Source: Chloroflexota bacterium (GTDB lineage Bacteria > Chloroflexota > Dehalococcoidia > DSTF01 > RBG-16-68-14). Taken from it: a stretch of DNA of 64,000 nucleotides. Within the stretch, counting starts at the first letter, position 1; every line of letters starts with the position of its first letter. The stretch lies in the NCBI GenBank assembly GCA_029262675.1, contig JAJCYW010000010.1, forward strand, positions 129,166 to 193,165, read 5' to 3'. The translations under genes and the position numbers were made by a program. This document shows positions 1 to 64,000 of this stretch, piece after piece. The notes beneath the pieces are model-generated. The model was not told where the DNA came from, searched no databases, and was given only the letters and a program-made list of their open reading frames with translations.

Positions 1-1
1 C

Positions 2-1057
2 TGCGACACCAACGGCGGCACGATTCCGTCCAAGCTCACAGAAGCCCTGCGGGCCGCGCGCGAAGCCGTCTCCTGCACCATCAGCATCCACTGCCACAAC
101 GATGCCGGTCTCGCCGTCGCCAACACGATGACGGCGGTGGAGGAAGGCGTCACGCAGGTCCAGGGCTGTATCAACGGCTACGGAGACAAGTGCGGCAACG
201 CCGACCTGGCCAGCGTGATTGCCAACCTGAAGCTGAAGATGGGCATCGACGTAGTTTCCGACGAACAACTGGCGCGCCTGTCCGAGGTCGCGCATTACGT
301 CAGCGAGATCGTCAACGTCGTGCCGTCGCCGTTCCAGCCGTACGTCGGCGCCAGCGCCTTCGCCCATAAGGCCGGCCTCCATACGGACGGCATGCTCAAG
401 GACGACTCCTCATACCAGCACGTCTCACCGGAGCTGGTCGGCAACAGCTACCGTTTGCTGATCTCGGAGTTGGCCGGCAGCAGGGGACTGCTGGAGAAGA
501 TGCGGGCCGCCGGCATCGATGTCGACCTGAACCGCGACGACGCCCGGCGCGTGTTGGAGCAGGTGAAGGAGCAGGAGAGTCGTGGCTACCAGTACGAAGG
601 CGCCGAAGCCTCGTTCGAGCTGCTCGTCCGCCGTTCGCTGCCGGGCTATACGCAGCCGTTCGAGCTGAAGGACTTCTGGATCGTGCAGCGCCGCGCCACA
701 CGGGCGGAGGATCATGGCCGTGAGATGCAGACCGAAGCGATGGTTAAGGTGCAGGTGGGCGAGGAGATCATCCAGACCGCGGCGGACGGCAACGGCCCGG
801 TCAACGCCCTGGACGCCGCGGTGCGGAAGGCGTTGGTTACGTTCTACCCCGAACTGGAGGCGATCAAGCTCGTCGACTACAAGGTGCGCATCATCGATAC
901 GGCGGCAGGCACCGGCGCGTCTGTGCGCGTGCTCATCGAGTCGACCGACGGCGACGCGCTCTGCAGCACGGTCGGCGCGTCGACCGATATCGTGGAGGCC
1001 TCGTGGCTCGCGCTCAACGACGCGTTAGAGTACTGGCTGCTCGCCGCGAAGGGTTAG
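2..1057 (+). CDS. 2-isopropylmalate synthase / (R)-citramalate synthase family protein (LeuA/CimA), 5'-truncated by window start
   Basis: Frame continuous from nt 2 (CDTNGGTIP...). HMGL-like motif SIHCHNDAGLAVANTM, then the C-terminal LeuA-dimerisation-like region. ATG at 128 is internal. Confidence 0.8.
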   Translation, partial: CDTNGGTIPSKLTEALRAAREAVSCTISIHCHNDAGLAVANTMTAVEEGVTQVQGCINGYGDKCGNADLASVIANLKLKMGIDVVSDEQLARLSEVAHYVSEIVNVVPSPFQPYVGASAFAHKAGLHTDGMLKDDSSYQHVSPELVGNSYRLLISELAGSRGLLEKMRAAGIDVDLNRDDARRVLEQVKEQESRGYQYEGAEASFELLVRRSLPGYTQPFELKDFWIVQRRATRAEDHGREMQTEAMVKVQVGEEIIQTAADGNGPVNALDAAVRKALVTFYPELEAIKLVDYKVRIIDTAAGTGASVRVLIESTDGDALCSTVGASTDIVEASWLALNDALEYWLLAAKG

Positions 1058-1082
1058 TGCAATTCCGCTGGCATCACGCTAG

Positions 1083-1108
1083 CCTCACACTGAAACGTCA
1101 GTGTGAGG
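1083..1108. terminator. Perfect hairpin (CCTCACACTGA-aac-GTCAGTGTGAGG) between convergent genes
   Basis: 11-bp stem, 4-nt loop, directly 3' of the synthase stop. Two further palindromes follow at 1130-1153 (GAGTGCGCGC tcta GCGCGCACTC) and 1158-1173 (CCGGTGC ttg CACCGG). Confidence 0.5.
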
Positions 1109-1175
1109 CCACAGGAGGGTCCGGGCCCTGAGTGCGCGCTCTAGCGCGCACTCAAAGCCGGTGCTTGCACCGGCC

Positions 1176-3488
1176 CTACTCCGCCATCTTGATCTCGGGC
1201 AGCCACTCCAGCCACTTCGGCAGGTACCAGTTCCACTCGCCGAGCAGCTTCATCGTCGTCGGCAGGACGAAGGCGCGGATGACGGTCGCGTCGATGAGGA
1301 CCGCGGCCGCGAGGCCGAAGCCGAACTGCTGGAGGCCGATGTTGCGCGTGAAGGCGAAGATCAGCGCCACTGCCACCATGATCGCCGCGGCGTTCGTAAT
1401 GACGCCCGCGGTACCCTTCAAGCCGCGCGAAATCGCCTCGTCAGTCGTCGCACCTTGCTCGTAGTGTTCCTTGATACGGCTCATGACGAACATCTCATAG
1501 TCGATCGATAGGCCGAAGATGATGCTAAAGAGGAACAGCGGCAACCAGGATTCGATGATGCCGGTCGCCTCGAAGTCCAGCGCCCCCTCCAGCAGGTAGC
1601 CCTCCTGGAATACGAGCACGAGCAGCCCATACGCGAACCCAACCGATAGGAGGTTCAGGATGATAGCGCTTGCCGGGATCACAACCGATCGGAAGACGAG
1701 CAGCAGGATCAAGAAAGCAAGCCCGAGAACCCAGACGAGGACGAACGGCGAGCGGAAGATAATGTTGTCGCGGAAGTCGATGTTGCCGGCGCTCGCGCCC
1801 GTGACCAGCACCCGCGCGTCGCTGTCCTCGAACGCCTGCGGGATGAGATCGTCGCGCAGATGGTTCACGGCGTCGATCGCATGCTGATCGCCGGAGTCGG
1901 CGTTAATCGGGATGAAGCCGACTTCTGTGTTGCCCGAGTCGTTGAACGCCGGTTCCTGCGCGATCTGACCAAAGAACGCATCCGGATTGGTTGTGACGCT
2001 CTCCTGCTCCACTAGCGCCACAAGCTCCTCCACGGCTGCCTGGATCCCCGGTACGAAGACGTTGCCCTTCTCCCCGGCGTCGATCACTACCACGGCGGGC
2101 TGAACGAGTCCAAGCGTGAAGTTCTCCTCCAGCGCGATCATTGCTTTCTTGCCCTCAGCGTCATCGTGGAAGCTCCGCACTCCATTGAAGCCCAGGTTCA
2201 GCGTCAGGATCGGAGCCGTAATAGCCAGCAGGGCCACGATCGTTACGGCTGCGAAGATCACCGGTCGTTGCAGCACGCGGTCGATAATGGTGGCCCAAAT
2301 GCCCGTGCCTTCGTCGTGACTGCGGCTCAAGAAGGGAACGCCGAAGCGATCGATGTTGTCGCCGAGGAAGGCGATCAACGCCGGCAGCAGCGTCATCGCG
2401 CTGACGACAGCGATGAGGACGATAACGATTGCGGCCAAACCCAGGCTGCTGAAGATGCTATCGCGGACGAGGAACATGCCGCCCACGGCGAACACCGTCG
2501 TCGAGCCGGCGAAGACCACGGCCTTGCCCGATGTACCCGTGGCCACCCGCAGCGCGTCGTCCTTGGAGCGTCCGTCGCGGCGTTCGTTGCGGTAGCGTGT
2601 GATGACGAACAGCGCGTAATCGATGCCAGTCGCCAATCCCATCAGCAGCACGATCTGCTCGTAGCTCTGGTCCAGCGGAAAGAACTGGCTGATGACAGTG
2701 AGCACGGCCACCGCGACGAAGACGGCGCTGAACGCAAGGATCAGCGGCACAAGCGCGGCCAGCACCGCGCCGAAGGCGAGCACGAGGATGATGAACGTAA
2801 TTGGCAGGTTGAGCAAGCCGGCCCGGGCGAAATCTTCTTCGACGATGTCTGTAACCTGCTTCGTCAGCGACGCCTCGCCGCCGATCAAGATCGCGTCGTC
2901 GCCGGCCCCTTCCAGAAACGCCCCCGCAGGCTCGTACGCAGCGACCGCGTCCAGGACGACACCGATGTTGTCTACCGCCTCCTCAGAGTCGCCCTCCATC
3001 TCTACCAGGATGAACGAGACGTCGCCAGATGCTTCGCGTGTTGCCACGAACGGGGAGAGTTCGCGCGGCGCGCCAATGTCGTAGTGGGTCGTAATGTCGG
3101 AGATAACCCTGGTGTCGCTGACGACCGTTGTGGAGCCCTTTGCGGCTGTCTTCTCTGCGACGAGGCCCGTAAGCACGTCGCGCAGTCCTTGCACCGCTTC
3201 CTCGTATGCCTGGTCGTCAACCGTGAGCGAAGTGTGGGAGAAGACGATGAACTCGGTCAATCCGCTCTCGCTCTCGCCGAAGCGATCGTCAAACAGATTC
3301 GCCGCTTCGCCAGCTTCGCCGGGCGCCTCACCTTCGACGCTCGTGTCCGCCTCGATGACGGAGCAGGCCGCGAATGCTGCGATAACCAGCACGAGCCACG
3401 CTAGCACGACGACACGTCGATTGCGGGCGCTCCACATAGAGATGCGGGCCGTGAAGGATTGGGCTTCCTTGGACGCAGCGTCGTTCAC
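1176..3488 (-). CDS. MMPL-family (RND superfamily) membrane transporter
   Basis: 770 aa with two blocks of TM helices separated by soluble loops, and the MMPL-type motif ALFVITRYRNERRDGRSKDDAL...GKAVVFAGSTTVFAVGGMFL. Confidence 0.85.
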   Translation of the reverse strand: MNDAASKEAQSFTARISMWSARNRRVVVLAWLVLVIAAFAACSVIEADTSVEGEAPGEAGEAANLFDDRFGESESGLTEFIVFSHTSLTVDDQAYEEAVQGLRDVLTGLVAEKTAAKGSTTVVSDTRVISDITTHYDIGAPRELSPFVATREASGDVSFILVEMEGDSEEAVDNIGVVLDAVAAYEPAGAFLEGAGDDAILIGGEASLTKQVTDIVEEDFARAGLLNLPITFIILVLAFGAVLAALVPLILAFSAVFVAVAVLTVISQFFPLDQSYEQIVLLMGLATGIDYALFVITRYRNERRDGRSKDDALRVATGTSGKAVVFAGSTTVFAVGGMFLVRDSIFSSLGLAAIVIVLIAVVSAMTLLPALIAFLGDNIDRFGVPFLSRSHDEGTGIWATIIDRVLQRPVIFAAVTIVALLAITAPILTLNLGFNGVRSFHDDAEGKKAMIALEENFTLGLVQPAVVVIDAGEKGNVFVPGIQAAVEELVALVEQESVTTNPDAFFGQIAQEPAFNDSGNTEVGFIPINADSGDQHAIDAVNHLRDDLIPQAFEDSDARVLVTGASAGNIDFRDNIIFRSPFVLVWVLGLAFLILLLVFRSVVIPASAIILNLLSVGFAYGLLVLVFQEGYLLEGALDFEATGIIESWLPLFLFSIIFGLSIDYEMFVMSRIKEHYEQGATTDEAISRGLKGTAGVITNAAAIMVAVALIFAFTRNIGLQQFGFGLAAAVLIDATVIRAFVLPTTMKLLGEWNWYLPKWLEWLPEIKMAE

Positions 3489-3592
3489 GTCATCCTCCTA
3501 GACTGAGCTTGAGCCAGAGGCGCGATTGGCCGTATAGTAGGCGCAATCACGCTGCTCAGTCAACCACTGCTGCGAGAAGTGAGGGGACGGAT

Positions 3593-4969
3593 ATGCTGCG
3601 ATCGATGAATTTCCCGAAGGCCATGATCCTCGTGGTTGGGCTTGTTTCCTTACTCTGCATAGCGGCTGCCTGTGGCGACGGTGACGATGATGGCGACTCG
3701 CCTCCGGTGGACGTCGAGCCCATCGAGCGCGGCGTCAACATCCCCATCGTGATCCCCGCTGGTGAGCCGATCATCATCGGCGTCTCGACTGCACTAACCG
3801 GCGGGCCCGCAGGCGACCGCGGGGCAGAGTATCGGGACGCCGCCATCGTCGCCGTCGAGCGCTGGAAGCAGCAGAACGGCGCGCTCATCGGCGGTCACGA
3901 GATCGTCGTGCATGCCGAGGACGATGGCTGCTCCAACACCGCGATCACTACCCGCGCCGCAGGCCACCTCCTGCGCGGCGAGGACGGACACCGGCAACTT
4001 CCGGGTCTCGTCGGCGTGATCGGGCCGCAGTGCAGCGGCGGCGTGCGCGCCGTGATCGACGACTACGCCAACGCAGGCATCGTCATGATCTCCGGCTCTG
4101 CCACGACGACAACGCTTACCGACGACCAGGGGGATGACGGCTTCTTCTTCCGCACGGCCTATCGCAACGACCTGGAGGGTACGCTGATCGGGCTGTTCGC
4201 AGCTACTAGAGAAGATCTCGGGATCGACAGTGCCGTGATCGTGGATAACAGCGAGACGTATGGCGAGGACCTGGCAAGCAACGCGGCGCGCATCTCTGAG
4301 GAAGTTGGCCTGACCATCGATCGCCTGAGCATTACCGAAGGGACCGTCGACTTCGGCCCGACGGTTCAGGAGATCACAGCTCTGGACCCGGCCTTCGTCG
4401 CCTTCACAGGCTTCAACCCGGAAGCGGCATTGCTCTACCGGCAACTCCGCGATGCCGGATACGATGGCATCTTCGGGGCAGGGGACGGGGCGGCTTCCGT
4501 CACAGGCTTTGTAGAGCCGGTCGGTGTCGCTGAGGCCGAGGGCGTCCTATTCTCAGGCTGCACGCTGCTGCTTCCCTCGGTGTTCCTGGACGACTTCGTA
4601 GACTTGCACGGCTACACACCCAGAGCTTCCTTCCCGACCCAGTACGCTGACGCCGCTACGGTCCTGCTTAGCGCGGTAGTCGCAGTGGCCGAGGCCCAAG
4701 ACGACGGCTCCCTCATCATCGAACCGACAGCGCTGCGTGACCGCGTGCGCGATACCGTCATCAGTGGCCTCTCAGGGGGCATTGCGTTCGATGAGAACGG
4801 CGATCGCCTGCCACCGGGCGTCAACAGCCTTGAGGACTTCGTTGCCACAGCGTTGGCAGAGGAGGATGCGACCGCGTTCGTGGACCTAGGCCTCGTGCCT
4901 TGCCAGGTCCAGGATGGCGTGCTAGTCAACTTGATGGGGCCGGGTGCCGGCGACATCATCTTTCCGTAA
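3593..4969 (+). CDS. ABC-type substrate-binding lipoprotein, Leu/Ile/Val-binding-like (periplasmic binding protein type 1); no ABC partners adjacent
   Basis: ATG 3593 preceded by GAGGGGACGG. Signal peptide with lipobox LLCIAAAC. IIGVSTALTGGPAGDRG...VGVIGPQCSGG...ISGSATT matches LivJ-like SBPs. ORF track start 3509 is an upstream over-extension. Confidence 0.75.
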   Translation: MLRSMNFPKAMILVVGLVSLLCIAAACGDGDDDGDSPPVDVEPIERGVNIPIVIPAGEPIIIGVSTALTGGPAGDRGAEYRDAAIVAVERWKQQNGALIGGHEIVVHAEDDGCSNTAITTRAAGHLLRGEDGHRQLPGLVGVIGPQCSGGVRAVIDDYANAGIVMISGSATTTTLTDDQGDDGFFFRTAYRNDLEGTLIGLFAATREDLGIDSAVIVDNSETYGEDLASNAARISEEVGLTIDRLSITEGTVDFGPTVQEITALDPAFVAFTGFNPEAALLYRQLRDAGYDGIFGAGDGAASVTGFVEPVGVAEAEGVLFSGCTLLLPSVFLDDFVDLHGYTPRASFPTQYADAATVLLSAVVAVAEAQDDGSLIIEPTALRDRVRDTVISGLSGGIAFDENGDRLPPGVNSLEDFVATALAEEDATAFVDLGLVPCQVQDGVLVNLMGPGAGDIIFP

Positions 4970-5006
4970 TAGTGGCGACGTACCGCCGATACCGGGATCG
5001 TCGGCA

Positions 5007-5519
5007 TTGAGCCAGCTCGCCCAGGTCACGTCGCTCTACGCCTACAACGAATGGGCGAACGGCCACGTTATCGATGCCGCCTCTGCGCTGACCGAGGACG
5101 ACTACGGCCGCGACCTCGGCGCCAGCTTCGGGAGCGTACGCGGCAACCTGGCCCACATCGTCGGAGCGCAGACGCTCTGGCTGGGCCGCTTTAACTCCGC
5201 CGGTGGTGGCAAGCTGCCGGAAGCGGACGGAAGCCTGGGCGGCGTGCGCCGCCTCAACGCCACGTTCCATACCCGCCTGCGCGACTTCTTAGCGTTCCTG
5301 GGCGAGAGCGATCTGGCGTCCGCCGTTTCCTACGTGGACACGCGCGGGAGCGCGCACGAACATCCGCTGGGGCCGCTGCTGGTTCACGTAGTCAACCATG
5401 GCACGCACCACCGGGCGGAAGCGGCCATGCTGCTGACGTCGCTTGGGCACGGGCCCAGGCAGTTGGATTACGTGTTCTTCGAGCTAGAACGAACGGGCGT
5501 GGAGCCGCGGCTGACGTAG
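5007..5519 (+). CDS. DinB-family (DinB_2 / damage-inducible, metal-dependent hydrolase-like) protein
   Basis: LYAYNEWANGHVIDAA...NLAHIVGAQTLWLGRF...VNHGTHHRAEAAMLLTSLG. In-frame TTG at 5007 gives ~170 aa; upstream ATG 4944 overlaps the SBP gene. Start uncertain. Confidence 0.65.
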   Translation: MSQLAQVTSLYAYNEWANGHVIDAASALTEDDYGRDLGASFGSVRGNLAHIVGAQTLWLGRFNSAGGGKLPEADGSLGGVRRLNATFHTRLRDFLAFLGESDLASAVSYVDTRGSAHEHPLGPLLVHVVNHGTHHRAEAAMLLTSLGHGPRQLDYVFFELERTGVEPRLT

Positions 5520-5627
5520 CTGATGGGGCCAGCGGTCGCCTGCATAGCAGGCGACCGCTGGCTGCCCGACCAAAGACGGGCAGCCGCGGACAGGCGGCGA
5601 ACCGCGGCTTACGTAACCCGCCTGACG

Positions 5628-7187
5628 CTAGACGGGCGGCCGCGCGCCGCCATTCGGCGTTGCGGCCAACGCAAGCGTGACCACGAACTCGGTGCCGTCT
5701 TCGCGGCTGCTGTTGGCGTGCGCGCTGCCGCCGTGGGCCTGCACGACCTCGCGGACGATGGCGAGGCCGAGGCCGGCGCCGTCGGTGCTGCGGTTGCGGT
5801 CCATCTGGAAGAAGCGCTCGAAGACGCGTGGCAGCTCGGCTGGCGGAATGTAGGAGCCGGTGTTGTGGACTGCGACGCGCACGTGGCCGTCTTCCCGCCG
5901 TGCGCTGACCGTGATCCTTCCGCCTGCCGGCGCGTGCCGCACGGCGTTGTCGATGAGGTTCGTGAACGCCTGCTCCAGACGCCGCTCGTCACCCGTAATG
6001 GCCGGCACGTCGTCGAGCTCCAGCCGCAGCTCCGCGCCGGACTCCTGTAGCTGCCAGTCGAAGCGGCCCGCGGAGGCTTCGAGGAGGTGGGCGACGTCGA
6101 TGAGCTCCCGCTGGACGACGGCCTGGCCGGATTCCAGACGCGACAGCTCGATCAGGTCATCCACCAAGCTGCGCATTCGCTGCGCTTCCTGGTTGATGAT
6201 CTTACCCGCCTGCTCCTGCTCTTCCGGCGTGGATATCGCACGCTCCTCCATCGCCTGGGAGAAGCCCTGGATGGAGGTGAGCGGCGTCTTCAACTCGTGA
6301 GAGACGTTGGCCAGCAGGTCGCGCATCATCTGCTGGGAGCGGCTGACCTGCAAGGCCATCTCGTTGAACGCGCGCGCCAGCCTGCCCACCTCGTCTTCGC
6401 CCCGCGGATCGAGCTGCTGGTCGTAGTCGCCCTGGGCCATGTTCTGGGCCGCCTGCGTTACCAGGCCCAGCCGTCTCGACACTGAGCGTGAGATCAGCAG
6501 CGCCGCGATGGCCGACGCGACGAGCGCGATGCCGCCGGCGATCGCGAGCTGCGGGATCAGGTCGGGCCAGGCGGAAGCGACTCGCTCCTCCGGCACGGCG
6601 ACTAAGGGCCGCAGGCTGGGCAGCGGAATGGTGCGGGATCCTTCAGCGCGGTTAACGAGGTCTTCCAACAGCCTATCGACCGCGTCCGGCGCTAGTCCCG
6701 CAGCGCTGAGTTCGTAGAACGCGGTCTGAAGCTGGAGCAGCCCGCTGCTGGAGACGCGCAGCGTTTCGTTGGCCGGCGCGAAGAGTAGCAGGGTTTCGCC
6801 GTCCACGTCGTAGCGCGCGCTGCGGAAGCGCGCGCCGTCGCGCACCGTGACTTTCGGCCCTAGCGCGAGGAAGACGTCAACCGTTTGCCCTGACATACTC
6901 GACTCCGTGTCAGTCGCGACAAGGCCGCGTTCGTCGACAAGGAGAACGCGCACGTCGAAGGCGCTGGCGTAGCCGTTGATCGTGTTCTGGATCTCCGCCT
7001 GGCTGACGCCGGCCTCTTCCAGGAGCGCCACCGCCAGCGTCATCGGTTCTGCCAGCCGGCCCACGCGCGCCTCCTCGGCCTCGCGCTCCTGGTCTCGCAG
7101 CAGGACAAGGGTGCCCGCCGCGGAGACCGCCAGCGTCAGGACGATGACGAACGCGAATGCCAGGAGGAGGCGCGACCTAAGACTCAT
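5628..7187 (-). CDS. Sensor histidine kinase (TM + HAMP + HisKA + HATPase_c)
   Basis: HisKA box LANVSHELKTPLTSIQGFSQAM; HATPase motifs NLIDNAVRHA, GAGLGLAIVRE. ATG at 7187 (MSLRSRLLLAFAF...) overlaps the response-regulator stop by 11 nt. Confidence 0.85.
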   Translation of the reverse strand: MSLRSRLLLAFAFVIVLTLAVSAAGTLVLLRDQEREAEEARVGRLAEPMTLAVALLEEAGVSQAEIQNTINGYASAFDVRVLLVDERGLVATDTESSMSGQTVDVFLALGPKVTVRDGARFRSARYDVDGETLLLFAPANETLRVSSSGLLQLQTAFYELSAAGLAPDAVDRLLEDLVNRAEGSRTIPLPSLRPLVAVPEERVASAWPDLIPQLAIAGGIALVASAIAALLISRSVSRRLGLVTQAAQNMAQGDYDQQLDPRGEDEVGRLARAFNEMALQVSRSQQMMRDLLANVSHELKTPLTSIQGFSQAMEERAISTPEEQEQAGKIINQEAQRMRSLVDDLIELSRLESGQAVVQRELIDVAHLLEASAGRFDWQLQESGAELRLELDDVPAITGDERRLEQAFTNLIDNAVRHAPAGGRITVSARREDGHVRVAVHNTGSYIPPAELPRVFERFFQMDRNRSTDGAGLGLAIVREVVQAHGGSAHANSSREDGTEFVVTLALAATPNGGARPPV

Positions 7188-7866
7188 CGGTGCTGACCAC
7201 CAACTTGTAGCCAACGCCCCACACCGTCTGGATCTTGGCGTGCTTGGCCCCCGCCAGCTTTTCGCGCAGCCAGGCGACGTGGACGTCGATTGTCCGCGTA
7301 TCGCCGTAGTAATCGCTGCCCCAGACCAATTGGAGTAGCCGCTCTCGGTCGAGGACCGTGCCGGTGTGGTTCATGAACGCGGCCAGTAGGTCGAACTCCT
7401 TTGCCCGCAGCGTCACCTGCTTCCCTTCGACCGTTACCTCGCGGCTGGCGGAGTCCAGCCGAAGTCCGTCGGCCTCCAGCACCGCCTGCGGGGGTGCCGC
7501 GCTGGACGTTCGCCGCAGCACGGCCTTCACGCGCGCGACGAGCTCCCTGGGGTTGAAGGGCTTGGTGACGTAATCGTCCGCGCCGAGCTCGAGGCCGACG
7601 ACGCGGTCGATGTCGTCGTCGCGCGCCGTGAGCAAGATGATGGGCACGTTGCTCGTCTTGCGCAGCTCCTGGCAGACGGCCAGACCGTCCATCTCCGGCA
7701 TCATGATGTCCAGGATGATCAGATCGGGCCGCAGGGACTTGGCCTTCTCCAAGGCTTCAGCCCCGTTGTAGGCGGCCTCCACCTGGTAGCCGTCCTTGTT
7801 CAGGTAGAGCCGCGCTAGCTTGACGATGTTCTGCTCGTCGTCGACGACGAGGATCGTGCTGGCCAT
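7177..7866 (-). CDS. OmpR-family response regulator (REC + winged-helix)
   Basis: ILVVDDEQNIVKLARLYL...DLIILDIMMPEMDG...GADDYVTKPF; C-terminal trans_reg_C-like (TIDVHVAWLREKL). Confidence 0.9.
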   Translation of the reverse strand: MASTILVVDDEQNIVKLARLYLNKDGYQVEAAYNGAEALEKAKSLRPDLIILDIMMPEMDGLAVCQELRKTSNVPIILLTARDDDIDRVVGLELGADDYVTKPFNPRELVARVKAVLRRTSSAAPPQAVLEADGLRLDSASREVTVEGKQVTLRAKEFDLLAAFMNHTGTVLDRERLLQLVWGSDYYGDTRTIDVHVAWLREKLAGAKHAKIQTVWGVGYKLVVSTDES

Positions 7867-8125
7867 TGTTTCCCGTTCCTGGCTTTGGCGTTCGATCGCG
7901 TCTACTAACTATAACGCGGGACGGGGAGGATCGTACGCAGCCAGAGGGGCGGACCGCTCATCTGCCCTGCCTCCAAGCATTGCAGAACGCACGCCTTGCG
8001 ATGCACGCGGGCGGTTCGCCCCTGCCCATGCTGAGGCATCGACGATAAGGCGGTGCTAAGCGACTGTAAACACTGCGTTAACTCTTTTTGGGCGGGCCGT
8101 GCCGACCTTTTATGCGGCCGTACCA

Positions 8126-8134
8126 TGGTATAAT
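8126..8134 (+). promoter_or_regulatory. Candidate extended -10 element TGGTATAAT
   Basis: Perfect TATAAT with upstream TGn, ~75 nt upstream of the Zn-ribbon gene. No convincing -35. Confidence 0.3.
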
Positions 8135-8210
8135 CCGCCCGTGTCCTGCAGCGAACGGGGCTGTTTGCGGGCCTCGGCGCAGGAGAGTTGGACTGAGGAG
8201 GTGGCTTGTG

Positions 8211-8420
8211 ATGGCCAACGGATTGCCGGTTTGTCAGAAATGCAAGGCGGGGGACCTGGTTCCGCTTTCGGACTTTGGAAGCCAGGGGGCGGCGATTCAC
8301 TACAAGGCCTGGGCCTGTACCAACCCGGACTGCGGGTTCAACCTCAAGATCCGCAACGGCGACCTCTACGTTGACGAACCGATCAGCAGCGGGACTTCCC
8401 ACGTTCCGCGCAGCCGCTGA
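8211..8420 (+). CDS. Small zinc-ribbon protein (CxxC...CxxxxC), hypothetical
   Basis: ATG 8211 (or GTG 8208) with GAGGAGG 9 nt upstream. MANGLPVCQKCKAGDL...WACTNPDCGFNL. ORF-track start 8088 is an over-extension. Confidence 0.5.
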   Translation: MANGLPVCQKCKAGDLVPLSDFGSQGAAIHYKAWACTNPDCGFNLKIRNGDLYVDEPISSGTSHVPRSR

Positions 8421-8449
8421 TCCGCGCCGCTAGAGGTCTCTTAGTGCCC

Positions 8450-8514
8450 GCTAGCACCAGCTAGCGCCTAGCGCCTAGCGCCAAGCGCCAAGCGCCAAGC
8501 GATCGCTAGCGCCC
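8450..8514. repeat. Heptanucleotide microsatellite (CTAGCGC)x3-(CAAGCGC)x3 between convergent gene ends
   Basis: gctagcaccag ctagcgc ctagcgc ctagcgc caagcgc caagcgc caagcg atcgctagcgcc, read directly. Confidence 0.7.
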
Positions 8515-9759
8515 GATGCCCACGTATTGCATGCCTGCCGCCTCGACGGCGGAGCGGTTCAGCACGTTCCGTCCGTCGAGCAGCGCACGGCATCCGGCGA
8601 ACGACGTGAAGTCGAGGTCTCGGTACTCGCTGTGCCAGGCCTGCACGATGATGGCGTCGACGCCAGGCTGCGGCAAGCTCGCCACCGGCTGCAGCCCCAG
8701 GCCGCGCAGCTCGTCGCCTGAGAAGAGCGGGTCGTGGACGAGCGCCTTCGCGCCGCGTGCCCGCAGCGCTTCCACTAGCAGCAGCGCGCTGGAGTGGGCC
8801 GCCTCCTTCACGTTGGAGCGGTAGGACACCCCCAGGACGAGCACCGTCGCGTCGCGGAGAGAACCGAGCGCCCGCTCTAGTCGCGCGACGCCGTAGGCCG
8901 CCATCGCGTCGTTTGCGGCGCGGGCGGCGGCCGGCAACACCAAGCCCGCCTCGCGTGGCAGAAAGTGTGGGTAGACGGGGAGGCAGTGGCCGCCGACGCC
9001 GACGCCCGGCTGGTGCAGGTGCGCGTAGGGTTGGCTGTTTGCGGCACGGATCACCTCCGCCACGTCGACGCCGACAGTATCGGCGTAGCGCGCCAGCTCG
9101 CCGGCCAGCGCGATGTTGACGTCGCGGTAGATGCCCTCCGCCAGCTTCGCGAACTCTGCCGTCTCCGGATCCGGGACGCGCATGATGGCCGGCGCTTCGA
9201 GCGCCGCCTTGTAGAATGCCTCAGCCTGCGCCCAGCTCGGTTCGTCCAGCGCGCCGACGATCTTCGGGTACGACGTTAAGTCCTGGAAGATGCGGCCCGT
9301 CGTCAGCCGCTCCGGGCTCGCCGCGAGCCGTACGTCATCGACGCCGGCCAGCGCCGCGCCGACGCGGCCCCGCGTGGTCCCGACGGGGACTGTCGTTTCG
9401 ACGATAATGAGAGTGCCCGGCCGCAACCCCTGCCGAATCGACTCGACCGCCGCGTCCAGATTCGTGAAGTCGGGTGCGCGGTCGTCCGTGAGGCCGACCG
9501 GCACGATGATGACGGCCACGTCGCTGGCCGCCACGGCGGCGGCTGTGTCGGTCGTCGCGCGCAGCGTCCCGGCCGCGATGGCGGAAGCCAACCCCTCCTC
9601 CAGGCCGGCCTCGCCCGCTATCGGGCAGACGCCGGCGTTGATCTGCGCGACGCGGTCCGCGTTCGCGTCGCAGCCGGCGACCGTCAGGCCGCGTGATGCA
9701 TACTGCACCGCGAGCGGCAGGCCAACTTTGCCCAGGCCGACGACGCAGACGTTCATCAT
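8506..9759 (-). CDS. UDP-N-acetyl-D-glucosamine/mannosamine 6-dehydrogenase (WbpA/WecC-like nucleotide-sugar dehydrogenase)
   Basis: N-terminal Rossmann VCVVGLGKVGLPLA; catalytic region GVGVGGHCLPVYP; C-terminal UDP-binding domain. ATGA overlap with the upstream gene. Confidence 0.8.
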   Translation of the reverse strand: MMNVCVVGLGKVGLPLAVQYASRGLTVAGCDANADRVAQINAGVCPIAGEAGLEEGLASAIAAGTLRATTDTAAAVAASDVAVIIVPVGLTDDRAPDFTNLDAAVESIRQGLRPGTLIIVETTVPVGTTRGRVGAALAGVDDVRLAASPERLTTGRIFQDLTSYPKIVGALDEPSWAQAEAFYKAALEAPAIMRVPDPETAEFAKLAEGIYRDVNIALAGELARYADTVGVDVAEVIRAANSQPYAHLHQPGVGVGGHCLPVYPHFLPREAGLVLPAAARAANDAMAAYGVARLERALGSLRDATVLVLGVSYRSNVKEAAHSSALLLVEALRARGAKALVHDPLFSGDELRGLGLQPVASLPQPGVDAIIVQAWHSEYRDLDFTSFAGCRALLDGRNVLNRSAVEAAGMQYVGIGR

Positions 9760-10748
9760 GCCAGCCGCCCGCCGGCCACCGCGACGGGCTCGCCGCGCGC
9801 GGCCGACTCCACCAGCGCGTCCGCAACCCTCATCGCGGCGATTGCGTCGTCCGCGCCGACGAGAGGCGGCATATTGCGATGTGCCGCCTGGAGAAACGCG
9901 CTCAGCTCGACGCGCAGCGGTTCGTCTCGCTCGATTTCGATGACAACCGCGGCGGACGGTTCGGCGGCATCTGCCGTTTCGAAGAAACGCAACTCCTGCC
10001 TGATGTAGTCGGCCACGAACATCCCGTGCTCGCCGACGACCGTCAGCTCTCGCCGCTTCTCGGGCGTCAGCCAGTTTACGTCCAGCGCGCCGGTCACGCC
10101 GCCTTCAAAGCGCAGCACGCCCAGTACCGCGTCGTCCTGTTCGGTGCGGACGCCGCGCTGCGTCTCCGCGCGCGCCCGCGTGACCTCCTGGCCGGAGAGG
10201 TGGCGCATGACGTCGATATCGTGCGTCGCCAGGTCGTGGACGACGCCGACGTCGCGCTGCCGGTCGTGGAACGGCCCGACGCGCGTCGCCCGCATCTGCA
10301 GCAGCCGTCCCAACTCGCCGGCGTCGAGCCGCCGCTTTAGCTCCACGATCGCCGGGTTACAGCGTTCGATATGCCCAACAGCGAGCGGCGTCCCGCGGGC
10401 GTCCGCGGCGTCGCGCAGACGTGTCCCCTCGTCTACTGTCGCGGCCAGTGGTTTCTCCACGAGCACGGGTACCCGCCGCTCGATGCAGGCCAGCGCCGCG
10501 TCGTAGTGACTGAGCGTCGGGACTGCGATCGATACGGCGTCCGGGTGCGCCTCGTCCAGCATCTGCTCGTAGTCGGTGTAACCGGCCACCCTGGAGCCGT
10601 CGAGACGGTCTGCATCGTTATCGGCGACGGCGACGAGTTCGGCCTGAGGCAATTCACCGTAGACGCGCGCGTGGTTGCTGCCCATCGCGCCCAGCCCGAT
10701 CACGGCCACGCGGAGCCGCTCCGCCTCGGTGGAGCGGCCGTCAGGCAC
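9756..10748 (-). CDS. Gfo/Idh/MocA-family oxidoreductase (WbpB-like UDP-GlcNAcA 3-dehydrogenase)
   Basis: VAVIGLGAMGSNHARVY Rossmann; Gfo/Idh/MocA C-terminal. Position between the dehydrogenase and the aminotransferase. Confidence 0.75.
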   Translation of the reverse strand: MPDGRSTEAERLRVAVIGLGAMGSNHARVYGELPQAELVAVADNDADRLDGSRVAGYTDYEQMLDEAHPDAVSIAVPTLSHYDAALACIERRVPVLVEKPLAATVDEGTRLRDAADARGTPLAVGHIERCNPAIVELKRRLDAGELGRLLQMRATRVGPFHDRQRDVGVVHDLATHDIDVMRHLSGQEVTRARAETQRGVRTEQDDAVLGVLRFEGGVTGALDVNWLTPEKRRELTVVGEHGMFVADYIRQELRFFETADAAEPSAAVVIEIERDEPLRVELSAFLQAAHRNMPPLVGADDAIAAMRVADALVESAARGEPVAVAGGRLA

Positions 10749-11835
10749 GTCGCGCTCCAGAGGTCGATAGCGCAGCGTTCAACTGTGCCGCGACTGCCTC
10801 CAACTCCTCGTCCGTCAGGGCTGGGTGCACGGGCAGCGACAGCACCTCTTCGGCCGCGCGCTCCGCTTCCGGGAAGGAGCCGCCGATGCCGAGTTCTTGG
10901 TACAGCGGTTGCTGGTGCAGGCAGCGTTCGTAGTACGCGACCGACTCGATGTCATGGTCGCGCAGGTGCTGTTGGACCGCGTCGCGGCGACCGTCCGCCA
11001 CGCGCACCGTGTACTGCTGGTACACGTGCACGGCGTCCGCGTGCTCCTGCGGCGTCCGTACGCCCTCCAACAGTTCGTTTAGCCGGGCTGCGTTCTCGCG
11101 GCGGTTGGCGTTCCAGCCGTCCAGCTTCGCAAGCTGAACCTTGCCCAGCGCGGCCGCGATCTCCGTCATCCGGTAGTTGCCGCTCAGGATCTCCGTCACG
11201 TAACGCTCGTGCTCGCCTTGATTTCGCAGCACGCGGGCGCGCGCCGCGACATTTTCGTCGTCCGTGACGACCATGCCGCCCTCGCCCGTCGTAATACTCT
11301 TCGTGGCGTAGAAAGAAAAGCAGGCCGTGCCCGACGACCCGACCGTATTCCCGAGCCAGCTCGCGCCGATCGCCTGGCAGGCGTCTTCGATCACGAGTAG
11401 CCCGCATGTCTCGGCGAGGCGGTGTATCGCCGTCAGGTCGCATGGATGGCCGTAGAGGTGGACGGGCAGCAGCGCCCGCGTCTGCGGAGTCACAGCGGCC
11501 TCGGCCCGCTCGGCGTCCAGCGTGAAGTAGTCAGGCTCGATGTCGGCGAGGACGGGCCGCGCGCCCGCGAGCAGCACCGCGTTGGCGCTGGCCGCGAATG
11601 TGAACGCTGGCACGATCACCTCGTCGCCGGGGCCGATGCTGTGCGCGTGCAGTGCGACGACGAGCGCGGCGGTGCCGGACGACACCGCGACGGCGTGTCG
11701 CGCGCCCAGATGGTTCGCGAACGCGGCTTCGAACTCGGCCACGCGCGGGCCCTGCGCCAGGCGGCCGGAGCGGAGCGCCGCCAGCACGGCGCGCTCCTCC
11801 TCTTCGCCGATCTGCGGCTGGGCGATACGGATCAC
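10741..11835 (-). CDS. DegT/DnrJ/EryC1-family PLP aminotransferase (WbpE-like)
   Basis: GTG at 11835 ([13 protein letters not shown]...) forms a GTGA overlap with the upstream acetyltransferase stop. ...[18 protein letters not shown]...[14 protein letters not shown] (PLP-Lys region). ORF-track 428-aa version is over-extended. Confidence 0.8.
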
Positions 11836-12410
11836 GGCTGCGTCACGGCTGCCGGATCGAACGTGTAGCGACGGTCGCAGGCCGCGCAACGCCAATCGCC
11901 GTTGGTCCCGGCCAGCGGCCGGCCGCAGGAACAGACGTAGCCAGCCTGGCGGGCGGGCGTGCCAAGGACGAGCGCTTGGTCCGCCACGTTCCGCGTGACG
12001 ACTGCGCCCGCGCCGACCATCGCCCAACGCCCAATCACTACGCCGGGCAGAATCACGGCGCCCGCACCTATCGATGCGCCATAGGCGACCAGCGTCGGCT
12101 CAACCTGCCAGTCATCGTCGCCCAGCGGCTCGCCGTCCGGGTCGACGGCGCGGGGGTAGTGGTCGTTGCTGAAGCTGACGTGGGGGCCGATGAAGACGCC
12201 GTCCTCTATCGTGACGCCGCGGTAGAGCGAGGCGCGGTTCTGGATCTTGACGCGATTGCCGACAACGACGCCGCGGTCGACGTAGACGCCTTTGCCGATC
12301 ACGCATTCCGCGCCGATGACGGCGTCTTCGCGCACCTGCGCCTCGTGCCAGACTCGCGTGTCTGCACCGATCTGTGCGCTATCCGCGACGTTCGCCGTGG
12401 GATGGATCAT
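11832..12410 (-). CDS. Hexapeptide-repeat N-acetyltransferase (WbpD-like) with C-terminal Cys4 ribbon
   Basis: LbH repeats ([13 protein letters not shown]..., [25 protein letters not shown]); C-terminus CSCGRPL...CAACDRRY. Confidence 0.8.
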
Positions 12411-13458
12411 CGCGCAGAAACTCTACCATGCACTCGGCCGCGCGGCCATCGCCGAACACGGATGGTGGCTCGCCCGCCGGGGCTGTGCGCTTCGCCGCTT
12501 CGACGATGCGGTCGCTGTCGCTGCCGGCCAGCACGTTCCAGCCGCCGGCCGCCGTCTCCGGCCATTCAGTCTCCTCGCGCAGCGTCACGCAGGGCACGCC
12601 CAGCAGGAAGGCCTCTTTTTGGACGCCGCCGGAGTCCGTGAGGACGACGCGCGCGCTGCGTTCCAGCGCTAGCATCTCCACGTAGCCGACAGGATCGATT
12701 ACCCGCACGTTCTCGGCGACCGTCAGCCCCGCCGACTGCATGGCGGCGCGAACACGGGGGTGCGCCGGAAAGACTACTGTTTCGTCTAGCCGGCTAAATG
12801 CAGCCAGGATACGGCCCAACGCATCGGCGTCGTCGGTGTTCGCGGCGCGATGAACGGTGGCCAGCGCGTATTGGCCGGCTGTCAACTCCAGTCGCGAGAC
12901 GATGTCCGACTGCTCGGCCTGCGGCAGCTGTTCGCGGAGGGCGTCATACATGATGTCGCCGGTGAGGCGCGCCCTGTCGCCCAGGCCTTCCTTTGCGAGC
13001 TGGTCGACGGCCGTCTGCGTCGGGCAGAAGAGCAGGTCGGCGGCGTGGTCCGTCAGCACGCGGTTCAGCTCTTCGGGCATCGACCTGTCGAAGCTGCGCA
13101 GCCCGGCCTCCACGTGCGCCAGCGGCATACCGAGCTTCGCGGCGGCCAACGCGCCGGCCAGCGTCGAGTTCGTGTCGCCGAAGACGACGACCCAGTCGGG
13201 CGCTTCCTCTTGCAGCGCAGGCTCCAGCAGTTCCAGCATGCGGCCGGTCTGCTGTCCGTGCGGAGCGGAGCCGACGCCGAGTTGGTGGGCCGGGCGAGGC
13301 AGCGTCAGCGACTCGAAGAACACGTCTGACAGCTCGCGGTCGTAGTGCTGGCCGGTGTGGATCAGGACTTCGCTGATCTGCTGTGCCGCTAGCGCGCGGC
13401 TGAACACGGCGGCCTTGATGAACTGCGGCCGGGCCCCGACGACGGTGACGACCTTCAC
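12379..13458 (-). CDS. UDP-N-acetylglucosamine 2-epimerase (WecB/WbpI-like, non-hydrolysing)
   Basis: [19 protein letters not shown]...HTGQHYD...HVEAGLRS...DSGGVQKEA, the classic epimerase_2 family. Confidence 0.85.
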
Positions 13459-13467
13459 GAGATGGGG

Positions 13468-15372
13468 CTAGTTGTCGGAGAACGTGGGCGCCGCGTGGAC
13501 GTCACGCTGGTCGATGCGGGCGAGCGCGTGGATGCGCGCGGCCAGCTCGTCCCGGTCCTCGGGCAGGTCACGCTGCAGCTCCTCGATCTTGCCCATGATC
13601 TCATCAGAGGCGGTGGCCGGCGTGTCGGGGGCGAGAAAGATCTTGGGGTGCTCCGTCGCGAGGAACTTACCGCGCCTCTGCAACGGTTCTTCGCCAAGCT
13701 GCTCTCCGGGCCGCAGACCGGTGTAGACGATCTCGATATCTTTGCCGGGCTGGAAACCGCGGAGACGGATCAGCTTCTCCGCCAGGTCGCCGATCTTCAC
13801 TTCTTCGCCGAGGTCCATCACGAACACGGCGCTATCGCTCTGGAACGCCGCGGCCTGGACCAGCAGGCGGACGGCCTGCGGCGGAGACATGAAGTAGCGC
13901 ATAGCGCGGGCATCGGTGAGCATCACGGGCCCGCCGCGCTCGATCTGGCGGAGGAAGAGCGGGACGACGCTGCCTCGGCTGCCCATGACGTTGTGCAGGC
14001 GGACGGCGTTGAAGTGGGTCTTGCTGCGGCCCGCGAGCGCCGTCGCGACGAGCTCACCGATGCGCTTCGTCGCTCCGTAGACGCTGTCCAGGTCCGCTGC
14101 CTTGTTGCTGGAGACGAAGACGAACTGGTCCGCGCCGGCGGCGTCTGCCGCGCGGCAGAGGTTCATGGTGCCGACGACGTTGACGTGGAACGCCGCCTCC
14201 GGGTGCGCCTCGATGACGGGAATGTGCTTGTAAGCCGCGGTGTGGAAGATCACGTCCGGCCGCGCCGAGCGGAACGTGCGCTCAACCTGATCGCGATCGA
14301 CGATGTTGGTGATCCAGATGCGCGCTTCCAGGCCTTCGGCTGCCAGGTCGCGCTGCAGGTCGTAGAGGCCGGTCTCGTTGGTGTCCAGCAGGTGTACGAC
14401 GGCCGGTTCCAGAGCCAGCAACTGGTGTGCCAGCTCCTGGCCCAGATAGCCCGCGGCACCCGTGATCAGCACGCCCCGGTCGTGGACTAGCGCAGCGCAG
14501 GCGGCGAGATCGATCTTCGCCTCCTCCCGTCCGAGAAGGTCGTCGACGGTGATCTCGCGGAGCTGCGCGGCCGCGTCCGCGTGTACCATCTCCGGCACGC
14601 CGGGAACGGTTCTCACGCTGACGTCGGCCTGCTGGCAGAAGCCGACAAATTCCCGGATCGTGGCGCCGCTGGCTGACGACATCGCCAGCGCGACCATGTC
14701 CACTCCGCGTGTCGCGGCCAGCCGTGGGATGTCCTGTCGCGTGCCGAGGACGGGAAGCCCGTGGATCCGCTGCCCGCGCTTCTTCGGGTCGTCGTCCACA
14801 AAGCCGATCGGCTTGTACTGCCACTCTGGGTGCTGGAGGAACTCGCGCGCCAGCATCTGGCCGGTGTGGCCGGCCCCGGCGACGAGCACTTGCTGCGCCG
14901 GACCACCCCAGCCCGTGAAGGGCGTCTGGGAGCGCAGGCGCGGCCAGAGCTTCGCGACGCCCATCGAGAGGAAGATCAGTGCCGGGGCCATGCCCGTGAC
15001 GGTGAGCGGTATGTGTCGCGGCGTCAGGAAGACATTGATGCCGATCAGCAGGATCGACACGAGCCCGACGGCCGACGCCAGGCTCACTGCGTCTGCCAGG
15101 CTGGCGTACTGCCAGGCGGTGCGGTAGATGCCGAAGAAGTAGTTCCCCGCGATGTAGGCTAGGACGATCAGCGCGATCACCTGGCCGAAGAAGACCATCG
15201 AATCCCGCGGCACCGACCCGTCGAACTTCAACCCCAGCGCGGCCGCGTAGCAGGCGATGACGAGCAGCGCATCCAAGACCAGAACAGGCAGCAGACGCAG
15301 CCCGCGCTGCAGAACCGATGTGGAGGCGGCAGGTATCTGGCCTTCGTCGTCGTGTTGGGGTTGATCGGGCAT
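13468..15372 (-). CDS. Membrane-bound polysaccharide biosynthesis protein CapD/PglF/WbpM-like (UDP-GlcNAc 4,6-dehydratase)
   Basis: 634 aa: 4 N-terminal TM helices, then two Rossmann-like halves (VLVAGAGHTGQMLAREF; VLITGAAGYLGQELAHQLL); ...YGATKRIGE (YxxxK). Confidence 0.8.
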   Translation of the reverse strand: MPDQPQHDDEGQIPAASTSVLQRGLRLLPVLVLDALLVIACYAAALGLKFDGSVPRDSMVFFGQVIALIVLAYIAGNYFFGIYRTAWQYASLADAVSLASAVGLVSILLIGINVFLTPRHIPLTVTGMAPALIFLSMGVAKLWPRLRSQTPFTGWGGPAQQVLVAGAGHTGQMLAREFLQHPEWQYKPIGFVDDDPKKRGQRIHGLPVLGTRQDIPRLAATRGVDMVALAMSSASGATIREFVGFCQQADVSVRTVPGVPEMVHADAAAQLREITVDDLLGREEAKIDLAACAALVHDRGVLITGAAGYLGQELAHQLLALEPAVVHLLDTNETGLYDLQRDLAAEGLEARIWITNIVDRDQVERTFRSARPDVIFHTAAYKHIPVIEAHPEAAFHVNVVGTMNLCRAADAAGADQFVFVSSNKAADLDSVYGATKRIGELVATALAGRSKTHFNAVRLHNVMGSRGSVVPLFLRQIERGGPVMLTDARAMRYFMSPPQAVRLLVQAAAFQSDSAVFVMDLGEEVKIGDLAEKLIRLRGFQPGKDIEIVYTGLRPGEQLGEEPLQRRGKFLATEHPKIFLAPDTPATASDEIMGKIEELQRDLPEDRDELAARIHALARIDQRDVHAAPTFSDN

Positions 15373-15398
15373 CTGCGGGGTGGGCGTCCCTTCCGCGT

Positions 15399-15992
15399 TC
15401 AGCGTGCGCCGCGCCGGCTCAGGACGGCCGGCAGCGTCTTCGCCAGGATCACCACGTCACCGAGCAACGAGTGGCGGTCCACATACTCGAGATCGTAGAG
15501 CATGGTCTCTTCGTACGTCAAACTGGCGCGGCCGTTCACCTGCGCCAGTCCCGTGATGCCGGGCCGCACGGTGTGGCGGCGGTGGAACTCCGGCTCGTAT
15601 TGCTCTACTAGCTCTGGCACGTCCGGCCGCGGTCCCACGACGGACATGTCTCCGCGCAGGACGTTGATGAGGTTCGGTAGCTCGTCCAGGCTCGTCGAAC
15701 GGAGCAGGAGGCCGATGCGCGTGTAGGTCTTGCCACCGTAGAGCGGGTCGAAGACGTAACTGCCGAAGTCGGTCACGTCCGGTACCTGCATCGATTGGTC
15801 GCCGTCAGGGCCCACCGTCATCGTGCGGAACTTGAGGACGTCGAAGACCGCGCCGTCCTTGCCGACCCGCGGCTGCTTGAAGATCAGCGGCCCGCGTGAC
15901 TCCAGCCTGACGGCTATCGAGACGGCGATGATGACGGGCGATAGCGCGATAAGGGTCGCGCCTGCCACCAGGATGTCGAACGCGCGCTTCAC
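15399..15992 (-). CDS. Small PglC/WbaP-C-terminal-type undecaprenyl-phosphate sugar phosphotransferase (initiating)
   Basis: 197 aa. MKRAFDILVAGATLIALSPVIIAVSIAV...LIFKQPRVGKDGAVFDVLKFRTM...PGITGLAQV bacterial sugar-transferase signature. Confidence 0.85.
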   Translation of the reverse strand: MKRAFDILVAGATLIALSPVIIAVSIAVRLESRGPLIFKQPRVGKDGAVFDVLKFRTMTVGPDGDQSMQVPDVTDFGSYVFDPLYGGKTYTRIGLLLRSTSLDELPNLINVLRGDMSVVGPRPDVPELVEQYEPEFHRRHTVRPGITGLAQVNGRASLTYEETMLYDLEYVDRHSLLGDVVILAKTLPAVLSRRGAR

Positions 15993-17185
15993 TAGCCGCG
16001 CCCGGCGCGGCCGTGTGCGGTGACGATCTCGCGGACGGCGGTGGCGACACGCTCGACGGCGTCGTCGTCCATGCGCGGGTAGATCGGCAGGGAGATCAGG
16101 TTCTCGTAGACCTTCTCCGCGACCGGGAAGTCGCCAGGGCCAAGCGAGAGCGCGTCTCGATAGTATGGGTGGAGGTGGATCGGGATGAAGTGAACGGAGG
16201 TGCCGATGCCGCGCTCGCGCAGCTCGTCGATGAACTGCGCCCGGCTGATCGTCACGCGGTCGAGGTGGAAGCGGATCGGGTAGAGGTGCCAGGCGTGGAC
16301 GATCTCCTCTCGCACCGGCGGCCGGATCAGCTCTGGCACGTCCGCGAAGAGCGCGTCGTACTGACCGGCGATCTCCGTCCGTCGCGCCTGGAACGCGTCC
16401 AGCTTCCGTAGCTGGTGGATGCCCAGCGCCGCCTGGATGTCCGTCATCGCATAGTTGAATCCCGGCGCCAGCACTTGGTACTCGGCGCTGCCGCCCTTCG
16501 AATAGCGATTCCAGGCGTTCTTGCTCAGACCGTGCAGGCTGAGCAGCCGCACCTGGTCCGCTAGCTCCGCATCGTTGGTCGTGAGCATGCCGCCCTGACC
16601 GGTCGTAATCGGTTTGATCGGGTAGAAGCTGAAGACCGACGCGTCTGACAGCGTGCCGATGGGCCGGCCGCGGTAGCGAGCGCCGATGGCGTGCGCGGCG
16701 TCCTCGACCACGCGCAGGCCGTGCTTGTCGGCGAGCGACTGCAACTCGTCCATGCGACAGGGCTGCCCGCCGTAGTGCATTGGCATCACGGCCTTCGTCC
16801 TGGGCGTGATCAACCGCTCGATCTCGGCGATGTCGATGTTGTAGTCGTCCTCTCGCACGTCGGCCAGCACCGGCGTCGCGCCGGCATGGAGAATGACGTT
16901 GACCGTCGCCGCGAAGGTCAGCGGCGTCGTGATCACCTCGTCTCCGGGGCCGATGCCGGCCGCAAGCAGCGCTAGATGCATGCCTGCGGTGCAGGAAGAC
17001 AGCGCGACAGCGTGCGTCGCGCCGGTGACCTCGCGGAACGCCGCCTCAAACGCTTGGACTTTGGGTCCGCCTGTCAGCCAGCCAGAGCGAAGCGTATCGA
17101 CGACCTCATCGATCTCCTCCTGGCCGATCTCCGGCAGCGCGAACGGCAGGAACGGCTCGACAGCCGCCGGCGTTGGCTTGCTCAT
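15992..17185 (-). CDS. DegT/DnrJ/EryC1-family aminotransferase (PglE-like UDP-4-keto-6-deoxy-HexNAc aminotransferase)
   Basis: ATG 17185 (MSKPTPAAVEPF...) with GAGGAAGG RBS; ATGA overlap with the methyltransferase stop. ORF-track 537-aa version is over-extended. Confidence 0.8.
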   Translation of the reverse strand: MSKPTPAAVEPFLPFALPEIGQEEIDEVVDTLRSGWLTGGPKVQAFEAAFREVTGATHAVALSSCTAGMHLALLAAGIGPGDEVITTPLTFAATVNVILHAGATPVLADVREDDYNIDIAEIERLITPRTKAVMPMHYGGQPCRMDELQSLADKHGLRVVEDAAHAIGARYRGRPIGTLSDASVFSFYPIKPITTGQGGMLTTNDAELADQVRLLSLHGLSKNAWNRYSKGGSAEYQVLAPGFNYAMTDIQAALGIHQLRKLDAFQARRTEIAGQYDALFADVPELIRPPVREEIVHAWHLYPIRFHLDRVTISRAQFIDELRERGIGTSVHFIPIHLHPYYRDALSLGPGDFPVAEKVYENLISLPIYPRMDDDAVERVATAVREIVTAHGRAGRG

Positions 17186-17862
17186 CAGTTTGTCGCCTTC
17201 CTCACGGTTGCTAGCAGATGAGTGCGTAGCGCCGGCAGTCGTTCCAGCACGTGGCACAGACCTGGATTCCCTCCCAGCGCGCGTGTTATCGGCGGCGCCA
17301 GCGTGACGCGTTCGATTTCGACCGTCGTATCTGCGAACAACCGCCGCAACTCGGCGGCGGAGACGGGGCGCGTGCGGCGGTTGAATGGGTTGATCCAGAA
17401 GTCGTAGACGACCAAGAGGCCACCCGGCCGCAGTACGCGCAGCACCTCGGCCGCCGCAGCGCGGCGCACCTCGGCGTCCAGCATCGAACTGAGCGACGTG
17501 AACGCGAACGCCAGGTCGAACGTCTCGTTGCGGTAGGGCAGGGCGGCGGCGTCCGCGACGGCCACGGCCACACCGGCCGCCGACTGGCCTGCCCCGCCCA
17601 CCCACGCGGCGTCGATGTCGATGCCGGTCAGACGCTCGGCGTCCGCGCCGTGGCCGAGCAGCGTCCGGAGCAACGAGCCGCTGCCGCAGCCTACCTCCAC
17701 GACGCGCAGGCCGGAGAGGCCAGTGATACCGTTGTTCCGCAGCAGCGCGAGGAAGGCTGTGTCGCGAGATTCATGGATGTAACGCTCCGCGGCGCTCAGG
17801 TGCGCGTATAGGCCGGGAGATGGCCTGGCTGTTTCTAAATCAAGCGTGGCTGCGAGCGTCAC
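17185..17862 (-). CDS. Class I SAM-dependent methyltransferase
   Basis: VVEVGCGSGSLLRTLL...LPYRNETFDLAFAF...LRPGGLLVV (Methyltransf_11-like motifs I and post-I). GTG 17862 overlaps the GT2 stop (GTGA). Start uncertain. Confidence 0.65.
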   Translation of the reverse strand: MTLAATLDLETARPSPGLYAHLSAAERYIHESRDTAFLALLRNNGITGLSGLRVVEVGCGSGSLLRTLLGHGADAERLTGIDIDAAWVGGAGQSAAGVAVAVADAAALPYRNETFDLAFAFTSLSSMLDAEVRRAAAAEVLRVLRPGGLLVVYDFWINPFNRRTRPVSAAELRRLFADTTVEIERVTLAPPITRALGGNPGLCHVLERLPALRTHLLATVRKATN

Positions 17863-18887
17863 GGCGCCTCCGCCTCTCTTGGTTTTGCCACTGGCTGTCC
17901 GAGTAGGCGTCTCAGTGTCCCGTTGATGAAACCCAGACCGTAGGCGACGTGGATCGTCGCGAAGATGAAGGGAAGTCGAACCATGTGCCGCCAGCCGTGG
18001 CGTCGCGCGAGCAATAGCGAGCCGGCTGCGACGGTTGCCCCGTAGGCAGTCGCAAGCACCGCCAGCGGGAGGGCCAACAGGCCGCCGAATGCGGCCAGTA
18101 TCCCCGTTGCCAGCAGCGCCAGCACGAACGCCGCAGGCACCAGTTGGCGCACGCGCGTCTGGCGCGGATGGCGGCCGAGCACGACGACCTTGGCTTGGCC
18201 GTAGCCGAGGTACTGCCGCGCCAGCTCCCAGATCGACGTCCGGGCGTAGTAGGTGGAATGAATCGCCGGCGTCAGCAGGATGCGGCCGCCGGCGTCGCGG
18301 AGGCGGTAGTGCAGCTCGTCGTCCTCGCCGCCCTCGATCTCCGCGAACGGCCCGATACGGTCGAAAACGTCGCGGCGGTAGGCCGGGAACGCGACCGTGT
18401 CGGTCCACTGCTCGTCGTTGCTGTAGCGGAACACGGCGTTGCCGACGCCGAACGGCGACGAGATCGCTCGCGCGATCGATTCCCCTGTTGCTCCCTCGCC
18501 GACCGTGCTGATGGCACCGCCGACGACGTCGGCGCCCGTTCGTTGGAGGGCGGCGATGCACTGGCTGATGTAGCCCTCCGCAACCGTGGCGTGGGCGTCT
18601 ACGCGCGCGATGACGTCTCCCTGCGCGAACGCCAGGCCGATGTTGAGGCCGCGCGCCGTGTGCCGCCCGCGGTTCGCGACGACCTGCAGCAGAGGCAGCT
18701 TTTCGTGGAATCCGTTCGCGACCTCGCGCGAGCCGTCCTCCGACGCGCCATCCACGACGATCACCTCGAAAAGGTCCCCGGGGTAGTCCTGCGCGGCCAG
18801 GCTCTCCAGGCAGCGCGCGATGTGGCGCTCCTCGTTGCGCATGGGAACGATCACGGAGACGAAAGGAAGGTCGGTCGGATCAGACAT
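17859..18887 (-). CDS. Family 2 glycosyltransferase (GT2) with C-terminal TM helices
   Basis: VSVIVPMRNEERHIARCLESLAAQDYP...EVIVVDGASEDGS...DAH; C-terminal hydrophobic segment. Confidence 0.85.
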   Translation of the reverse strand: MSDPTDLPFVSVIVPMRNEERHIARCLESLAAQDYPGDLFEVIVVDGASEDGSREVANGFHEKLPLLQVVANRGRHTARGLNIGLAFAQGDVIARVDAHATVAEGYISQCIAALQRTGADVVGGAISTVGEGATGESIARAISSPFGVGNAVFRYSNDEQWTDTVAFPAYRRDVFDRIGPFAEIEGGEDDELHYRLRDAGGRILLTPAIHSTYYARTSIWELARQYLGYGQAKVVVLGRHPRQTRVRQLVPAAFVLALLATGILAAFGGLLALPLAVLATAYGATVAAGSLLLARRHGWRHMVRLPFIFATIHVAYGLGFINGTLRRLLGQPVAKPREAEAP

Positions 18888-18912
18888 GGATCACAGGTTG
18901 TAGCGTGTGGCG

Positions 18913-20013
18913 TCAGCCCTTCGTTACGGTAGCACGGGCGGTCTCTTCTGTAAACGACTCCACCAGTTGCGCGTAGATCCGCTCCATCTGTGCGGCGTTC
19001 TCCTCCCAGCGATAGCGCTCCTCCACCAGAGCTCGGCCGGCCGCGCCCAACGTCGCGCGCAGCTCCGCGTTCCCCACCAGCGTGAGGATCGATGCCGCCA
19101 GCGCGCCCGCGTCGCCCGGCGGCGTGAGGATGCCGGTGCGGCCGTCCGTGACGACGTCCGGGATGCCGTGGACGTCTGAGCCCACGACTGGCAGTGTCAT
19201 CGCCGCCGCTTCGATTGCGGCGACTCCGAAGCCTTCTGCCGTGGAGGGGATTGCGAAAATGTCTAACCCGGCCAGCGTCGACGGCACGTCGGCGTGTTCG
19301 ATTTCGCCCAGGAAGCCGACTGCCTCCACTATGCCGAGCTCTCCGGCGAGCCGCGTCAGCTTCTCGCGCTCGGGCCCGTCCCCGGCCAGCACGATGCGAA
19401 TCGGGACGCCGTCGCCGACTAGGCTGGCTGCCGCGCGCAGCAGTACGTCGAAGCCTTTCTCGGGAGATAGCCGACCGACGGAGCCGACGACAATCGGCCC
19501 ACCTGTCGTCTCGCGCGGCTGCGGACGGAACCGGTCGAGGTCGACGCCGTACGGCACGACGGTCACCGGCGTCGCTTCCGGCGCGTAGGGCAGCGTCGCG
19601 TTGGCCAGCCGCAGGCCGGTGGCAGTTATCTGGTCGGCCTTGGCCAGTGCGTGGCGAGTTATGCGGCCGTGGAGGGGTGAAATGCCGGGCGCTTCGAGGA
19701 TATCCGTCCCCCAGACCGACGTCAGCAGTGGCCTGCGGCCACAGAGCGTAGCCAGGAAGCCGTAGCTCGTCAGGTGCATCGCGTGGAGCAGGTCGGGCTG
19801 GAGTTGCCGCACCAGCCGCCGCACCCGCCGGGCGTGCGCCAGATACCGCAGCTTGCCCAGCCGTTCCAGGCCGTGGATGTGGTGGACCTCCGCGCCCTCG
19901 ATCGCCGCCGGCCGGAACGAGACGACGTGCGCCTCCCAGCCCGCGCTGGCGAAGTGCTCTACCCAGCGGCGGGTGTGGATGTAGGGTGCATCAGCCAGGT
20001 AGACGACGCGCAT
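18913..20013 (-). CDS. Family 4 glycosyltransferase (GT4, Glycos_transf_1)
   Basis: MRVVYLADAPYIHTRRWVEHF...; C-terminal EX7E-like region (GRLSPEKG..., EGFGVAAIEAAAMTLPVVGS). Confidence 0.8.
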   Translation of the reverse strand: MRVVYLADAPYIHTRRWVEHFASAGWEAHVVSFRPAAIEGAEVHHIHGLERLGKLRYLAHARRVRRLVRQLQPDLLHAMHLTSYGFLATLCGRRPLLTSVWGTDILEAPGISPLHGRITRHALAKADQITATGLRLANATLPYAPEATPVTVVPYGVDLDRFRPQPRETTGGPIVVGSVGRLSPEKGFDVLLRAAASLVGDGVPIRIVLAGDGPEREKLTRLAGELGIVEAVGFLGEIEHADVPSTLAGLDIFAIPSTAEGFGVAAIEAAAMTLPVVGSDVHGIPDVVTDGRTGILTPPGDAGALAASILTLVGNAELRATLGAAGRALVEERYRWEENAAQMERIYAQLVESFTEETARATVTKG

Positions 20014-20073
20014 CGTAGTTGGAGTGTACGCCGCGGGCGCTGGCCTGCCAACTGGGGCTACGGCGCTACGCCG

Positions 20074-21288
20074 CTATGCCTCGCTTGCCCGTCCCGCCAG
20101 TCTGTAATACCAGGCCTCCATCCGTGCCATGTTCGTCTCGTTGACGCCGTACTCCTCGACGAACGGCCGGTTGGCTTCCGCCGCGCTACGGCGCAGACCG
20201 TCGTCGCCCAGCGCGCGGCTGATCGCGTCTGCCAACGCCCCTTCGTCTCGGGGCGGCACGCGCAGACCGGTCACGCCGTCGTCGACCAGCTCCTGCTGGC
20301 TCGGCAGGTCGCTAACGATGGGGAAGCAGCCGGCCGCCTGCGCCTGCAGCAGCGCGACGGACGTACCATCTGACGACGGCACCGAGACGAAGACGTGGGC
20401 TTCGGCCAGACGGCTGCGGAACTCGTCCTGCCCCAGCGTGCCGGTGAAATCCGCCGCGCCGCCCAGGCCCAGCCGCTCCGCCTCCCGCTCCAGTCCCGCG
20501 CGCAAGCGGCCGTCTCCCGCCACGACGAGGCGCACGCGCGGCATCCGGTCGCGGACGCGTACCATGGCGCGAAGGATCACGTCGATGTTGTAGAGCGGCG
20601 TATCGAGCGAGCGCGTGCTGATCACGGTTGGCGGCCGGGCCGGGTCGGGCGGGTGCGCGTTCACTGACAGTGGGGCGCCTTCAACAAACGCGCGGTCGAC
20701 GCCTAAGACGATCTGCTGCACGCGCGCGCGGTCGATGCCCAGGCGTGTCACCATCTCTCGCGCCATGTGGCGGTTGTTCGCGGTCGCTAGGTCGCAGCGG
20801 CGCAGGACGAATCGCGCCAGCGCGCGGTTGAGCGGCGAGTTCGCCGCCTCGACGAGCACATCCGACCCCCAGGCCGACACGACGTAAGGACGGAAGTTGG
20901 CCGCCGTCGCGTAGAGGCCGTGCTCGACGACGAAGTGCGCGTGCAGCACCTCGGGCGCGATTGACCGGACGGTGGCCTCGATGCCCGCGCGGCGGTAGCG
21001 CACCAGGTTCGCGATGCGCTGTACGCCGGGCGGTAACAGCGCGGCCAGTCGAGACGCGCTGGCGTTTGGGCCACCCGCACGACGATCGCCGCCGCCGGAC
21101 GGTCGCAGTACGTGGACGGTCACGCCTTCCGGTGGCCGCGCCGGCGTGTAGAACGAGACGCCGTGCATCTCGTGGCCGCGCGCGACGAAGTAGCGCATCC
21201 AGCTCTGCGTATGCACGCCGTCCAGGTCGCCAGCGACGCAGATGCGCAGGCGGCGGTCAGGTTCCAGCGGTTCGATGTCCGACTTCAC
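20074..21288 (-). CDS. Family 4 glycosyltransferase (GT4)
   Basis: GTG 21288 (VKSDIEPLEPDRRLRICVAGDLDGVHTQSWMRYFVARGHEMHGVSF...) forms a GTGA overlap with the flippase stop. Upstream part of the 667-aa ORF is a shadow of the flippase gene. Confidence 0.75.
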   Translation of the reverse strand: MKSDIEPLEPDRRLRICVAGDLDGVHTQSWMRYFVARGHEMHGVSFYTPARPPEGVTVHVLRPSGGGDRRAGGPNASASRLAALLPPGVQRIANLVRYRRAGIEATVRSIAPEVLHAHFVVEHGLYATAANFRPYVVSAWGSDVLVEAANSPLNRALARFVLRRCDLATANNRHMAREMVTRLGIDRARVQQIVLGVDRAFVEGAPLSVNAHPPDPARPPTVISTRSLDTPLYNIDVILRAMVRVRDRMPRVRLVVAGDGRLRAGLEREAERLGLGGAADFTGTLGQDEFRSRLAEAHVFVSVPSSDGTSVALLQAQAAGCFPIVSDLPSQQELVDDGVTGLRVPPRDEGALADAISRALGDDGLRRSAAEANRPFVEEYGVNETNMARMEAWYYRLAGRASEA

Positions 21289-22634
21289 GATTGCTTCCCG
21301 GCCAGGCGGCGCTGCGCCGCCTCGACGTAGCGGCGCAGGTCGTCGCCGCGGACGACGAGCGCGCCGGCCATCGGGTTGCCGGAGAGCCGCCCGTATGCCA
21401 CCAGCGACAGCGCGAAGTGGACGCCGTAGGCGATAGTCGACGCGATCGCCGCGCCGGTGACGTCGAACGCCGGGATCAGGAGGAAGTCGGCGATCAGCGT
21501 CACCGCCAGCGCCACCACAGTTATCAGGCTGTTCGTCAGCGGCTTTCCCTGGCTGAAGATGTAGCTGCTGAGGATCTTCGAGCCCGCCAGCGCCACTGTC
21601 CCCGGCAACAGCCACAGCAGCGGGACAACCGACTCCTCGAACTCCGCGCCGAACAGCCTTTCCACCAGCCACGGCGAAACGGCGGCGAGCGCTAGCGCCC
21701 CGAGGGCGCTGATGAAGAGCGTATTCCGGCAGACGATGGGCGTCGTGCGCGCGGCCTCGTCCACTGGGGCGGCCGTGAGGCGCGGCAACAGCACGACCGC
21801 CACGGCGTTGGCGAGGAACCAGACGCTCTGGCTGAGCGTGACGCTGACCGCGTAGACGCCGACGCCCGCCGTGCTCACAAAGAGCAGGACGATGTACTGG
21901 TCGATACGGTAGTTCAGCAACTGCACCAGGTTGCCCACCTGGCCCTGCATCCCGAATCGCACCTGTCGCGCCAGCGACGCCACGTCGACTCGCAGCAGCG
22001 CAGCCGGCTGCATCCCCCGGGCGCCTAGCAGCGCGAACGCAAGCAGCGTCGCCACGAGCGAACCGCCGCTCCAGCACAGCACGGCCGACGTCGTATCGAT
22101 TTCGCCGAACGCGGCGACGACGCCCAGCAGGCCTAGCAGCGTCACGGGCTGCGCCAGCACCACGGCATTCATTGCGCCGAAGCGGTTTTCGCCCTGCAGG
22201 ATGTTGGTGAGGATATAGAAGTTGACGAAGAGCGGCACCGCAAATGCGAACGCCCAGATCGGCGCGTCGTTGTCGAGCAGCTCGTCGCCGAACAGTGGCC
22301 AGGCGATCAGCACCAGCGCGCCGCTCACCAGCGCCGCAAGCAGTGTGACGTGCTGGCCGTTAGCGACGACGCGCGGCAGCGGCATCGTGCCCTTGCCAAG
22401 CTCGTAGATCGCGCTGACGCCGAGGCCGAGGCCGAGCACTGCCTGCGCGATCGACGCAGACAGCAGGAAGAGCGCGTACGTGCCGCGTCCCTCCGCGCCC
22501 AGCGCCCGCGCGATGATGACGCCAATAACGAACGCCAGCGCCGCGTTGGCGACGGTGGCGATGAAGACGAAGTTGACGTTGGTGAGAAAACCGCTGTCGC
22601 CTCGCGGCGTCGCTTGCGGTGCGGCGGCGGTCAC
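21285..22634 (-). CDS. wzx: Oligosaccharide/polysaccharide flippase (Wzx-like, MOP/MATE superfamily)
   Basis: 449 aa, ~12 predicted TM helices, polysaccharide_biosynth-type N-terminus (FLTNVNFVFIATVANAALAFVIGVIIARALG). Confidence 0.75.
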   Translation of the reverse strand: MTAAAPQATPRGDSGFLTNVNFVFIATVANAALAFVIGVIIARALGAEGRGTYALFLLSASIAQAVLGLGLGVSAIYELGKGTMPLPRVVANGQHVTLLAALVSGALVLIAWPLFGDELLDNDAPIWAFAFAVPLFVNFYILTNILQGENRFGAMNAVVLAQPVTLLGLLGVVAAFGEIDTTSAVLCWSGGSLVATLLAFALLGARGMQPAALLRVDVASLARQVRFGMQGQVGNLVQLLNYRIDQYIVLLFVSTAGVGVYAVSVTLSQSVWFLANAVAVVLLPRLTAAPVDEAARTTPIVCRNTLFISALGALALAAVSPWLVERLFGAEFEESVVPLLWLLPGTVALAGSKILSSYIFSQGKPLTNSLITVVALAVTLIADFLLIPAFDVTGAAIASTIAYGVHFALSLVAYGRLSGNPMAGALVVRGDDLRRYVEAAQRRLAGKQS

Positions 22635-22635
22635 G

Positions 22636-23904
22636 CTACCGGCTCCCCGCGGCGGCCGACGCCGCCGGCGCGGCGAGCGCTTCGATGGCGTCCAGTTCCG
22701 CCGCCATGCGTTCGTCCCAGGTCCAGAACTCGCGCTCCGCGTAGGCCCGTGCCGCCGCGCCGAGGCGCTGCCGCGAATCGCTGTCGCCCGCCAGAGCGAC
22801 CACGGCCTGCGCGATTGCCGGCGGATCGCCGGAGGGCAGCAGCCGTCCCGTTTCGCCGTCGCGGATCAGCTCGCCAGTCGCGCCGGCATCGACTGTCACG
22901 ATAGCCATGCCGCAGGTCATTGCCTCCAACAGCGGGTTGCCGACGTTGGAGAGGTCGGCGGGCGCGAGGAAGACGTCGCTGGCGTGCGTGTAGTCGAGGA
23001 CGGCCTCCTGCGGCACGGCTCCGGCGAATCGCACGCGCTCCGCGACGCCTAGGTCACGCCCCTGGCGTTCCAGGCGTTCACGCTCTTCCCCGTCGCCGAC
23101 GATCAGCAGAAGCGCGTGCGGGATTTCGCGAAGGATCGCGGGCATCGCGGCGATCGCGCGGTCGACGCGCTTCCAGGCGGCCAGGCGCGAGGCGGTCAGC
23201 AGTACAAACGCCTCGTCTGGCAGTCCAAGTTGCGCGCGCCGCTCCGCGCGTTCGGCCGGCGTCGCGGGTCGCAACCTGCCGAGGTCGAGACCGTTGCGCC
23301 AGAAGCGCAGCTTGTCGCCGAGGCCACCGTTCACGCGGCGCAGCACGTCGTCGCCGCGGGTGCCGTCGTTCGTCATTACGTAGAGGTCGGCCGGTAGCCG
23401 CAGGGCGCGAAACTCTTCGCACTTCCGTATCCGGCCGATAAGGCTATCGAGCACGGGATGCAGCACTGTGCCCTGGAATCGGGCAATTCTTGGCAACGCC
23501 GCGTTCAGCTTCCCGACAGCCAGCGCGCCGTGCACCTCGTACGCGTAGAGCAGGTCGACGTGCTCCCGTTCTAGCACTTGCCTCGCGCGTCGGGCGGCTA
23601 ACAGGGGAAACAGCAACGCGAAGCGCAGCTTCTGGTCGACTGTGACGAGGGGGCCAGGCAGCGGCAGGCCGGCGTTGCGGAGGCTGGGGAGGTGGAACCG
23701 CTCGAACGTGACGCCGGGTATCTGCGGCGCCTCCGAGGCCGGGTCTGGATGAGGAGTGAACGCGTTCGCGCCGACGGTTGTAGTGATATACGTCACGCGA
23801 TGACCGCGTTCACCGTATGCGCGGAGCGTGCGATACAGTGTAGGAGCGCCGCCGCGGCCCGGAAGGGTCCACACCTCCAGGGCGCTCACCATCAGTACGT
23901 GCAT
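22636..23904 (-). CDS. Family 4 glycosyltransferase (GT4)
   Basis: ATG 23904 (MHVLMVSALEVW...) with GGAGGCG RBS. Glyco_trans_4-like N-terminus and Glycos_transf_1 C-terminus (GDGEERERLE..., EAMTCGMAIVTVDAGATGELI). Confidence 0.75.
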   Translation of the reverse strand: MHVLMVSALEVWTLPGRGGAPTLYRTLRAYGERGHRVTYITTTVGANAFTPHPDPASEAPQIPGVTFERFHLPSLRNAGLPLPGPLVTVDQKLRFALLFPLLAARRARQVLEREHVDLLYAYEVHGALAVGKLNAALPRIARFQGTVLHPVLDSLIGRIRKCEEFRALRLPADLYVMTNDGTRGDDVLRRVNGGLGDKLRFWRNGLDLGRLRPATPAERAERRAQLGLPDEAFVLLTASRLAAWKRVDRAIAAMPAILREIPHALLLIVGDGEERERLERQGRDLGVAERVRFAGAVPQEAVLDYTHASDVFLAPADLSNVGNPLLEAMTCGMAIVTVDAGATGELIRDGETGRLLPSGDPPAIAQAVVALAGDSDSRQRLGAAARAYAEREFWTWDERMAAELDAIEALAAPAASAAAGSR

Positions 23905-24001
23905 CGTTCGCCTCCAGCGCAGTGTAGCCGCAGGATGGTAGGGGGGCAACGGTCTCGACACTGTGCGGAGCGGTCTGTTACCATTCGGCGTACTCCTAGG
24001 T

Positions 24002-24079
24002 CGGGGTGTAGCTCAGCCAGGCTAGAGTGCACGCTTCGGGAGCGTGAGGCCGGCAGTTCGAATCTGCCCACCCCGACCA
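24002..24079 (+). tRNA. tRNA-Pro (anticodon CGG)
   Basis: Cloverleaf read by hand: acceptor CGGGGTG/CACCCCG, D-arm GCTC..GAGT, anticodon stem CACGC/GCGTG with loop TTCGGGA, T-arm GGCAG-TTCGAAT-CTGCC, discriminator A, encoded CCA. Confidence 0.85.
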
Positions 24080-24207
24080 CTCTTTTCCTCCTGCCAAGAT
24101 CCCGCATCCGCGCCCTCCGGCGTTGGGGTTTCCCCCACTGTTTGCGACTCCAGACTCGCCCGAGACAGACTGTGGAAAACTTTTCACACTTTATGTGCGC
24201 TCACGTC

Positions 24208-24236
24208 TTGCACGGCCACAATAGCGGAGTTACAAT
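24208..24236 (+). promoter_or_regulatory. Sigma70-like promoter: TTGCAC, 17-nt spacer, TACAAT
   Basis: Read directly, ~40 nt upstream of the TPR gene start. Confidence 0.45.
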
Positions 24237-24273
24237 CCGTCGGAAATTCGGCTCCACTAAGGCACGATAGCGG

Positions 24274-25140
24274 GTGATCAGCATGTTTCAGGAAGAAGAC
24301 CACGACCAGGTACGCCGGCGTCAGGCGGAGCACGCCATCCAGCTCGCGATGGCGACTCGCTGGGAAGACGCGGTCACGGCCAACCGCTCGATCATCAAGC
24401 TGTTCCCGAACGACGCCGATTCCTACAACCGACTGGGCAAGGCGCTGATGGAATTGAACCGGTTCCCTGCGGCCAAGAGGGCCTATAAGCGCGCGCTGGA
24501 GTTAGACGGTGGCAACCAGATCGCCAAGAAGAACCTGGAGCGCATGAACTTGAAGGCCAAGGTCGGCGGCCCGGCTGAAGCGATGAAATTGGACCCCAGT
24601 CTCTTCATCGAGGAGATGGGCAAGACGGCCACGACCGTGGTGGAGAAGACCACACCGGAAGGCATCGCGAAGCTTGACGCCGGGGACCTCGTGGAGCTGC
24701 GACAGGACGGCAATGCGCTCCTCGTCGAGCTACCTGGGGGCGAGGTCATCGGTGAGGTCGAGCCTCGGCTGCGGCAGCGAGTGATCAAGCTGCTTGAGAG
24801 CGGCAACCGTTACACGGCCGCCGTGACAAAGGTCACTGACAACGAATGCCACGTCTTAATCAAGGAGACGTATAAGGACCCGAGTCAGGTCGGCCGGCCA
24901 TCGTTCCCGACTGCGGTCGTCAAGGACACGACGCGGCCGTATACGAAGAGCAAGGTACTCGACTACGGCACCGGCGACGACGAAGAGAGCACGGTCGGAG
25001 ATGCGGACGACTCAGAAGGCGCTGACGACGATTCGGACTCACCGGAGCAGGGAGGAGAGGTCGTCGCGCAGGGACGCAACGTCAGTCTGCACGCGGTCGT
25101 CGCTGCGGAGGAAGCCGCGCAGGAGGAGTTGGAAGAGTAG
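24274..25140 (+). CDS. TPR-repeat protein with acidic C-terminal tail, hypothetical
   Basis: TPR-like helices (AIQLAMATRWEDAVTANRSIIKLFPNDADSYNRLGKALMELNRFPAAKRAYKRALELD); D/E-rich C-terminus. Confidence 0.6.
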   Translation: MISMFQEEDHDQVRRRQAEHAIQLAMATRWEDAVTANRSIIKLFPNDADSYNRLGKALMELNRFPAAKRAYKRALELDGGNQIAKKNLERMNLKAKVGGPAEAMKLDPSLFIEEMGKTATTVVEKTTPEGIAKLDAGDLVELRQDGNALLVELPGGEVIGEVEPRLRQRVIKLLESGNRYTAAVTKVTDNECHVLIKETYKDPSQVGRPSFPTAVVKDTTRPYTKSKVLDYGTGDDEESTVGDADDSEGADDDSDSPEQGGEVVAQGRNVSLHAVVAAEEAAQEELEE

Positions 25141-25274
25141 CGACCACGTTCGCGCCTCGCTCGGAGTCACTCCTGACGCGTCGCTGTCAGGAGTGCTTTG
25201 TATATTAGATCAGCCGCGGCTTCAGAACGGGGCGAAGCGGACTGCCTGTCACAGCCGGGAGAACCCATATCACC

Positions 25275-26201
25275 ATGACTGAGATTGTTCGCGCGCGCGG
25301 ACTGGTCAAACGCTTCGACGGCTTGCTGGCCGTCGATGGGATCGACTTCTCGATCCGGGAAGGTGAGTGTTTCGGCCTGTTGGGGCCGAACGGCGCCGGC
25401 AAGACGAGCACGATCCGCATGATCACGTGCGTCTCTCCGGTTACGGCCGGTCAACTGCGGGTCAACGGCATGGACGTCACAACGGACCGCCGCCGCATCA
25501 AGGCGACGCTCGGCGTCGTGCCGCAGGACGAGAACCTGGACCCGGATCTGAGCGTCGCGCAGAACCTGGCAGTCTACGCCCGCTACTTCGACATACCGGC
25601 CGCCGTCGCGCGCGCCCGCAGCGACGAGATCTTGGAGCTATTCCAGCTCACGGAGAAGCGCGACGAGACCGTCGACAACCTTTCCGGTGGCATGAAGCGT
25701 CGGCTGATCGTCGCCCGCGCGCTGATCAACGAGCCAAAGATCCTCGTGCTCGACGAGCCGACGACGGGGCTCGACCCGCAGGCCCGGCACCTGGTCTGGC
25801 GCAAGCTGCGAAAGCTGCGTGAGCAAGGCATCACGACGCTGTTGACCACGCACTACATGGAAGAGGCCGCCCACCTCTGCGACCGCTTGGTGGTGATGCA
25901 CCTGGGCCACATCCTCGCCGAAGGCAGCCCCCAAGACCTGATAGAAAGGCACGTGGGCGGCCAGGTGCTGGAGCTCCGCATAGAGAGCGATGGCGACCAC
26001 GCGGATGCGCTGGCCGCGCTCCGCGATCGCGCCGATCTGCGGCTGGAGGACGTGGACGAGGCTGTCTACGCCTACAGCACTGACCAGAACTGGGATCCCG
26101 TGATGCGGGACGTCGCCTCGTTCGGCAAGGCAGCGCGGCTGCGGGAATCGACGTTGGAGGATGTCTTCCTGCAGTTGACGGGCCGGGGGCTTGACGAGTG
26201 A
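25275..26201 (+). CDS. ABC transporter ATP-binding protein (ABC-2/DrrA-like exporter)
   Basis: Walker A GPNGAGKTST, signature LSGGMKRR, Walker B ILVLDEPTTGLD. Confidence 0.9.
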   Translation: MTEIVRARGLVKRFDGLLAVDGIDFSIREGECFGLLGPNGAGKTSTIRMITCVSPVTAGQLRVNGMDVTTDRRRIKATLGVVPQDENLDPDLSVAQNLAVYARYFDIPAAVARARSDEILELFQLTEKRDETVDNLSGGMKRRLIVARALINEPKILVLDEPTTGLDPQARHLVWRKLRKLREQGITTLLTTHYMEEAAHLCDRLVVMHLGHILAEGSPQDLIERHVGGQVLELRIESDGDHADALAALRDRADLRLEDVDEAVYAYSTDQNWDPVMRDVASFGKAARLRESTLEDVFLQLTGRGLDE

Positions 26202-26980
26202 GCGTGATGGGCGTCTCCTACCGCAGCCTGCGCGTCTGGCAGCGCAACAGGGACGTAGTCCTCAAGCTTTGGTTCGCCGAGCTGGCGCCGCCCGTACTGG
26301 GCCCGATCATGGTCATCACGGCGCTCGGACTCGGCCTCGGCGTCTTTGTCGAGCTCGACGGCGAACAGGACTACATTGAGTTCCTCACGCCCGGCCTCCT
26401 CGCGCTCTTTCCCATGCTCTGGGCGATGTTGGACTGCGGCTGGGGCGCCTATGGCCGGATGAACATGCAGGGCATCTACGACGCCGTTGTGGCGACGCCG
26501 CTCAACGTGGAAGACGTGATCGCGGGGGAGATCTTCTGGGGCGCGACGCGCGGCGCGTTTCAGGCGCTGCATATCCTGATCGCGGCGCTGCTGTTCACGC
26601 CGGCCTACGGGCTGATCGATTCGCCGTTAGTGATCCTCGTCCTGCCGTTCTCGCTGCTCTACGGCATGCTCTTCGGCGCCATGGCGATGTCCTACACGTC
26701 GGTCGCGCCGTCGATGAGCTCGTATAACTTCCTCTGGGCGTTCGTGATCAACCCGATGTTCTGGTTCGGCGGCGCGTTCTACCCCACGGACCGGTTGCCC
26801 CCGTGGGCCGAGACGCTGGCGCAGTTCGTTCCCCTCACGCACGTCGTGGAGATCAACCGCGGTCTCGTGGAGGGCGAGCTGCAGTGGTCGCACCTTGGCA
26901 ACCTCGCCGTTATCGTTGCCCTGACGGCGGCGTTCTTTTCGCTCGCGCTGTGGAGTATGCGTCGGAGGCTGGTGAAGTAG
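26198..26980 (+). CDS. ABC-2 family transporter permease
   Basis: 260 aa, 6 predicted TM helices, ATGA-type coupling with the ATPase gene. Confidence 0.8.
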   Translation: MSVMGVSYRSLRVWQRNRDVVLKLWFAELAPPVLGPIMVITALGLGLGVFVELDGEQDYIEFLTPGLLALFPMLWAMLDCGWGAYGRMNMQGIYDAVVATPLNVEDVIAGEIFWGATRGAFQALHILIAALLFTPAYGLIDSPLVILVLPFSLLYGMLFGAMAMSYTSVAPSMSSYNFLWAFVINPMFWFGGAFYPTDRLPPWAETLAQFVPLTHVVEINRGLVEGELQWSHLGNLAVIVALTAAFFSLALWSMRRRLVK

Positions 26981-27205
26981 CAGGCCACCGGAGGCGGCCC
27001 GCCCGCTGACGGATGCCGCCAACACAGCGCGCCCGCTGCTGGAGTATGCGGCGGAGGCTGGTGAAGTAGCAGGCCACCGGAGGCGGCCCGCCCGCTGACG
27101 GATGCCGCCAACACAGCGCGCCCGCTGTGGAGCATGCGACGTCGGCTGGTGAAGTAGAAGGCGGGCGGAGGCGGCCCGCGCGCTAGCGGATGCCGCTGTC
27201 GTACT
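26940..27205. repeat. ~89-bp direct tandem repeat, ~2.7-3 copies, duplicating the 3' ends of two convergent genes
   Basis: Unit gc(t)gtggag(t/c)atgcg(t/g)cggaggctggtgaagtagcaggccaccggaggcggcccgcccgctgacggatgccgccaacacagcgcgccc begins near 26947, 27037 and 27124. The third copy is diverged and carries the genuine stop of the minus-strand gene (ctagcggatgccg). Confidence 0.8.
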
Positions 27206-28109
27206 GAACCAGCACCTCTGTGAACGCTGCTGGTTCGACCGATACGGTTTGCTCGTCGGCGAACGGCGGCGCGCCCGGATTGGGCGACTGCGGTTGCAGC
27301 ACGTAGCTACCCGGCAGCAGTTCGGTGTGGAATCTGCCCAGCGTGTCCGATGTCACGCTTCGGACGAGACGGCTCGCATCGTCCAGAAATGAGATCTTCG
27401 CCACAAACGGCTGATCAGGGCACGGCATGTCCTCGCGTTCGACCGGACAGATGGGGCCGATAAGCACCAGGCCGGAAATGCCGGACGGCGGCGGCAATCG
27501 CGCGATAAGGCCCGCGACGAACTGCAAGATCAACTGCGCATCGCGCGCGTCGACCGCGCCGTCCGCGTTGGCGTCGCTGCGGTCGCCGCAGGCCAGGCCA
27601 ACCAGCAGACCTGCGCCGTGTTGCAGCACGAGCGCGCTGTCGATGCTTGTGACCGCGCCGTCGCAGTCGGCGTCGCCGATGGGCGGCATTGGCAGGTCGC
27701 TTGCAGTGCCGGAGGCGACGTTGGAGTAGATGCCAGTCGCGGTGGCGAGGACGGCCGCGACGCGATACCAGTACGTTACGCCATCCTCCAGTCCGCTGTC
27801 CTCGTGCCGCGCCGTGTTAGCTGGCAGATTGGTGACCGGCACCCATGCTCCGTCCGGCCCGGACTCCGAACGCTCGACGACCCAGCCGGTCTCGCCGGCC
27901 ACGTTGTCGTCCCAGACCAACGCGATGGTCAGTCTATCGTGGACGACGTTGGCGGTGAGGTTCGTGGGCCCTATGGGCGCAGGATCGGCGAGGCCCGCCG
28001 GTCCGCCCGGGGCGGCGAACGCCAGAGAGGCGAATAGCAGCAGCGATCCGCCGACGAGCGCCGCGGCGAGTCGAATCGAGCGGCTTACTAGAGGTCGTGC
28101 GTGTGTCAT
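27183..28109 (-). CDS. Secreted FN3 + dockerin-like (tandem Ca-binding repeats) + carboxypeptidase-regulatory-like domain protein
   Basis: Signal peptide; FN3 (GVTYWYRV); dockerin-type duplicated loops DADCDGAVTSIDSALVLQ / DANADGAVDARDAQLILQ; C-terminal GSYVLQP beta-sandwich. Confidence 0.65.
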   Translation of the reverse strand: MTHARPLVSRSIRLAAALVGGSLLLFASLAFAAPGGPAGLADPAPIGPTNLTANVVHDRLTIALVWDDNVAGETGWVVERSESGPDGAWVPVTNLPANTARHEDSGLEDGVTYWYRVAAVLATATGIYSNVASGTASDLPMPPIGDADCDGAVTSIDSALVLQHGAGLLVGLACGDRSDANADGAVDARDAQLILQFVAGLIARLPPPSGISGLVLIGPICPVEREDMPCPDQPFVAKISFLDDASRLVRSVTSDTLGRFHTELLPGSYVLQPQSPNPGAPPFADEQTVSVEPAAFTEVLVQYDSGIR

Positions 28110-28256
28110 TGTATCCTCCTCATCATCAATTTGAGCTTACGTTAGTCTAGACGCCCATGGCTGGCGCGGTGTTCCCGTTCCAGCAGGTGGCTTGGCAGTT
28201 TGAGACTGCCCGCCTGTGGTATCCCTCGTGGTATCCTGTGGGCAGGAGTACGATTC

Positions 28257-28973
28257 GTGTCTGTTTCACGACCTCGCATCGGTGTCACACGTTGGGAAGA
28301 CGTGCCGGGCGAACGCATCGAAGATTACTGGGAGCGCATTGAAGAAGCCGGCGGCAAAGCGCTCGACCTGCGCGACGCCAAGGTCACTGTCACAGAGCTC
28401 AACGGCCTCGTGCTGACGGGCGGCCTCGATATCGACCCCGCGCGTTACTTTAACGCTCCCCACGAGCGCACCCGTTGTGCTGAAGCCGCCCGCGACGACT
28501 ACGAGTTCGGACTGCTGCAAGAAGCGCTCGCGGCAGACCTGCCGGTTTTGGCCATCTGCCGCGGCCACCAGGTGCTGAACGTAGCCTTCGGCGGGTCGCT
28601 GCTGCAAAACATCGAAACGTCGAATCACCGCGCGGACTACAAATCGGAGGGCGCGCCGTCCCGCTGGCACGAAGTCACGATCGCGCTTGGCAGCCGATTG
28701 CACGGCGCGATCGGCGCCGGACGGGTCGAAGTCAACTCGCGCCACCACCAGGGTGTGGTCGCGGACGGCGTCGCGCCCGGCCTGAAAGCAGTCGCCACGT
28801 CGCCGGACGGCATCGTCGAGGCGCTGGAGAGCGAATCTCACCGCTGGGTGGTGGGCGTCCAGTGGCACGCGGAGCGGCCGGAGCCGGAGCATCCGCAGTT
28901 CGCGCCACTTTCGCAGCCGCTGTTCCAGGCATTCCTCGCTGCTGCCATGAGGCAGCCGGAAGAGGTGCACTAA
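28257..28973 (+). CDS. Class I glutamine amidotransferase-like / peptidase C26 (gamma-glutamyl hydrolase family)
   Basis: GTG 28257 with GGAG 9 nt upstream. ...LVLTGGLDIDP...PVLAICRGHQVLNVAFGGSLLQ...WHAERPE (Cys-His catalytic region). Confidence 0.75.
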   Translation: MSVSRPRIGVTRWEDVPGERIEDYWERIEEAGGKALDLRDAKVTVTELNGLVLTGGLDIDPARYFNAPHERTRCAEAARDDYEFGLLQEALAADLPVLAICRGHQVLNVAFGGSLLQNIETSNHRADYKSEGAPSRWHEVTIALGSRLHGAIGAGRVEVNSRHHQGVVADGVAPGLKAVATSPDGIVEALESESHRWVVGVQWHAERPEPEHPQFAPLSQPLFQAFLAAAMRQPEEVH

Positions 28974-28974
28974 G

Positions 28975-30360
28975 ATGACCACGGCCCCGAACATCCAGTT
29001 CGTGACGACCGAAGACGGCGTGACTATCGCCTACACCGTTGCGGGAGAAGGGCCGCCGTTGGTCTGCACGCCCGACTGGGTGAGCCATCAGGAGCTGGAG
29101 TGGCAGGGTGACAACGGGGACTTCGTCCGGCGGCTGGCACGCGCCTGCACGCTGGTGAGGTTCGACGGCCGCGGCAGCGGGCTGTCAGATCGTGACGTGG
29201 ACGATCTCTCCGTCGACGCCCGGTTGCACGACCTGGAGGCCGTCGTCGATCACCTGGGGCTGGAGACGTTCGCCCTCTTCGGATTCAGCCAGTGGTCGCC
29301 GGTGGCCATCATGTACGCGGCGAAACACCCGGAAAAGCTCACTCACTTCATACTGTACGCCGGCTTCTGTGAAGGCTTCATCACCGCTGAAGGGCGGGAT
29401 CAACGAGGCGAGCTAGGCCGCGCCCTGCTGGGGCTGATCCGCGCTGAGTGGGGCGTGGGAGCGCGGGCGATAACCGGCTTCATTCACCCGGACGCGGATC
29501 TGAAGGAGCAGCGCGAGATCCTGCAGTTCCTGCGTCAGGCCAGCTCCGGCGACGTTGCGGCGCGCATCCTCGAAGAAGGCATGTTCGATGTCGATGTCGC
29601 GCACCTCGTCCCGCAGATCCAGGCGCCCAGCCTCGTTATCCATCGCCGCGACGACAACGCGGTCGGTCTCGATTGCGGCCGGCGCGTCGCTTCGCTGCTC
29701 CCCAACGCACGCTTCCAGCCCCTGGACGGCGACCACCACATGCCTTCGGGGGGCGACTCGCTCGCGATCGTGCGCGCCGTCGAAGCCCACCTGGGCATCG
29801 ATGCGGCACCTGCGGAGGCCGCGTCGGAGGCGCCGAGAACGCACGCGCAGGCCAACGCTCCCATTGCGTTGCTCTTCACCGACTTGGAGGGTTCGACGAC
29901 GCTGACCGAGCGGCTCGGCGACGAACGGGCGCAGGAGCTGCTCCGCGAGCACAACCTGATCGTACGGGAAGCGCTGGCCGGTCACGGCGGCAGCGAGGTG
30001 AAGCACACGGGCGATGGCATCATGGCGTCCTATCCCTCGGCTTCCAGCGCGTTGGACGGCGCCGTCCAGATCCAGCGGGCGCTGGCGAAGCGCAACGAGG
30101 AGCGTGACGGCGATCCGCTCAATGTGCGCATCGGCATCAACGCCGGAGAGCCGATGCACGAACAGGACGACCTTTTCGGCACGGCGGTGCAACTGGCGCG
30201 CCGCATCTGCGACCTGGCGGCGCCCGGCCAGGTTCTCGTGTCGAACGTCGTACGGGAGCTGGTGGCCGGCAAGGGTTTCCTCTTCGCGGACATGGGCGAA
30301 ACGGCCCTGCGCGGATTCGAGGATCCCATGCGGATCTACGAGGTCCGCTGGGCCGAATAG
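28975..30360 (+). CDS. alpha/beta-hydrolase - class III adenylyl/guanylyl cyclase fusion (LipJ/Rv1900c-like architecture)
   Basis: N-terminal AB-hydrolase fold (FGFSQWSPVAIMYAAKHPEKL). C-terminal cyclase: IALLFTDLEGSTTLTERLGD...KHTGDGIMASYP...VRIGINAGEP. Confidence 0.8.
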   Translation: MTTAPNIQFVTTEDGVTIAYTVAGEGPPLVCTPDWVSHQELEWQGDNGDFVRRLARACTLVRFDGRGSGLSDRDVDDLSVDARLHDLEAVVDHLGLETFALFGFSQWSPVAIMYAAKHPEKLTHFILYAGFCEGFITAEGRDQRGELGRALLGLIRAEWGVGARAITGFIHPDADLKEQREILQFLRQASSGDVAARILEEGMFDVDVAHLVPQIQAPSLVIHRRDDNAVGLDCGRRVASLLPNARFQPLDGDHHMPSGGDSLAIVRAVEAHLGIDAAPAEAASEAPRTHAQANAPIALLFTDLEGSTTLTERLGDERAQELLREHNLIVREALAGHGGSEVKHTGDGIMASYPSASSALDGAVQIQRALAKRNEERDGDPLNVRIGINAGEPMHEQDDLFGTAVQLARRICDLAAPGQVLVSNVVRELVAGKGFLFADMGETALRGFEDPMRIYEVRWAE

Positions 30361-30475
30361 GCCCGAATATCGCCTCTTCTCCACATAACACGGAAGATAA
30401 CGCCCCAGAATCGGCGCAGATACGTGTCCGTAGCTGCGTGGTTGGGTAGAATGAGGCCAGGAGCGTGATACTTCT

Positions 30476-33298
30476 ATGACCACCGACAGCAATATCGGCG
30501 CCGTCCGTCCGATCAAGATCGAGGACGAGATGCGCGCCTCGTACCTCGATTACGCGATGAGCGTGATCGTCCAGCGCGCGCTGCCGGACGTCCGCGACGG
30601 GCTGAAGCCAGTACAGCGCCGCATCCTCTACGCTTGCTACGAGCAGGGCATCCGCTCCGCCTCTCGTTACAAGAAGAGCGCCGGTATCATCGGCGAGGTG
30701 CTGAAGAGCTACCACCCCCACGGCGACTCCCCGGTCTACGAAGCGATGGTGCGCATGGCGCAGGACTTCTCCCTGCGTTACCCGCTGATCGATGGCCAGG
30801 GCAACTACGGCAGCGTCGACAACGACCCGGCCGCCGCTATGCGGTACACGGAGGCCCGCCTGTCGGCGATCGCCGAAGAGCTCCTCCTCGATATCGACAA
30901 GGACACCGTCGACTTCACGCCGAACTATGACGACAGCACGACCGAGCCGCGGGTGCTGCCGGCGCGGCTGCCCAACCTGCTGATCAACGGTGCCAGCGGC
31001 ATCGCCGTCGGCATGGCGACGAACATTCCGCCCCACAACCTGGGCGAGGTCTGCGACGCGATCTCGAAACTGCTCGACGAGCCGGAAACGACCACGGACG
31101 AGCTGGCGGAGATCGTCAAGGGGCCGGATTTCCCCACCGGCGGCATCATCTTCCGCATGCGCCGCGAGACCGAGTACGACGCCGAGGGCAAGCGCATCGA
31201 GGTGATGAGGGACGCGGTCAAACAGACCTACGGCGACGGCCGCGGCCGCATTGTGATGCGGGCCTGCACCGACGTGGAGTACATGGGCCGCGGCGACCGC
31301 ATGCAGATCATCGTAACGGAGCTGCCGTTCCAGGTGAATAAGGCGGCGCTCGTCGAGCGGATCGCCATCCTCGTCCGCAACAAGAAGATCGAAGGCATCA
31401 GCGACCTGCGCGACGAGTCCGACCGCCACGGCATGCGCATCGTCATGGAGTTGAGCCGGAACGCCAACCCGCAGCAGGTGCGCAACGCCCTCTTCAAGCA
31501 CACGGCGATGCAGAGCACGTATCCCGTCAACCTGCTGGCCCTCGTCGATAACCAGCCGCGAGTCATCAACCTCAAGACAGCGCTGGAGCAGCACATCATC
31601 TTCCGGCGAGTTGTCATCCGCCGCCGCACGGAGTTTGACCTCGGCAAGGCGCGCGAGAGGGAGCACATCCTTCAGGGCCTGATCAAGGCGCTGGAGCACC
31701 TGGACGAAGTGATCAAGACCATCCGCGCCGCCGACTCCGCCGACGACGCGAAGACGAAGCTGCAAGCAGCACCGTTCGATCTAACCGAGATCCAGGCCCA
31801 GGCGGTGCTGGACATGCAGCTTCGCCGGCTGGCTGCGCTGGAACGCAAGAAGATTGAGGATGAGTACGCCGAAATCATCAAGCTGATCGCGGAGCTAGAG
31901 GATCTGCTGGCGAATCCGAAGAAGATCGACTTCTTGATCCAAGAGGACGTCGCGGAGCTCAAGGAGACGTACGGAGACGAACGGCGCACGCAGATCGTGG
32001 CCCAGGAGGCGGAGCAGTTCTCCGACGAAGACCTCGTCGCGCATCAGGAAGTCGTCATCACGCTCAGCCAGCGCGGCTATATCAAGCGCCTGCCGTTGGA
32101 CACCTACCGCCCGCAGCAGCGCGGTGGCCGCGGTATCGCCGGCATGGGGACGCGAGAGGAGGACGCCGTCCACCGCCTCGTCGTCGCCGATACGCACGAT
32201 AGCCTGCTCTTCTTCACAGACCGCGGCCGTGTCTTCCAACTGCGCGCGTTCGATGTGCCGGACGCCTCGCGTCAGGCCAAGGGCATCCCCCTAATCAACC
32301 TGATCGAGATCGAACAGCGTGAGCAGGTCACGGCCGTCGTGGCGGCGCGCGATTTCGACAAGGACGCGATGGTCCTGGCGACGCGCATGGGCGAAGTGAA
32401 GAAGACGCCGCTCAAGGAGTTCGCTTCCGTGCGCCGCGCCGGACTGATCGCGATGGACTTCGAGCCAAACGACGTGCTGATCTCCGCCAAGCTGGCTCAC
32501 AACGACGACGACGTCGTCTTCGTCACCTCCGACGGCCAGTCCGTCCGCTTCCCCGTCTCCGAGCTGCGCTCCGCCTCGCGCGCTAGCGGCGGTGTTCGCG
32601 GCGTCAAGCTCGCCAAGGGGGCGACGGCAGTCAGCATGGAGGTCGCGTCGGCCGGCGACGAACTGCTCATCATTAGCGAGAACGGTTTCGGTAAGCGCAC
32701 GCTGATAGACGAGTACCCGCAGCACCACCGCGGTGGCATGGGCGTTCGCACATTCAAGGTGCTCGACAAGACTGGGCCCGTTGTCGCCGCGCGGATGGTG
32801 ACCGGTACACAAGAACTGATAGTCATCTCTCGCGATGGCGTCGTGCTGCGTACGCGCACGGAAACTATCTCGGTCCAGGGCCGCTCGACGCAGGGCGTTG
32901 CCGTCATCGGCGTCGGGCCCGGCGACGCGGTCGGATCGCTCGCCGCTATCGATATGGAGAGTCTGCAGGCCGCGGCAACGGCCGAAGGGCCGGAGCCGGA
33001 CGAGCCCGTCGAGCCCGGCACGAACCCCACGAACGGCACGCCCGTCACGGGCCAGACGCCAGCCGGGCAGACTGCCTCGCGCGGCAAGAAAGCGGCGCCT
33101 AAGTCGGAACCTGCCCCGGAGGCGAAGGCGGCGCGTAAGACGAACCCCGTCCGAGAAAAGAAGGCGCTGAGCAAGGCTGACGAGGCGCTGGAGAAGGCTG
33201 AACGCGCCAATGCCAAGGCGAAGGCTGCCAAGTCGAACGGCAAAGGGCCGGGCGGCAAGAGTCCGGACGAACCTAAGCCGAAGCGCCGCGGCAAGTAG
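30476..33298 (+). CDS. gyrA: DNA gyrase subunit A with ~110-aa Lys/Ala/Pro-rich C-terminal tail
   Basis: [39 protein letters not shown], active-site Tyr region, beta-pinwheel CTD. Tail ...[70 protein letters not shown]. Confidence 0.9.
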
Positions 33299-33307
33299 CG
33301 TCCGGGC

Positions 33308-33793
33308 GTGGCGGGCTCACCTCACCTTCAGCCGAATCCCGAGACGAACATCCGCGACGCCCGCGTGGCCGACCTGCCGCGCATTGTGGAGCTGTTAGCC
33401 CAACTATCGATCAGCGCACCGCGTGAGCAGCCGGACGAACCGCTGCCGGACGCCTACGCCGCCGCGTTCGCCGATATCAGCGCCGACCCACGGCAGCGGC
33501 TGCTCGTCGTCGAGGCGGCAGGAGAGATCGTTGCCAGCGCTGCTCTGATCATCGTCCCCAACCTGTCGCATCAGGGCCGCCCGTACGCGCTGATCGAAAA
33601 CATCGTCGTCGATGAGGCGCGACGCGGCGGGGGTGCCGGCGAGGCGCTCGTGCGCTATGCGATAGCCGAGGCGCGTGCCGCTTCCTGCTACAAGCTCTCG
33701 CTCACCAGCAACAAGCGCCGCCCGGACGCCCACCGCTTCTACGAACATCTCGGGTTCAACGCGACGCATGAGGGGTTCCGCGTCGAGCTCTAG
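33308..33793 (+). CDS. GNAT-family N-acetyltransferase
   Basis: Acetyl-CoA motif A region RRGGGAGEALV...; C-terminal HRFYEHLGF. Confidence 0.7.
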   Translation: MAGSPHLQPNPETNIRDARVADLPRIVELLAQLSISAPREQPDEPLPDAYAAAFADISADPRQRLLVVEAAGEIVASAALIIVPNLSHQGRPYALIENIVVDEARRGGGAGEALVRYAIAEARAASCYKLSLTSNKRRPDAHRFYEHLGFNATHEGFRVEL

Positions 33794-33820
33794 TAAAGGT
33801 CGCTGACTAGCGACCGCGGC

Positions 33821-34237
33821 CTAACGCCCGGCGCGGCCGTTGAACGTGACTGTCCGATCCGGCCGTAGCCGGATCGTGATCGAGTCGCCGCCCGCCGTGC
33901 TCTCCGTGTAGGCCTTGCCCATCTCCTCGCCCAGATAGCGCGTCGCCAGCTCCAACCGGCGGTCGTCCGTCAGCGCTGCTTCGATCTGCGCCTTGCCGCT
34001 AACGGTCGCCGAGAAGTAGGGGAGTTCTCGGCTGTCGATGACGAGTGCGATCTCCGGGTTGCGCTCGATATTGCGGTGCTTCTGCGAGCCTTCGCCGGTG
34101 GACACCAGCAGGTCGCCGCCGTCGTAGAGGTACCAGACCGGCGCGGCGTGCGGCCGCCCTTTTCCGTCGACCGTTGCCAGCACAGCAATGTTCGCTTCCT
34201 TGAGAAACTCCTGCAGGTCCGTCTCGTCGCTCATCAT
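33821..34237 (-). CDS. Pyridoxamine 5'-phosphate oxidase-family (PPOX class, possibly F420/FMN-binding split-barrel) protein
   Basis: ATG 34237 (MMSDETDLQEFLKEANIAVLATVDGKGRPHAAPVWY...) with GAAGGAG RBS; ATGA overlap with the upstream MBL gene stop. The 241-aa ORF is over-extended. Confidence 0.7.
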   Translation of the reverse strand: MMSDETDLQEFLKEANIAVLATVDGKGRPHAAPVWYLYDGGDLLVSTGEGSQKHRNIERNPEIALVIDSRELPYFSATVSGKAQIEAALTDDRRLELATRYLGEEMGKAYTESTAGGDSITIRLRPDRTVTFNGRAGR

Positions 34238-34911
34238 CACTCCTTCGTCCAGATTGTGTCGTCGTGGCTGAAGTATACGCGCTGCGGCGACAGCGCCCGC
34301 AGCAGCGTCAGCGAACGCGCGTATGCCGCGTCGTCCCATTCGCCGCTCATCGGGTGCGCTGCGCCGGTCCACTCGGCGGCATCGTACGCGGCCTGCCCGG
34401 CAAGGACAGTGAGGCCGTTGTCCGTCTCTACCAGCATGCTCTGGTGGCCCGCCGTGTGGCCCGGCGTCGGAAACAGCCGCACGCCGCGAGCGATCTCGGT
34501 TTCGCCGTCGATCTGTACGTACGCAGCGCCGTCGAACTGCGCCCACTCGGCGATCGTATAGAGCGGTGCCCGCGACGTTTCGAGTTCCGCAGTCTGTACG
34601 TAGATTGGAGCGCCGGGGAAGAGGCTGTTTTCGCCGCAGTGGTCGAAGTGGAGGTGGCAGTTGACGACTCCGACCACGTCACCTACCGCTACGCCCGCGT
34701 TCGCCAGCGCATTCGCGAGTTCGATGCGCTCAGGGCTGTACAGCTTTTCGATGCCCGGATGGCCGCCGCCGACGCCGGTGTCGAAGAGAATCGCGCCGTC
34801 CGGGTGTCGTATCAGCGACGCTTGGATTGGGATCGGCGCTGGGCTTCGCGGATGCCAGTCCGGGGGCGTCACATGGCCTAGCGCCAGTGGCATGATGTCG
34901 ATGCCGCCCAC
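34237..34911 (-). CDS. MBL-fold metallo-hydrolase (N-acyl-homoserine-lactonase-like)
   Basis: Metal-binding motif NCHLHFDHCGEN; downstream PTPGHTAGH. Confidence 0.75.
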   Translation of the reverse strand: MGGIDIMPLALGHVTPPDWHPRSPAPIPIQASLIRHPDGAILFDTGVGGGHPGIEKLYSPERIELANALANAGVAVGDVVGVVNCHLHFDHCGENSLFPGAPIYVQTAELETSRAPLYTIAEWAQFDGAAYVQIDGETEIARGVRLFPTPGHTAGHQSMLVETDNGLTVLAGQAAYDAAEWTGAAHPMSGEWDDAAYARSLTLLRALSPQRVYFSHDDTIWTKE

Positions 34912-34914
34912 AGC

Positions 34915-35964
34915 CTAGTATCCCCGTTCGGGATCCGCCAGGTTCATCAGCCGTTCACCGGCCAGGTAGCGGCGCAGGTTGTCGCAGAAGATGCCGACGG
35001 CGCGCTGGTTGTAGATCTCCGTCCCGCCCGAGATGTGCGGGCTCATAATCACGTTCTCCATGCCCCACAGCTCGCTGTCTTCTGCCAACGGCTCCTGGTC
35101 GAAGACGTCCAGGCCGGCGCCGGCGATCTCTCCGTCCTTCAAAGCGCGGATCAGCGCTTCCTGGTCGACGACGGCCCCGCGCGCGATGTTGATCAGCACC
35201 GCGCTGGCCTTCATCTGCCGCAGCTCAGCCTCCCCGATCAGGCCGCGCGTCTCCTCTGTGAGCGGCACGGCGAGCACGACGAAGTCGCTCTCGGCCAGCA
35301 GCGCCGGCAGCTCGCCGGGCGGCAGCAGCGTGCCGATGTCGCTGTCGGCGCGCTCGGTCACGCTGCGGCGCGTCGCGAGCACGCGGCACCCGAACGCCTT
35401 CGACAGCCGCGCCACCTCTTCGCCGATGTGGCCGAGGCCGACGACGCCGACCGTCTTCCCGTAGAGCTCCTGCGGCATGTAGCGGACCCACTCGCCGCGG
35501 TCCTGCGCTCGGACGAAGCGATGCCCGCCCTTGCAGAACATCAGCATCGACAGCAGCACGTACTCGCCGATCGGCGTGGCATGGAGGCCGCTGGCGTTGG
35601 TCACCATCAGGTCGCTCTCGATCAGGCCGCTGCGCGCAGCGCGGTCCAGCCCGGCGCTGGTCAGTTGCAGCCAGCGTAACTGCGGCGCGGCCTCTGCGAG
35701 AGCCTGGGGATTCGGGTATAGCTCGATCAGGCCGGGTCCCCAAAACCCGAAGAGGACCTCCGCCGCCGACATCGCCTCCTCGAATTCCTTGCGGGCGGTC
35801 TGCGCCTCCAGTTCGCTGGGGTACTTCGACTGCCCCCGGAAGAGCCGGCGCGCATCCTGGCCGAGCACGACGATCTCGATGCGCGGGTTGATGTCCGCGA
35901 TCTGCTGCACCAACTCCGGCTCCAGGGCGAAGCTGACAAGCACGCGCACCTTCTTCTCCGTCAT
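34915..35964 (-). CDS. D-isomer-specific 2-hydroxyacid dehydrogenase-family protein (NAD-binding)
   Basis: GKTVGVVGLGHIGEEVARLSKAFGCRVLATRRS...; catalytic His near SPHISGGT. Confidence 0.8.
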   Translation of the reverse strand: MTEKKVRVLVSFALEPELVQQIADINPRIEIVVLGQDARRLFRGQSKYPSELEAQTARKEFEEAMSAAEVLFGFWGPGLIELYPNPQALAEAAPQLRWLQLTSAGLDRAARSGLIESDLMVTNASGLHATPIGEYVLLSMLMFCKGGHRFVRAQDRGEWVRYMPQELYGKTVGVVGLGHIGEEVARLSKAFGCRVLATRRSVTERADSDIGTLLPPGELPALLAESDFVVLAVPLTEETRGLIGEAELRQMKASAVLINIARGAVVDQEALIRALKDGEIAGAGLDVFDQEPLAEDSELWGMENVIMSPHISGGTEIYNQRAVGIFCDNLRRYLAGERLMNLADPERGY

Positions 35965-36003
35965 CGCCTCGCGTCCTCCTCTTCGGTTACAGGCCGTCGG
36001 CGG

Positions 36004-36738
36004 CTAGAGGCCGTCGCTGAGCCGTTCGATCAGCCAGCGCGGCAGTGCGGCCTTCCGCATCGCCAACTGCGTTTCCTCGATATCATACTCAACCCGCGCG
36101 AACGTGACGCTGCGATCCTCGTCGTCGTAGAGCGCGTATCCGGCTCGCGGGTCGCCGTCGCGCGGCTGGCCCGCGCCGCCCGGGTTCAGGATCAGGCGCT
36201 GTTCGTCAAGCTGGACGCAGTCGCCGTCCTGCGCGCGCTCCAGGGTTGGCGGCGCGGCGGCGTCCTCCCGGCAGACGAACGCCAGGTGTGAGTGGCCAAC
36301 GATGCTGTAGCGCGTCTCCTGCAGCGCGAACTGGGCCGCCGCCTGCGTCGTCGAGAGCAGGTACTCCCACTCCGGGTCGCGCAGGCTGCCGTGGACGAGC
36401 GTGAAGTCACCCTCCTGCACGACGAACGGCAGCTCCTCCAGGTAGGTGCGCGACCGTGGTGTGAGCTGTGTTGCTGTCCAGCGCGCGGCGGCTGCTGCGG
36501 CGTTGTTGAACTCCTCGACGCCCATCTTGCCGCAGGCGGCGAGGTCGTGGTTGCCGGCGACGGCGACGTGGTCGAACTCGCGCAGCAGCTCGACGCATTC
36601 GTTTGGCTGCGGCCCGTAGCCGACGGTGTCGCCCAGGCACCAGACCGCGTCGACCGGCCCTTGTTCGACTGCGTGACCGAGCACGGCGCGGAACGCGGAG
36701 AAGTTTGCGTGAACGTCGGCTACGATCGCGATTCGCAT
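36004..36738 (-). CDS. Calcineurin-like metallophosphoesterase
   Basis: ATG 36738 (MRIAIVADVHANFSAF...). Motifs DVHAN, GDTVGYG, GNHD. Confidence 0.75.
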   Translation of the reverse strand: MRIAIVADVHANFSAFRAVLGHAVEQGPVDAVWCLGDTVGYGPQPNECVELLREFDHVAVAGNHDLAACGKMGVEEFNNAAAAAARWTATQLTPRSRTYLEELPFVVQEGDFTLVHGSLRDPEWEYLLSTTQAAAQFALQETRYSIVGHSHLAFVCREDAAAPPTLERAQDGDCVQLDEQRLILNPGGAGQPRDGDPRAGYALYDDEDRSVTFARVEYDIEETQLAMRKAALPRWLIERLSDGL

Positions 36739-36835
36739 GGGGTGGGCAGCCTCCAGTCCGTGGATCTTAGCACGCAAGGCGCAGTCGGTACGCCTGCAAG
36801 ACACCCGTTCGTCATACTCGCGTTATACTCGACGC

Positions 36836-37882
36836 GTGAAAGTTTCCGAACTGGGTGAATTCGGGCTGATCGAGCGCCTGCATCGCGTGCTCGACGTGCG
36901 GCCACGTGCCGCGCAGCCCGGCAGGCTGGCGATTGGCATCGGTGATGACGGCGCGGTGTGGGTGGACGGCGAAGGGCCGGTTCCTGGCACCGGCGCTCGT
37001 TCCGCGACCATTGCCACCACCGACACGCTCGTCGCCGGCGTCCACTTCCTCCCGGATGCCGCACCGTGGGCCGACGTTGGCTGGAAGGCGATCGCCGTCA
37101 ACGTCAGCGATGTCGCCGCCATGGGCGGGACGCCGGAGTTCGCGCTGGTCACGCTCGGCCTGCCGGCGGACGCCGACTGCGAAGACATCGATCGGCTGTA
37201 CACCGGCATCGCGGAGGCCTGCGGGGCCTACGACATGTCCATCGCCGGCGGCGACATCGTCCGCGCGGACCAGTTCTTCATCACGGTCGCGCTCTATGGG
37301 CGGGCAGACGTCGACGCGGACGACAGCCTGTTGGTGCTGCGCAGAGATGCCGCGGCCACGGGCGACATCGTCGCCGTCACCGGCTGCCTCGGCGGCTCCG
37401 CTGGCGGCCTACGCGCGCTTCAAGATACGAGTCCGGACTCGGACGCGAAACGCGCCCTCATCGCCCGCCACCTGCGGCCGCAGCCTCGCGCTGCAGTCGG
37501 CCCGGTCGCGGTTGCTGCCGGCCTGCGCTGCGCTATCGATGTCAGCGACGGCCTTTTGCAGGACATCGGTCACGTCTGCGAAGCTAGTGGACTCGGCGCA
37601 GTGATCCACCAGGCTGCCGTGCCAATCGAACCTGCGCTCATAGAACTCTACGGCCACGAAGAAGCGCTGCGGATGGCCGATTCAGGCGGCGAGGACTACG
37701 AGCTGCTGCTCATCGGCGGGCGCGATGCGCTGGATAGCCTGCGCGAGCAGATCGACGTGTCGCTCACGGAGATCGGCGAGATGGTCGCAGACGATGCCGG
37801 CCGGGTGCGATTGCTGGACGCCGCGGGCCGCGATCTCGTTGTCGGCGCGGCCGGGTTCGACCACCTGCGGGGAGCACGCTAG
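36836..37882 (+). CDS. thiL: Thiamine-monophosphate kinase
   Basis: GTG 36836 (VKVSELGEFGLIERL...); AIR-synthase-related N and C domains (ATTDTLVAGVHF, AVNVSDVAAMGG, DMSIAGGD). Confidence 0.8.
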   Translation: MKVSELGEFGLIERLHRVLDVRPRAAQPGRLAIGIGDDGAVWVDGEGPVPGTGARSATIATTDTLVAGVHFLPDAAPWADVGWKAIAVNVSDVAAMGGTPEFALVTLGLPADADCEDIDRLYTGIAEACGAYDMSIAGGDIVRADQFFITVALYGRADVDADDSLLVLRRDAAATGDIVAVTGCLGGSAGGLRALQDTSPDSDAKRALIARHLRPQPRAAVGPVAVAAGLRCAIDVSDGLLQDIGHVCEASGLGAVIHQAAVPIEPALIELYGHEEALRMADSGGEDYELLLIGGRDALDSLREQIDVSLTEIGEMVADDAGRVRLLDAAGRDLVVGAAGFDHLRGAR

Positions 37883-38359
37883 GTGCAGGTCGAGACCGAG
37901 ACTCACGAAGAGACCCACGCGCTCGGCGTGCGCCTCGGCAATCTGCTGCGCCCCGGCGACGTGCTGCTGCTCCACGGCGAGCTGGGCAGCGGCAAGACGG
38001 TGCTGGCCCAAGGAATCGGACAGGGACTAGAGGTTGCCGAGCCCGTCACCAGCTCGTCCTACGTGCTGATGACGGAGTACGCGGGACGGCTGGACCTTTT
38101 TCACGCCGACTTGTTCCGGCTGGACGACCCCGCACAGGTCGCCGACCTGGCGTTGGAAGAGGTAGCCGCCGCCGGCGTTCTCATCGTCGAGTGGCCGGAG
38201 CGCGCCTGGGAGGAGCTGCCCTCCCGTCACCTGCTCGTGTCGATAGACGAGATCGGCCAGGGCCGCCGTCTCACACTCACGCCCCGCGGCGAGCGCTATG
38301 ACGAGCTGCTGGCGGCGCTCGGGACGCCGCCGGTGGAATCCGGGGCCGGCCGTGACTGA
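37883..38359 (+). CDS. tsaE: tRNA t6A37 biosynthesis ATPase TsaE (YjeE)
   Basis: P-loop LHGELGSGKT; ...SSYVLMTEY...DLFRL. Confidence 0.8.
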   Translation: MQVETETHEETHALGVRLGNLLRPGDVLLLHGELGSGKTVLAQGIGQGLEVAEPVTSSSYVLMTEYAGRLDLFHADLFRLDDPAQVADLALEEVAAAGVLIVEWPERAWEELPSRHLLVSIDEIGQGRRLTLTPRGERYDELLAALGTPPVESGAGRD

Positions 38360-39023
38360 GGGACTAGAACTATCAATTGACACGGCGTCGCAGCTTGCGT
38401 CTATCGCGCTTACGCGGGAGGGCACGCCTCTCGCGGAGCTTACGTGGCGGATCGACCGCGACCACTCCAAGCAGTTGCTGCCCGCCGTCGAGAGTCTCCT
38501 CGAGCGTCAGGGTGTCTCGCGGCACGACCTGACCGCGATCTTCGTATGCACCGGCCCCGGCGGTTACGCGGGCGTCCGGGTGGGCGTCAGCACGGCCAAG
38601 GGACTGGCCTTCGCGCTGGAGCGGCCTCTCGCGGGCGTTGGCCGGCTGGAGATCGAGGCCTACGCCCACGCTGGGGCGGGCGGGCCTGTCGTCGCAGTCC
38701 ACGCCGCCGGCCGCGCCGAACTGGCCTGGGCGGCCTACGCCGCCGGCCCAAACTGGCACGAGATGTCCCCGCCGCAACTCGCCGGAGCCGCCGCGGTCGT
38801 CGCCGCGCTGCCGGAAGGCGCCCTCGTCACCGGCGACGTAAACGCCGAGCTCGCGGCCGTACTCTCCGAACGCGGCCATCGTATCGTGCGCGGCGCGGCG
38901 GCCGTGCGGCGGGCGTCGTTGCTCGGGGAGTTGGGCTGGGCGCGATTGCAGGCTGGGCGGCCGGATGACCCTAAGTCGCTGGTGCCCCTATACTTACGCG
39001 AGCCCGCCATTGGGCCGCAGTAG
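38352..39023 (+). CDS. tsaB: tRNA t6A37 biosynthesis protein TsaB (YeaZ)
   Basis: GTG 38352 overlaps the tsaE stop by 8 nt. LSIDTASQLASIAL...IFVCTGPGGYAGVRVGVSTAKGLAFAL. Confidence 0.75.
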   Translation: MTEGLELSIDTASQLASIALTREGTPLAELTWRIDRDHSKQLLPAVESLLERQGVSRHDLTAIFVCTGPGGYAGVRVGVSTAKGLAFALERPLAGVGRLEIEAYAHAGAGGPVVAVHAAGRAELAWAAYAAGPNWHEMSPPQLAGAAAVVAALPEGALVTGDVNAELAAVLSERGHRIVRGAAAVRRASLLGELGWARLQAGRPDDPKSLVPLYLREPAIGPQ

Positions 39024-39042
39024 TTAATCGAGGTCTCACAGC

Positions 39043-39492
39043 ATGGAACGAACGCTGATTCTGATCAAACCAGACGCGGTTCAGCGCGGGCTGGTTGGGG
39101 AAATCATCTCGCGTCTGGAGCGCCGCGGCCTCAAATTCGTGGCGTTGAAGCTGACGAAGGTAGACGATTCGCTGGCCCGCCGCCACTACGCGGAGCACGA
39201 AGGCAAGCCGTTCTTGGAGTCGCTCGTCGGCTTCATCACGTCCAGCCCGCTGATTGCCGCCGTCCTGACAGGGCCCAACGCGGTTGAAGCCGCCCGCACC
39301 ATGATGGGAGCGACCGACCCGCAAAAGGCCGCGCCGGGGACAATCCGCGGCGACTTCGCAGTCTATGTCCAGCACAACCTGATCCACGGCTCGGACTCGC
39401 TCGAGTCCGCGAAGCGGGAGATCGCGCTCTTCTTCGACGAAGCGGAGATCGTGTCGTGGGAGCGCAGCACGGACGTCTGGCTCCACGAATAG
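39043..39492 (+). CDS. ndk: Nucleoside-diphosphate kinase
   Basis: [24 protein letters not shown]...NLIHGSDS (active-site His). Confidence 0.9.
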
Positions 39493-39512
39493 GCCTGGCC
39501 GCCAGCCATTCC

Positions 39513-40025
39513 GTGATCATTCGCCCCGAGACGCCCGACGACATCGACGAGATCGACGCCGTCGTTGAGGCCGCCTTCGGCCAGCCTGACGAGGCCAAGC
39601 TGGTGCGGCTGCTGCGCGCGTCCGACGTCTTCGTGCCGGAGCTCAGCCTGGTGGCGGAGGAAGAGGGCGCGGTCGTTGGTCACGTCATGATCAGCTACGC
39701 CATGCTGGTGTCGGAAGAAGACGAGCGCCGCGTGCTGTCGCTGGCGCCGCTGGCCGTGCGGCCGGACCGCCAGCGGGACGGCATCGGCGGTGCGCTTACG
39801 CTGGCCGCGCTCTCAATCGCTGACGAACGTGGCGAGCCCCTAGTCATCGTGCTCGGCCACCCGGCGTACTATCCGCGCTTTGGTTTCGAGCGCGCCAGCC
39901 TCCACGGCATCTCGCCGCCGTCGCAAGCCTTGTTGGAGGAGGCCTTCATGGTGAAGCGGCTCTCTGCGTATGACCCATCGTACACCGGCCGCTTCGTCTA
40001 CCCGCCCGCGTTCGACGAGACCTAG
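39513..40025 (+). CDS. GNAT-family N-acetyltransferase (YhbS-like)
   Basis: GTG 39513; ...RPDRQRDGIGGALTLAAL...; ORF-track start 39456 overlaps ndk. Confidence 0.65.
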   Translation: MIIRPETPDDIDEIDAVVEAAFGQPDEAKLVRLLRASDVFVPELSLVAEEEGAVVGHVMISYAMLVSEEDERRVLSLAPLAVRPDRQRDGIGGALTLAALSIADERGEPLVIVLGHPAYYPRFGFERASLHGISPPSQALLEEAFMVKRLSAYDPSYTGRFVYPPAFDET

Positions 40026-40033
40026 CAGCGCGA

Positions 40034-40456
40034 CTACTGCACCCGCACGACTTCTTTCGCGTCGCTCCAGAGCTCTTCCAGGTTGTAGCGCGCTCGCAGC
40101 TCCGGCGAGAAGACGTGGACGATAATCGAGCCGTAATCGAGCAGTACCCATCCCGAGTCGGCCTCACCCTCCTGGTGGCGAGGCTTCACGCCTTCCTCGC
40201 GCAGCTCCTTGGTCAGGGTGGTGACGATCGCCCGCATCTGACGCGGGTTGGACGCGCTGGCGATCACGAAGAAGTCGGCGAAAGAGGCGACCTCGCTGAT
40301 GTCCAGCAAAGCGATCTCCTCCGCCTGCCTGTCGGTGAGTAGGTCGACGATTCGGCGCGCGGTGTCTGGCGTTTCCGTTGCTACTGACTCCCGTCTCGAT
40401 CCACGTCTGTCCGGCGTGCCCGCCAGTATATCATTCCTCGTTCCCCGAGACGGCAA
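40034..40456 (-). CDS. rsfS: Ribosome silencing factor RsfS (Iojap family)
   Basis: ...IALLDISEVASFADFFVIASASNPRQMRAIV...GWVLLDYGSIIVHVF. Only in-frame start found is TTG at 40456; start uncertain. Confidence 0.75.
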   Translation of the reverse strand: MPSRGTRNDILAGTPDRRGSRRESVATETPDTARRIVDLLTDRQAEEIALLDISEVASFADFFVIASASNPRQMRAIVTTLTKELREEGVKPRHQEGEADSGWVLLDYGSIIVHVFSPELRARYNLEELWSDAKEVVRVQ

Positions 40457-40537
40457 AGCCCGTCTCGGGGCGTGTTTGCCGAGGACGGTGCAGAAATGCG
40501 AAGGCCCGCTCTGGCCGTTGCGTTACACTGAGTCGTT

Positions 40538-41611
40538 ATGGCAAAACCACGCGTGGTTGTCGCAATGAGCGGCGGCGTCGAGTCCGCCGTTACTGCGGGT
40601 CTGCTCGTCCAGCAGGGCTATGACGTCGTCGGCCTGACGATGCGACTGTGGGCGCAGGAAGACCCGAACGCTCCGCGACTGCACCGGCGCTGCTGCCCGG
40701 CGGAAGACATGGACGATGCCCGTGCGGCGGCCGATCTGTTGGGCTTTCCGCACTACGTCTTGAACATGGAAGAGGCGTTCAGCACCCACGTCGTCGATTA
40801 CTTCGTGAGCGAGTACGGTCGCGGCCGCACGCCGAACCCCTGTTTGCCCTGCAACGAGCACGTCAAGTTCCGCGCCCTGATGGCGCACGCAGAGGCGCTG
40901 GACGCGGCCTACCTGGCAACTGGCCACTACGCCCGTATCGAAGGCGAAAACGGCGCGTATCGCCTTCTCAGCGCTGCTGATGGCGAAAAGGACCAGTCGT
41001 ACGTTCTGTACATGCTGGGACAGCGCGAGTTAGGCCGGTTGCTGTTCCCTCTGGGCGGCCTGCGCAAGGAGCGGGTACGGGAATTGGCCGTAGACATGGG
41101 CCTGCCGCTGGCCGAAAAGCCGGACAGCGTGGACATCTGCTTCCTGCCCACGGAGGACTACCGCGACTTTATCGCGGAGCGGGTGCCGCAGAGCCCGGGC
41201 CAAGTGATTGACGGCACCGGCAACGTCGTCGGCCGTCACGCGGGCGTCGCCGGCTTCACGATCGGCCAGCGCCGAGGGCTCGGTGTCGCCGTAGGAGAGA
41301 AGCGTTTCGTGACCGCCATCGACCCGCAGCTCAACGTCATTACGATCGGCGACGAGGACGACCTTCTCGCCGACACGCTTGTCGTGGAAGACGTGCGATG
41401 GGTGGCCGGAACGCCGCCTGCGGAGCCCTTCGCGGCGGACGTTCGCATCCGCTACCGCAGCGCGACCGGCCGCGCCCACGTGCAGGTAACTGAAGACGGG
41501 GCGCGCGTGCGATTCGAGCGGCCGCAGCGGGCGATCGCGGCCGGCCAGGCGGCCGTCTTCTATCGCGGCGACGACGTGCTGGGCGGAGGCATCATCGCCG
41601 CGGCTGGGTGA
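40538..41611 (+). CDS. mnmA: tRNA-specific 2-thiouridylase MnmA
   Basis: PP-loop VVVAMSGGVESAV; ...NPCLPCNEHVKF... Confidence 0.9.
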   Translation: MAKPRVVVAMSGGVESAVTAGLLVQQGYDVVGLTMRLWAQEDPNAPRLHRRCCPAEDMDDARAAADLLGFPHYVLNMEEAFSTHVVDYFVSEYGRGRTPNPCLPCNEHVKFRALMAHAEALDAAYLATGHYARIEGENGAYRLLSAADGEKDQSYVLYMLGQRELGRLLFPLGGLRKERVRELAVDMGLPLAEKPDSVDICFLPTEDYRDFIAERVPQSPGQVIDGTGNVVGRHAGVAGFTIGQRRGLGVAVGEKRFVTAIDPQLNVITIGDEDDLLADTLVVEDVRWVAGTPPAEPFAADVRIRYRSATGRAHVQVTEDGARVRFERPQRAIAAGQAAVFYRGDDVLGGGIIAAAG

Positions 41612-41763
41612 CAGTCGCGCTGCGATTATTAGACAGGTGCACCCCGACCGCTTGACAGTTGATTGTCGAAGTGACTATGGTGCGCGGGCCGGCCGCGACA
41701 CGGTCTGTTTACGCACAGCAAGCCGCGCGGAGCCATGTTCATAGCATTACGAATGGAGTCGAG

Positions 41764-42501
41764 ATGGTCGAACAGGCAGTCGTACTAGCAGCAGGGGAGG
41801 GACGCCGCCTGCGTGCGCTGGCCAACGGCAGGCCCAAATGCCTCGTTCCGGTCGCCGGCCGGGCCCTTATCGACCGCGTGCTGCAATCGATCGCGGACGC
41901 GGGCATCCGGCAGGTGCTCGTCGTAGTCGGCTACCGCGGCGGGGAGATCGAACGCCACGTCGGTAGCGGCGTGGCGCATGGCCTGGACGTTCGTTACGCC
42001 GCCAATCCTGACTACGAACGCGGCAACGCCAGCTCGTTCCGCTGCGCCCTCCGCGCTGTCAGCGCCCGTCCGTTTCTGTTGACGATGGCCGACCACATTT
42101 GCGACCCGTCGCTCCTGCGGGCGTTCCTCGCGGGCTGCGACGAGCAGATCGCCGTCGCCGTCGACCGCTCTCGGATGGATGCAACGCGAGAAGAGGAAGC
42201 GACAAAGGTCTCGCTGCGGGACGGCCGCATTTTCGATATCGGCAAGGGGCTGCTGCGCTGGGACGGCGTCGACACCGGGTTCTCGTACTGGCCGTCGCAA
42301 GCGAGTGAACTCGTTGACGATTCGATGTGCGGCGGCGAGCTGGCGGCGCTGATGGCAGAGCTGGCGCAACGAGACCCGGGCGTGGCCGCGCGGGACGTCA
42401 GCGGGCATCTCTGGTTCGACGTCGATACTGTGGCTGACGTGGCGTCCGCGGAGCGGCTGCTGCAGGCCGCGGCAGGCGAATTCGCATTGTCGTTAGATTA
42501 G
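41764..42501 (+). CDS. NTP-transferase-domain protein (sugar/alcohol-phosphate nucleotidyltransferase, LicC/MobA-like fold)
   Basis: ATG 41764 with GGAG RBS. AVVLAAGEGRRLRALANGRPKCLVPVAGRALIDRVL (G-x-G-x-R-L signature). Confidence 0.65.
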   Translation: MVEQAVVLAAGEGRRLRALANGRPKCLVPVAGRALIDRVLQSIADAGIRQVLVVVGYRGGEIERHVGSGVAHGLDVRYAANPDYERGNASSFRCALRAVSARPFLLTMADHICDPSLLRAFLAGCDEQIAVAVDRSRMDATREEEATKVSLRDGRIFDIGKGLLRWDGVDTGFSYWPSQASELVDDSMCGGELAALMAELAQRDPGVAARDVSGHLWFDVDTVADVASAERLLQAAAGEFALSLD

Positions 42502-42628
42502 GGCGCTGGGTTAGGAGTCAGGACGGCCGATTGCCGAAACGTAGGTTGATGAGGTGGCCGCGACTGCGGGATGGGGCGTTCCGTGCGCGCACCTGCCGTG
42601 CGGGCATGTCCCATGATTTGGCGTCTCG

Positions 42629-42637
42629 TGGTATGAT
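42629..42637 (+). promoter_or_regulatory. Candidate extended -10 (TGGTATGAT) upstream of the small membrane protein gene
   Basis: Read directly. Followed by RBS GGAGAGGTGG and ATG 42662. Confidence 0.3.
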
Positions 42638-42661
42638 GCGCGGTACGGAGAGGTGGTGTCT

Positions 42662-42985
42662 ATGAGCCTTGACAATACGCGCGATGTCGTTATTATCGTT
42701 GCCGGTTCGCTGACTGTAGCGGTTCTTCTTGCGGCGCTGATTTTCACGGTGGTGCTGGGGCTAGCCTCCAGGGCTCTGCTGAACACAGTCCGTTCGCTGT
42801 TGAAGGACGACGTTTCGCCGCTGCTGGAATCCGTCCGCCAGACGGTCCACACGGTGCGCGGCACAACCGCGTTCGTCGGCGAGACGGCTATCAGCCCCAT
42901 CGTCCGCGTCTACGGCGCCGTCGCCGGCGCGCGGAGAGCGGTGGGCGTGATCACCGGCATCGTCGGCAGGCGCGACGACGACTAG
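42662..42985 (+). CDS. Small membrane protein (DUF948-like), hypothetical
   Basis: One N-terminal TM helix then a coiled region. Start at ATG 42662 or the GTG at 42653. Confidence 0.5.
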   Translation: MSLDNTRDVVIIVAGSLTVAVLLAALIFTVVLGLASRALLNTVRSLLKDDVSPLLESVRQTVHTVRGTTAFVGETAISPIVRVYGAVAGARRAVGVITGIVGRRDDD

Positions 42986-43098
42986 GTGTAGGTGCAGACC
43001 TTTGGTCTGCACCTACTGTCGAGATCGCGGATCTGCCATCCGCGATCTCGCGGGTTTCCCGACAACACCAAGCACTGATTTGAGGAAAGGAGCCTGAC

Positions 43099-43527
43099 AT
43101 GGCGGATGACGAAGTAGTCGAAGATGAATTCGACGACGTTATTGAGGAGGACGGCGACCCGTTCGCGCCGGAAGAATCGGAGAGCGGTGGCCACGGCCCC
43201 GGCTTTATCCGAGGCGTGATCATCGGCCTGATCGCCGGCGCCGGCATGGGCGCGCTGTTGGGCGGCGACGCCGGGAAGCAGCTCCGCGACCGTATCGGCG
43301 AACAAACGACGCCTGTGCGCGGCTACGGCGAAGGCGGGGCGCCGGACGCTGCCGACACTGTGGCAGACGAAGCGCCAGTCGACGGCCTACGGGCGCTGGT
43401 GGCCAGCCTGCGCGAGCGAATCAGGGAGGCGAGGCGGCAGGCTTCGATTGCTTCGCGAGAGGCGGAAGAGCTGACGCACGCGCGCTACGCGGAGCTGACG
43501 CGCCTGAGCGGCCAGAGCGACCCCTAA
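43099..43527 (+). CDS. Hypothetical acidic/Gly-rich protein (YtxH-like?)
   Basis: Acidic N-terminus, GLIAGAGMGALLGG segment, C-terminal helical region. Confidence 0.45.
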   Translation: MADDEVVEDEFDDVIEEDGDPFAPEESESGGHGPGFIRGVIIGLIAGAGMGALLGGDAGKQLRDRIGEQTTPVRGYGEGGAPDAADTVADEAPVDGLRALVASLRERIREARRQASIASREAEELTHARYAELTRLSGQSDP

Positions 43528-43549
43528 CGTACCTTGTGTCTGACCTGAG

Positions 43550-43639
43550 TGGCGGAGAGGGTGGGATTCGAACCCACGAGGGCTTGCACCCTACACGCTT
43601 TCCAGGCGTGCCTGTTCGGCCGCTCCAGCACCTCTCCGC
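43550..43639 (-). tRNA. tRNA-Ser (anticodon GGA)
   Basis: Minus-strand read GCGGAGAGGTGCTGGAGCGGCCGAACAGGCACGCCTGGAAAGCGTGT-long variable arm-GGGTTCGAATCCCACCCTCTCCGCCA. Anticodon loop CTGGAAA, long variable arm. Confidence 0.85.
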
Positions 43640-43815
43640 GCTAGTGCCGCACTGTGTGCGGCTGGATGATCGCTCCAGTCGTTGTTCTTGCGATGGGAGC
43701 GGCCCCGCTCCAGAACCTCTCGGCAGGGGACGTATGGCCGCTCCGAGCCCGCACTAGAGCGGCTCTGCGTGAAACGCGTCCGGCGCGTTCCGGACGCCGA
43801 ACGCTCTGTAGCTCG

Positions 43816-43903
43816 TGGCGGAGAGGGTGGGATTCGAACCCACGAGGGCTTGCACCCTACTGCTTTTCGAGAGCAGCACCTTCAACCACTCGGACACCTC
43901 TCC
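43816..43903 (-). tRNA. tRNA-Ser (anticodon CGA)
   Basis: Minus-strand read GGAGAGGTGTCCGAGTGGTTGAAGGTGCTGCTCTCGAAAAGCAG-variable arm-GGGTTCGAATCCCACCCTCTCCGCCA. Anticodon loop CTCGAAA. Confidence 0.85.
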
Positions 43904-43989
43904 GAAGGACAATCAGCAGAGCGCCCCACTGGACGCTCCTGAGTATAACAGCGCGCGGATGCTTGGGCTACGTTGCGGTGGTGGCGCCG

Positions 43990-44688
43990 CTACGGCGCGG
44001 CGTGGGCGCCGACGTTGCCGTCCGCGTCGTCGTACAGGCGCTCCGCCCGGACGACGACCCGATCGTCGTACTGGCCGACGCTGGGGTCAAACGACCCGCC
44101 GCAGGTGATTAGCGTGATGATCTCGTTTGGTGTTCTGCCGACGATCTCCTGGATCGGCGCGTCGCTCGCCTTGTACTGGTCTCTGCGGAAAACGCCGTAC
44201 TCGTACACCGTTCCGTCCTGTAGCCGGACCTCTATGACGTCTCCCGGCTCCAGGTCCTTCAGGTTCCAGAATACGGCCGCGCCGTAGTTGTAGTAGTCCA
44301 CGTGGCCTGAAAACACGGCGTTGCTGCCGAACCCGGGCCGGGAGCTGAAGTCGTACCAGGCGACGTTGAGCGGGCCATCCGGCGTCTCCATGACGCCGTT
44401 GTCATCGACGCTCAGCACGACGATCGGCGCGTCGACGCCGAAGCGCGGAATCGCCAGTCCGGCTATCTGCGCCTCGCTCGGCGGCGGGGCCTCCGCCGTC
44501 GGAGTCGGCTGCGGCGTCAGTATGCGGTCAAGGCTCGTGTCAAAAGTGGTTGCCGTTTCCGGGCCAGCGTAGCCTTCATCTCCGGTCAGTTGGAAGACGA
44601 AGAGAACGGCCGCCGCTATCAACGACAGCACGCCCGCACCCATGACGATCAGGGAGAGCCGGTTCCAGTTTGCGCTATCTATCTTCAT
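43990..44688 (-). CDS. Sortase-family transpeptidase (class undetermined)
   Basis: N-terminal TM anchor; catalytic His (FSGHVDYY), TLITCGG Cys motif, downstream conserved Arg (VVVRAERL). Confidence 0.75.
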   Translation of the reverse strand: MKIDSANWNRLSLIVMGAGVLSLIAAAVLFVFQLTGDEGYAGPETATTFDTSLDRILTPQPTPTAEAPPPSEAQIAGLAIPRFGVDAPIVVLSVDDNGVMETPDGPLNVAWYDFSSRPGFGSNAVFSGHVDYYNYGAAVFWNLKDLEPGDVIEVRLQDGTVYEYGVFRRDQYKASDAPIQEIVGRTPNEIITLITCGGSFDPSVGQYDDRVVVRAERLYDDADGNVGAHAAP

Positions 44689-44861
44689 ATTGATCTACTA
44701 TTCTCCTACGTCCAGTATGTACTATATCGGCCATGAACGCACCGTACTCTAGATCACGCAATATTCGCTACGCTGTTCGGTGCTGCCACGCCATTCCACT
44801 TCGAATGTGCATATGCGTCTATACTGAGTTATCTTAGCAGCGGCCAAATGGGCGAGCAAGA

Positions 44862-45989
44862 GTGAAAACTATGCCACGTAACCGTCCCCAATCTGTCTGG
44901 CTGCCCCGGTTGATGGCCGCTGGTGCGCTGTTGGCGACTCTCAGCCTAGTCGCCGCCGTCGCCTGTGGCGATAGCGGTAATGGCGACGACGATAGCTTTA
45001 CTGCGATTCGCGAGCAGGCGCCGCCGGATTCGATCGCGTTCGGCGCGCAGGAGGGCGAGGGCGTCCCGCCGAACGGCGGGACGTACGGCCTCTACCTCGT
45101 GCGGCCGGACGGCACGTTCTTGCGTTCGATCCAGATCGAGACCGCGCCAGTCTCGTCGCCCGTCTGGGCACCCACCGGCGACCGCATCGCCTACAACTTC
45201 GGCGCGGACGCGGCGCGGCTCACCGCCACGCTTCGTATCTACGACTTCGCTTCGCAGGCCGCGACGACGGTCAGCGACAGCGCCCTCACCAGCGACGTCG
45301 GCCCGGCGATGAGCTGGTCCGCGGACGGCGGCCGCCTCGCGTTCGCCGAGGAAGGCGGCCGGATCCGCATCTACGATGCCGACCGCGCAGTGCTGGAAGA
45401 CGCCGGCGGCGCCACCGGTCTGACCCCCGCCTGGCGGCCCGGCGCAGACGAACTGGCGATCGCGCGCGTCAGCGGCAATGACTCCGGCAGCAGCCTGAGC
45501 GTCCTGGCCGCCGATGGCGACGACGAGCGAGAACTGTTGGAGCGCGAGGCCGCCGACGCCGCGCCCGTCTGGTCACCGGACGGCGAGTCGCTAGCGTTCC
45601 AGACGCTTCGTCCGGACGTGCCCGGTAGGTTTGTGCTCTCCGTGCTCCAGATCGATAACGGCTCGCTTACGGAGGTCGGCCCGGGGTCGGGCGCGGCGTG
45701 GTCACCGGACGGTGCATTCCTCACTTACTACACGCTCGTGTCGGACGCCTCACCGGACATCGATATCTTCGTCGCCCCCGCCGGCGGCGGCCCGCCGCGA
45801 GCGTTTGCCGGCCCCGCCACGCTGGACGTCGCGCCGAGCTGGTCGCCGGACGGCGGGCGTATCGTCTACCTGGCGCGGGCCGACCGCACGACGGCCTTCA
45901 TCTGCTTGGTGGCGCTCGAGGGCGAGGACCGCGATTGCTTGGACCTGCCCGGCCTGCTGCCGTCTCAGCCTGCCTGGTCGCCGCACTAG
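44862..45989 (+). CDS. TolB-like beta-propeller lipoprotein (PD40/WD40-like repeats)
   Basis: Lipobox LVAAVACGDSG; repeated (W/Y)SPDG motifs (WAPTGDRIAY, WSADGGRLAF, WSPDGESLAF, WSPDGAFLTY, WSPDGGRIVY). Confidence 0.7.
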   Translation: MKTMPRNRPQSVWLPRLMAAGALLATLSLVAAVACGDSGNGDDDSFTAIREQAPPDSIAFGAQEGEGVPPNGGTYGLYLVRPDGTFLRSIQIETAPVSSPVWAPTGDRIAYNFGADAARLTATLRIYDFASQAATTVSDSALTSDVGPAMSWSADGGRLAFAEEGGRIRIYDADRAVLEDAGGATGLTPAWRPGADELAIARVSGNDSGSSLSVLAADGDDERELLEREAADAAPVWSPDGESLAFQTLRPDVPGRFVLSVLQIDNGSLTEVGPGSGAAWSPDGAFLTYYTLVSDASPDIDIFVAPAGGGPPRAFAGPATLDVAPSWSPDGGRIVYLARADRTTAFICLVALEGEDRDCLDLPGLLPSQPAWSPH

Positions 45990-46023
45990 GGGTTGTTTCT
46001 AGCTGGTCGCCGCGCACGAGAGA

Positions 46024-46050
46024 AGAGGCGCCGGGTTTTCCGGCGCCTCT
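46024..46050. terminator. Hairpin AGAGGCGCCGG-gtttt-CCGGCGCCTCT between convergent genes
   Basis: 11-bp GC-rich stem read directly, between the TolB-like stop (45989) and gene A stop (46080). Confidence 0.5.
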
Positions 46051-46079
46051 TGACGTTGCGTATGCGTGCCTGGCCGCGG

Positions 46080-48941
46080 CTAGTTCAGCCCCAGCCAGCT
46101 CCAGAACACGCCTCCACTGGAGGCGCCTCCTCCGGAGCTCGATCCGGCCGGGAAGCCAGAGATCAGCCCGGAAGCCTTCTGCAGAATCAACAGCGAGTCG
46201 AACGGGTCGATATTGCCGTCGTCGTTGACGTCAGCCGCGGCCGGGAACGGCACGGTTGACAGGCCGATCACCTCGAACAGGACCCAGAGCGAGTCGATCG
46301 GGTTGATGACGCCGTCGCCGTTCACGTCGCCCAGCTCGGGCGTCCCGGGCAGCGGGCTTGTCGAGACGCCGAAGTTCCACGAGCTGGCCGTCGAGGTCAG
46401 CACCGTGATCTGGATGTCGCCCGCGGCGGGGCCGATCAGCAGGTTCCGCTTGGAGATGCAGGGGTCAGGCTGGGCCTTGGTCGCCGGGCCGTTGCAGTTC
46501 GGCACCAGCACGCCGCCCTTGAACACCGGCAGCGTCTGCGCCGTCGTTCCCTGCGGGATGATGGACGAATCGAGCGTGAAGACGATGATGAGCGGCAGTT
46601 GCGACGTGCCGGACGGCGCGCTGATGTTCACCTGCTGTCCGAACAGCGTGAAGCCGCTGGGGGCGGGCTGGATGATGACCTTCTCAAGGATAGTCACCAC
46701 ACCGCCGACGGGCAGCGTAACGCTCGTTTCGAGCGGGTCTTCGGGGATCGCGCCGTCGCCCTCCTTGTCGGTCGTCACCAGGCCGCCGGGCGGCACTTCC
46801 TCCGACTGCGAATCCGGCAGCGCCGGCGTGTTGGTCGGCGTCGACGTTGGCGTTTCGGTCGGCGTTGGCGTGTCCGTCGGCACGGGCGTGTTCGTGGCCG
46901 TCGGCGTGAAGGTGTTGGTCACCGTCGGGCAGACATCGGGGCAGGGCGTGTGCGTCGGCGTCGGCGACTCCAGCGGCGTGGCCGTCGGCGTCGGCGTCAC
47001 CGTCGGCGCCGGCGCGTCGATGCAGTTGATGCGCAGCAAGTCCACGTACGGGAGTGTCGCGGTGTTATCGCCGAGGATGCCGTCACCGTCGCCGTCATAG
47101 ACGTGTTCGCCCAGCGGGTCCATGACAATCAACTCGATTTCGGGCAGGACGTCCCCAGCGTTGACCGTGTCGTAGAACGCGGAACCCGTGAGCCGCTGGG
47201 TGAAGATTGGGGTGCCATCGATGGGGTTCTTCGCGTACCCCGTCAGGAGCACGGGGACTTGCTGCACGGCCGTGCAGTGGACCTGCATCCGGACGAGCGT
47301 GCCGACCCGGTTCGACGCCGGGAACGGCGGTTCGTCGTCGGTCTTGGCCACGTGCCGCCGTTCCAACGGCTGGGCGGGGGATACGGTTGTCATGTTTGTA
47401 AACGCCTCGCAGACGAAGCCCGCCACGGCATCTGGCCGCCAGACGATCTCGTCAAAGCAGGAGCGCTCCTGGTGCTTGAGTCCGTTGAAGAAGACCTCGG
47501 TTTGGAACCCGCCGTAGCCGTCCGGGATCGAGTTCGCCTCGATCAGGATCTCGAACTTGCCGGACTCCGGGTCCTCCTCGGTGAACGGCGCCGTACACTT
47601 CTGAGGCTTTTCCGCCGTATCGCACGTGATGATGCCCGGGCCGTATGCGGTGAGCGAAAGCTCCGGCGGCGGCACCTCGCAGTTGATCGTGAGCACGTCG
47701 GCGTGCGGGCTGTTGACGGCGGCCACCTCGATCGTGCCGTCGTCCTCGTCGAAGAAGGCCGCGCCGTGCAGGTTCGCGATCGATAGCCTCTTCAGCGTTA
47801 CGGTCTGCGCGCCCGCCTGCGTGCAGTGCAGGTCGAGCTCGACGATGGTGCCCCTGTGCGTGCTGTTGGGGAACGTCGGCGCGGCGGCGCTGCGCGCCGT
47901 GTGGCGGATGAACTGGCCGAAGTTTTGGCCTGTGCACTCGTCGACGCTGGAGAGTTGCGGCCAGACGACCTCATCGTCGCAGTCCGGGCGCTGATTCCAG
48001 GCCAGGCCGCTGCTGAGCTGGACCTCTGTCTGGAAGCCGCCGTAGCCGTCCGGCGTCGGGATCGTGTTGACGTTGACCGCGACCGTGAACTCCCCCTGCT
48101 TGGTCTGGCCGGGGTAGTAGTCCGCTGTGCACGTCGCCGGCTTGGGCAGCGGCGTCGGCGTTGGCGTGCCGGCGCCGGTGTCTTCGACGCAGTCGAGTTC
48201 CGGCGCGTCCAGCGACATGATCGGGTTGGGCTGCGGCGTCGGCGTCGGCGTGTCGGTTGGCGTGTTCGTCGCCGTTGCCGTATTGGTAACTGTGGGCGTG
48301 TTCGAGGCCGTTGGCGTGGCGGTGGGGGTGTTGGTCGGTTCTGGCATCGGTGTGTGGGTGGGCAAGGTTCCGCCCGCCCCGCAGTTGACGATTATAAAAC
48401 TGCCAGGAACGGCGATATTGCCCAGGGCTGCGTCCGCGTATGCGGCGCCGCTGGTACCGGCGGGCGGGTCATTGAACGACACCAAAGTGATCTTATGTGA
48501 GCTGTCGCCCGACGTGCAGTTGAATTCGAAGGTGAACAGGTCGCCCTTGTAGAAGCTCGGGGGCGGGCTGATAAGTCCGGATAGGCAGCCACGGCCAGTG
48601 GTCGTGGCCGTGGACTGAGAAACGTCTGCGGCGTTGCATTCAGGCCACACAGTGGTGGACTGCTTGAACGTCAGGCCGGTAGCGCCGAAATCCAGGAACG
48701 CTTGCGTGCCGACGTAACCGTTCGTTGTCGGAACGGCGTCGCCGGTCACGGTGACCGTGAAGGCGCCGTTGAGGGCGACATTGTTAGAGGCGACGCTCAT
48801 GCTCATCGCCGCGCCGTCCACGGTGGACTGCGCAGTGTTGACCTGCTGGGCTACGATGAGAAGGACCGCCGCGACGGCTGCCATCAAGAGGAGTCCCGCA
48901 ACCGCCATCCGTCCGGATTCCTGCTGCATTTGAGTTAGCAT
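46080..48941 (-). CDS. Secreted modular protein A: signal/TM + 3 copies of the recurring N-domain family + PT-rich linkers + C-terminal dockerin
   Basis: ATG 48941 with GAGAAGGAAGG RBS. Copy 1 (GAAMSMSV...GYVGTQAFLDFG...VWPEC...GCLSGLISPP...AGTSGAAYAD) is nearly identical to the N-domain of the gene G protein; two diverged copies (DGYGGFQTEV...VVWPQL / ...VWRPD). Linkers PTNTPTATPTASNTPT, TPTPTATPLESPTPTHTP. Dockerin GDVNGDGVINPIDSLWVLFEV...DVNDDGNIDPFDSLLILQ. Confidence 0.7.
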   Translation of the reverse strand: MLTQMQQESGRMAVAGLLLMAAVAAVLLIVAQQVNTAQSTVDGAAMSMSVASNNVALNGAFTVTVTGDAVPTTNGYVGTQAFLDFGATGLTFKQSTTVWPECNAADVSQSTATTTGRGCLSGLISPPPSFYKGDLFTFEFNCTSGDSSHKITLVSFNDPPAGTSGAAYADAALGNIAVPGSFIIVNCGAGGTLPTHTPMPEPTNTPTATPTASNTPTVTNTATATNTPTDTPTPTPQPNPIMSLDAPELDCVEDTGAGTPTPTPLPKPATCTADYYPGQTKQGEFTVAVNVNTIPTPDGYGGFQTEVQLSSGLAWNQRPDCDDEVVWPQLSSVDECTGQNFGQFIRHTARSAAAPTFPNSTHRGTIVELDLHCTQAGAQTVTLKRLSIANLHGAAFFDEDDGTIEVAAVNSPHADVLTINCEVPPPELSLTAYGPGIITCDTAEKPQKCTAPFTEEDPESGKFEILIEANSIPDGYGGFQTEVFFNGLKHQERSCFDEIVWRPDAVAGFVCEAFTNMTTVSPAQPLERRHVAKTDDEPPFPASNRVGTLVRMQVHCTAVQQVPVLLTGYAKNPIDGTPIFTQRLTGSAFYDTVNAGDVLPEIELIVMDPLGEHVYDGDGDGILGDNTATLPYVDLLRINCIDAPAPTVTPTPTATPLESPTPTHTPCPDVCPTVTNTFTPTATNTPVPTDTPTPTETPTSTPTNTPALPDSQSEEVPPGGLVTTDKEGDGAIPEDPLETSVTLPVGGVVTILEKVIIQPAPSGFTLFGQQVNISAPSGTSQLPLIIVFTLDSSIIPQGTTAQTLPVFKGGVLVPNCNGPATKAQPDPCISKRNLLIGPAAGDIQITVLTSTASSWNFGVSTSPLPGTPELGDVNGDGVINPIDSLWVLFEVIGLSTVPFPAAADVNDDGNIDPFDSLLILQKASGLISGFPAGSSSGGGASSGGVFWSWLGLN

Positions 48942-49361
48942 CTGCGGACCTTCCTTCTCTGCCCCACCCCAACTGTTGCCCGCATCGGCAGGGGAGCCGT
49001 GTCCGGCAGTTCCCTACATACGAGACGGCGGCCGGGCGCGTCAGCCACCCCCACCCGGTCTCTGCGGCGAACGCGTTGGCCCGGCGATTCCCTCGCCGGC
49101 CGGCCCGACAGTCTTACTATAGTCCTACTATCGGCATGCTGCATCGCGGGCCAATTACTCAGCCGATTCGTACCCGCAGCTTCCGGTTAGTTTACCATAC
49201 GGATTATCGTATCCCTAGGGTGTTAAATCCCTTAGGCGTGGTCCTCAAAACCCTTAGAATCTAGAGGAATCCCCCTAGTTCCGTAGCTTGCGGGAACCGC
49301 TAGGCCTGCGCGGCAGCCTCCCCGGCGGGATCCGGGCGCGGGGCGGGCTCCCTACGCCATC

Positions 49362-50366
49362 TCAGCGGCAGATGAAGAGGTTCGCCTCTATTTGAAGGAT
49401 CAGCAGCGCGTCGATCGGCCCGGTGCGGCCATCGCCGTTCAGGTCGTCGCTGAACGGAACGAAGTCGATGACGCCCGTCGTCAGCCAGAGCACCCAGAGG
49501 GCGTCCTGGCTGTTGACCAGGCCGTTGCCGTCGATATCGCCGCAGGGCCGCGGCCGAGGCGTAGCGGTTGCGGGATCGAGCGTCGGCGTCGCGGTCACGG
49601 CCGGCGTCGGCGTTGGCGTCGTAGTCGGGGTCGGCGTTGCCGTGGGCGTAGGGGTGGGCGTCAGCGTGGGGCCGCCGGGCGTAATCGTCGGCAGCGGGGT
49701 GGGCGTCGGCGGCTCGCCGCAGATGATCGTGATGTTCGTCAGCTTGGGGATAGTGTCAACTTGAGAGTCGTTGACAAAGATCGTAATCTGTGATCCGCTG
49801 GTTCCCTGAGACGTGTTCGGAGGAATGACGCCATCATACGGCAACTGCACGACATCGCTGATGGTGTCCGTGCTGGAGCAGGTCATGCTGATGTGCACGA
49901 AGTCCCCGGCGAATGTGCTGATCGGCTGCGGCGGAAGTAATCCTGAGAGGCAGCCGTGGCCCACGTTGTAGATTGGCTGACCTGGCCCCGCCAGGTTGTC
50001 GAACTCCGGCCGCTGGGCGGTTTGCCCTACACAGTCCGGCCACACGATCTCATCGGCAGCTAGGCCGGTTCTGTTGTACGTCAGGTGTTCGCCGTAGCGG
50101 ACGAACGACTGCACGGCTACATACCCGCTGCTCGGGGCAGTGACGATCTTCACGGCCAGCGTGAACGTCTCGTCGAGCTCTAGCTGGCAGGTGCCCTCGC
50201 AGTCGCCGTCGGCCGCGATCACCGTGAGCGCCATCTCCGGGCCGCCGGACGTGGCGGACGTGGACGGCAGTTGGCCGCTGAGGAAGAGCGCGGCGGCGGC
50301 CAGCGCCACCACGGCAACGCCCGCGGCGGCGATGCGTCCGGCCCGTGGCCGCGATCGCGTGCTCAT
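49362..50366 (-). CDS. Secreted protein B: signal + N-domain + PT linker + dockerin
   Basis: SGGPEMALTV...GYVAVQSFVRYG...IVWPDC...HGCLSGLLPPQP...; TPTPTPTATPTPTTTPTPTP; dockerin CGDIDGNGLVNSQDALWVLW...DLNGDGRTGPIDALLILQ. Confidence 0.7.
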   Translation of the reverse strand: MSTRSRPRAGRIAAAGVAVVALAAAALFLSGQLPSTSATSGGPEMALTVIAADGDCEGTCQLELDETFTLAVKIVTAPSSGYVAVQSFVRYGEHLTYNRTGLAADEIVWPDCVGQTAQRPEFDNLAGPGQPIYNVGHGCLSGLLPPQPISTFAGDFVHISMTCSSTDTISDVVQLPYDGVIPPNTSQGTSGSQITIFVNDSQVDTIPKLTNITIICGEPPTPTPLPTITPGGPTLTPTPTPTATPTPTTTPTPTPAVTATPTLDPATATPRPRPCGDIDGNGLVNSQDALWVLWLTTGVIDFVPFSDDLNGDGRTGPIDALLILQIEANLFICR

Positions 50367-50565
50367 CTGGTGGCGGCTCCTGAATCGGCTGCTAGTCGAG
50401 TCATCCGAATTGCAGTATATCGCGTGCGTGCCGGTTGAGTCGTCATCCGCCGCTGACAGGAGAAGGGCTCGCTAGCGGCGGATGCAGTAAGGGCGTCCCG
50501 ACCATGTCGGGACGCCCCCCTGTTTAGTGCTCGTTGTTGCGTCTACGTACCTTCCTGAGCGCCCG

Positions 50566-51534
50566 TTACGCGGGTGGCACGCAGAAATCGCTGCCGTTGC
50601 CGGCCACGATCTGGAGGATCAACGCGGCGTCGATCGAGTTGACGACTCGGTCGCCGTCGATATCTCCGATCAGATCGAGAAGGCTGTCCTGGTTGTTGTC
50701 CTTGAGCGGTAGCAACGCCTCGACGAGCCCGGCGTCGAACCACAGCACCCAGAGCGCGTCCAGCGTGCTGATTTCACCATCGCGGTTGACGTCGCCGCAG
50801 ACAAAGTCCGGAACCGGCGTCGCTGTCGGCGGTACCGGCGTGTCCGTCGCCGGAGCCGGCGTGTCTGTCGGGCCAGGCGTGGCTGTCGGGCCGGATGTCG
50901 TCGGCGTGGCCTCGACAGGCGCCGTCGTTGGCGTTTCTGGCGGCGCGCCCGCACCGCAGGTGATGGAGAGGGTGCTCACCTTGGCGGGTATGACTTCGGC
51001 TCCGGCGGAGAAACCGGTGCCGCTGGTACCGGCGACAGGGTCGCCTGCCGGCAGCAGCGCTACGTCCGTCGTACTGGGGCCCGCGGAGCACGTGATTGAT
51101 ACCTCTGCGAAGCTGCCGGTGGCGGTGCTGAGCGGCAGCGGCGGAATCAGGCCAGTGAGGCAGCCGTGGTTGACGGTGGTCGGCCCGCCCGGCTGGTCGT
51201 GCAAGGCCACCGCGTCGGTGCAGTCCGGCCAGAGGATTTCGTCAGCAGCGGCCACCGCTGCGAGGTCGTAGGACAGGTCGCTGCCGAAGTCGATGAACGA
51301 CTGGGCGCCGACGTAGCCGCCTGCCAGCCCCTCGATGATCTCGACCGTGAGCGTAAACTTCGCGCTGTTATCGAACGTGCAGTCTGCGGCGCAGCCTTCG
51401 GCCGTCAGCCGCATCTCCGGGCCGCTACTGGCGGCCGAGGTGGTCTGAATCTGGTCGGCGAGGAAGAATGCCGTCGCCACGAGGGCGAGCACAGCCGCCA
51501 GCCCGAAGCCCAGATATGTTCTCTTTAGTTGCAT
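50566..51534 (-). CDS. Secreted protein C: signal + N-domain + PT linker + dockerin
   Basis: ATG 51534 (MQLKRTYLGF...) with AAGGAGG 7 nt upstream. SSGPEMRLTA...GYVGAQSFIDFG...ILWPDC...HGCLTGLIPPLP; dockerin CGDVNRDGEISTLDALWVLW...DIDGDRVVNSIDAALILQ. Confidence 0.7.
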   Translation of the reverse strand: MQLKRTYLGFGLAAVLALVATAFFLADQIQTTSAASSGPEMRLTAEGCAADCTFDNSAKFTLTVEIIEGLAGGYVGAQSFIDFGSDLSYDLAAVAAADEILWPDCTDAVALHDQPGGPTTVNHGCLTGLIPPLPLSTATGSFAEVSITCSAGPSTTDVALLPAGDPVAGTSGTGFSAGAEVIPAKVSTLSITCGAGAPPETPTTAPVEATPTTSGPTATPGPTDTPAPATDTPVPPTATPVPDFVCGDVNRDGEISTLDALWVLWFDAGLVEALLPLKDNNQDSLLDLIGDIDGDRVVNSIDAALILQIVAGNGSDFCVPPA

Positions 51535-51570
51535 CGTGTAACCTCCTTGCATATCTCGCTTCGAGACGCG

Positions 51571-52362
51571 CTACTGTACGCGGCGGCCTGCGATTACGCG
51601 CAGGCCGAACGTGGAGAGCCCCGTCGCGCTGATCGCCAGCAGAGCTGCGATTACTGCCCACATGCCTGTTCCGAACCCGCTGTCGCCGGTGGCGCTGAAT
51701 GTACCCGTGTCCGGCAGACCAGTCGGACCAGTCGGCCCGGGCGGTGGCGCCTCGCCACAGTTGACGATTACGGAGTCCGTCTTGGTCGGCACGTCTACTT
51801 GTGTATCGCCCTCATAGAAGGCGAACGCGGCGCCGCTGGTCCGGCCGGCGGATAGCGGCATCAGGCGCACGGCCGTGTGCGAGTAGGTGTCTGAGCACTC
51901 CAGGTCGATTTCAAGCAGCGTGCCCGTGTAGCTGCTCTCAGGGAGCGGCGGGAGCAGGCCCGTGAGGCCGCCATGGGTGATCTCGCCTGCCCCTACATCG
52001 CCTCTGATGATTACATCTTCGGATACTGCGTCGGGCCACAGGAACTCATCCGCCGGTTCCGGCCGCGCGACGTAAGTCAGGTCCAGGCCGTAGTCGATGA
52101 ACGTTTGTACCAGAACGTAGCCCTCGATCGGCGCCGTGACGACGTCGACCGTGACCGTTATCTCGCCGCCCAGATCCACGTCACACTCGCCGCCGCTGCA
52201 ATCGACGCCGGGGCCGGATACGCTGATGGCCATCTCCGGACCGATGCCGGCAGCGCTCGCGGTGGGTGCGGCGGTCTGGCCCCATGCCAGCACCAGCATC
52301 GCCATGAGCGGGATACCCAACAGCGCGGTGCTGCGTAGCCCTAATCGTTTCCGCACTTCCAT
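51571..52362 (-). CDS. Surface protein D: signal + N-domain + C-terminal LPDTG sortase sorting signal, no dockerin
   Basis: ATG 52362 (MEVRKRLGL...) with GGAAGGGAG RBS. GIGPEMAISV...GYVLVQTFIDYG...FLWPDA...HGGLTGLLPPLP. C-terminus GLPDTGTFSATGDSGFGTGMWAVIAALLAISATGLSTFGLRVIAGRRVQ. Confidence 0.7.
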   Translation of the reverse strand: MEVRKRLGLRSTALLGIPLMAMLVLAWGQTAAPTASAAGIGPEMAISVSGPGVDCSGGECDVDLGGEITVTVDVVTAPIEGYVLVQTFIDYGLDLTYVARPEPADEFLWPDAVSEDVIIRGDVGAGEITHGGLTGLLPPLPESSYTGTLLEIDLECSDTYSHTAVRLMPLSAGRTSGAAFAFYEGDTQVDVPTKTDSVIVNCGEAPPPGPTGPTGLPDTGTFSATGDSGFGTGMWAVIAALLAISATGLSTFGLRVIAGRRVQ

Positions 52363-52705
52363 GTTAGCTCCCTTCCTTCTACTCTTCCCTAAGTCTCGCG
52401 GCGTCCCTGGCCGGCGCACCCCTAAGCGGGGCCGCTTCGGCTGCGATCCGAAAGGTCGTGTGGCCCCCGCCACATCTTCCCCATAAGCACTGCCCCATGC
52501 CCAAACGTACCGGCGGAAGGGGCAGTAGCTGCGCCTAGCCTAGCGTATCCGGGGAGTTAATACTAGCCCCTCCGCGCAAGCCGGCCAGACGCTTCCACGT
52601 GGCTTCGGCATTATCATACTCGATTCGCGCAACTGCGCAAGGTGCGATTCTGGCTTACATGTCCGTGCTCTCATCTGTCGCACCAATGCGTCTCATTGAT
52701 GACGG

Positions 52706-52740
52706 CCGGAGAGCCGCCCTCGATTGGCGGCTCTCCCCGG
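52706..52740. terminator. Hairpin CCGGAGAGCCGCC-ctcgatt-GGCGGCTCTCCCCGG 3' of gene E
   Basis: Read directly, 24 nt downstream of the E stop on the minus strand. No clear U-run. Confidence 0.35.
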
Positions 52741-52763
52741 CGTTTCAGATAGATCTCCGGGTG

Positions 52764-53549
52764 TTAATTCACGCACGGCACCTGATACTGCGTGATGGCG
52801 CCCAGGATGTCAAGGAGAAGGTCGATTGCGCCGTCGTCGTTGATGTCGAAGGCCGGATCGTACGGCGGGGCTCCACTAGGAGCGTAGTGCTGAATGATGC
52901 CCAGGATGTCGTTCAGCAGGTCGACGATGCCGTCTCCGTTTGTATCGGCGCAGCCCATGAACAGGAGGGTTGATGACAGGACGCTTACTCCAGGGATCTG
53001 CCCGATGTCATCGGGGTCCGCCGGCGTGTTGATCAGGTACGAACCAGTCAGGTCCAGCGCGGTTCCCGGACCCATGATCGAGCCCGGATCGAGCGTCAGC
53101 TTCGCCAGGAGGCCGGTGCCTTGCACGCCGAAGGGAGGCACGTGGTCGATGGTAACGCAGTCCACGAAGACGTGGTTGGCCTCTATCGTCGGTGAAGGAC
53201 AGGATGGGCTTCGGCCGGATCCGGCAAGCCACGTGGTGTACGGCACCCAGGTTACGGCCGTCGCCAGCGAATCGTCGAATGCGATGTCGACGCGGAAGCC
53301 GGAGGCGCCTCCGGGCTCCTTCACGCTGACGGCCCAGACATAGATGTCTCGGTCAATGCCATCCGGGGAGACGACGATAGAGGACGCGCGGACGGGACTT
53401 ACGTCGGAGTAGCTCAACAAGATCTGCGTGGTCCCCGCACTTTCCGCGGGGTTGCTATCTTGAGCGATCCCCACTGTGGCGAAGACGAGCGCTCCAACCA
53501 GCAATCCGATCTTCGCGAATCCTCGCAATGGCTTTGTCAGTCGGTTCAC
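52764..53549 (-). CDS. Secreted adaptor-like protein E: signal + cohesin-like module + dockerin
   Basis: GTG 53549 (VNRLTKPLRGFAKIGLLVGALVFATV...) with AGGAGG 7 nt upstream. Cohesin-like hallmarks GASGFRVDIAFDDSLATAVTW and GTGLLAKLTLDPG. Dockerin CADTNGDGIVDLLNDILGII...DINDDGAIDLLLDILGAI. Confidence 0.6.
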   Translation of the reverse strand: MNRLTKPLRGFAKIGLLVGALVFATVGIAQDSNPAESAGTTQILLSYSDVSPVRASSIVVSPDGIDRDIYVWAVSVKEPGGASGFRVDIAFDDSLATAVTWVPYTTWLAGSGRSPSCPSPTIEANHVFVDCVTIDHVPPFGVQGTGLLAKLTLDPGSIMGPGTALDLTGSYLINTPADPDDIGQIPGVSVLSSTLLFMGCADTNGDGIVDLLNDILGIIQHYAPSGAPPYDPAFDINDDGAIDLLLDILGAITQYQVPCVN

Positions 53550-53607
53550 GGCTTGTACCTCCTGCTTCCGAATGCGTTGCATACGGGAACTGGCTCCCCC
53601 CGAAGCT

Positions 53608-54549
53608 CTATGATTCTCCCCTGTGCATGATGCGCCGCCGCAAGAAGCCTGCCGCCAGTCCCGCTGCCGTGAGGCCGCCAAGGCCAACGAGGATCCAGAG
53701 TGTGACAGCGCCGTTTGCGTTCCCGTCGTCATCGGGGGCGCTGATGCTCGGTGTAGGTGTGCCGATTTCAGAAACGGCCGTGTCTGTCGCTGTCGGCGTG
53801 CCATCCGCCGCGGGAGTCGTCGGCGCCGGCGAGGCGCCCGCAGTCGGCGACTGCACGGTTGCCGGTTCGATTGTTGTCGTGGCGTTCGTTCCTGGCGTGT
53901 CTGTTGCGACCTGCGGCGAAGACGTAGCCGTGGGCGGTGCGTTTCCGGTCACGCGGACCAGGCCGCCGACGACGTCCAGTGGTACCGGGTCTCCCAGCGG
54001 ACCCGAGAGTTGAGACGTCAGCAACAGCGGGCTGGAGCCCGCGCCCAGCGGCGTGAACGTCACGCTGGCAAGCGTGAGTTCGCCCTGCAGCCCCGGGATC
54101 GAATCGCTGGAAGACAGGCAGCCGAAGCGGACGCTGCCCGGCTCTACGCGCGGTGGCAGGCATTGGAACGGGCGGCTACTGGCTGCCAGCCCCGGGCCGG
54201 GCTCGAGGTGGTCCACAGCGACGACGGTCTCATCGAATTCGATGATGAACTCGAACGCGGCCATGCCGATCGATTCAACTTCGCGGTCCGGAACGGTATC
54301 GCGGTTGTCGTCGTAGAAGATCGCCCCGTGGTGGTCCAGGTCCTCCAGGACGATGAAGACGCCAAACGCACCGCTGTCCGCGTCGACGCTGGAGATGGCC
54401 GGCAGCAGCCGGACCGTTCCGTCTGCGGACTGCGCGCTGGTGGACTTAACTGCGATCGTCATAGCAATCAGCATAAGCGATGCCAGAAGCATCCAGATCA
54501 AGAGCGTGCGAGGCCGCGCGCGAGGCATCAGCGGGGCGGTCCGACCCAA
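53608..54549 (-). CDS. Membrane-anchored cohesin-like protein F: signal + cohesin-like module + PT linker + C-terminal TM anchor
   Basis: TTG 54549 with GGGAGGAAAC RBS. Cohesin hallmarks GMAAFEFIIEFDETVVAV and GLQGELTLASVTFTPLGAGSSPL. C-terminus TLWILVGLGGLTAAGLAAGFLRRRIMHRGES; no LPXTG. Confidence 0.6.
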   Translation of the reverse strand: MGRTAPLMPRARPRTLLIWMLLASLMLIAMTIAVKSTSAQSADGTVRLLPAISSVDADSGAFGVFIVLEDLDHHGAIFYDDNRDTVPDREVESIGMAAFEFIIEFDETVVAVDHLEPGPGLAASSRPFQCLPPRVEPGSVRFGCLSSSDSIPGLQGELTLASVTFTPLGAGSSPLLLTSQLSGPLGDPVPLDVVGGLVRVTGNAPPTATSSPQVATDTPGTNATTTIEPATVQSPTAGASPAPTTPAADGTPTATDTAVSEIGTPTPSISAPDDDGNANGAVTLWILVGLGGLTAAGLAAGFLRRRIMHRGES

Positions 54550-54734
54550 ACGTTTCCTCCCATCTACGAAAACGATGCGGACGTGGCGAATGTAACGCCC
54601 GTGCTCCTCTTTCTAGCATGTTCCGGCCCCTGTGCAATGCCATTTCCCGCAGTCATTGCTGCGGATCTTCAGCCCTACCCCCAATTCGGCGTAGGACTCA
54701 AGGCCCAAAGCATCTGTAATCTGCGAATAGATAA

Positions 54735-54777
54735 GGGCGGGGAAGCCGGAACTATGAGTCCGGTGCTCCCCCGCCCC
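54735..54777. terminator. GC-rich hairpin GGGCGGGGAAGCCGGA...TCCGGTGCTCCCCCGCCCC 3' of gene G
   Basis: Read directly, ~90 nt downstream of the G stop on the minus strand; followed on that strand by TTATCTATT. Confidence 0.4.
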
Positions 54778-54868
54778 ATCTTGGTCACTCCGTGACCTGC
54801 TGTATTCGCTTCTTTCCCCGCAACCGCTCTAGCTGGCTACGGAAAGAACTTGATGATCTAAAACCCCC

Positions 54869-56329
54869 TTAGGCCTTCGGGTTCACCGGCGGCTGCGGCG
54901 GGTGCGGCACTGCGCATGTGCTTCCGAAGCGGCCAAAGACGAACTGCAGGTCGTTGATGTCGATGTCGGCATCTGACTGCGTTCCGGAGGGCTCCAGGTT
55001 CATGAAGTCCTTGTAGATCAGGCTACCCTTCTCAACGCCCCAACGGAACGAGATCGCCTGCGCGTCTAGCGCGTCGACCGAACAGTCGGGCTCCACGTCA
55101 CCTTCGAGGTAGCGGAACGTAATGTCCGCGTCGTCGCAGGCGAAGATCGGGATCGCCTCACCTTGCTCGTCACCCAGGTCACAGTTCACGTTGTTGATCT
55201 GGACGACGTTACCGTTTTCCTGGTTGGGCTTCATCGGAGAGTAGATCTCCGGCTGCGGATAGACATCGACGGTGGCCAGCGAGGCCAGGTTGTCGATGCG
55301 GTCTACTTCAGCCGCCTTACCCACGGTGACACAACCAATGCGGGCAACGCCCTCAAGCTGCGGCTTGCTAGCCGAGTCTTGGATGATGCAGATCGCACCC
55401 GCGGCCTGCCAGTCGGCGCCCGTGGTCAGGTCAACACAGACCTTCTTGTTGTCGTAGAGAACCTCGAACTCAAAGGCCGCGAGTACCTGGAATCCGGTCA
55501 CGCCCTTCGGGTCCGGGGAGACAACCGCCTGGCTCAGCTCTTCGCTGAGGCTACCGATGTTCGTGCCAGAGAGGCAGTCTACCGGCGGAACCTTTGAACC
55601 CTGTCGCGTCAGGAAGACGTTCTGCAGGGCCGGGATCTTGGACATTCGCGGCACCGGCGGCGGCGTGTTCGTCGGCGTCGATGTCGGAGTCGGCGTGAAT
55701 GTCGGAGTCGGCGTTGCTGTGTTCGCGTTCGTGCAGTGTACGGTTACCGAACTGCCAGGAACGGCGATGTTGCCAGTTACAGCGTCAGCAAATGCCGCGC
55801 CGCTGGTACCGGCGTTCGGGCCGCCGAGCGTCTCCAGATCAATCTGGTGGCCCTGGGACTTGCCCGTTGTGCAGGTAAAGTCGAACTGGAACAGCGCACC
55901 CTTGATAACGCTGATTGGCGGACTGATCAGTCCGGTCAGACAACCACGGCCAACGGTTGTGGCCGTCAGTGTTCCAAGGTCTGCCGCGGCGCAGTCTCCC
56001 CATATGGTGGAGGAGCCCGTTGCCGTCAGACCAGTGGCGCCAAAGAACAGGAAGGCCTGCGCACCGACGTAACCGTTCGTAATCGGAACGGCGTCACCGC
56101 TGACGGTGACGCTAAAGGCGCTACCAATTGGGACACAAACGTCGCCCGGGGCCTTTGCGCCGGGGCAGGTCTGGCCGCCGGAGACGGCCATGCTCATGGC
56201 AGCGCCGTCTGTGGCTGCCTCTGCAGTGTCGGTGCTGTGGCCCATGCTGAACACCATGACCGCTAGCGCGATCGCCAGAAGCGGCAGGCTCAGCAAGCCC
56301 AGTACCTTAATTCGTTGTGTTCTATTCAC
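54869..56329 (-). CDS. Secreted protein G: signal + N-domain + PT linker + cohesin-like module + divergent (class-2) dockerin-like module
   Basis: GTG 56329 (MNRTQRIKVLGLL...) with AGGAGG 8 nt upstream. N-domain TDGAAMSMAVSGG...GYVGAQAFLFFG...GCLTGLISPP. Cohesin-like GVTGFQVLAAFEFEVLYDNKKVCV...ARIGCVTVG. C-terminal DVEPDCSVDALDAQAISFRWGV...DADIDINDLQFVFGRFGSTC. Confidence 0.65.
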   Translation of the reverse strand: MNRTQRIKVLGLLSLPLLAIALAVMVFSMGHSTDTAEAATDGAAMSMAVSGGQTCPGAKAPGDVCVPIGSAFSVTVSGDAVPITNGYVGAQAFLFFGATGLTATGSSTIWGDCAAADLGTLTATTVGRGCLTGLISPPISVIKGALFQFDFTCTTGKSQGHQIDLETLGGPNAGTSGAAFADAVTGNIAVPGSSVTVHCTNANTATPTPTFTPTPTSTPTNTPPPVPRMSKIPALQNVFLTRQGSKVPPVDCLSGTNIGSLSEELSQAVVSPDPKGVTGFQVLAAFEFEVLYDNKKVCVDLTTGADWQAAGAICIIQDSASKPQLEGVARIGCVTVGKAAEVDRIDNLASLATVDVYPQPEIYSPMKPNQENGNVVQINNVNCDLGDEQGEAIPIFACDDADITFRYLEGDVEPDCSVDALDAQAISFRWGVEKGSLIYKDFMNLEPSGTQSDADIDINDLQFVFGRFGSTCAVPHPPQPPVNPKA

Positions 56330-56701
56330 GAAGTTGACCTCCTACCGAGAGTAGATAATATCTAGGTTACTCTGTGGTTTGCTTGTTCTGGTGTAGTACA
56401 TCCCCTCCTTTCTCGGCCCTACACGGGGTAGGAGCCAAATACAGCGGTGTAACCAAATTGGCAACCAACCGGGCGGGGGTCGGTGATTGGCATGTAATAC
56501 CGCTTGCGCGGCGGACTATGGCGGGGAACCTGTGGAATCTTCTTCCACCAGCTGATACTTGTATATCACGGTGTCCCAGCTTTGTCAAGCGTTCCGAGCG
56601 TACCTAATTTCGATCCTCTGCAGAACCGGTTGGAGCGACACCTGACGTATGGAGCGGTGCATTCCCGGCATCATGACAACGACAACGCGCGAGACTCGCG
56701 A

Positions 56702-58900
56702 TCATAACAACAGCGAGCAGTCCTGCCCGTGGTGCTGAATGACCGGCAGGACGTCGAAGAGCAGGCTGACCGTGCCGTCACCGTCGATATCGTAGAGCAC
56801 GTCGAATCCGGGATCTCCCGTTACCTCGCCGTGGTGTTGCACGACCGTCAGGATGTCGAAGAGCAGGTCGACCACGAGGTCGCCGGTAACGTCGAAGCAG
56901 GCCTTCAGGTCTGTTGTTTCGGAGGCGTCGTTGCCTACTGGGTTCTCATCCGGGTCCGAGGCAGACGCCGTGACGTTGTTCGTAATCGTTTGGTCCACCA
57001 TCAGTGTTGGCGCGCGCACATCCAGCGTGATGATCACCTGGCTGCTTACGAGGACCTCGTCGATGGTGCACTCGACCGTATCGACCGGTACCGCGACGCA
57101 AACGGCTCCCGTCGCGCCGACAAAGGTGGCCGGACGGTTGAACTTGGCGAAGTTGAAGACGGTAGCCGTCGGCAACGTGTCCGTCACGACCACGTCCAGC
57201 GCGTCGCCGAGCCCGATGTTGTCGACCGTGATCGTGTAGCTGTAGTAGCCGAGTCGCAGCACCGGATCGGCCAAATCCACCTTGGTTACGACGAGGTCCG
57301 GCGGCGGCGCCACAACCGGCGTGTACGCGATAGCCGAGTTGTTGCCGGAGTGGACAAAGAGCTCGTTGTCGGCCGAAACGACCGCAGTGTTCTTCATCAT
57401 CAGGCTCTGCGTCACCACCGGAGAGAGCATCACGATCTCGACGAATGCATCGCTGCCCGCCGGAATGTTCCCCAGGCTGCAGGTGACGACCCCGGCGACT
57501 GGCGCGCCGCAGCCGGGGCTTGCCGACACGAAGGCACCGTCCAACGGAAGCGTGTCCACAATGACGACGTTTTCTGCCTCTTGCGGACCGCTGTTTGCGG
57601 CCGTCAGCGTGTACGTGACGTTCTCGTTGCCGTTCACGAATGACGGATCGCCCACTTTGGTCAGATCCACGTCTGACCGTGGTGCGAGGACTACCGTCTC
57701 TTCGATATCCGTATTATTACCGGTGTTCGCAAAAGGCTCGTTGCTCGCGCTTACAGTGACCGTGTTCGAGACCAGCGTGTCCAATATGGGCGATGGCGCC
57801 GTCACGGTGATATCGATGACTACCTGGTCGGACGGGTTCATCGGGTTGGTGACCGTGCAGATCACGACGCCTAGATTCTCGCCGCAGTTGGCGCCCGCGG
57901 AGACCGCGGACACAAACGACGAACCGGGCGGTAACGCGTCGGACATCGTAACGTCCTCGGCCGTTTGCAGGCCCACGCTATCGATGGTGACGCGGTACGT
58001 GAAAGTGGCCGTCGCGTCGACGGGGTCCGTCAGGTCGACCTTCGTCACCTTGACGTCAGGCCGCTCGCTCGGCGGCGGCAGCGGCGTCGGGGTGTCGGTC
58101 GGCGTCGGCGAGACCGTCGGCGTGTGTGTAGCCGGAATCGGCGTCACCGTCGGTGTCGGCGTCGGGCCCAGGCAGTGGACGACGAGATCTGAAAGCTTCG
58201 GAATGACTGTTGTTGTCCCATCCTGGAACGCGGTGCCGCTGGTGCCCGCCAACGGGTCGTTTTCCGGCAGGAGCTGGACATTGGTGGTGGAAGAAGACGA
58301 GGAGCACGTGAATGATAGCTCCAAGATGGTGCCGATGAAGAAGCTCACCGGCTGCGGGGGGATTAGGCCCGTGAGTCCGCCGTGGGATACGACGTGCGGC
58401 GCGACTTGGGCCTTGAATACCACCGAAGGGTCTAGGTCTGGCCAGACCATCTCGTCGGCCGCGGCCTGGGAGTTGTAGGTGAGGTTGGTCGTGACGCAAT
58501 CGGTGTCGAAGCGGTCGGCGCCATCGCCGCCGCCGTTGTCGATTGTGTCACTGCAGGTATTGAGACCGGCGCCGTCTTCGCTCGCGGCGGGATCGTAGAT
58601 GCCGTAATCGATGAACGTCTGCACCGCAATGTACCCCGGCACTGGCGTATCGATGACATTAGCCGTCAGCGTGAAGGTGTCGCCTGCCGTGACGCAGTCG
58701 TCGTTCGGGTCATAGCCGCCCGGGCATGCTGTGCCGCCCGTAGTAACCGCCATAGAGATCTCCGGTCCGGTGCTGGCGGCCTCTGCGCGCTGCTCGCCGC
58801 CGCTATCCCAGACCAGGAAGACCGCGACGGCGATGAGCGCGATGATTGGCAGCACCAAGAGCCGTGTTGCCATCCTTGGACTAATGTTGCCGATCTTCAT
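56702..58900 (-). CDS. Secreted protein H: signal + N-domain + 3 DUF11-like conserved repeat domains + dockerin
   Basis: ATG 58900 with GGAGGAGG RBS. N-domain STGPEISMAV...GYIAVQTFIDYG...MVWPDL...HGGLTGLIPPQP. Three ~120-aa repeats (DVKVTKVDLTDPVDATATFTYRVTI.., DVDLTKVGDPSF..VTYTLTAANSGPQEAENVVIVDTLP.., DLVVTKVDLADPV..YSYTITVDNIGLGDALDVVVTDTLP). Dockerin CFDVTGDLVVDLLFDILTVV...DIDGDGTVSLLFDVLPVI. Confidence 0.7.
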   Translation of the reverse strand: MKIGNISPRMATRLLVLPIIALIAVAVFLVWDSGGEQRAEAASTGPEISMAVTTGGTACPGGYDPNDDCVTAGDTFTLTANVIDTPVPGYIAVQTFIDYGIYDPAASEDGAGLNTCSDTIDNGGGDGADRFDTDCVTTNLTYNSQAAADEMVWPDLDPSVVFKAQVAPHVVSHGGLTGLIPPQPVSFFIGTILELSFTCSSSSSTTNVQLLPENDPLAGTSGTAFQDGTTTVIPKLSDLVVHCLGPTPTPTVTPIPATHTPTVSPTPTDTPTPLPPPSERPDVKVTKVDLTDPVDATATFTYRVTIDSVGLQTAEDVTMSDALPPGSSFVSAVSAGANCGENLGVVICTVTNPMNPSDQVVIDITVTAPSPILDTLVSNTVTVSASNEPFANTGNNTDIEETVVLAPRSDVDLTKVGDPSFVNGNENVTYTLTAANSGPQEAENVVIVDTLPLDGAFVSASPGCGAPVAGVVTCSLGNIPAGSDAFVEIVMLSPVVTQSLMMKNTAVVSADNELFVHSGNNSAIAYTPVVAPPPDLVVTKVDLADPVLRLGYYSYTITVDNIGLGDALDVVVTDTLPTATVFNFAKFNRPATFVGATGAVCVAVPVDTVECTIDEVLVSSQVIITLDVRAPTLMVDQTITNNVTASASDPDENPVGNDASETTDLKACFDVTGDLVVDLLFDILTVVQHHGEVTGDPGFDVLYDIDGDGTVSLLFDVLPVIQHHGQDCSLLL

Positions 58901-58956
58901 GTTGTAGCCTCCTCCGGAAAACCACTACATCTTCATAAACGTTTGCCGGTTGCGTA

Positions 58957-60720
58957 TCATACCGGTGGCTGATCGAGTACTCCTGCTTCCAACTGCAAGA
59001 TGACGGTCGCGTCGATGCTGTTGACTGTTCCGTTCTCATCCACGTCGGCGTTCTCCGCGCAGGCCACGTTGGCCAGCAGTCCGGCGTGATACTGCAACAC
59101 CAATGTAGCATCGATGCTGTTCGTTTGGCCGTCGCAGTTCACGTCACCGCTAGCCGGACGGCTGGTGAGCGCGTCCGAACATGAGGCGGCCACGACGTCG
59201 TCGCCGGTCATCAACCCGAGTGACGACGCGGCCAGGGCAACGGTCGGGGGCGTACGCGCGACGCCGGCGGGCGTCGCGGGCCACAGCAAGTCGCCGGGGC
59301 CGGCGCCGATCGCAGCCAGCGTCGGCGATCCGGCCGTCAGTGAAAAGACAACGTGGTCTTCTGTGGCGCGATACGTTCCGTCGCCGCTCTCATGCAGGCA
59401 GAGGGCGTCAATGTCGTCTCCGGGCAGTAGGCCCAGCGCTCCGGCCGTAGCGTACGCCGCGGGTGGCGCGCCCGCCGACGTGACCAGCACATCTGCTGCC
59501 AAGACGCCGTACGCCGGGAGCGACGGGGACGCGCCGTCGAGCGAAAAGTACACGCTCCGCTCCGGGACGCCGTCGTGGTTGGCATCGACAACGTCCGCGT
59601 GCGGCTGCGTTAGCGCGTTGAGGTTGGGGCGAGCGCTGATCGACTCGACAAGGCCGAGCGGGAACGCGGCTGCGCAGGCGCCGATCGGTCCGTTGCCGTC
59701 CAGCGTGAGCTGGTTCGTTCCGTCGCCGGTGGACGAGAACACGTCCGATTCGGCCTCGGGCGAGAGCCCCGGCTCGGCCGGGGGGCAGGCGCGCTGCTCG
59801 GCGACCGCCGTGCCCGGCATTCCGTCTGCCGTGGGGCCGACCGAGAAGTAGCTGACGTTGGCGGCCAGGTCGTTACCGAACGACAGGGCGTCGATGTCGT
59901 CCCGCGGGGCGCCTTCTGCTCCGCAGCCGGTGAGCCCCAGGCCGGGGCAGGCGATGCGAACAAACGGGGCTTGGCCTGCGCCCGTCGTGGCTGCGAGCGG
60001 CGTCAGCGCTAGCACACTCGCGGGGGGTAGGCCGTCCGCGTTGCCGCGCTCGACGGAGTACGCGGGTAACAGCGGAGCGACTGCGATAGTGAGGCTATTG
60101 ATGCACAGTTCGAGGTCGGTATGCGTGTTCGCCTCGTTTACCAGCGCGATGCAGTGTTCTGGCGTGCCTGCTGCTGGCGCTGGCCACTGGTACGTGAGAC
60201 CGAGCGGCGGCCACGCCGCAAGGAAGGCCTGTTGGCCGGACGCTGCGGGCGTCAGGTGGATGGGCGTCTCGTTGTGGATCTGAAGCGGGCCGATTACGGT
60301 GCTCGGCAGTTCAAGATCGAGAGATAGCTCGAAGAAGCTGGACGCCGGAAACGGGATGCCGGGCTGCGTGCTGCGGATCTCGCCCGTCGAGTGGTAGGAC
60401 GCGCCCTGGTCGGGCCGCTCCGTGACATCCACCAGACCGAGACGGCTTGCTCCTCGTAGCTCTAGGTTGACGATCGCTAGCTCCTGAACCAGGGTTCCGC
60501 CGTCGTCGCGCGGATCCGACCGCTCTACCTCAATCCATCCAGGGAGGATCGCCGTGTCGCCGCCCAGAAGGCTCGTCACTTCCGCGATCGCGACTACCGG
60601 TAGCGTGTCCGTTCCAGGTGGGTACGTAGGCATCCCGGCCCTCGTTAACTGCGTCGCATTCATCATCACCAAGCCGAAGAAGAGTAACGCGCCTGTCAGC
60701 CCTAATCCGACGAAACGCAT
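58957..60720 (-). CDS. Secreted protein I: signal + unrecognised ~480-aa N-terminal region with internal repeats + canonical dockerin
   Basis: ATG 60720 with GAGGAG RBS. Internal repeats (GAPRDDIDALSFG / LPGDDIDALCLHESGDG / MTGDDVVAASCSD). Dockerin SGDVNCDGQTNSIDATLVLQYHAGLL...DVDENGTVNSIDATVILQ. Confidence 0.65.
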   Translation of the reverse strand: MRFVGLGLTGALLFFGLVMMNATQLTRAGMPTYPPGTDTLPVVAIAEVTSLLGGDTAILPGWIEVERSDPRDDGGTLVQELAIVNLELRGASRLGLVDVTERPDQGASYHSTGEIRSTQPGIPFPASSFFELSLDLELPSTVIGPLQIHNETPIHLTPAASGQQAFLAAWPPLGLTYQWPAPAAGTPEHCIALVNEANTHTDLELCINSLTIAVAPLLPAYSVERGNADGLPPASVLALTPLAATTGAGQAPFVRIACPGLGLTGCGAEGAPRDDIDALSFGNDLAANVSYFSVGPTADGMPGTAVAEQRACPPAEPGLSPEAESDVFSSTGDGTNQLTLDGNGPIGACAAAFPLGLVESISARPNLNALTQPHADVVDANHDGVPERSVYFSLDGASPSLPAYGVLAADVLVTSAGAPPAAYATAGALGLLPGDDIDALCLHESGDGTYRATEDHVVFSLTAGSPTLAAIGAGPGDLLWPATPAGVARTPPTVALAASSLGLMTGDDVVAASCSDALTSRPASGDVNCDGQTNSIDATLVLQYHAGLLANVACAENADVDENGTVNSIDATVILQLEAGVLDQPPV

Positions 60721-60860
60721 CTTCTCCTCATTAACACGCAGCGCTTGCGCACGCAGCGCATATCTCCCGGCATGCGGGGCAAGCGGCTTGGAGGCGGGGA
60801 TGTCCGGCTAGTATACGTCTCTCGCGCCCACGCTGGCAACCGGCAGACGCGGGAGGACGC

Positions 60861-63800
60861 CTATCGCGGGCCATCTGTGTCCTCTTGACGACGCGACGGC
60901 GCAGGCCTGAAGCGCGGCTGGAACGGTGCCGGCGTCACGCCCTGCCGTCTGCGCCACCACAGCAGTTGCGACCAGGCGAGCAGCACCGCGCCGCCCGCTA
61001 ATCCAGCGATCGCGAGCGTGGTTGGCAGTACGTCGCCCGATGACCCGTCAGCCCCTCCCGTATCGGGGAGACCTGCGACCGGAGTCTTTAGGATAGGCCC
61101 ACTGTCGCGGACCAGTGTTGGTGTTGAGGTTGGCACAGGCGCCTGGATGGGCGTGGCCGATCCCGTGGGTGATGCGGGCGTTGCGGTGCTGGGCGGCGCC
61201 CCGGGGGCCGGCGTGTCCGTCGGCGGGATGAATGCGGGCGTTGCGGTGCTGGGCGGCGCACCGGGGGCCGGCGTGTCCGTCGGCGGGATGGCGGGAACTG
61301 GTGTGGCGGTGTTTGCGGGTGCCGGCGTCGATGTGGGCGGCACAGCGGGCGTCCCGAATGTCGGTAGCGGGATCACCGTCGCCGTTGGTGGTGGCGGAGT
61401 CGTCGGTGTGGGCGTTGGAATCGCCGCTATCGCCGGTGTCCACGTCGGCTCGGCGGTCCACGTCGGTACTGGTGTCCAAGTCGGCTCCTGCGTCCACGTT
61501 GGCTGGGGCGTCCAGGTGTGCGTCGCTGTCGGCGAGGCGTCAGACGTTGGCACAGGCGTACCAGAGCCGTCAGGCGTCGCGGAGGGTTCTGGAGTCGTAC
61601 TCGGTGCCGGCGTGTCTGTAGCTGTAAGAGCCGGCGTGGCTGTCGCCGTCGATGTTACCGTTGGGTCCGGCGTCGGCGAGCCGGCCCCGGCGCCTCCCGG
61701 CGTGGCAGTTGCCGTCGCTGTCGCTGCGGCCGTCGCTGTCGCTGGCGCAGTCGTTACCGTCGCGGTTGGTTGCGGCGAAGGTGATGCGGTCGGAGTGCTT
61801 GACGGCGTTTCGCCGGTCGGCCCAGGGGTCGCGGTAGCCTCGGGCGTGACGCTCGGCGTTGGGGTTTCCGTTGACTTGGATGGCGGATCCTGTATGCCCC
61901 ACGGTTGCGCACAGGTGCTGCCCGTGCGGCCGTAGACTGTCTGCAGGTCGCTGATGTCGATGTCGCCGTCCGGCCGGATGGCTGGCTCGAGATCGTACCT
62001 CTCCTGATATAGGGTAGAGCCTTCGGAAACGCCGAAGCGTCCGGCTACCATTTGGTGATCGATGACGTTGACGGCGCAGTCGACGTTGATGTCGGACTCC
62101 AGCGCGCGAACGATGACCTTGGCGTCGCCGACGAACGAAACCGGAATGCCGTCCTCCAGCGCGCCGACGAGTCTGGTGTTCGCCGTGACGTCATCCAGAA
62201 TCACTTCTATCCCGTTATTTGGCGCCGGCCGAATCGGAATCCTCGCCAGCGGTGTTACCGTGATCCTGGCGAAAGCGAACGTGCCGCTCGGGCCGGGGTC
62301 GACGCCGGTCGTCACGCAGCCGAAGCGCACCGCTCCCTCCGTCCTGTTCTCCAGACATGTCGCCGTTCGGTCTGTGCCTTCCAACTCCTGGAGGAACGGC
62401 GAGGCGTCGATATCGAGCGATACGGTGTTGTTGTCGTAGGCCACGTGCAGCTCAAAACCACCGAGGCCGGATCCCTCCGGAACGTTCTGCGCCCGTTCGT
62501 ACAGCACAAGCGAGCCATTGCCCAAGAATAGGTTGGATTCCGCCGGCTCCTTGATCACACTGACGATATCCTGTTCCGATTGAACGCCCGCCGGCCCCGT
62601 GACGCCTGGATACGCGACTGACTTGTGGGCCGTAATCGCCACCGTCCGCAGCGTCGTGGTGAGCGAGCTGCTGTTGAGGCTCGGTATGCCTGGCGTTGCT
62701 GTTGGAGTCACCGTCGGTGTCGGGGTGGGCGTAGCGACAGGTGTCGGAGTCGCCGGCGGGATGACGATGACGACGCCGTCCTGCGTCACGATAGGTAGCT
62801 GGGCCGCGCCTGGGACGTCGACGATAATCGGGCCTGAGAGATGGAGCGGTGACAGTCCTTCGGCGAGGGCGAAGAATGTGGCCGTGGCGATCACGCCTGA
62901 ACCGTTGGCGCCAGGCGGCGTGGTGCCGATGGTGTTGCAGGAGAACTCGACGTCGCTAACGCCTACGATGGGCGGCAAGCAGACGACGTTGCGTCCCGTA
63001 CTGCCGAGAAAGGGGCCGACGACGAGCGACTGGGACAAGATCACAGACGGGCTGTAGCTGAGCATGAACTGGAACGCGCCGAGGTCGGCTACGTTATCGA
63101 CAACAATGTCCGCCGTGACGATGGTACCGACTGGCGCGTTCTGGCTGACCGGATCTATGCGTATGGTGACTGGCCCAGCGGGCGTCGTTGACGTTGGCGT
63201 AGGTGTGAACGTCGCTGTCGGCGGCGGGATCGGCGTGTCGGTGGGGGTTGGGGTGATCGTCGGCGTTGGTGTCACCGTCGGCGTCGGGCAGATGCCGCCC
63301 GGGCACGGGGTTGGTGTCACCGTCGGCGTCGGGCTGAGCGTGGCAGTTGGCGAGAGCGTCGGCGTCGGCGTCGCCCCCTCGACGACCGTGATCTCGCCGA
63401 CTCCGAGTGCCGCCGTCGGGTAGGCGAGTCCAGGGACGTCTGTGAAAATGACGTCCTCAAACGTCAGCAAGCTGATGCCGGCAGCCTCTCCCCGCAGCGT
63501 GATGAATGCTAACACGCCGGTGCCTGTTGGCCCCGCCGGTGTTGGTTCAATCGACACGCAGGTGTACTGGATGAAACCCGGCCCGGCGGTGGGCACTAGG
63601 CACGTGACGATGCGTGATGTGCTGGAGAGGAACGGCCCGGGTGATACGCTGGGCGCGGAAACGACGAGCGGATCATACCGAAGCGTGAACTGGAAGGCGC
63701 CCAGCTCCGGCGCGTTTGCCACAGCGACCTCAAGGATCGTTTCGCTGCTCAGATTCACAGTCTGGCTCTGCGGCTGCGGGCAGAGGATGAAGACGACCGC

Positions 63801-63995
63801 CGCGCCGCACGTGATCGGCGTTGGTGTAGCCGTGGGCGTTGACGTTGGCCCGCCAGGCGTCGGCGTTGAGGTCGGTGTCAATGTCGGGCATGTAGTCGTG
63901 CCCAAGACGGTCGCGGTGCCATTGTGCAGCGAGCGCGGGATCGGCGTGCCGAGCGTATCGGCGATGTCTGCGTTTGCCAGGATCAGCGTGCTCAC
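60861..63995 (-). CDS. Scaffoldin-like surface protein J (N-terminus beyond window end): >=3 cohesin-like modules + class-2 dockerin-like module + long PT-rich region + LPDTG sortase signal
   Basis: Three cohesin hallmarks (LGAFQFTLRYDPLVVSA..GVLAFITLRGEAAGISLLTF; LGAFQFMLSYSPSVILS..GVIATATFFALAEGLSPLHL; LGGFELHVAYDNNTVSL..GTFAFARITVTP) separated by PTPT linkers. DINVDCAVNVIDHQMVAGRFGV...DGDIDISDLQTVYGRTGSTC. C-terminus GLPDTGGADGSSGDVLPTTLAIAGLAGGAVLLAWSQLLWWRRRQG. ORF still open at 63995. Confidence 0.65.
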   Translation of the reverse strand: MSTLILANADIADTLGTPIPRSLHNGTATVLGTTTCPTLTPTSTPTPGGPTSTPTATPTPITCGAAVVFILCPQPQSQTVNLSSETILEVAVANAPELGAFQFTLRYDPLVVSAPSVSPGPFLSSTSRIVTCLVPTAGPGFIQYTCVSIEPTPAGPTGTGVLAFITLRGEAAGISLLTFEDVIFTDVPGLAYPTAALGVGEITVVEGATPTPTLSPTATLSPTPTVTPTPCPGGICPTPTVTPTPTITPTPTDTPIPPPTATFTPTPTSTTPAGPVTIRIDPVSQNAPVGTIVTADIVVDNVADLGAFQFMLSYSPSVILSQSLVVGPFLGSTGRNVVCLPPIVGVSDVEFSCNTIGTTPPGANGSGVIATATFFALAEGLSPLHLSGPIIVDVPGAAQLPIVTQDGVVIVIPPATPTPVATPTPTPTVTPTATPGIPSLNSSSLTTTLRTVAITAHKSVAYPGVTGPAGVQSEQDIVSVIKEPAESNLFLGNGSLVLYERAQNVPEGSGLGGFELHVAYDNNTVSLDIDASPFLQELEGTDRTATCLENRTEGAVRFGCVTTGVDPGPSGTFAFARITVTPLARIPIRPAPNNGIEVILDDVTANTRLVGALEDGIPVSFVGDAKVIVRALESDINVDCAVNVIDHQMVAGRFGVSEGSTLYQERYDLEPAIRPDGDIDISDLQTVYGRTGSTCAQPWGIQDPPSKSTETPTPSVTPEATATPGPTGETPSSTPTASPSPQPTATVTTAPATATAAATATATATPGGAGAGSPTPDPTVTSTATATPALTATDTPAPSTTPEPSATPDGSGTPVPTSDASPTATHTWTPQPTWTQEPTWTPVPTWTAEPTWTPAIAAIPTPTPTTPPPPTATVIPLPTFGTPAVPPTSTPAPANTATPVPAIPPTDTPAPGAPPSTATPAFIPPTDTPAPGAPPSTATPASPTGSATPIQAPVPTSTPTLVRDSGPILKTPVAGLPDTGGADGSSGDVLPTTLAIAGLAGGAVLLAWSQLLWWRRRQGVTPAPFQPRFRPAPSRRQEDTDGPR

Positions 63996-64000
63996 GCCGC

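Follow-up and report, generated by a model that had tools for sequence, protein, structure and literature searches.

Gene content and layout of the operon

The DNA comes from an uncultured Chloroflexota bacterium. The whole stretch analysed here (64 kb, hereafter the window) carries a chromosomal operon of 14 intact co-directional genes on the minus strand, spanning 8506 to about 23904-23961 as determined by GC3 profiling and ORF calls (Table 1). Pfam and NCBIfam searches gave the following families in 5' to 3' order: GT4 (g1), Wzx-like MOP flippase (g2), GT4 (g3 and g4), GT2 (g5), SAM-methyltransferase (g6), DegT aminotransferase (g7), small Bac_transf phosphoglycosyltransferase (g8), membrane PglF-like SDR (g9), UDP-sugar 2-epimerase (g10), LbH acetyltransferase (g11), DegT aminotransferase (g12), GFO/IDH/MocA dehydrogenase (g13), and nucleotide-sugar 6-dehydrogenase (g14). 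The GC3 profile, ORF calls, and domain matches uphold the gene number, strand, and domain content of a preliminary description of this DNA. Its 4-8-nt start/stop overlaps at almost every junction were found at only 5 of 13 junctions; the packing is nevertheless tight, with eight overlaps of any size (-4 nt four times, -8 nt, -1 nt twice, and -32 nt) and five gaps (+1, +9, +25, +26, and +60 nt). The tRNA-Pro gene, described as lying just past the end of the operon, is at its 5' end in divergent orientation.

Table 1. Predicted genes of the operon and its flanks
Feature	Position	Strand	Length	Assignment	Supporting match or remark
g1	22636..23904	-	422 aa from ATG 23904 (441 aa from GTG 23961)	GT4 glycosyltransferase	Pfam Glycos_transf_1 1.2e-34
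g2	21285..22634	-	449 aa	Wzx-like MOP-family flippase	Pfam Polysacc_synt 41.1 bits, cut-off 28.2
g3	20074..21288	-	404 aa	GT4 glycosyltransferase	Pfam Glyco_trans_1_4, Glycos_transf_1, Glyco_trans_4_2
g4	18913..20013	-	366 aa	GT4 glycosyltransferase	Pfam Glycos_transf_1 1.7e-39
g5	17859..18887	-	342 aa	GT2 glycosyltransferase	Pfam Glycos_transf_2 1.2e-29
g6	17185..17862	-	225 aa	Class I SAM-dependent methyltransferase	Pfam Methyltransf_25, Methyltransf_11
g7	15992..17185	-	397 aa	DegT-family sugar aminotransferase, predicted C4	Pfam DegT 1.2e-137
g8	15399..15992	-	197 aa	Small monotopic phosphoglycosyltransferase, initiating enzyme	Pfam Bac_transf 1.3e-58
g9	13468..15372	-	634 aa	Membrane PglF/WbpM-like SDR	4 TM + CoA_binding_3 + Polysacc_synt_2 (Pfam)
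g10	12379..13458	-	359 aa	UDP-GlcNAc3NAcA-type 2-epimerase (WbpI/WlbD function)	PDB 8sxv 7.5e-117
g11	11832..12410	-	192 aa	WlbB/WbpD-like 3-amino-sugar N-acetyltransferase	PDB WlbB 3mqg 1.1e-37
g12	10741..11835	-	364 aa	DegT-family aminotransferase, predicted C3 (WbpE function)	Pfam DegT 5.2e-124
g13	9756..10748	-	330 aa	GFO/IDH/MocA sugar 3-dehydrogenase, archaeal/7bvj type	NCBIfam, PDB
g14	8506..9759	-	417 aa	Nucleotide-sugar 6-dehydrogenase, HexNAc/ManNAc-type	TIGR03026 320 bits, cut-off 190
CxxC...CxxC small protein	8211..8420	+	69 aa	Operon flank	Conserved
OmpR-type response regulator	7177-7866	-		Downstream neighbour of operon	Pfam
HAMP/HisKA histidine kinase	5628-7214	-		Downstream neighbour of operon	Pfam
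tRNA-Pro	24002-24079	+		tRNA	

The start of g1 is most likely ATG 23904 because a GGAGG precedes it by 6 nt and the N-terminus from MHVLM onward is shared with the related locus L002; for the same reasons GTG 23961 is an unlikely start. GC3 profiling, together with a 4-nt overlap, set the start of g3. A transmembrane scan detected 11 hydrophobic segments in g2, and the C-terminus of g5 has two (residues 246 and 268); g5 homologues are called ExoA-like in some sources. The PDB matches of g6 span the SAM-binding core only.

Synteny was seen in several MAGs of related bacteria. The gene order is the same in the related loci L002, L005, L006, and L009, with protein identities of 43-87%; g6 is missing from L006. 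L003 keeps the block of glycosyltransferase, methyltransferase, aminotransferase, phosphoglycosyltransferase, and SDR genes, and has its five-gene cassette (g14 to g10 here) swapped for a WecB/WecC pair. The flanking CxxC...CxxC protein occupies the same position in L002, L003, L005, L006, and L009 (78-89% identity), and whether it belongs to the glycan system is uncertain. The regulator and kinase genes adjoin the cluster in L002, L003, L005, and L006 and are absent in L009; this pair is a possible regulator of the operon.

The predicted UDP-ManNAc3NAcA module

Genes g14 to g10 encode the same five adjacent enzyme classes as Pseudomonas aeruginosa WbpA/B/E/D/I, Bordetella WlbA-D, and five ORFs of Thermus thermophilus HB27. 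As proposed in the preliminary description, they probably convert UDP-GlcNAc to UDP-2,3-diacetamido-2,3-dideoxy-D-mannuronic acid (UDP-ManNAc3NAcA) by 6-oxidation (g14), 3-oxidation (g13), 3-transamination (g12), 3-N-acetylation (g11), and last 2-epimerisation of the uronate (g10). The predicted roles of the 2-epimerase and the acetyltransferase are well supported. The best PDB match of g10 was the Thermus UDP-GlcNAc3NAcA 2-epimerase (8sxv, vs 2.7e-86 for UDP-GlcNAc 2-epimerase), and g10 shares its substrate-specific residues, bearing Ala, Phe, and Trp at the positions of Ala18, Tyr96, and Trp307 where UDP-GlcNAc epimerases have Leu/Met, His/Gln, and Arg (PMC10622841). In the Thermus enzyme the small Ala and an aromatic residue make room for the C6 carboxylate (PMC10622841). 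L003 served as an internal control for these residues: its epimerase has Met, Gln, and Arg there and scored 423 bits with the wecB model, its WecC-like dehydrogenase scored 375-386 bits, and g10 and g14 are 37 and 35% identical to the two proteins, respectively. L003 uses the WecB/WecC (MnaA/MnaB) pair that supplies UDP-ManNAcA for teichuronic acids and ECA, from which g10 differs by its 3-acetamido-specific residues. The swap suggests that the glycan requires a ManNAcA-type uronate. For g11 the top PDB match was WlbB across the full length, followed by other 3-amino-sugar N-acetyltransferases, and no PglD-type match was found in the PDB search.

The predicted roles of the 6-dehydrogenase and the aminotransferase hold at the family level only. 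g14 carries the GGHC catalytic Cys motif and is nearer to UDP-ManNAc/HexNAc dehydrogenases (4r16, 2e-60; Cap5O, 1.3e-49) than to UDP-glucose dehydrogenases (4e-33 or weaker), so the objection that it might be one of the latter fails. g12 matched WbpE at 5e-61, which was not its top PDB match; its C3 role is suggested by its place between the 3-dehydrogenase and the acetyltransferase. The part of the proposed route that did not stand is the WbpB-like 3-dehydrogenase. g13 is not a WbpB/WlbA orthologue and comes from another GFO/IDH/MocA subgroup: it matched the NCBIfam archaeal UDP-GlcNAc 3-dehydrogenase model at 1.5e-85 (287 bits, below the model cut-off of 450), and in the PDB 7bvj (2.3e-24) outscored WlbA 3q2k (2.3e-15), with WbpB not among the matches. 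The archaeal model is the best match to g13, and a comparable known system is the archaellin N-glycan pathway of Methanococcus maripaludis (MMP0350-0353, MMP0357), which uses homologous enzymes to make diacetamido uronic acids. The present operon differs from it in being bacterial, with a monotopic phosphoglycosyltransferase acting on undecaprenyl phosphate and no AglB. It also differs from the Wbp/Wlb systems in its monoderm host and in its GC content (0.67-0.70, vs 0.60-0.69 in the remainder of the window), which matches its surroundings and is not below that of the surrounding genome.

With g13 falling outside the WbpB/WlbA orthologues and g12 showing no specific likeness to WbpE, the reaction order may differ from that in Pseudomonas. 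UDP-GlcNAc might first be 3-oxidised, aminated, and acetylated, then 6-oxidised and epimerised last, with g13 using free NAD+ and no WbpB-type 2-oxoglutarate recycling. We regard this order as a minority possibility of some weight. The g13 matches speak for it, as does the position of g14 nearest to UDP-ManNAc dehydrogenases and not to TviB-type UDP-GlcNAc 6-dehydrogenases, but the g13 score lies under the model cut-off, and the order of the earlier steps is not readable from sequence alone. The Ala and aromatic residue retained in g10, which fit a C6 carboxylate, suggest that C6 oxidation precedes epimerisation under both orders.

The proposed priming module and the altered active site of g9

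The side-by-side membrane SDR, DegT aminotransferase, and ~200-aa phosphoglycosyltransferase (g9, g7, and g8) are arranged as in the Campylobacter jejuni PglF/E/D/C and Bacillus subtilis EpsC/N/M/L systems, where diNAcBac is produced and serves as the primer, and the SDR has the same architecture of four TM segments, CoA_binding_3, and Polysacc_synt_2. The likeness of this "Pgl-like" module is in architecture only. g7 had been called PglE-like, whereas its nearest characterised relatives are ArnB (top PDB match, 2.7e-102) and PseC (NCBIfam, 424.8 bits, cut-off 423.5). g8 is PglC-like in architecture: it matched PDB PglC 8e37 at 3.3e-35, and the Asp-Glu dyad and PRP motif align. However, the diNAcBac fingerprint is missing: GLLLP is absent, as are two of the four aromatic-box residues that could be aligned and the extended C-terminus bearing the fifth (Phe197) (PMC10186338). 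The operon is also without a PglD/EpsM acetyltransferase; it encodes one acetyltransferase, vs two amino groups. Thus g9 and g7 would make a UDP-4-amino(-6-deoxy)-HexNAc-type sugar that, because PglD is absent, probably lacks a C4 N-acetyl group, and g8 would move it onto undecaprenyl phosphate. By described chemistry this resembles AATGal-primed glycans, in which the first residue is a 4-amino sugar without 4-N-acetyl, attached by a small phosphoglycosyltransferase. Examples are Bacteroides fragilis PSA (WcfR/WcfS) and the Streptococcus pneumoniae type 1 glycan, whose loci contain a Wzy polymerase.

g9 had been described as a PglF-like 4,6-dehydratase. Fold and architecture agree (PDB PglF, 4e-57; AlphaFold model pLDDT 85, TM-score 0.83-0.89 to PglF), but the active site reads S-S-N423-K...Y432-x3-K, that is S-N-K...Y in place of T-D-K...M, so that the catalytic Asp is replaced by Asn. 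Among the 150 50%-cluster representatives nearest to g9, 147 keep Asp-Lys. Asn occurs in 64/64 sequences of at least about 66% identity (63 90%-clusters and g9), and the change is fixed throughout the clade. In more remote members of this syntenic group the motif reads His-Ala, His-Thr, or Ser-Lys.

None of the tabulated UDP-GlcNAc 4,6-dehydratase motif classes equals S-N-K...Y (PMC8987622). As g9 is without the Asp common to all described classes, the priming sugar may not be 4,6-dideoxy. g9 might instead be a C4 oxidoreductase/epimerase or an ArnA-like oxidative UDP-uronate decarboxylase, in which case g7 would yield a non-6-deoxy 4-amino-4-deoxy sugar, possibly a pentose, as primer. Besides the motif data, the ArnB relationship of g7 points this way, as does a uronate-forming dehydrogenase in every one of the related loci whose sequence was read to that end (five: L002, L003, L005, L006, and L009). 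We consider this distinctly unlikely, however: g9 is nearest to PglF in fold and overall sequence, in 61 of the 64 sequences the D-to-N change comes with a new acidic residue (Asp or Glu) four positions further downstream, which could assume the acid role, and acid/base residues are known to vary between dehydratase classes (PMC8987622). Furthermore, g7 stays beside g9 in the same five loci, which fits a dehydratase-aminotransferase pair, and a sister clade in the same gene context has the canonical T-D-K...Y.

Probable product and candidate acceptors

The absence of Wzy and Wzz from the window, as claimed before, was borne out. Every polytopic membrane protein revealed by a hydropathy scan of the window (all ORFs of 150 aa or longer) already had an assignment, and Pfam scans of 20 neighbouring genes gave no match to Wzy, Wzz, LCP, a ligase, or an oligosaccharyltransferase. 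Wzy and Wzz were likewise absent from the stretches read of the related loci: no Wzy-like polytopic protein was present among the called genes in those of L005, L006, L008, L009, and L010, and L002 and L003 had no extra large ORF inside the syntenic cluster. No transferase to the final acceptor was found in the window, which covers ~64 kb of a 326-kb contig. Dockerin_1 domains and Pro/Thr-rich linkers are present at 46-59 kb, in agreement with the dockerin half of the described cohesin/dockerin proteins, but Pfam gave no Cohesin match among the window proteins scanned. The short oligosaccharide for S-layer or PT-linker glycosylation proposed in the preliminary description is a possibility for which the sole hints are PMT_2 and Cohesin genes near the cluster in two relatives.

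The same chemistry could serve a long polymer (capsule, exopolysaccharide, or teichuronic-type secondary cell-wall polymer) in place of a single-unit protein glycan, with genes for Wzy, a chain-length regulator, and an LCP ligase located in other parts of the genome. The Wzx flippase in the operon and the small share of the contig examined are compatible with this, and ManNAc3NAcA is a constituent of the Geobacillus stearothermophilus NRS 2004/3a secondary cell-wall polymer. We nevertheless judge it unlikely, given the missing polytopic protein here and in the related loci and the PMT_2 GT-C transferase that sits in the L008 cluster instead. An LPS O-antigen in Pseudomonas/Bordetella style is extremely improbable. 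O-antigens are the best-known source of ManNAc3NAcA (PMC10622841), but searches of the window gave no WaaL, Wzy, or Wzz, and Chloroflexota, a phylum regarded as having no LPS, are described as monoderm and without outer-membrane genes, with a monoderm S-layer envelope in Dehalococcoidia (PMC10284905). The preliminary description had already disfavoured an O-antigen, and the monoderm host supports that view.

We concluded that the operon probably assembles an undecaprenyl-diphosphate-linked heteroglycan with ManNAc3NAcA, a rare mannuronic acid bearing two N-acetyl groups, for a single-membrane cell envelope. From the gene content, synteny, families, and specificity-residue patterns observed, we infer the chemical steps as follows: after priming by g8, GT2 g5 and GT4 g4, g3, and g1 would lengthen the chain, at least one of them adding ManNAc3NAcA; four extending transferases suggest a unit of about five sugars. 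g6 would put a methyl group on one residue and g2 would flip the product across the membrane, to its outer side. The acceptor of this product, presumably encoded beyond the window, may be a protein (S-layer or secreted), a lipid, or peptidoglycan, in which last case the glycan would be a secondary cell-wall polymer. Overall, although the phylum has been little studied, the operon appears to be an ordinary one for a Wzx-type glycan; its enzyme families are well known, and the altered active site of g9 is the one enzymological oddity worth testing.

Organization, neighbourhood and conservation of the operon

Fourteen intact genes (g1 to g14, numbered 5' to 3') were resolved on the minus strand by ORF listing, stop-to-stop frames and third-position GC profiles, with no internal stops for the chosen starts. 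The gene classes named in the preliminary description were all borne out by Pfam and NCBIfam, and the genes are closely spaced. Overlaps of 4 nt were found at four of the 13 junctions (g2/3, g5/6, g11/12 and g13/14) and of 8 nt at g12/13, so that the 4-8-nt overlap described for almost every junction was seen at only 5/13; g6/7 and g7/8 overlap by 1 nt each and g10/11 by 32 nt, and the other five junctions are gaps of 1, 9, 25, 26 and 60 nt, the last being the maximum. Because the tRNA-Pro gene is on the plus strand, it is located at the 5' end of the operon and oriented away from it, and not just after the last gene as first described; its placement and orientation are the same in L002, the locus of the closest relative. 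The start of g1 is almost certainly ATG 23904, which has GGAGG 6 nt upstream and a conserved protein sequence from MHVLM onward. This start leaves 97 nt (23905-24001) to the divergent tRNA gene; in L002 the called g1 start is 10 nt from tRNA-Pro. A promoter scan of the stretch from g1 to tRNA-Pro detected no promoter on the minus strand. Since the spacer is short and contains one promoter-like match only, on the plus strand, the operon promoter may overlap the tRNA-Pro gene or lie beyond it. No terminator was found 3' of g14 in the terminator scan. The GC content of the operon is 0.67-0.70 vs. 0.60-0.69 elsewhere in the window (66% overall); unlike horizontally acquired O-antigen islands, the operon is no lower in GC than its surroundings.

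Features of the operon, its neighbourhood and related loci (positions refer to the window unless another locus is named)
Feature	Position (strand)	Description	Evidence
Operon g1-g14	8506 to about 23961 (-)	14 genes	
g1		GT4 glycosyltransferase	Pfam/NCBIfam
g2		Wzx-like MOP flippase	Pfam/NCBIfam
g3, g4		GT4 glycosyltransferases	Pfam/NCBIfam
g5		GT2 glycosyltransferase	Pfam/NCBIfam
g6		SAM-methyltransferase	Pfam/NCBIfam
g7		DegT aminotransferase	Pfam/NCBIfam
g8		Bac_transf phosphoglycosyltransferase, 197 aa	Pfam/NCBIfam
g9		Membrane SDR, 634 aa, 4 TM + CoA_binding_3 + Polysacc_synt_2	Pfam/NCBIfam
g10		Epimerase_2	Pfam/NCBIfam
g11		LbH acetyltransferase	Pfam/NCBIfam
g12		DegT aminotransferase	Pfam/NCBIfam
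g13		GFO/IDH/MocA dehydrogenase	Pfam/NCBIfam
g14		Nucleotide-sugar 6-dehydrogenase	Pfam/NCBIfam
MMPL transporter	1176-3488		Hydropathy scan
Shadow ORF	7905-8402 (-)	Shadow of the 69-aa ORF; GC3 about 0.6	No Pfam match
69-aa ORF	8211-8420 (+)	CxxC...CxxC, zinc-ribbon-like; between g14 and response regulator	
Promoter-like match	23955-23984 (+)		Promoter scan
tRNA-Pro(CGG)	24002-24079 (+)		
TPR protein	24274-25140 (+)	Directly past tRNA-Pro	C-terminal two-thirds: no Pfam domain
ABC-2 exporter pair	25275-26980 (+)	NodI/NodJ or DrrA/DrrB type, 1.3 kb from operon start	
Additional dockerin protein	27186-28109		
Fusion ORF	28975-30360 (+)	Alpha/beta-hydrolase domain fused to adenylate/guanylate cyclase catalytic domain	
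tRNA-Ser GGA, tRNA-Ser CGA	43550-43903 (-)	180 nt apart	
Dockerin region	46083-60720 (-)	Series of secreted proteins with Dockerin_1, DUF11 repeats and long (P/T)n linkers	
Low-GC3 ORF	60889		Hydropathy scan
L003 TIR-domain protein	L003, 7627-8823	CAP12/Pycsar effector type	Pfam 1.8e-20
L008 PMT_2	L008, 5839-7563	GT-C glycosyltransferase	
L010 PMT_2	L010, 1606-4575		

The closest genomes are Chloroflexota/Dehalococcoidia MAGs. L002 retains 14/14 genes in the same order (g9 is 86% identical) together with tRNA-Pro, the upstream TPR gene and the downstream two-component system. L005 (GCA_964406605), L006 (2.3-Mb contig) and L009 (772-kb contig) have a common core order of GT4, GT2, (methyltransferase), aminotransferase, phosphoglycosyltransferase, SDR, epimerase, acetyltransferase, aminotransferase, 3-dehydrogenase and 6-dehydrogenase, with protein identities of 43-76% to the window; the methyltransferase is missing in L006. 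Because the gene order is kept in these four loci, the locus is vertically conserved within a Chloroflexota lineage. An Ohtaekwangia locus from the genome scan (L004, 22% identity) contains an unrelated SDR and was set aside.

In the flanking DNA, the 69-aa CxxC ORF is 78-89% identical in L002, L003, L005, L006 and L009, exceeding every operon protein, and it stays at the sugar-dehydrogenase end even where the two-component system is lacking (L009) or the cassette has been replaced (L003). Orthologues of the TPR protein are adjacent to the cluster in L002 (71% identity) and L008 (48%). The N-terminal motif "signal, then ...SGGPEM..." recurs in several proteins of the dockerin region, and a 953-aa member has (P/T)n linkers at residues 190-244 and 643-714; nothing ties the Dockerin_1/Pro-Thr-linker proteins (46-59 kb) to the operon.

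The uronate module and its replacement in a relative

Thoden et al. described three positions at which a Thermus epimerase is adapted to a substrate with a 3-acetamido group and a 6-carboxylate: Ala18, where other enzymes have Leu/Met; Tyr96, in place of His/Gln; and Trp307, in place of Arg (PMC10622841). At these positions g10 carries Ala16, Phe94 and Trp (in REETEW), and the Ala/Phe/Trp pattern is also found in L002, L006, L009 and L010. The best PDB match of g10 is 8sxv, the Thermus thermophilus UDP-GlcNAc3NAcA 2-epimerase (7.5e-117), vs. 2.7e-86 or weaker for ordinary UDP-GlcNAc 2-epimerases; among the five proteins, g10 provides the strongest evidence for a putative UDP-ManNAc3NAcA module. 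The acetyltransferase g11 aligned over residues 2-183 of 192 with WlbB (3mqg, 1.1e-37), and its subsequent PDB matches are further 3-amino-sugar N-acetyltransferases. The dehydrogenase g14 scored above the nucleotide-sugar dehydrogenase model cut-off and has the catalytic Cys, and it may act on UDP-GlcNAc as WbpA does; its nearest characterised enzymes are UDP-ManNAc dehydrogenases in a comparison set without a WbpA reference sequence. The possibility that g14 is a UDP-glucose dehydrogenase was checked and ruled out by the PDB scores (2e-60 and 1.3e-49 against UDP-ManNAc/HexNAc dehydrogenases vs. 4e-33 or weaker against UDP-glucose dehydrogenases).

By Pfam g13 is within the GFO/IDH/MocA fold family, but not in the WbpB/WlbA-type 2-oxoglutarate-recycling subgroup: it matched an archaeal UDP-GlcNAc 3-dehydrogenase model at 1.5e-85, below that model's cut-off, and in the PDB it matched 7bvj (2e-24) better than WlbA (2e-15), with WbpB and Thermus WlbA absent from its matches at 1e-10 or better. 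The proposed WbpB-like identity of g13 was abandoned. The DegT-family protein g12 matched WbpE at 5e-61, behind 7b0d, perosamine synthase, DesV and ArnB, and it appears to have no particular affinity to WbpE. From these comparisons, UDP-ManNAc3NAcA is well supported as the predicted end product of the module; of the five-enzyme route originally proposed, the end product, the epimerase and the acetyltransferase stood, and the Pseudomonas reaction order and WbpB-type 2-oxoglutarate coupling were not supported. In g10 the residues that create space for the carboxylate are kept, and 6-oxidation is therefore expected ahead of epimerisation, whatever the scheme.

In L003 the block of glycosyltransferase, methyltransferase, aminotransferase, phosphoglycosyltransferase and SDR genes is kept, and the 3-dehydrogenase, C3 aminotransferase and acetyltransferase are absent. 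On the opposite strand are an epimerase (423 bits on the wecB model), whose specificity positions hold Met, Gln and Arg, and a dehydrogenase (375-386 bits on UDP-ManNAc dehydrogenase models). Identity to this pair is low, at 37% for g10 and 35% for g14. Thus, the lineage would feed either ManNAcA or ManNAc3NAcA into an otherwise conserved assembly line. This natural exchange of the five-gene cassette for a WecB/WecC pair confirms the published epimerase specificity residues. That both modules build one sugar (e.g., a 2,3,4-triamino pentose) was rejected: L003 has g9/g8/g7 but not g11-g13, an argument for two independent modules. The L003 TIR gene separates the PglF-like gene from the WecB/WecC pair, at exactly the site of the five-gene cassette in the window.

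The initiating module and a PglF-like clade with an altered motif

The initiating module (g7 to g9) is Pgl-like in architecture, but by sequence comparison three defining features of a diNAcBac system fail. The operon has no PglD-type 4-N-acetyltransferase; its sole acetyltransferase (g11) is WlbB-type, and there are no PglD structures among the g11 PDB matches. For g8 (Pfam Bac_transf, 1.3e-58), the Asp-Glu dyad and the GPRP (PRP) motif are aligned and a hydrophobic segment begins at residue 3, which makes it a small monotopic phosphoglycosyltransferase (∼200 aa, N-terminal re-entrant hydrophobic helix, DE dyad and PRP). Anderson et al. defined a co-conserved diNAcBac fingerprint of GLLLP, an aromatic box (Y118, Y122, W150, F154 and F197 in PglC) and a C-terminal extension of ∼14 aa (PMC10186338). 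In g8 the GLLLP position is occupied by QSMQVP with a 14-aa insertion after it, the residues of the aromatic box are Leu, Tyr, Tyr and Met, and the protein stops at about PglC residue 187, so that the extension with Phe197 is missing. Its description as PglC-like is therefore retained for the dyad, PRP and size, but not for the fingerprint. The aminotransferase g7, described as PglE-like, is nearest to ArnB/PseC: it scored 424.8 against the PseC equivalog, narrowly above the cut-off of 423.5, and its closest solved structure is ArnB. A 4-amino HexNAc derivative without 4-N-acetylation, 6-deoxy or not and of either configuration, is the probable priming sugar, in agreement with the cautious earlier wording of a 4-amino-sugar initiation.

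The AlphaFold model of g9 (pLDDT 85; TM-score to PglF 0.83-0.89) predicts the fold and architecture of PglF, and to this extent a PglF-like 4,6-dehydratase held up; the catalytic residues did not conform (Asn for Asp, Tyr for Met). The g9 motif stretch reads V-S-S-N-K-A-A-D-L-D-S-V-Y-G-A-T-K where PglF has S-T-D-K...M-x3-K, that is, Ser422-Asn423-Lys424 and Tyr432 vs. Thr395-Asp396-Lys397 and Met405. The PDB scores of g9 are slightly higher against the PglF T395S and M405Y variants, consistent with Ser422 and Tyr432. In a review of nucleotide-sugar dehydratases, T-D-K...M marks PglF/WbpM and [ST]-D-K...Y marks inverting PseB/FlaA1 and also Pen, and no class with Asn at this position is listed (PMC8987622).

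Among the best 150 50%-identity cluster representatives for g9 in a library of 1.8 billion proteins, Asp-Lys is kept in 147 and Met or Leu rather than Tyr is present in 137. Among its closest 120 90%-clusters, 63 (∼66% identity or more; 64 sequences with g9) carry [ST]-N-K-A-A-[DE]-[LI]-D, with a new acidic residue four positions downstream in 61/64 Asn-clade sequences, and 56 (∼62% identity or less) carry [ST]-D-K-A-V-x-P-D-N. In the sister clade, where the motif is canonical, the aminotransferase-phosphoglycosyltransferase-SDR context is the same, and farther members of the syntenic group of g9 show S-H-A, S-H-T or S-S-K. The clade-wide Asn, the new acid and the canonical sister clade show that the Asp-to-Asn change is lineage-specific, fixed and coupled. 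The AlphaFold model puts Asn423 within a short turn that follows strand beta-5 and Asp427 within a loop, positions that speak neither for nor against a relocation of the acid. The change would represent either a relocated catalytic acid or else an altered activity. A wider interpretation strikes us as rather unlikely: the Chloroflexota clade represented by g9 would perform 4,6-dehydration of UDP-GlcNAc by a new catalysis, or have a new activity, as a C4 oxidase, an epimerase or a decarboxylase, leading to an undescribed priming sugar in this lineage, the locus would make the lineage's main envelope/S-layer glycan, and the cassette swap between relatives would be a serotype-like switch.

Assembly and fate of the glycan

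One phosphoglycosyltransferase and four glycosyltransferases would assemble a unit of about five sugars, with g2 as the flippase. The PDB matches of g6, a generic class I methyltransferase, are confined to the SAM-binding core and point to no substrate. When all ORFs of 150 aa or more in the six frames of the window were scanned for hydropathy, only four proteins besides g9 had at least four membrane segments: Wzx, the MMPL transporter, the ABC-2 permease and the low-GC3 ORF. By Pfam, Wzy, Wzz, LCP, ligase and oligosaccharyltransferase were not found in 20 neighbouring genes, nor was WaaL/Wzy_C in the window, and Wzy/Wzz are also absent from the stretches read of L005, L006, L008, L009 and L010. 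Both scans agree with the earlier statement that the window has no polymerase or chain-length regulator. Within the window the Wzx/Wzy pathway is thus represented by Wzx alone, and the window lacks a transferase to a final acceptor. Dehalococcoidia/Chloroflexota are described as monoderm, lacking outer-membrane genes and having peptidoglycan and/or an S-layer (PMC10284905), and O-glycosylation of a Chloroflexota surface filament has been reported as probable (PMC12488501). The taxonomy therefore excludes an LPS O-antigen, which the preliminary description had also disfavoured.

The product may serve in protein O-glycosylation or may be a secondary wall polymer linked to peptidoglycan. The neighbours in two related loci give hints. 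The L008 cluster contains a PMT_2-family gene, a Wzm/Wzt-like ABC pair, Wzx and the same TPR gene, with PMT_2 close to the g5-orthologous GT2 (a 54-aa ORF is between them); in L010, a PMT_2 gene, likewise of the GT-C type, adjoins a Cohesin-domain protein, both 5-8 kb from the aminotransferase-phosphoglycosyltransferase-SDR-epimerase-acetyltransferase set. The window has no PMT_2 gene. We considered whether g5 might be a GtrB/ArnC-type polyprenyl-phosphate sugar synthase, for which its two C-terminal hydrophobic segments and the proximity of its orthologue to PMT_2 in L008 would speak; however, g5 scored only 27 bits on the ArnC model, and its homologues are ExoA-like by name in some sources. 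The ABC pair past tRNA-Pro was rejected as a Wzm/Wzt-like glycan exporter, being NodIJ/DrrAB-like instead and not orthologous to the in-cluster pair of L008 (ATPase 28% identity, permease none). The transfer of a single unit is the sole reading that requires no unseen genes.

The components all come from known families and follow a textbook scheme, from nucleotide-sugar supply through the phosphoglycosyltransferase and the glycosyltransferases to Wzx, and current concepts are unchanged by any of these findings. Beyond routine annotation, three points stand out: the clean swap of ManNAcA and ManNAc3NAcA cassettes in nature, the mosaic ancestry of the five-enzyme module, and the Asn-for-Asp PglF-like clade, which poses a specific enzymology question. 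The diacetamido-uronate pathway is familiar from Gram-negative O-antigens and archaeal N-glycans, and the locus shows it entrenched in a monoderm phylum. To our knowledge, hardly any envelope glycan of Chloroflexota has been characterised, and the majority of such organisms are uncultured; the locus provides a concrete prediction for them, a methylated glycan of about five sugars that would contain ManNAc3NAcA and be primed by a 4-amino-sugar.

What the first reader, a model, noticed from the sequence alone, without database searches (positions are those of the whole stretch)
43990..63995. Candidate non-cellulosomal cohesin-dockerin cell-surface assembly system next to a sortase gene
Ten consecutive minus-strand genes (46080-63995+) encode secreted modular proteins. 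Nine carry C-terminal dockerin-type modules: seven with the canonical duplicated Ca-binding loop (A, B, C, E, H, I and the 27183 protein) and two of a divergent class (G, J). Four carry cohesin-like modules (E, F, G, J), judged from the hallmark GxFxFx(L/I)xYDxxV(L/V) strand and the Gx(L/I)AxITL strand. These form the recognisable roles of a cellulosome-like assembly. J is an anchored primary scaffold with at least 3 cohesins plus LPDTG. F is a membrane-anchored single cohesin. E is a cohesin+dockerin adaptor. A, B, C, H and I are dockerin-bearing cargo proteins. None of the cargo proteins has a recognisable glycoside-hydrolase or other catalytic domain. A sortase gene (43990-44688) lies 1.4 kb upstream, after two tRNA-Ser genes. 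Cohesin/dockerin modules outside cellulolytic clostridia have mainly been noted bioinformatically. A complete scaffold/adaptor/cargo set with non-enzymatic cargo in a high-GC genome would be an undescribed surface complex, possibly for adhesion, S-layer organisation or cell-cell interaction.
Basis: partly seen in the sequence, partly recalled or inferred. Interest (0 to 1): 0.9.

Follow-up and report, generated by a model that had tools for sequence, protein, structure and literature searches.

The report
Chloroflexota cohesin–dockerin surface-assembly gene cluster
A conserved ten-gene cluster next to a sortase gene in a Chloroflexota genome encodes secreted proteins made almost entirely of cohesin ("socket") and dockerin ("plug") modules, with no enzymes and with a cohesin-fold family that domain databases miss, so it most likely builds a layered protein coat or fibre on the cell surface rather than a cellulose-degrading machine.

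Summary
Ten consecutive minus-strand genes (46080 to beyond 63998) encode signal-peptide proteins with Pro/Thr linkers.

- **Dockerins:** Pfam confirms them in A, C, I and the 27183 protein. B, E and H fall below threshold. E and H belong to a distinct "flexitail" class that profile comparison links to dockerins.
- **Cohesins:** Pfam confirms two in J. Similarity and profile comparison support F, E, G and a third module in J.
- **G and J tails:** the "divergent dockerin" in these two stays unproven.
- **Anchors:** D is this domain plus an LPDTG sortase signal. J is also LPDTG-anchored. F has a C-terminal membrane helix.
- **Conservation:** the same gene order recurs in at least two other Chloroflexota genomes, with part of it in a third.

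No glycoside hydrolase or carbohydrate-binding module is present, so this is not a cellulosome. My reading is a multi-tier, possibly self-extending, non-enzymatic cohesin–dockerin surface assembly. It is a new variant of a known kind. The binding pairs are inferred, not shown.

The parts
43990..44688 (-). Sortase gene (232 aa, N-terminal membrane helix); closest NCBIfam class is F
   Evidence: Pfam Sortase 83.8 bits. NCBIfam class_F_sortase 114.8 bits, below its cut-off of 166. Conserved next to the cluster in L001 and L009, where there are two copies.
44862..45989 (+). PD40/TolB-like beta-propeller protein with a lipobox (AAVAC); conserved neighbour between the sortase and gene A
   Evidence: Pfam PD40 54 bits. 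TolB-type propeller 88 bits, below cut-off. An orthologue on the opposite strand holds the same position in L001.
46080..48941 (-). Gene A (953 aa): signal peptide, three N-dom cohesin-fold modules (48381-48818, 47673-48095, 47019-47666), Pro/Thr linker, unknown ~160-aa module (46344-46817), dockerin (46149-46340), conserved FWSWL tail
   Evidence: Dockerin_1 35.2 bits. Three N-dom matches, E = 5e-39, 4e-41 and 1e-34. Orthologues in L001 and L009. Tail conserved.
49362..50366 (-). Gene B (334 aa): signal peptide, N-dom (49716-50243), Pro/Thr linker, dockerin (49365-49547)
   Evidence: N-dom E = 3e-53. Dockerin_1 20.0 bits, below cut-off. Dockerin 45% identical to A's, E = 2e-9.
50566..51552 (-). 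Gene C (328 aa): signal peptide, N-dom (50950-51423; the module that was modelled), Pro/Thr linker, dockerin with an insertion between its two repeats (50587-50805)
51571..52362 (-). Gene D (likely start M38 at 52362; the ORF extends to 52473): signal peptide, N-dom (51751-52242), LPDTG + membrane helix + RR tail (51574-51720)
   Evidence: N-dom E = 5e-56. Sorting signal read directly. Orthologues carry LPPSG, LPPTG, LPSSG or FPSSG plus a helix.
52764..53582 (-). Gene E (likely start M75 at 53582; the ORF extends to 53804 and would overlap F): signal peptide, cohesin-like module (52956-53435) fused directly to a Cys-flanked flexitail-class dockerin (52767-52958)
   Evidence: hhalign against Pfam-type cohesins 97.7%, E = 1.9e-12. 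NCBIfam flexitail 36.6 bits against cut-off 40. Isolated module scores Dockerin_1 22.9 bits.
53608..54549 (-). Gene F (313 aa): signal peptide, cohesin (53947-54426), Pro/Thr linker, C-terminal membrane helix + RRR (53641-53706)
   Evidence: Pfam Cohesin 15.8 bits, below cut-off. BLAST to J1 and J2, E = 3e-11 and 1e-9. No LPXTG. Absent from L001 and L009.
54869..56329 (-). Gene G (486 aa): signal peptide, N-dom (55727-56209), linker, highly conserved 'gct' module = cohesin-like beta-sandwich (55103-55651) fused to a dockerin-like tail ending PVNPKA (54872-55102)
56702..58900 (-). Gene H (732 aa): signal peptide, N-dom with a 37-aa Asp/Gly/Cys insertion (58166-58768), linker, three DUF11/CLIPPER repeats (56909-58063), flexitail-class dockerin (56705-56908)
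   Evidence: DUF11 128.5 bits, 3 stretches. N-dom E = 3e-55. E-H tails 41% identical, E = 2.6e-11.
58957..60720 (-). Gene I (587 aa): signal peptide, ~490-aa domain of unknown function (59161-60636; distant DUF6073 relatives), dockerin (58960-59157)
   Evidence: Dockerin_1 37.9 bits. Matches solved dockerins, E = 7e-6. Distant homologues are named DUF6073 and some carry PEP-CTERM.
60861..63998 (-). Gene J (at least 1045 aa, N-terminus outside the window): cohesin 1 (63375-63806), cohesin 2 (62757-63179), gct-type cohesin-like module 3 (62097-62561) fused to a dockerin-like segment (61899-62096), ~275-aa Pro/Thr-rich stalk (61074-61898), LPDTG + helix + basic tail (60951-61073)
   Evidence: Pfam Cohesin 40.4 bits, 2 stretches. 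J3 against Pfam-type cohesins 98.0%, E = 1.5e-13. G-J3 36% identical over 201 aa, E = 3e-29. LPDTG read directly. The L001 orthologue is 1831 aa.
27183..28109 (-). Unlinked dockerin protein (308 aa) with an internal I-type dockerin
   Evidence: Dockerin_1 26.5 bits. 46% identical to I's dockerin, E = 4e-14.

Best explanation
The cluster encodes a non-cellulosomal cohesin-dockerin assembly on the surface of a Chloroflexota cell.

**Base.** Three proteins are fixed to the envelope. J has several cohesins on a long Pro/Thr stalk and an LPDTG signal. D is one cohesin-fold N-dom with an LPDTG signal. Both are presumably attached by the neighbouring sortase. F is one cohesin with a membrane helix.

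**Other proteins.** The remaining seven are secreted and end in dockerin-type modules of at least three classes:
- canonical, with A/B/C and I sub-types;
- 'flexitail' (E, H);
- the conserved G/J tail, whose dockerin status is unproven.

These would plug, with Ca2+, into matching cohesins.

**Growth.** A (three copies), B, C, G and H also carry cohesin-fold N-doms, and E and G carry a cohesin-like module as well. Bound proteins would therefore offer new sockets. The complex could then grow outward in tiers and branch at A. It would end in proteins that have a plug but no socket, namely I and possibly other dockerin proteins such as the one at 27183.

**Payload.** The payload is structural or adhesive (DUF11/CLIPPER repeats in H, a DUF6073-like domain in I, an unknown module in A), not enzymatic. 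The likely role is a surface coat, fibres, or adhesion.

**Shown:** the modules, folds, anchors and conservation.
**Inferred:** every binding pair, Ca2+ dependence, sortase use, and the biological role.
For: **Modules**
- Pfam dockerins in A, C, I and the 27183 protein, and Pfam cohesins in J.
- F, E, G and J3 are cohesin homologues by BLAST and non-circular hhalign.
- The flexitail class is related to dockerins (91.7%; 22.9 bits for the isolated E module).

**N-dom**
- Eight copies.
- AF2 pLDDT 92.8. The N-dom of G, modelled separately with a different alignment, also scores mostly above 90.

**Anchors and secretion**
- LPDTG in D and J, a membrane helix in F, signal-peptide-like N-termini throughout.
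- Sortase adjacent to the cluster.

**Conservation**
- Same order J-I-H-G-E-D-C-B-A-PD40-sortase in SZUA-185 (L001); J is cut off in B76T1B5 (L009). Part of the order in B45T1L10 (L010).

**Family-wide architectures**
- N-dom is nearly always paired with an attachment device: canonical dockerin, flexitail, sortase signal, lipobox or gct. It occurs in one to three copies.
- Loci such as L003 (N-dom + canonical dockerins only) and L004, L008 and L011 (N-dom + flexitails only) contain no other cohesin type within reach. There the N-dom is the only local candidate receptor.

**No enzymes**
- No enzyme or CBM in any of the ten proteins.
Against: - No binding was tested, and no multimer prediction was possible.
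- Classical scaffoldins avoid carrying a dockerin that fits their own cohesins. N-dom co-occurs with all three dockerin classes, so any pairing implies either self-association or sub-type specificity that I could not resolve.
- The G/J tail is not established as a dockerin.
- Only two of the five AF2 models of the C N-dom were confident (92.8 and 81.1, against about 50 for the others).
- Elsewhere some N-dom proteins carry possible enzymes (Peptidase_S8 in 2 of 75). Enzyme display is therefore not excluded genome-wide.
Confidence: 0.55

Rival explanations
1. Plain scaffold-plus-cargo display. Only the sequence-recognisable cohesins (J1, J2, F, and perhaps E, G and J3) bind dockerins. N-dom is a cohesin-shaped but non-dockerin-binding passenger or spacer, for example an adhesin, a lattice-forming module or a wall-proximal stalk. 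It is displayed directly (D, and lipoprotein forms elsewhere) or through dockerins (A, B, C, H). This is essentially the first reader's model.
For: - N-dom shows no sequence homology to cohesins.
- In other genomes it sits between cargo domains (RCC1, FG-GAP, PD40, subtilase) and the C-terminal attachment module, like a spacer.
- This model avoids the problem of a cohesin and its own dockerin sitting on one chain.
Against: - The best structural matches are consistently cohesins and cover 128-145 residues of ~140-residue targets.
- Single N-dom proteins anchored by sortase or lipid, with nothing else attached (D; P0001, P0004, P0010, P0013 and others), look like receptors such as ScaE or OlpA/OlpC rather than spacers.
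- Several loci hold dockerin proteins and N-doms but no other cohesin.
Confidence: 0.25
2. An enzyme-organising complex (cellulosome- or amylosome-like, or a proteolytic complex). The cluster encodes only the scaffolding, and the dockerin-bearing enzymes are encoded elsewhere in the genome.
For: - A dockerin protein lies outside the cluster (27183-28109).
- Two of 75 N-dom family proteins elsewhere carry Peptidase_S8, and one has a weak oligogalacturonate-lyase match.
- J is a multi-cohesin scaffoldin.
Against: - No glycoside hydrolase, CBM or other enzyme occurs in the ten proteins, nor in the part of the 64-kb window that was scanned. The genes between positions 1 and 24000 were not scanned.
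- None occurs in the syntenic clusters.
- The sources are marine and hydrothermal Chloroflexota MAGs, not plant-biomass habitats.
- Seven proteins in the cluster already compete for the sockets.
Confidence: 0.12
3. A sortase-polymerised covalent pilus whose subunits are the N-dom proteins.
For: - A sortase lies next to the cluster, and there are two tandem sortases in L001 and L009.
Against: - Only D and J have LPXTG. A, B, C, G and H end in dockerin-type modules instead.
- No conserved Lys or Asn for a pilin motif or an isopeptide bond appears among the near-invariant N-dom residues, whereas conserved Cys pairs do.
- The sortase is nearest to class F, not the pilus-specific class C.
Confidence: 0.03

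Closest known systems
Ruminococcus flavefaciens cellulosome (ScaE sortase-anchored cohesin; ScaA, ScaB and ScaC scaffoldins and adaptors that carry both cohesins and a dockerin)
   Same: - Several tiers of proteins carry both cohesin and dockerin.
- Several dockerin and cohesin specificity groups exist.
   Different: - There are no dockerin-borne glycoside hydrolases or CBMs here.
- Most sockets belong to a sequence family that is not recognisable as cohesin.
- The organism is a high-GC Chloroflexota from marine or hydrothermal metagenomes.
- The payloads are DUF11/CLIPPER repeats and DUF6073-like domains.
Non-cellulosomal cohesin/dockerin modules: the survey of Peer et al. 2009 (as cited in PMC9012536), Archaeoglobus fulgidus cohesin 2xdh, Clostridium perfringens toxin-complex cohesins 2vo8 and 2w1n, and scaffoldin-like proteins of ANME archaea (PMC9012536)
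   Same: - Cohesin and dockerin modules are used outside plant cell-wall degradation.
- ANME genomes have proteins with one dockerin plus up to five cohesins, with suspected roles in cell-cell contact.
   Different: - Here a complete, syntenically conserved anchor/adaptor/terminal set lies in one cluster with its sortase.
- According to PMC9012536, earlier surveys found mostly isolated modules and, in archaea, no multi-cohesin scaffoldins.
- The N-dom and gct module families are not covered by the Pfam or NCBIfam models used for such surveys.
Type II X-module-dockerin dyad of Clostridium thermocellum CipA (3kcp, 4fl4)
   Same: - In E, G and J3 a beta-sandwich is fused without a linker to a dockerin-type segment.
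- The G model aligns over about 430 columns with CohI9-X-DocII.
- As with X-DocII, this is the best conserved and presumably anchoring end of the protein.
   Different: - The beta-sandwich here is itself a cohesin homologue, not an X module.
- The tail is not proven to be a dockerin.
- In J the dyad is internal to a protein that is already anchored.
Sequence-divergent cohesins found only by structure prediction in human gut ruminococci (PMC13463774)
   Same: Cohesin-fold modules that are invisible to sequence profiles were recovered from AlphaFold models. The N-dom is the same kind of case.
   Different: - Those belong to true cellulosomes of Firmicutes.
- The N-dom family belongs to Chloroflexota (814 cluster representatives at 50% identity) and accompanies non-enzymatic proteins.
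NCBIfam NF041520 'flexitail domain-containing putative surface protein'
   Same: The C-termini of E and H, and of their orthologues, match the C-terminal 70 positions of this model.
   Different: - The scores are below the curated cut-off (36.6 and 20.1 against 40).
- The link to dockerins comes from this analysis. I found no paper on the family.

Membership tests
Cohesin module (Pfam PF00963) | Sequence match to the Pfam Cohesin profile above the gathering score (24.1 bits) | tested here: met
   Met for J only (40.4 bits, modules J1 and J2). F scores 15.8 bits, below cut-off. E, G, J3 and all N-doms have no Pfam hit. None of 75 N-dom family proteins hits Cohesin.
Cohesin module (Pfam PF00963) | Homology to accepted cohesins by profile-profile comparison (for modules Pfam misses) | tested here: met
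   Against a profile of J1, J2, F and PF00963-positive homologues, with the query class excluded: E 97.7% (1.9e-12), G 96.4% (1.1e-9), J3 98.0% (1.5e-13). N-dom scores below 2%, so it is not met for N-dom.
Cohesin module (Pfam PF00963) | Nine-stranded flattened beta jelly-roll fold | tested here: met
   [not shown]
Cohesin module (Pfam PF00963) | High-affinity binding of a dockerin | not testable with these tools
   No multimer prediction or experiment was available.
Dockerin (Pfam PF00404) | Match above the gathering score (22.9 bits) | tested here: met
   A 35.2, C 31.6, I 37.9, 27183 protein 26.5. Not met for B (20.0) or H (13.8; 18.8 isolated). E is borderline (18.4 in context, 22.9 isolated). 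G and J tails score 13.4 and 13.6.
Dockerin (Pfam PF00404) | Tandem duplication of a ~22-residue segment: EF-hand-like Ca2+ loop (DxNxDGxxxxxD) followed by a helix | tested here: met
   Two canonical loops were read in A, C, I and the 27183 protein. B has one canonical loop plus DLNGDGRTGPID. E and H have variant loops (D.NGDG.VDLxxD). G and J have one loop-like segment (DVEPDCSVDALD, DINVDCAVNVID) plus a shortened DxDIDIxDL. This is inconclusive for G and J: the AF2 model shows two helices but pLDDT 42-77.
Dockerin (Pfam PF00404) | Ca2+-dependent folding and cohesin binding | not testable with these tools
   Needs biochemistry.
Cellulosome | Dockerin-bearing glycoside hydrolases or other CAZymes | tested here: not met
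   No GH, CE, PL or other catalytic Pfam or NCBIfam domain in A-J or the 27183 protein, and none in the syntenic L001 genes. The rest of the genome was not available.
Cellulosome | Scaffoldin with multiple cohesins and a carbohydrate-binding module | tested here: not met
   J has multiple cohesins, but no CBM was detected in any protein.
Cellulosome | Cell-surface anchoring through SLH modules or a sortase signal | tested here: met
   LPDTG + helix + basic tail in D and J. Sortase gene adjacent. No SLH domain.
NCBIfam NF041520 flexitail | Score at or above the curated cut-off (40 bits) | tested here: not met
   E 36.6, H 20.1, L001 E orthologue 33.1. These are related but below cut-off.
Sortase-assembled pilus | LPXTG signal on every subunit, a pilin-motif lysine, and a class C sortase | tested here: not met
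   LPXTG only in D and J. No conserved Lys among the near-invariant N-dom positions. The sortase's best class is F (114.8 bits), with class C at 26 bits.

The most novel reading that the evidence does not exclude
The N-dom is a new cohesin lineage whose partner is the dockerin carried on sister proteins. In that case the N-dom+dockerin proteins (B, C, A, H and many family members) would join head to tail into non-covalent, Ca2+-dependent chains. The chains would be rooted on the sortase-anchored D, branch at the three-socket A, and be capped by the socket-less I. This would be a self-assembling cohesin-dockerin fibre or lattice, a kind of cell-surface appendage or coat not described for any bacterium, and widespread in uncultured Chloroflexota.
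Probability: 0.2. Interest if true: 0.85.

Novelty: new variant of a known kind. Interest (0 to 1): 0.62.

Why it matters
- **Scope of the cohesin-dockerin system.** Cohesin-dockerin pairing is mainly known as the glue of cellulosomes in a few Firmicutes. A conserved, self-contained anchor/adaptor/terminal set without enzymes in Chloroflexota would show the same glue used as a general construction kit for the cell surface. Chloroflexota is a large, mostly uncultured phylum whose envelope is poorly understood.
- **Under-counted cohesins.** The N-dom family has 814 cluster representatives at 50% identity and no Pfam or NCBIfam model. The highly conserved cohesin + dockerin-like 'gct' module has more than 239 homologues. 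Profile-based surveys therefore under-count cohesins outside Firmicutes.
- **Orthogonal parts.** The locus supplies about six cohesin sub-types and four dockerin sub-types from one organism. These may be mutually orthogonal, which would be useful for designer protein scaffolds.
- **Testability.** The module boundaries given here make the pairing matrix directly testable.

Tried and rejected
1. **Sequence route to N-dom function.** Pfam, NCBIfam, a PDB profile search, and hhalign against local cohesins were all negative. Only structure prediction was informative.
2. **First hhalign of the G-type module.** The comparison against alignment A3 was circular, because A3 contained G and J3. I discarded it and repeated it against a clean cohesin profile.
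3. **Foldseek on the two-domain G model.** The hits were dominated by multi-domain alignments to integrin legs. That cannot be assigned to one domain, so I used it only for the architectural analogy with CohI9-X-DocII.
4. **Co-variation of N-dom sub-type with attachment class.** For 141 of 177 modules the nearest-neighbour N-dom had the same attachment class, against about 46 expected. Orthology of whole proteins explains this, so I do not use it as evidence of co-evolving partners.
5. **Covalent pilus model.** Rejected: LPXTG occurs only in D and J, there is no conserved Lys, and the sortase is nearest to class F.
6. **Cellulosome membership.** Rejected: no CAZymes and no CBM.
7. **Look-ups that failed.** Contig look-ups for P0001 and P0177 found nothing. 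The afdb50 fold library was unavailable. Peer et al. 2009 is not held. A literature search for 'flexitail' returned only unrelated antibody papers.
8. **Long N-terminal extensions of the D and E ORFs.** I treat these as ORF-calling artefacts. The internal Met starts precede typical signal peptides, and for E the internal start removes the overlap with F.

Full report
**What is in the sequence**

Between 46080 and the window end there are ten consecutive minus-strand ORFs, A to J. Downstream lie a plus-strand PD40 beta-propeller gene (44862-45989), a sortase gene (43990-44688; Pfam Sortase 83.8 bits; nearest NCBIfam class F) and two tRNA-Ser genes. The window has about 66% G+C. The flanking genes are housekeeping (gyrA, mnmA, tsaB-like and others), so the cluster is chromosomal.

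All ten proteins start with a basic stretch, a hydrophobic helix and an Ala-rich cleavage-type site (J's N-terminus lies outside the window). Most contain Pro/Thr-rich linkers. The long N-terminal extensions of the D and E ORFs are probably not translated. Internal Met codons at 52362 and 53582 precede normal signal peptides, and for E the internal start removes the overlap with F.

**Dockerin-type modules**

Pfam Dockerin_1 is above its cut-off of 22.9 bits in four proteins:
- A, 35.2 bits
- C, 31.6 bits
- I, 37.9 bits
- the unlinked 27183-28109 protein, 26.5 bits

It is below the cut-off in B (20.0), E (18.4) and H (13.8). I's module also matches solved dockerins (E = 7e-6), and B's is 45% identical to A's.

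The canonical ones fall into two sub-types when read directly. A, B and C have an LWVL(F/W) first helix. I and the 27183 protein are symmetric, with a Cys in the first loop and another in the linker.

E and H form a different class. It is bracketed by Cys residues and has D.(N/T)GD.(V/I)VDLxxDIL loops. The two modules are 41% identical to each other. They hit NCBIfam 'flexitail' below its cut-off (36.6 and 20.1 bits against 40). A profile of this class matches a profile of the local canonical dockerins at 91.7% (E = 8e-7), and E's module alone scores exactly 22.9 bits on Dockerin_1. I accept E and H as a divergent dockerin class.

The G tail and the equivalent internal segment of J are weaker cases:
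- Dockerin_1 is the only Pfam family that appears, at 13.4 and 13.6 bits (E about 0.08-0.09).
- hhalign gives 30%, although both loops are in register.
- The AF2 model shows two helices at pLDDT 42-77.

I leave them as 'dockerin-like, unproven'. D and F have no dockerin.

Pfam Cohesin is above cut-off only in J (40.4 bits, two modules). F scores 15.8 bits, but it matches J1 and J2 by BLAST (E = 3e-11 and 1e-9).

For E, G and J3 I built a cohesin profile from J1, J2, F and PF00963-positive homologues, leaving out the class under test. Against it:
- E scores 97.7% (E = 1.9e-12)
- G scores 96.4% (E = 1.1e-9)
- J3 scores 98.0% (E = 1.5e-13)

An earlier comparison was circular and is not used.

In E, G and J3 the cohesin-like sandwich runs straight into the dockerin-type segment without a linker. 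The G/J3 version ('gct', about 260 residues, ending PVNPKA in G) is remarkably conserved, at about 70% identity across more than 239 homologues with dozens of invariant residues. In other Chloroflexota proteins it follows a Pfam cohesin or SpaA_2 domains instead of an N-dom.

All-against-all BLAST shows a shared domain of about 160 residues directly after the signal peptide of B, C, D, G and H, and three times in A. Its motifs are GPEM, GYVxxQxFxDYG, WPDC, HGCLTGLIPPxPxS, AGTSG and conserved Cys pairs.

It has no Pfam or NCBIfam match, no PDB sequence match and no profile similarity to the local cohesins (below 2%).

An AlphaFold2 model of the C copy, built on 36 sequences, reached pLDDT 92.8 and pTM 0.88, although only two of the five models were confident. 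The same domain in the independent G model, built on 74 sequences, also scores mostly above 90.

**Resulting architecture**

- **Anchored proteins.** J has at least two cohesins, a gct module, a 275-residue Pro/Thr stalk and LPDTG. D is an N-dom plus LPDTG. F is a cohesin plus a membrane helix.
- **Plug and socket.** A has three N-doms, an unknown module and a dockerin. B and C each have an N-dom and a dockerin. E has a cohesin-like module and a flexitail. G has an N-dom and a gct module. H has an N-dom, three DUF11/CLIPPER repeats and a flexitail.
- **Plug only.** I has a 490-residue domain plus a dockerin. The distant relatives of that domain are annotated DUF6073 and sometimes end in PEP-CTERM.

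No enzyme or carbohydrate-binding module is present.

**Conservation and distribution**

The order J-I-H-G-E-D-C-B-A, PD40, sortase(s) recurs, with J cut off at the locus end in L009, at about 45-60% protein identity in Chloroflexota MAG SZUA-185 (L001/L005) and B76T1B5 (L009). Part of it recurs in B45T1L10 (L010). F is missing from L001 and L009.

An exhaustive profile search found 814 cluster representatives of the N-dom family (E up to 1e-3; 539 at 1e-10). The genome hits are all Chloroflexota, apart from one weak Armatimonadota match.

Among the 176 N-dom family proteins scanned, the architectures were:

| Architecture | Count |
|---|---|
| One or more N-doms + canonical dockerin | 42 |
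| N-dom + sortase-type signal | 24 |
| One or more N-doms + flexitail | 22 |
| N-dom with a lipobox | 15 |
| N-dom(s) + gct | 7 |

Copy number ranges from one to three.

Longer members add RCC1, FG-GAP, DUF11 or PD40 domains, and rarely Peptidase_S8. None of the 75 scanned hits Pfam Cohesin.

Some loci hold only N-dom proteins and one dockerin class, with no other cohesin type nearby (L003, L004, L008, L011).

**Interpretation**

The parts fit a cohesin-dockerin assembly anchored by sortase and membrane, with a structural or adhesive rather than enzymatic payload. Because most plug-bearing proteins also carry sockets, the complex can be multi-tiered and branched.

The closest analogue in organisation is the R. 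flavefaciens system, which has sortase-anchored ScaE and adaptors that carry both cohesins and a dockerin. The closest in context are the non-cellulosomal cohesin-dockerin sets discussed for archaea and other bacteria (PMC9012536 and the survey it cites). The gct and E dyads resemble the X-DocII arrangement of CipA in layout.

It fails the defining cellulosome test, which requires dockerin-borne CAZymes and a CBM, so I do not file it as a cellulosome.

The main uncertainty is whether the N-dom is a dockerin socket (my preferred reading, overall confidence 0.55) or a cohesin-shaped passenger or spacer (0.25). Enzyme display with enzymes encoded elsewhere (0.12) and a covalent pilus (0.03) are less likely.

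The most novel reading not excluded is head-to-tail self-assembly of N-dom+dockerin proteins into fibres rooted on D and capped by I (about 0.2).

**Novelty**

Automated annotation already labels some homologues 'cohesin domain-containing' or 'dockerin type I repeat-containing'. Non-cellulosomal cohesin-dockerin modules are a known phenomenon.

I found no description of the following:
- the conserved cluster itself;
- the hidden cohesin-fold family;
- the conserved cohesin + dockerin-like module;
- the link between 'flexitail' and dockerins.

I rate it a new variant of a known kind, with interest 0.62.

Noticed in passing
window 44862-45989 (+): A PD40/TolB-like beta-propeller protein with a lipoprotein-type signal (…VAAVAC) sits between the sortase and gene A on the opposite strand. 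An orthologue keeps that place in L001. PD40 domains also occur fused to N-doms in other genomes, so it may belong to the system.
   Followed up: partly
window 46080-46148 (C-terminus of A): After the dockerin, A ends in a Gly/Ser stretch and a conserved hydrophobic motif, (V/I/A)FW(S/T)WL. The motif is also present in the L001 and L009 orthologues and in P0041. No explanation.
   Followed up: partly
window ~58490-58600 (H residues 101-137): The N-dom of H carries a 37-residue Asp/Gly/Cys-rich insertion (IYDPAASEDGAGLNTCSDTIDNGGGDGADRFDTDCVTT). It is conserved in the L001 orthologue and looks like an extra Ca2+-binding or disulfide-bonded loop.
   Followed up: no
window 61074-61898 (J stalk): The Pro/Thr stalk of J contains PTWT repeats (HTWTPQPTWTQEPTWTPVPTWTAEPTWTP) and a near-exact 60-bp tandem duplication at 61172-61290 (98% matches).
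   Followed up: partly
window 27183-28109 (-): A 308-aa secreted protein has its dockerin in the middle (residues ~146-200), followed by a weak CarboxypepD_reg-like beta-sandwich. The dockerin is the same sub-type as I's (46% identical).
   Followed up: partly
window 28975-30360 (+): A fusion of an alpha/beta-hydrolase domain with an adenylate/guanylate cyclase catalytic domain. Unrelated to the cluster.
   Followed up: no
window 54872-55651 (G C-terminal half) and 61899-62561 (J): The 'gct' module is far more conserved (about 70% identity, dozens of invariant residues including six Cys and the C-terminal PVNPKA) than any other module of the cluster. In other Chloroflexota proteins it is attached to Pfam cohesins or SpaA_2 domains. 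Such conservation suggests a partner that does not vary between species.
   Followed up: partly
L001 17569-18300 and 19163-19891; L009 15016-16546: The syntenic loci carry two paralogous sortase genes (separated by a DUF3105 gene in L001), where the window shows one within reach.
   Followed up: no
window 53608-54549 (F): The membrane-anchored single-cohesin gene F is absent from the syntenic clusters L001 and L009, so it is an accessory, lineage-specific addition. NCBIfam gives a very weak hit of its C-terminus to the 'GVDTG' sorting domain (E = 0.04).
   Followed up: partly

Follow-up and report, generated by a model that had tools for sequence, protein, structure and literature searches.

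A sortase gene beside a cohesin and dockerin gene cluster

Within the 64-kb stretch of DNA analysed here (the window), a sortase gene lies between a block of housekeeping genes on one side, coding for two small proteins, MnmA, RsfS, NDK, TsaB, TsaE, ThiL, a phosphoesterase and a 2-hydroxyacid dehydrogenase, and a cluster of cohesin and dockerin genes on the other (Table 1). The cluster encodes 10 proteins, namely D, F, J and seven partners referred to below as dockerin-bearing, and its end is 1.4 kb away from the sortase gene. The single gene in between is oriented divergently, so that the sortase gene is adjacent to the cluster but belongs to a separate transcription unit. The initial annotation had described the open reading frame as a sortase adjacent to the cluster, and both statements hold, though the separate transcription unit has to be added to the second.

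Table 1. Features of the window discussed in the text, with their coordinates, strand and basis of assignment
Feature	Coordinates	Strand	Description or basis
Surface-polysaccharide gene cluster	8506-23961		
Sortase	43990-44688	-	232 aa; Pfam PF04203, catalytic triad, AF2/Foldseek
PD40/TolB-like beta-propeller protein	44862-45989	+	Pfam PD40, 54 bits; lipoprotein-like N-terminus; divergent from sortase
Dockerin-bearing partners with D and F	46080-60720	-	Pfam Dockerin_1; NCBIfam flexitail, DUF11
Partner	46080-48941	-	
Partner	49362-50366	-	
Partner	50566-51552	-	
Protein D	51571-52473	-	300-aa ORF; predicted cohesin fold (AF2/Foldseek), LPDTG tail
D sorting signal (putative)	51574-51717	-	LPDTG 51717-51703; 13-aa spacer 51702-51664; 21-aa helix 51663-51601; tail RVIAGRRVQ 51600-51574
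Partner	52764-53804	-	
Protein F	53608-54549	-	Cohesin-like module, Pro/Thr linker, C-terminal helix and RRR tail
Partner	54869-56329	-	
Partner	56702-58900	-	
Partner	58957-60720	-	
Protein J	60861-63995	-	At least 1,044 aa; Pfam Cohesin, 40.4 bits; LPDTG tail
J sorting signal (putative)	60864-61070	-	LPDTG 61070-61056; spacer 61055-61017; 21-aa helix 61016-60954; tail 60953-60864

The codon-position GC content (GC3 0.84) identifies the frame of the sortase gene as the true one, and the overlapping open reading frames on the forward strand are spurious. The Pfam Sortase model matches residues 78-217 with 83.8 bits, far above its gathering cutoff of 26.6, and the catalytic triad of His129 (in FSGH), Cys196 (in TLITC) and Arg214 is retained completely in all 25 homologues that were aligned; the gene product is a sortase. 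An N-terminal membrane helix (approximately residues 6-35) and a Pro/Thr/Ala-rich linker (approximately residues 36-77) precede the catalytic domain (residues 78-217), and the AF2 model shows these parts in the same order, with the linker of some 40 residues disordered and the catalytic domain folded as a sortase barrel. The two structure models used in this study, of the sortase and of D, are of moderate confidence (mean pLDDT 70 and 65, respectively), with values of about 80-90 in the catalytic core of the sortase. A Foldseek search with the sortase model retrieved 116 PDB sortase chains at E<=1e-3, the best at about 1e-9. The homologues fall into more than 1,000 clusters, of which the named ones are called "class F sortase" and originate from Chloroflexota or Dehalococcoidia MAGs, and six genome loci with a homologue were recovered, each from a Chloroflexota MAG.

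The assignment of the enzyme to a sortase class is less straightforward. Among the NCBIfam models, class F (NF033748) scores best by a margin of 75 bits (114.8 bits, E 2.8e-33, 149 of 155 profile positions aligned; class E 39.4, class D 33.5-36 and class C 26 bits), but the score falls short of the 166 bits that the curated class F model requires. Class F is also the top-ranked model for all 25 aligned homologues, none of which reaches a better E-value than the sortase of the window. A search of PDB sequences with the single sortase sequence matched nothing, and a profile built from 25 sequences yielded only weak matches scattered over classes A, C, D and E. The same four classes match about equally in Foldseek (E about 1e-9), so that the structure gives no guide to the class, and no class F structure was present among the PDB matches. 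The enzyme is filed here as a sortase that appears class-F-like by profile ranking but sub-threshold, and not as a verified member of the class. Its similarity to class F sortases, such as SrtF of Propionibacterium acnes, includes the single N-terminal membrane anchor followed by the catalytic domain, the rank of the class F model, the class F names that NCBI gives to several homologues, and the LPXTG-type substrates to be expected of such an enzyme (PMC8225981); it differs in the sub-cutoff score and in the host, which belongs to the Chloroflexota and not to the Actinobacteria. The P. acnes enzyme, which accepts LPXTG, is the only characterised class F sortase (PMC8225981), and the physiological role of the class was still described as unknown in 2026 (PMC13251363).

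Protein D consists of a signal peptide, one divergent module with a predicted cohesin fold, a short Pro/Gly linker and a putative LPDTG sorting signal. Its N-terminus, MEVRKRLGLRSTALLGIPLMAMLVLAWG..ASA, is that of a typical signal peptide as judged by eye; the database annotation places the start at Met38 (52362), which gives a protein of 263 aa. D has no match to a Pfam or NCBIfam domain, and an hhalign comparison of the D family with the cohesins of J and F detected no sequence relationship (probability 0.1), so that it is the fold that carries the cohesin assignment. The AF2 model of D, with a pLDDT of about 80 in the domain, retrieves almost exclusively cohesins as its top Foldseek matches; the best is the ScaC cohesin of Ruminococcus flavefaciens (5lxv, E 1.8e-6, TM 0.65), and the ScaE cohesin is also among the matches. 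The predicted structure indicates that the module of D is a cohesin fold.

In protein J, three mutually alignable cohesin modules and an internal dockerin-like segment are combined with a linker of about 400 aa, rich in Pro and Thr, and with a putative LPDTG signal. One of the three modules is detected by the Pfam model PF00963 (cutoff 24.1 bits), the other two by alignment. The frame is still open at base 64000, and the N-terminus of J thus lies beyond the window. The cohesin-like module of F is 27% identical to the J cohesins and has invariant positions in common with them. F had been claimed in the initial annotation to be anchored differently from D and J, which agrees with its C-terminus, a helix with an RRR tail in which no LPxTG-like motif was found. 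The sequence SAPDDDG in F was considered as a decayed LPDTG motif and rejected as unsupported.

The partners match Dockerin_1 in five of seven cases, some of them below the gathering score; the two at 54869-56329 and 56702-58900 have no such match. Five of the seven (953, 334, 328, 486 and 732 aa) begin with a module of the D type, predicted to be a cohesin fold and 26-37% identical to D. Pfam and NCBIfam searches of the 10 cluster proteins found dockerin, cohesin, DUF11 and flexitail domains and no catalytic domain. Because no enzymes were found among its proteins, the cluster does not qualify as an enzymatic cellulosome, and a structural or adhesive role seems more in keeping with it than a cellulolytic one. 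Enzymes with dockerins could be encoded elsewhere in the genome.

Putative sorting signals of D and J and the length of their spacers

The C-termini of D and J are both composed of LPDTG, a spacer, a hydrophobic helix and a basic tail, exactly the series of elements that the initial annotation had claimed. In D, ...GLPDTG is followed by TFSATGDSGFGTG (13 aa), MWAVIAALLAISATGLSTFGL (21 aa) and RVIAGRRVQ, and in J by GADGSSGDVLPTT (12-13 aa), LAIAGLAGGAVLLAWSQLLWW (21 aa) and RRRQG with 25 more residues. The length of 14-17 aa that had been given for the spacer has to be corrected to 12-13 residues, rich in Gly, Ser, Thr and Asp. When all six frames of the window were scanned for LPxTG no more than 70 residues ahead of a stop codon, only D and J were found to have such tails. 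From the amino-acid frequencies of the cluster itself, 0.5 LPxTG motifs would be expected by chance in its 5,423 residues and 0.003 in the 30-residue stretch ahead of the helix; two were observed, both of them in that stretch, and a chance origin is very unlikely.

Conservation adds to this. In 11 orthologues of D (63-77% identical overall) the residues L, P, T and G of the motif are invariant, with D, S or P at the x position; the Pro-rich linker upstream of the motif differs in length and sequence. Each orthologue has a spacer of 11-13 Thr, Gly, Ser, Asp or Asn residues, a helix and an Arg-rich tail, and the spacers follow a conserved pattern, T[FY]G[TSA][AG]D... The corresponding search for J retrieved three shorter or truncated proteins with uninformative C-termini. 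Comparison of the sequences supports the reading of both tails as LPxTG sorting signals of genuine appearance, whose evolutionary conservation is seen directly in the orthologues of D.

The spacer and the distance from the Gly of the motif to the first basic residue were determined with one algorithm for Chloroflexota tails and for classical tails. In 21 Chloroflexota tails the spacer has a median of 11 residues (range 9-14) and the Gly-to-basic distance a median of 32 (range 28-36). For comparison, the signals of protein A, M6, FnbA, ClfA, InlA and Cna, six of the classical type, have spacers of 4-9 and Gly-to-basic distances of 22-25 residues. The D and J tails thus have the tripartite organisation of the classical Gram-positive signal, as represented by PF00746 and TIGR01167, with LPxTG, a hydrophobic helix and a basic C-terminal tail, but differ from it in the greater Gly-to-basic distance (28-36 in the Chloroflexota tails against 22-25 in the six classical signals, in round figures about 32-35 against about 23-25) and, in the case of J, in a cytoplasmic tail of 30 residues. 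The latter is unusually long and is rich in Arg and Pro.

The native tails of D and J do not match PF00746 or TIGR01167 even at E<=10, and the control sequences score well (protein A 38.6 and M6 57.8 bits with PF00746, 25.9 and 30.9 bits with TIGR01167). Addition of eight Gly/Ser/Asp residues to the protein A spacer lowered its scores to 23.3 bits (PF00746) and 16.7 bits (TIGR01167), and LPETG was no longer aligned. Conversely, a D tail with the spacer trimmed to 4 aa reached 19.7 bits with TIGR01167 (cutoff 15.9) and 18.6 bits with PF00746 (cutoff 20). Other trimmed versions with spacers of 2-8 aa scored 9.5-15.1 bits, and those with 10 aa or more had no match. Trimming restores the match, which points to the extended spacing as the main reason why these signals escape annotation; only one engineered D variant exceeded the TIGR01167 cutoff, and hence composition counts as well as length. 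The tails also gave weak matches, below the cutoff, to the GPS-CTERM, PVV-CTERM and GVDTG-CTERM models, which were not accepted as membership.

A profile of the D-family alignment was used to search 1.84 billion representatives and found 727 clusters at E<=1e-3. Inspection of the best 149 of the 727 revealed 12 single-module proteins (268-328 aa) with LPxTG-like ends in independent 50%-identity clusters, with the motifs LPPTG (six times), LPDTG, LPGTG, LPRTG, LPPSG, FPPTG and FPSSG; one further motif hit, APEAG, was set aside as spurious. Spacer lengths in the 12 run from 11 to 33 residues (with a median of about 14 when the spurious hit is counted in, 13 in all), and their helices have the end ...GLGxFGW in common, which is followed by RxARGRQ. 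In about 40 of the 149 representatives, the C-terminus has the helix and the basic tail but lacks an LPxTG motif.

The claim of a spacer longer than in classical signals is thus borne out by the larger Gly-to-basic distance, its recurrence throughout the lineage and the failure of the native tails to match the anchor models, and a long distance between motif and helix as a lineage-wide trait is supported by these tail sequences. The variation between 11 and 33 residues among relatives indicates a flexible low-complexity tether and not a fixed element or ruler. It is conceivable, if not the likelier reading, that the length has no functional meaning and reflects the ready drift of a low-complexity linker in a genome of high GC content, as the range of 9-33 residues among relatives and the Gly/Ser/Asp/Thr/Asn composition might suggest. 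Yet none of the 33 tails examined has a spacer of fewer than 9 residues, so that a minimum length is apparently maintained, and the conserved spacer sequence among the D orthologues also argues against mere drift.

Position of the sortase gene in related loci

The surroundings of the sortase gene are partly conserved in other Chloroflexota loci. The housekeeping block from MnmA to the dehydrogenase lies downstream, beside the sortase gene, in the window and in three loci (L008, L009 and L010). Dockerin or cohesin genes adjoin the sortase gene in the window, L007, L008 and L009, and L001 has the arrangement of sortase, PD40 and large-protein genes, as judged from the layout of its open reading frames only. 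The PD40 gene is interposed in the window, L001, L007 and L009, and L008 has the same flanks without it. Overall, the dockerin cluster lies across the sortase gene from the block in five of the six loci with enough context, L001 being included on the strength of its layout. The sixth, L010, retains the sortase gene and the housekeeping side and has no dockerin cluster; its upstream genes encode Big_1 and M10 peptidase proteins. A second sortase paralogue adjoins the first in L007 and L010.

In several loci, LPxTG-like tails with long spacers are encoded no more than 10 kb from the sortase gene, on the side of the cluster (motif and spacer length: L002, LPPTG+10; L003, LPPSG+12; L006, LPSSG+11 and PPNTG+13; L008, LPPTG+12; L009, LPSNG+11; L010, LPRAG+11 and PPVTG+14), and no LPxTG-like long-spacer tail was found on the housekeeping side in those loci.

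The lack of co-transcription with the cluster and the conserved junction with the housekeeping genes mean that the adjacency could be positional and not functional, and the constant position at the edge of the block raises the possibility that the enzyme is the general sortase of the organism. According to this explanation, the sortase would be a housekeeping enzyme at a conserved junction, D and J would be two of many substrates, and their proximity would be meaningless. The recurrence of the block in four loci including the window and the separate transcription unit are in its favour, as is L010, in which the upstream Big_1 and M10 peptidase proteins with LPRAG and PPVTG tails take the place of dockerin proteins. 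The presence of the dockerin cluster in five of six loci speaks against it, and we regard a meaningless adjacency as possible but the less probable alternative. A general sortase is, moreover, compatible with the main explanation developed below, because such an enzyme would still anchor D and J.

Proposed anchoring of the cohesin proteins to the cell envelope

The explanation that we favour, with a probability of roughly 0.65, is that the membrane-anchored, class-F-like sortase recognises the LPDTG motifs of the secreted cohesin-type proteins D and J, the latter being a multi-cohesin scaffoldin on its long Pro/Thr stalk. After export by the Sec pathway, the C-terminal helix and the basic tail would retain the precursors of D and J in the membrane, and the spacer of 12-13 residues, rich in Gly, Ser, Thr and Asp, would hold LPDTG away from the membrane surface. 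Cys196 of the sortase would then cut the motif between Thr and Gly, and the cleaved proteins would be passed to an acceptor amine of the envelope, most likely that of a peptidoglycan precursor (lipid II). The anchored cohesins could dock the neighbouring partners, which bear dockerins and often have a cohesin module at their head, and the outcome would be a non-enzymatic cohesin-dockerin network on the cell surface. The cleavage, the acceptor and the pairing of cohesins with dockerins are inferred by analogy with characterised sortases.

The acceptor might also be a protein or a polymer other than peptidoglycan, as in a pilin-type polymerisation or in attachment to an S-layer or a secondary cell-wall glycopolymer. 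Proteins can serve as acceptors of sortases (PMC3208642), the role of class F is unknown (PMC13251363), the window contains a surface-polysaccharide cluster, and the second sortase paralogue in L007 and L010 also speaks in favour. Nevertheless, neither pilin-like domains nor pilin-motif lysines came to light, D consists of a single cohesin-fold module, and nothing indicates a specific alternative acceptor, so that we consider such a route improbable. Similarly improbable is the explanation that the tails are mere membrane anchors in which LPDTG remains unprocessed, for example because there is no accessible peptidoglycan, and which tether D and J as apparently happens with F: F and the roughly 40 family representatives with helix and basic tail but no motif, the failure of the native tails to match the curated LPXTG anchor models and the lack of peptidoglycan genes within the window are compatible with it, but a simple linker would not keep a pentapeptide strictly fixed at L, P, T and G while the flanks drift, and a sortase that is catalytically intact, as judged by its triad, is conserved next door.

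In Acetivibrio (Clostridium) thermocellum, the scaffoldins SdbA, OlpB and Orf2p are anchored non-covalently by SLH domains to a secondary cell-wall polymer. They resemble the proteins of the cluster in that cohesin proteins fix a dockerin-based assembly to the surface. A Pfam scan of the 10 cluster proteins found no SLH domain. The initial annotation had set the putative sortase anchoring of the cohesin proteins beside SLH anchoring as a parallel with different chemistry; the parallel is not a new one, since sortase anchoring is already the established mode for the cohesin scaffoldins of R. flavefaciens and R. champanellensis (PMC11557425). The ScaE-type scaffoldins of Ruminococcus are the closest precedent: a cohesin protein with an LPXTG-type end is attached by a sortase and docks dockerin proteins (PMC11557425), D likewise would be composed of one cohesin and a sorting signal, and the cohesins of ScaC and ScaE are structurally similar to the model of D. 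The differences are the host (Chloroflexota instead of Firmicutes), the class-F-like sortase, a sorting signal that is about 9 residues longer, a D cohesin that cannot be detected by sequence, and the dockerin proteins of the cluster, none of which was found to be a glycoside hydrolase or any other enzyme. On the basis of these comparisons, the arrangement is probably best viewed as a lineage-specific variant of Ruminococcus-type surface anchoring and not as a new mechanism.

In the literature searched, neither sortase substrates nor a comparable cohesin-dockerin system was found to be described for Chloroflexota. The conserved genomic pairing of the sortase with cohesin-type LPxTG proteins provides a concrete and testable set of candidate substrates for class F. 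These long-spacer candidates are invisible to the curated profiles, which means that the surface proteomes of Chloroflexota are probably under-annotated. A more speculative idea, to which we give clearly less weight than to the recognition of D and J by the sortase, is that of a Chloroflexota-specific system whose sortase, a divergent enzyme of the class F type, has evolved together with an extended signal, composed of LPxTG, a flexible Gly/Ser/Asp tether of at least 9-10 residues, the helix end ...GLGxFGW and an Arg-rich tail, and covalently anchors the base units of a self-assembling, non-enzymatic cohesin-dockerin lattice on the surface. If true, this would be the first physiological substrate set for class F-type sortases, and it would bring to light a type of sortase substrate to which the present LPXTG models are systematically blind.

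The architecture of the Chloroflexota envelope is debated (PMC8871954). Sortase anchoring of D and J would imply an accessible acceptor in the wall, and thus bears on this debate. It would also extend the sortase-anchored cohesin-dockerin assemblies from Firmicutes of the rumen and gut to a cluster without recognisable enzymes in an uncultured lineage of Chloroflexota.

Another C-terminal tail in the family of D

Among the representatives of the D-type cohesin-fold family, the best 149 of 727 were inspected, and 20 of these 149 end in a different conserved C-terminal tail, with the motif C-V-x-P-x-x-V-G-G-[VI]-[SA]-L-[DG]-x-x-L-[RA]; after the motif come some 15-20 residues, then a helix and finally an Arg-rich end. 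The tail is carried, among others, by the database proteins P0142, P0143, P0188, P0205, P0208, P0214, P0226, P0229, P0230, P0232 and P0236, all of them encoded outside the window. This tail has the look of a sorting signal in its own right. Against the NCBIfam model GVDTG_CTERM it scores 21.8 bits, under the cutoff of 29, and a literature search found no published description of it.

The closest orthologue of D, P0122 (77% identity), is encoded on a 1.7-kb contig labelled 'Pirellulales bacterium'. This label is probably a binning error, because everything else points to Chloroflexota.

Dockerin-like ends and the stalk of J

In two cluster proteins, the C-terminal dockerin-like modules are similar to NCBIfam NF041520 ('flexitail domain-containing putative surface protein') at scores below its cutoff of 40 bits, namely 36.6 bits for the protein at 52764-53804(-) and 20.1 bits for the 732-aa protein, in which the DUF11-type repeats match TIGR01451 with 76 bits. 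A strong match to NF041520 (133.7 bits) is present in P0133, a database relative of D. The flexitail-like module seems to represent a variant type of dockerin that is paired with the cohesin-fold module. The stalk of the multi-cohesin protein J contains near-duplicated segments, with IPPTDTPAPGAPPSTATPA present twice.

Surroundings of the sortase gene and other features of the window

The N-terminus of the PD40 protein is lipoprotein-like (..LVAAVAC), and both the position and the divergent orientation of its gene are kept at three database loci with sortase homologues (L001, L007 and L009). The window contains only one sortase gene; in some relatives a second paralogue lies near the first (L007, 10967-11626; L010, 1645-2367).

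Features of the window
Feature	Positions	Strand	Remarks
Large surface-polysaccharide biosynthesis cluster	8506-23961	-	
308-aa dockerin protein	27183-28109	-	Dockerin_1, 26.5 bits
tRNA-Ser(GGA) and tRNA-Ser(CGA) genes	43550-43637 and 43816-43903	-	Immediately downstream of the sortase gene, same strand
PD40/TolB/Tricorn-like beta-propeller protein	44862-45989	+	Between sortase and cluster
732-aa cluster protein	56702-58900	-	Cohesin-fold head, three DUF11-type repeats, flexitail/dockerin-like end
J, cytoplasmic tail after the helix	60864-60953	-	30 residues, Arg/Pro-rich, unusually long
J, stalk	about 61071-62270	-	~400 residues, Pro/Thr/Ala-rich

The polysaccharide cluster encodes a UDP-GlcNAc 2-epimerase, a UDP-sugar dehydrogenase, a Polysacc_synt_2 dehydratase and two aminotransferases of the DegT type, together with an initiating sugar transferase, glycosyltransferases of families GT2 and GT4 and a flippase. 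Its product could be a wall-associated glycopolymer. The 308-aa dockerin protein is encoded about 18 kb away from the main cohesin/dockerin cluster.
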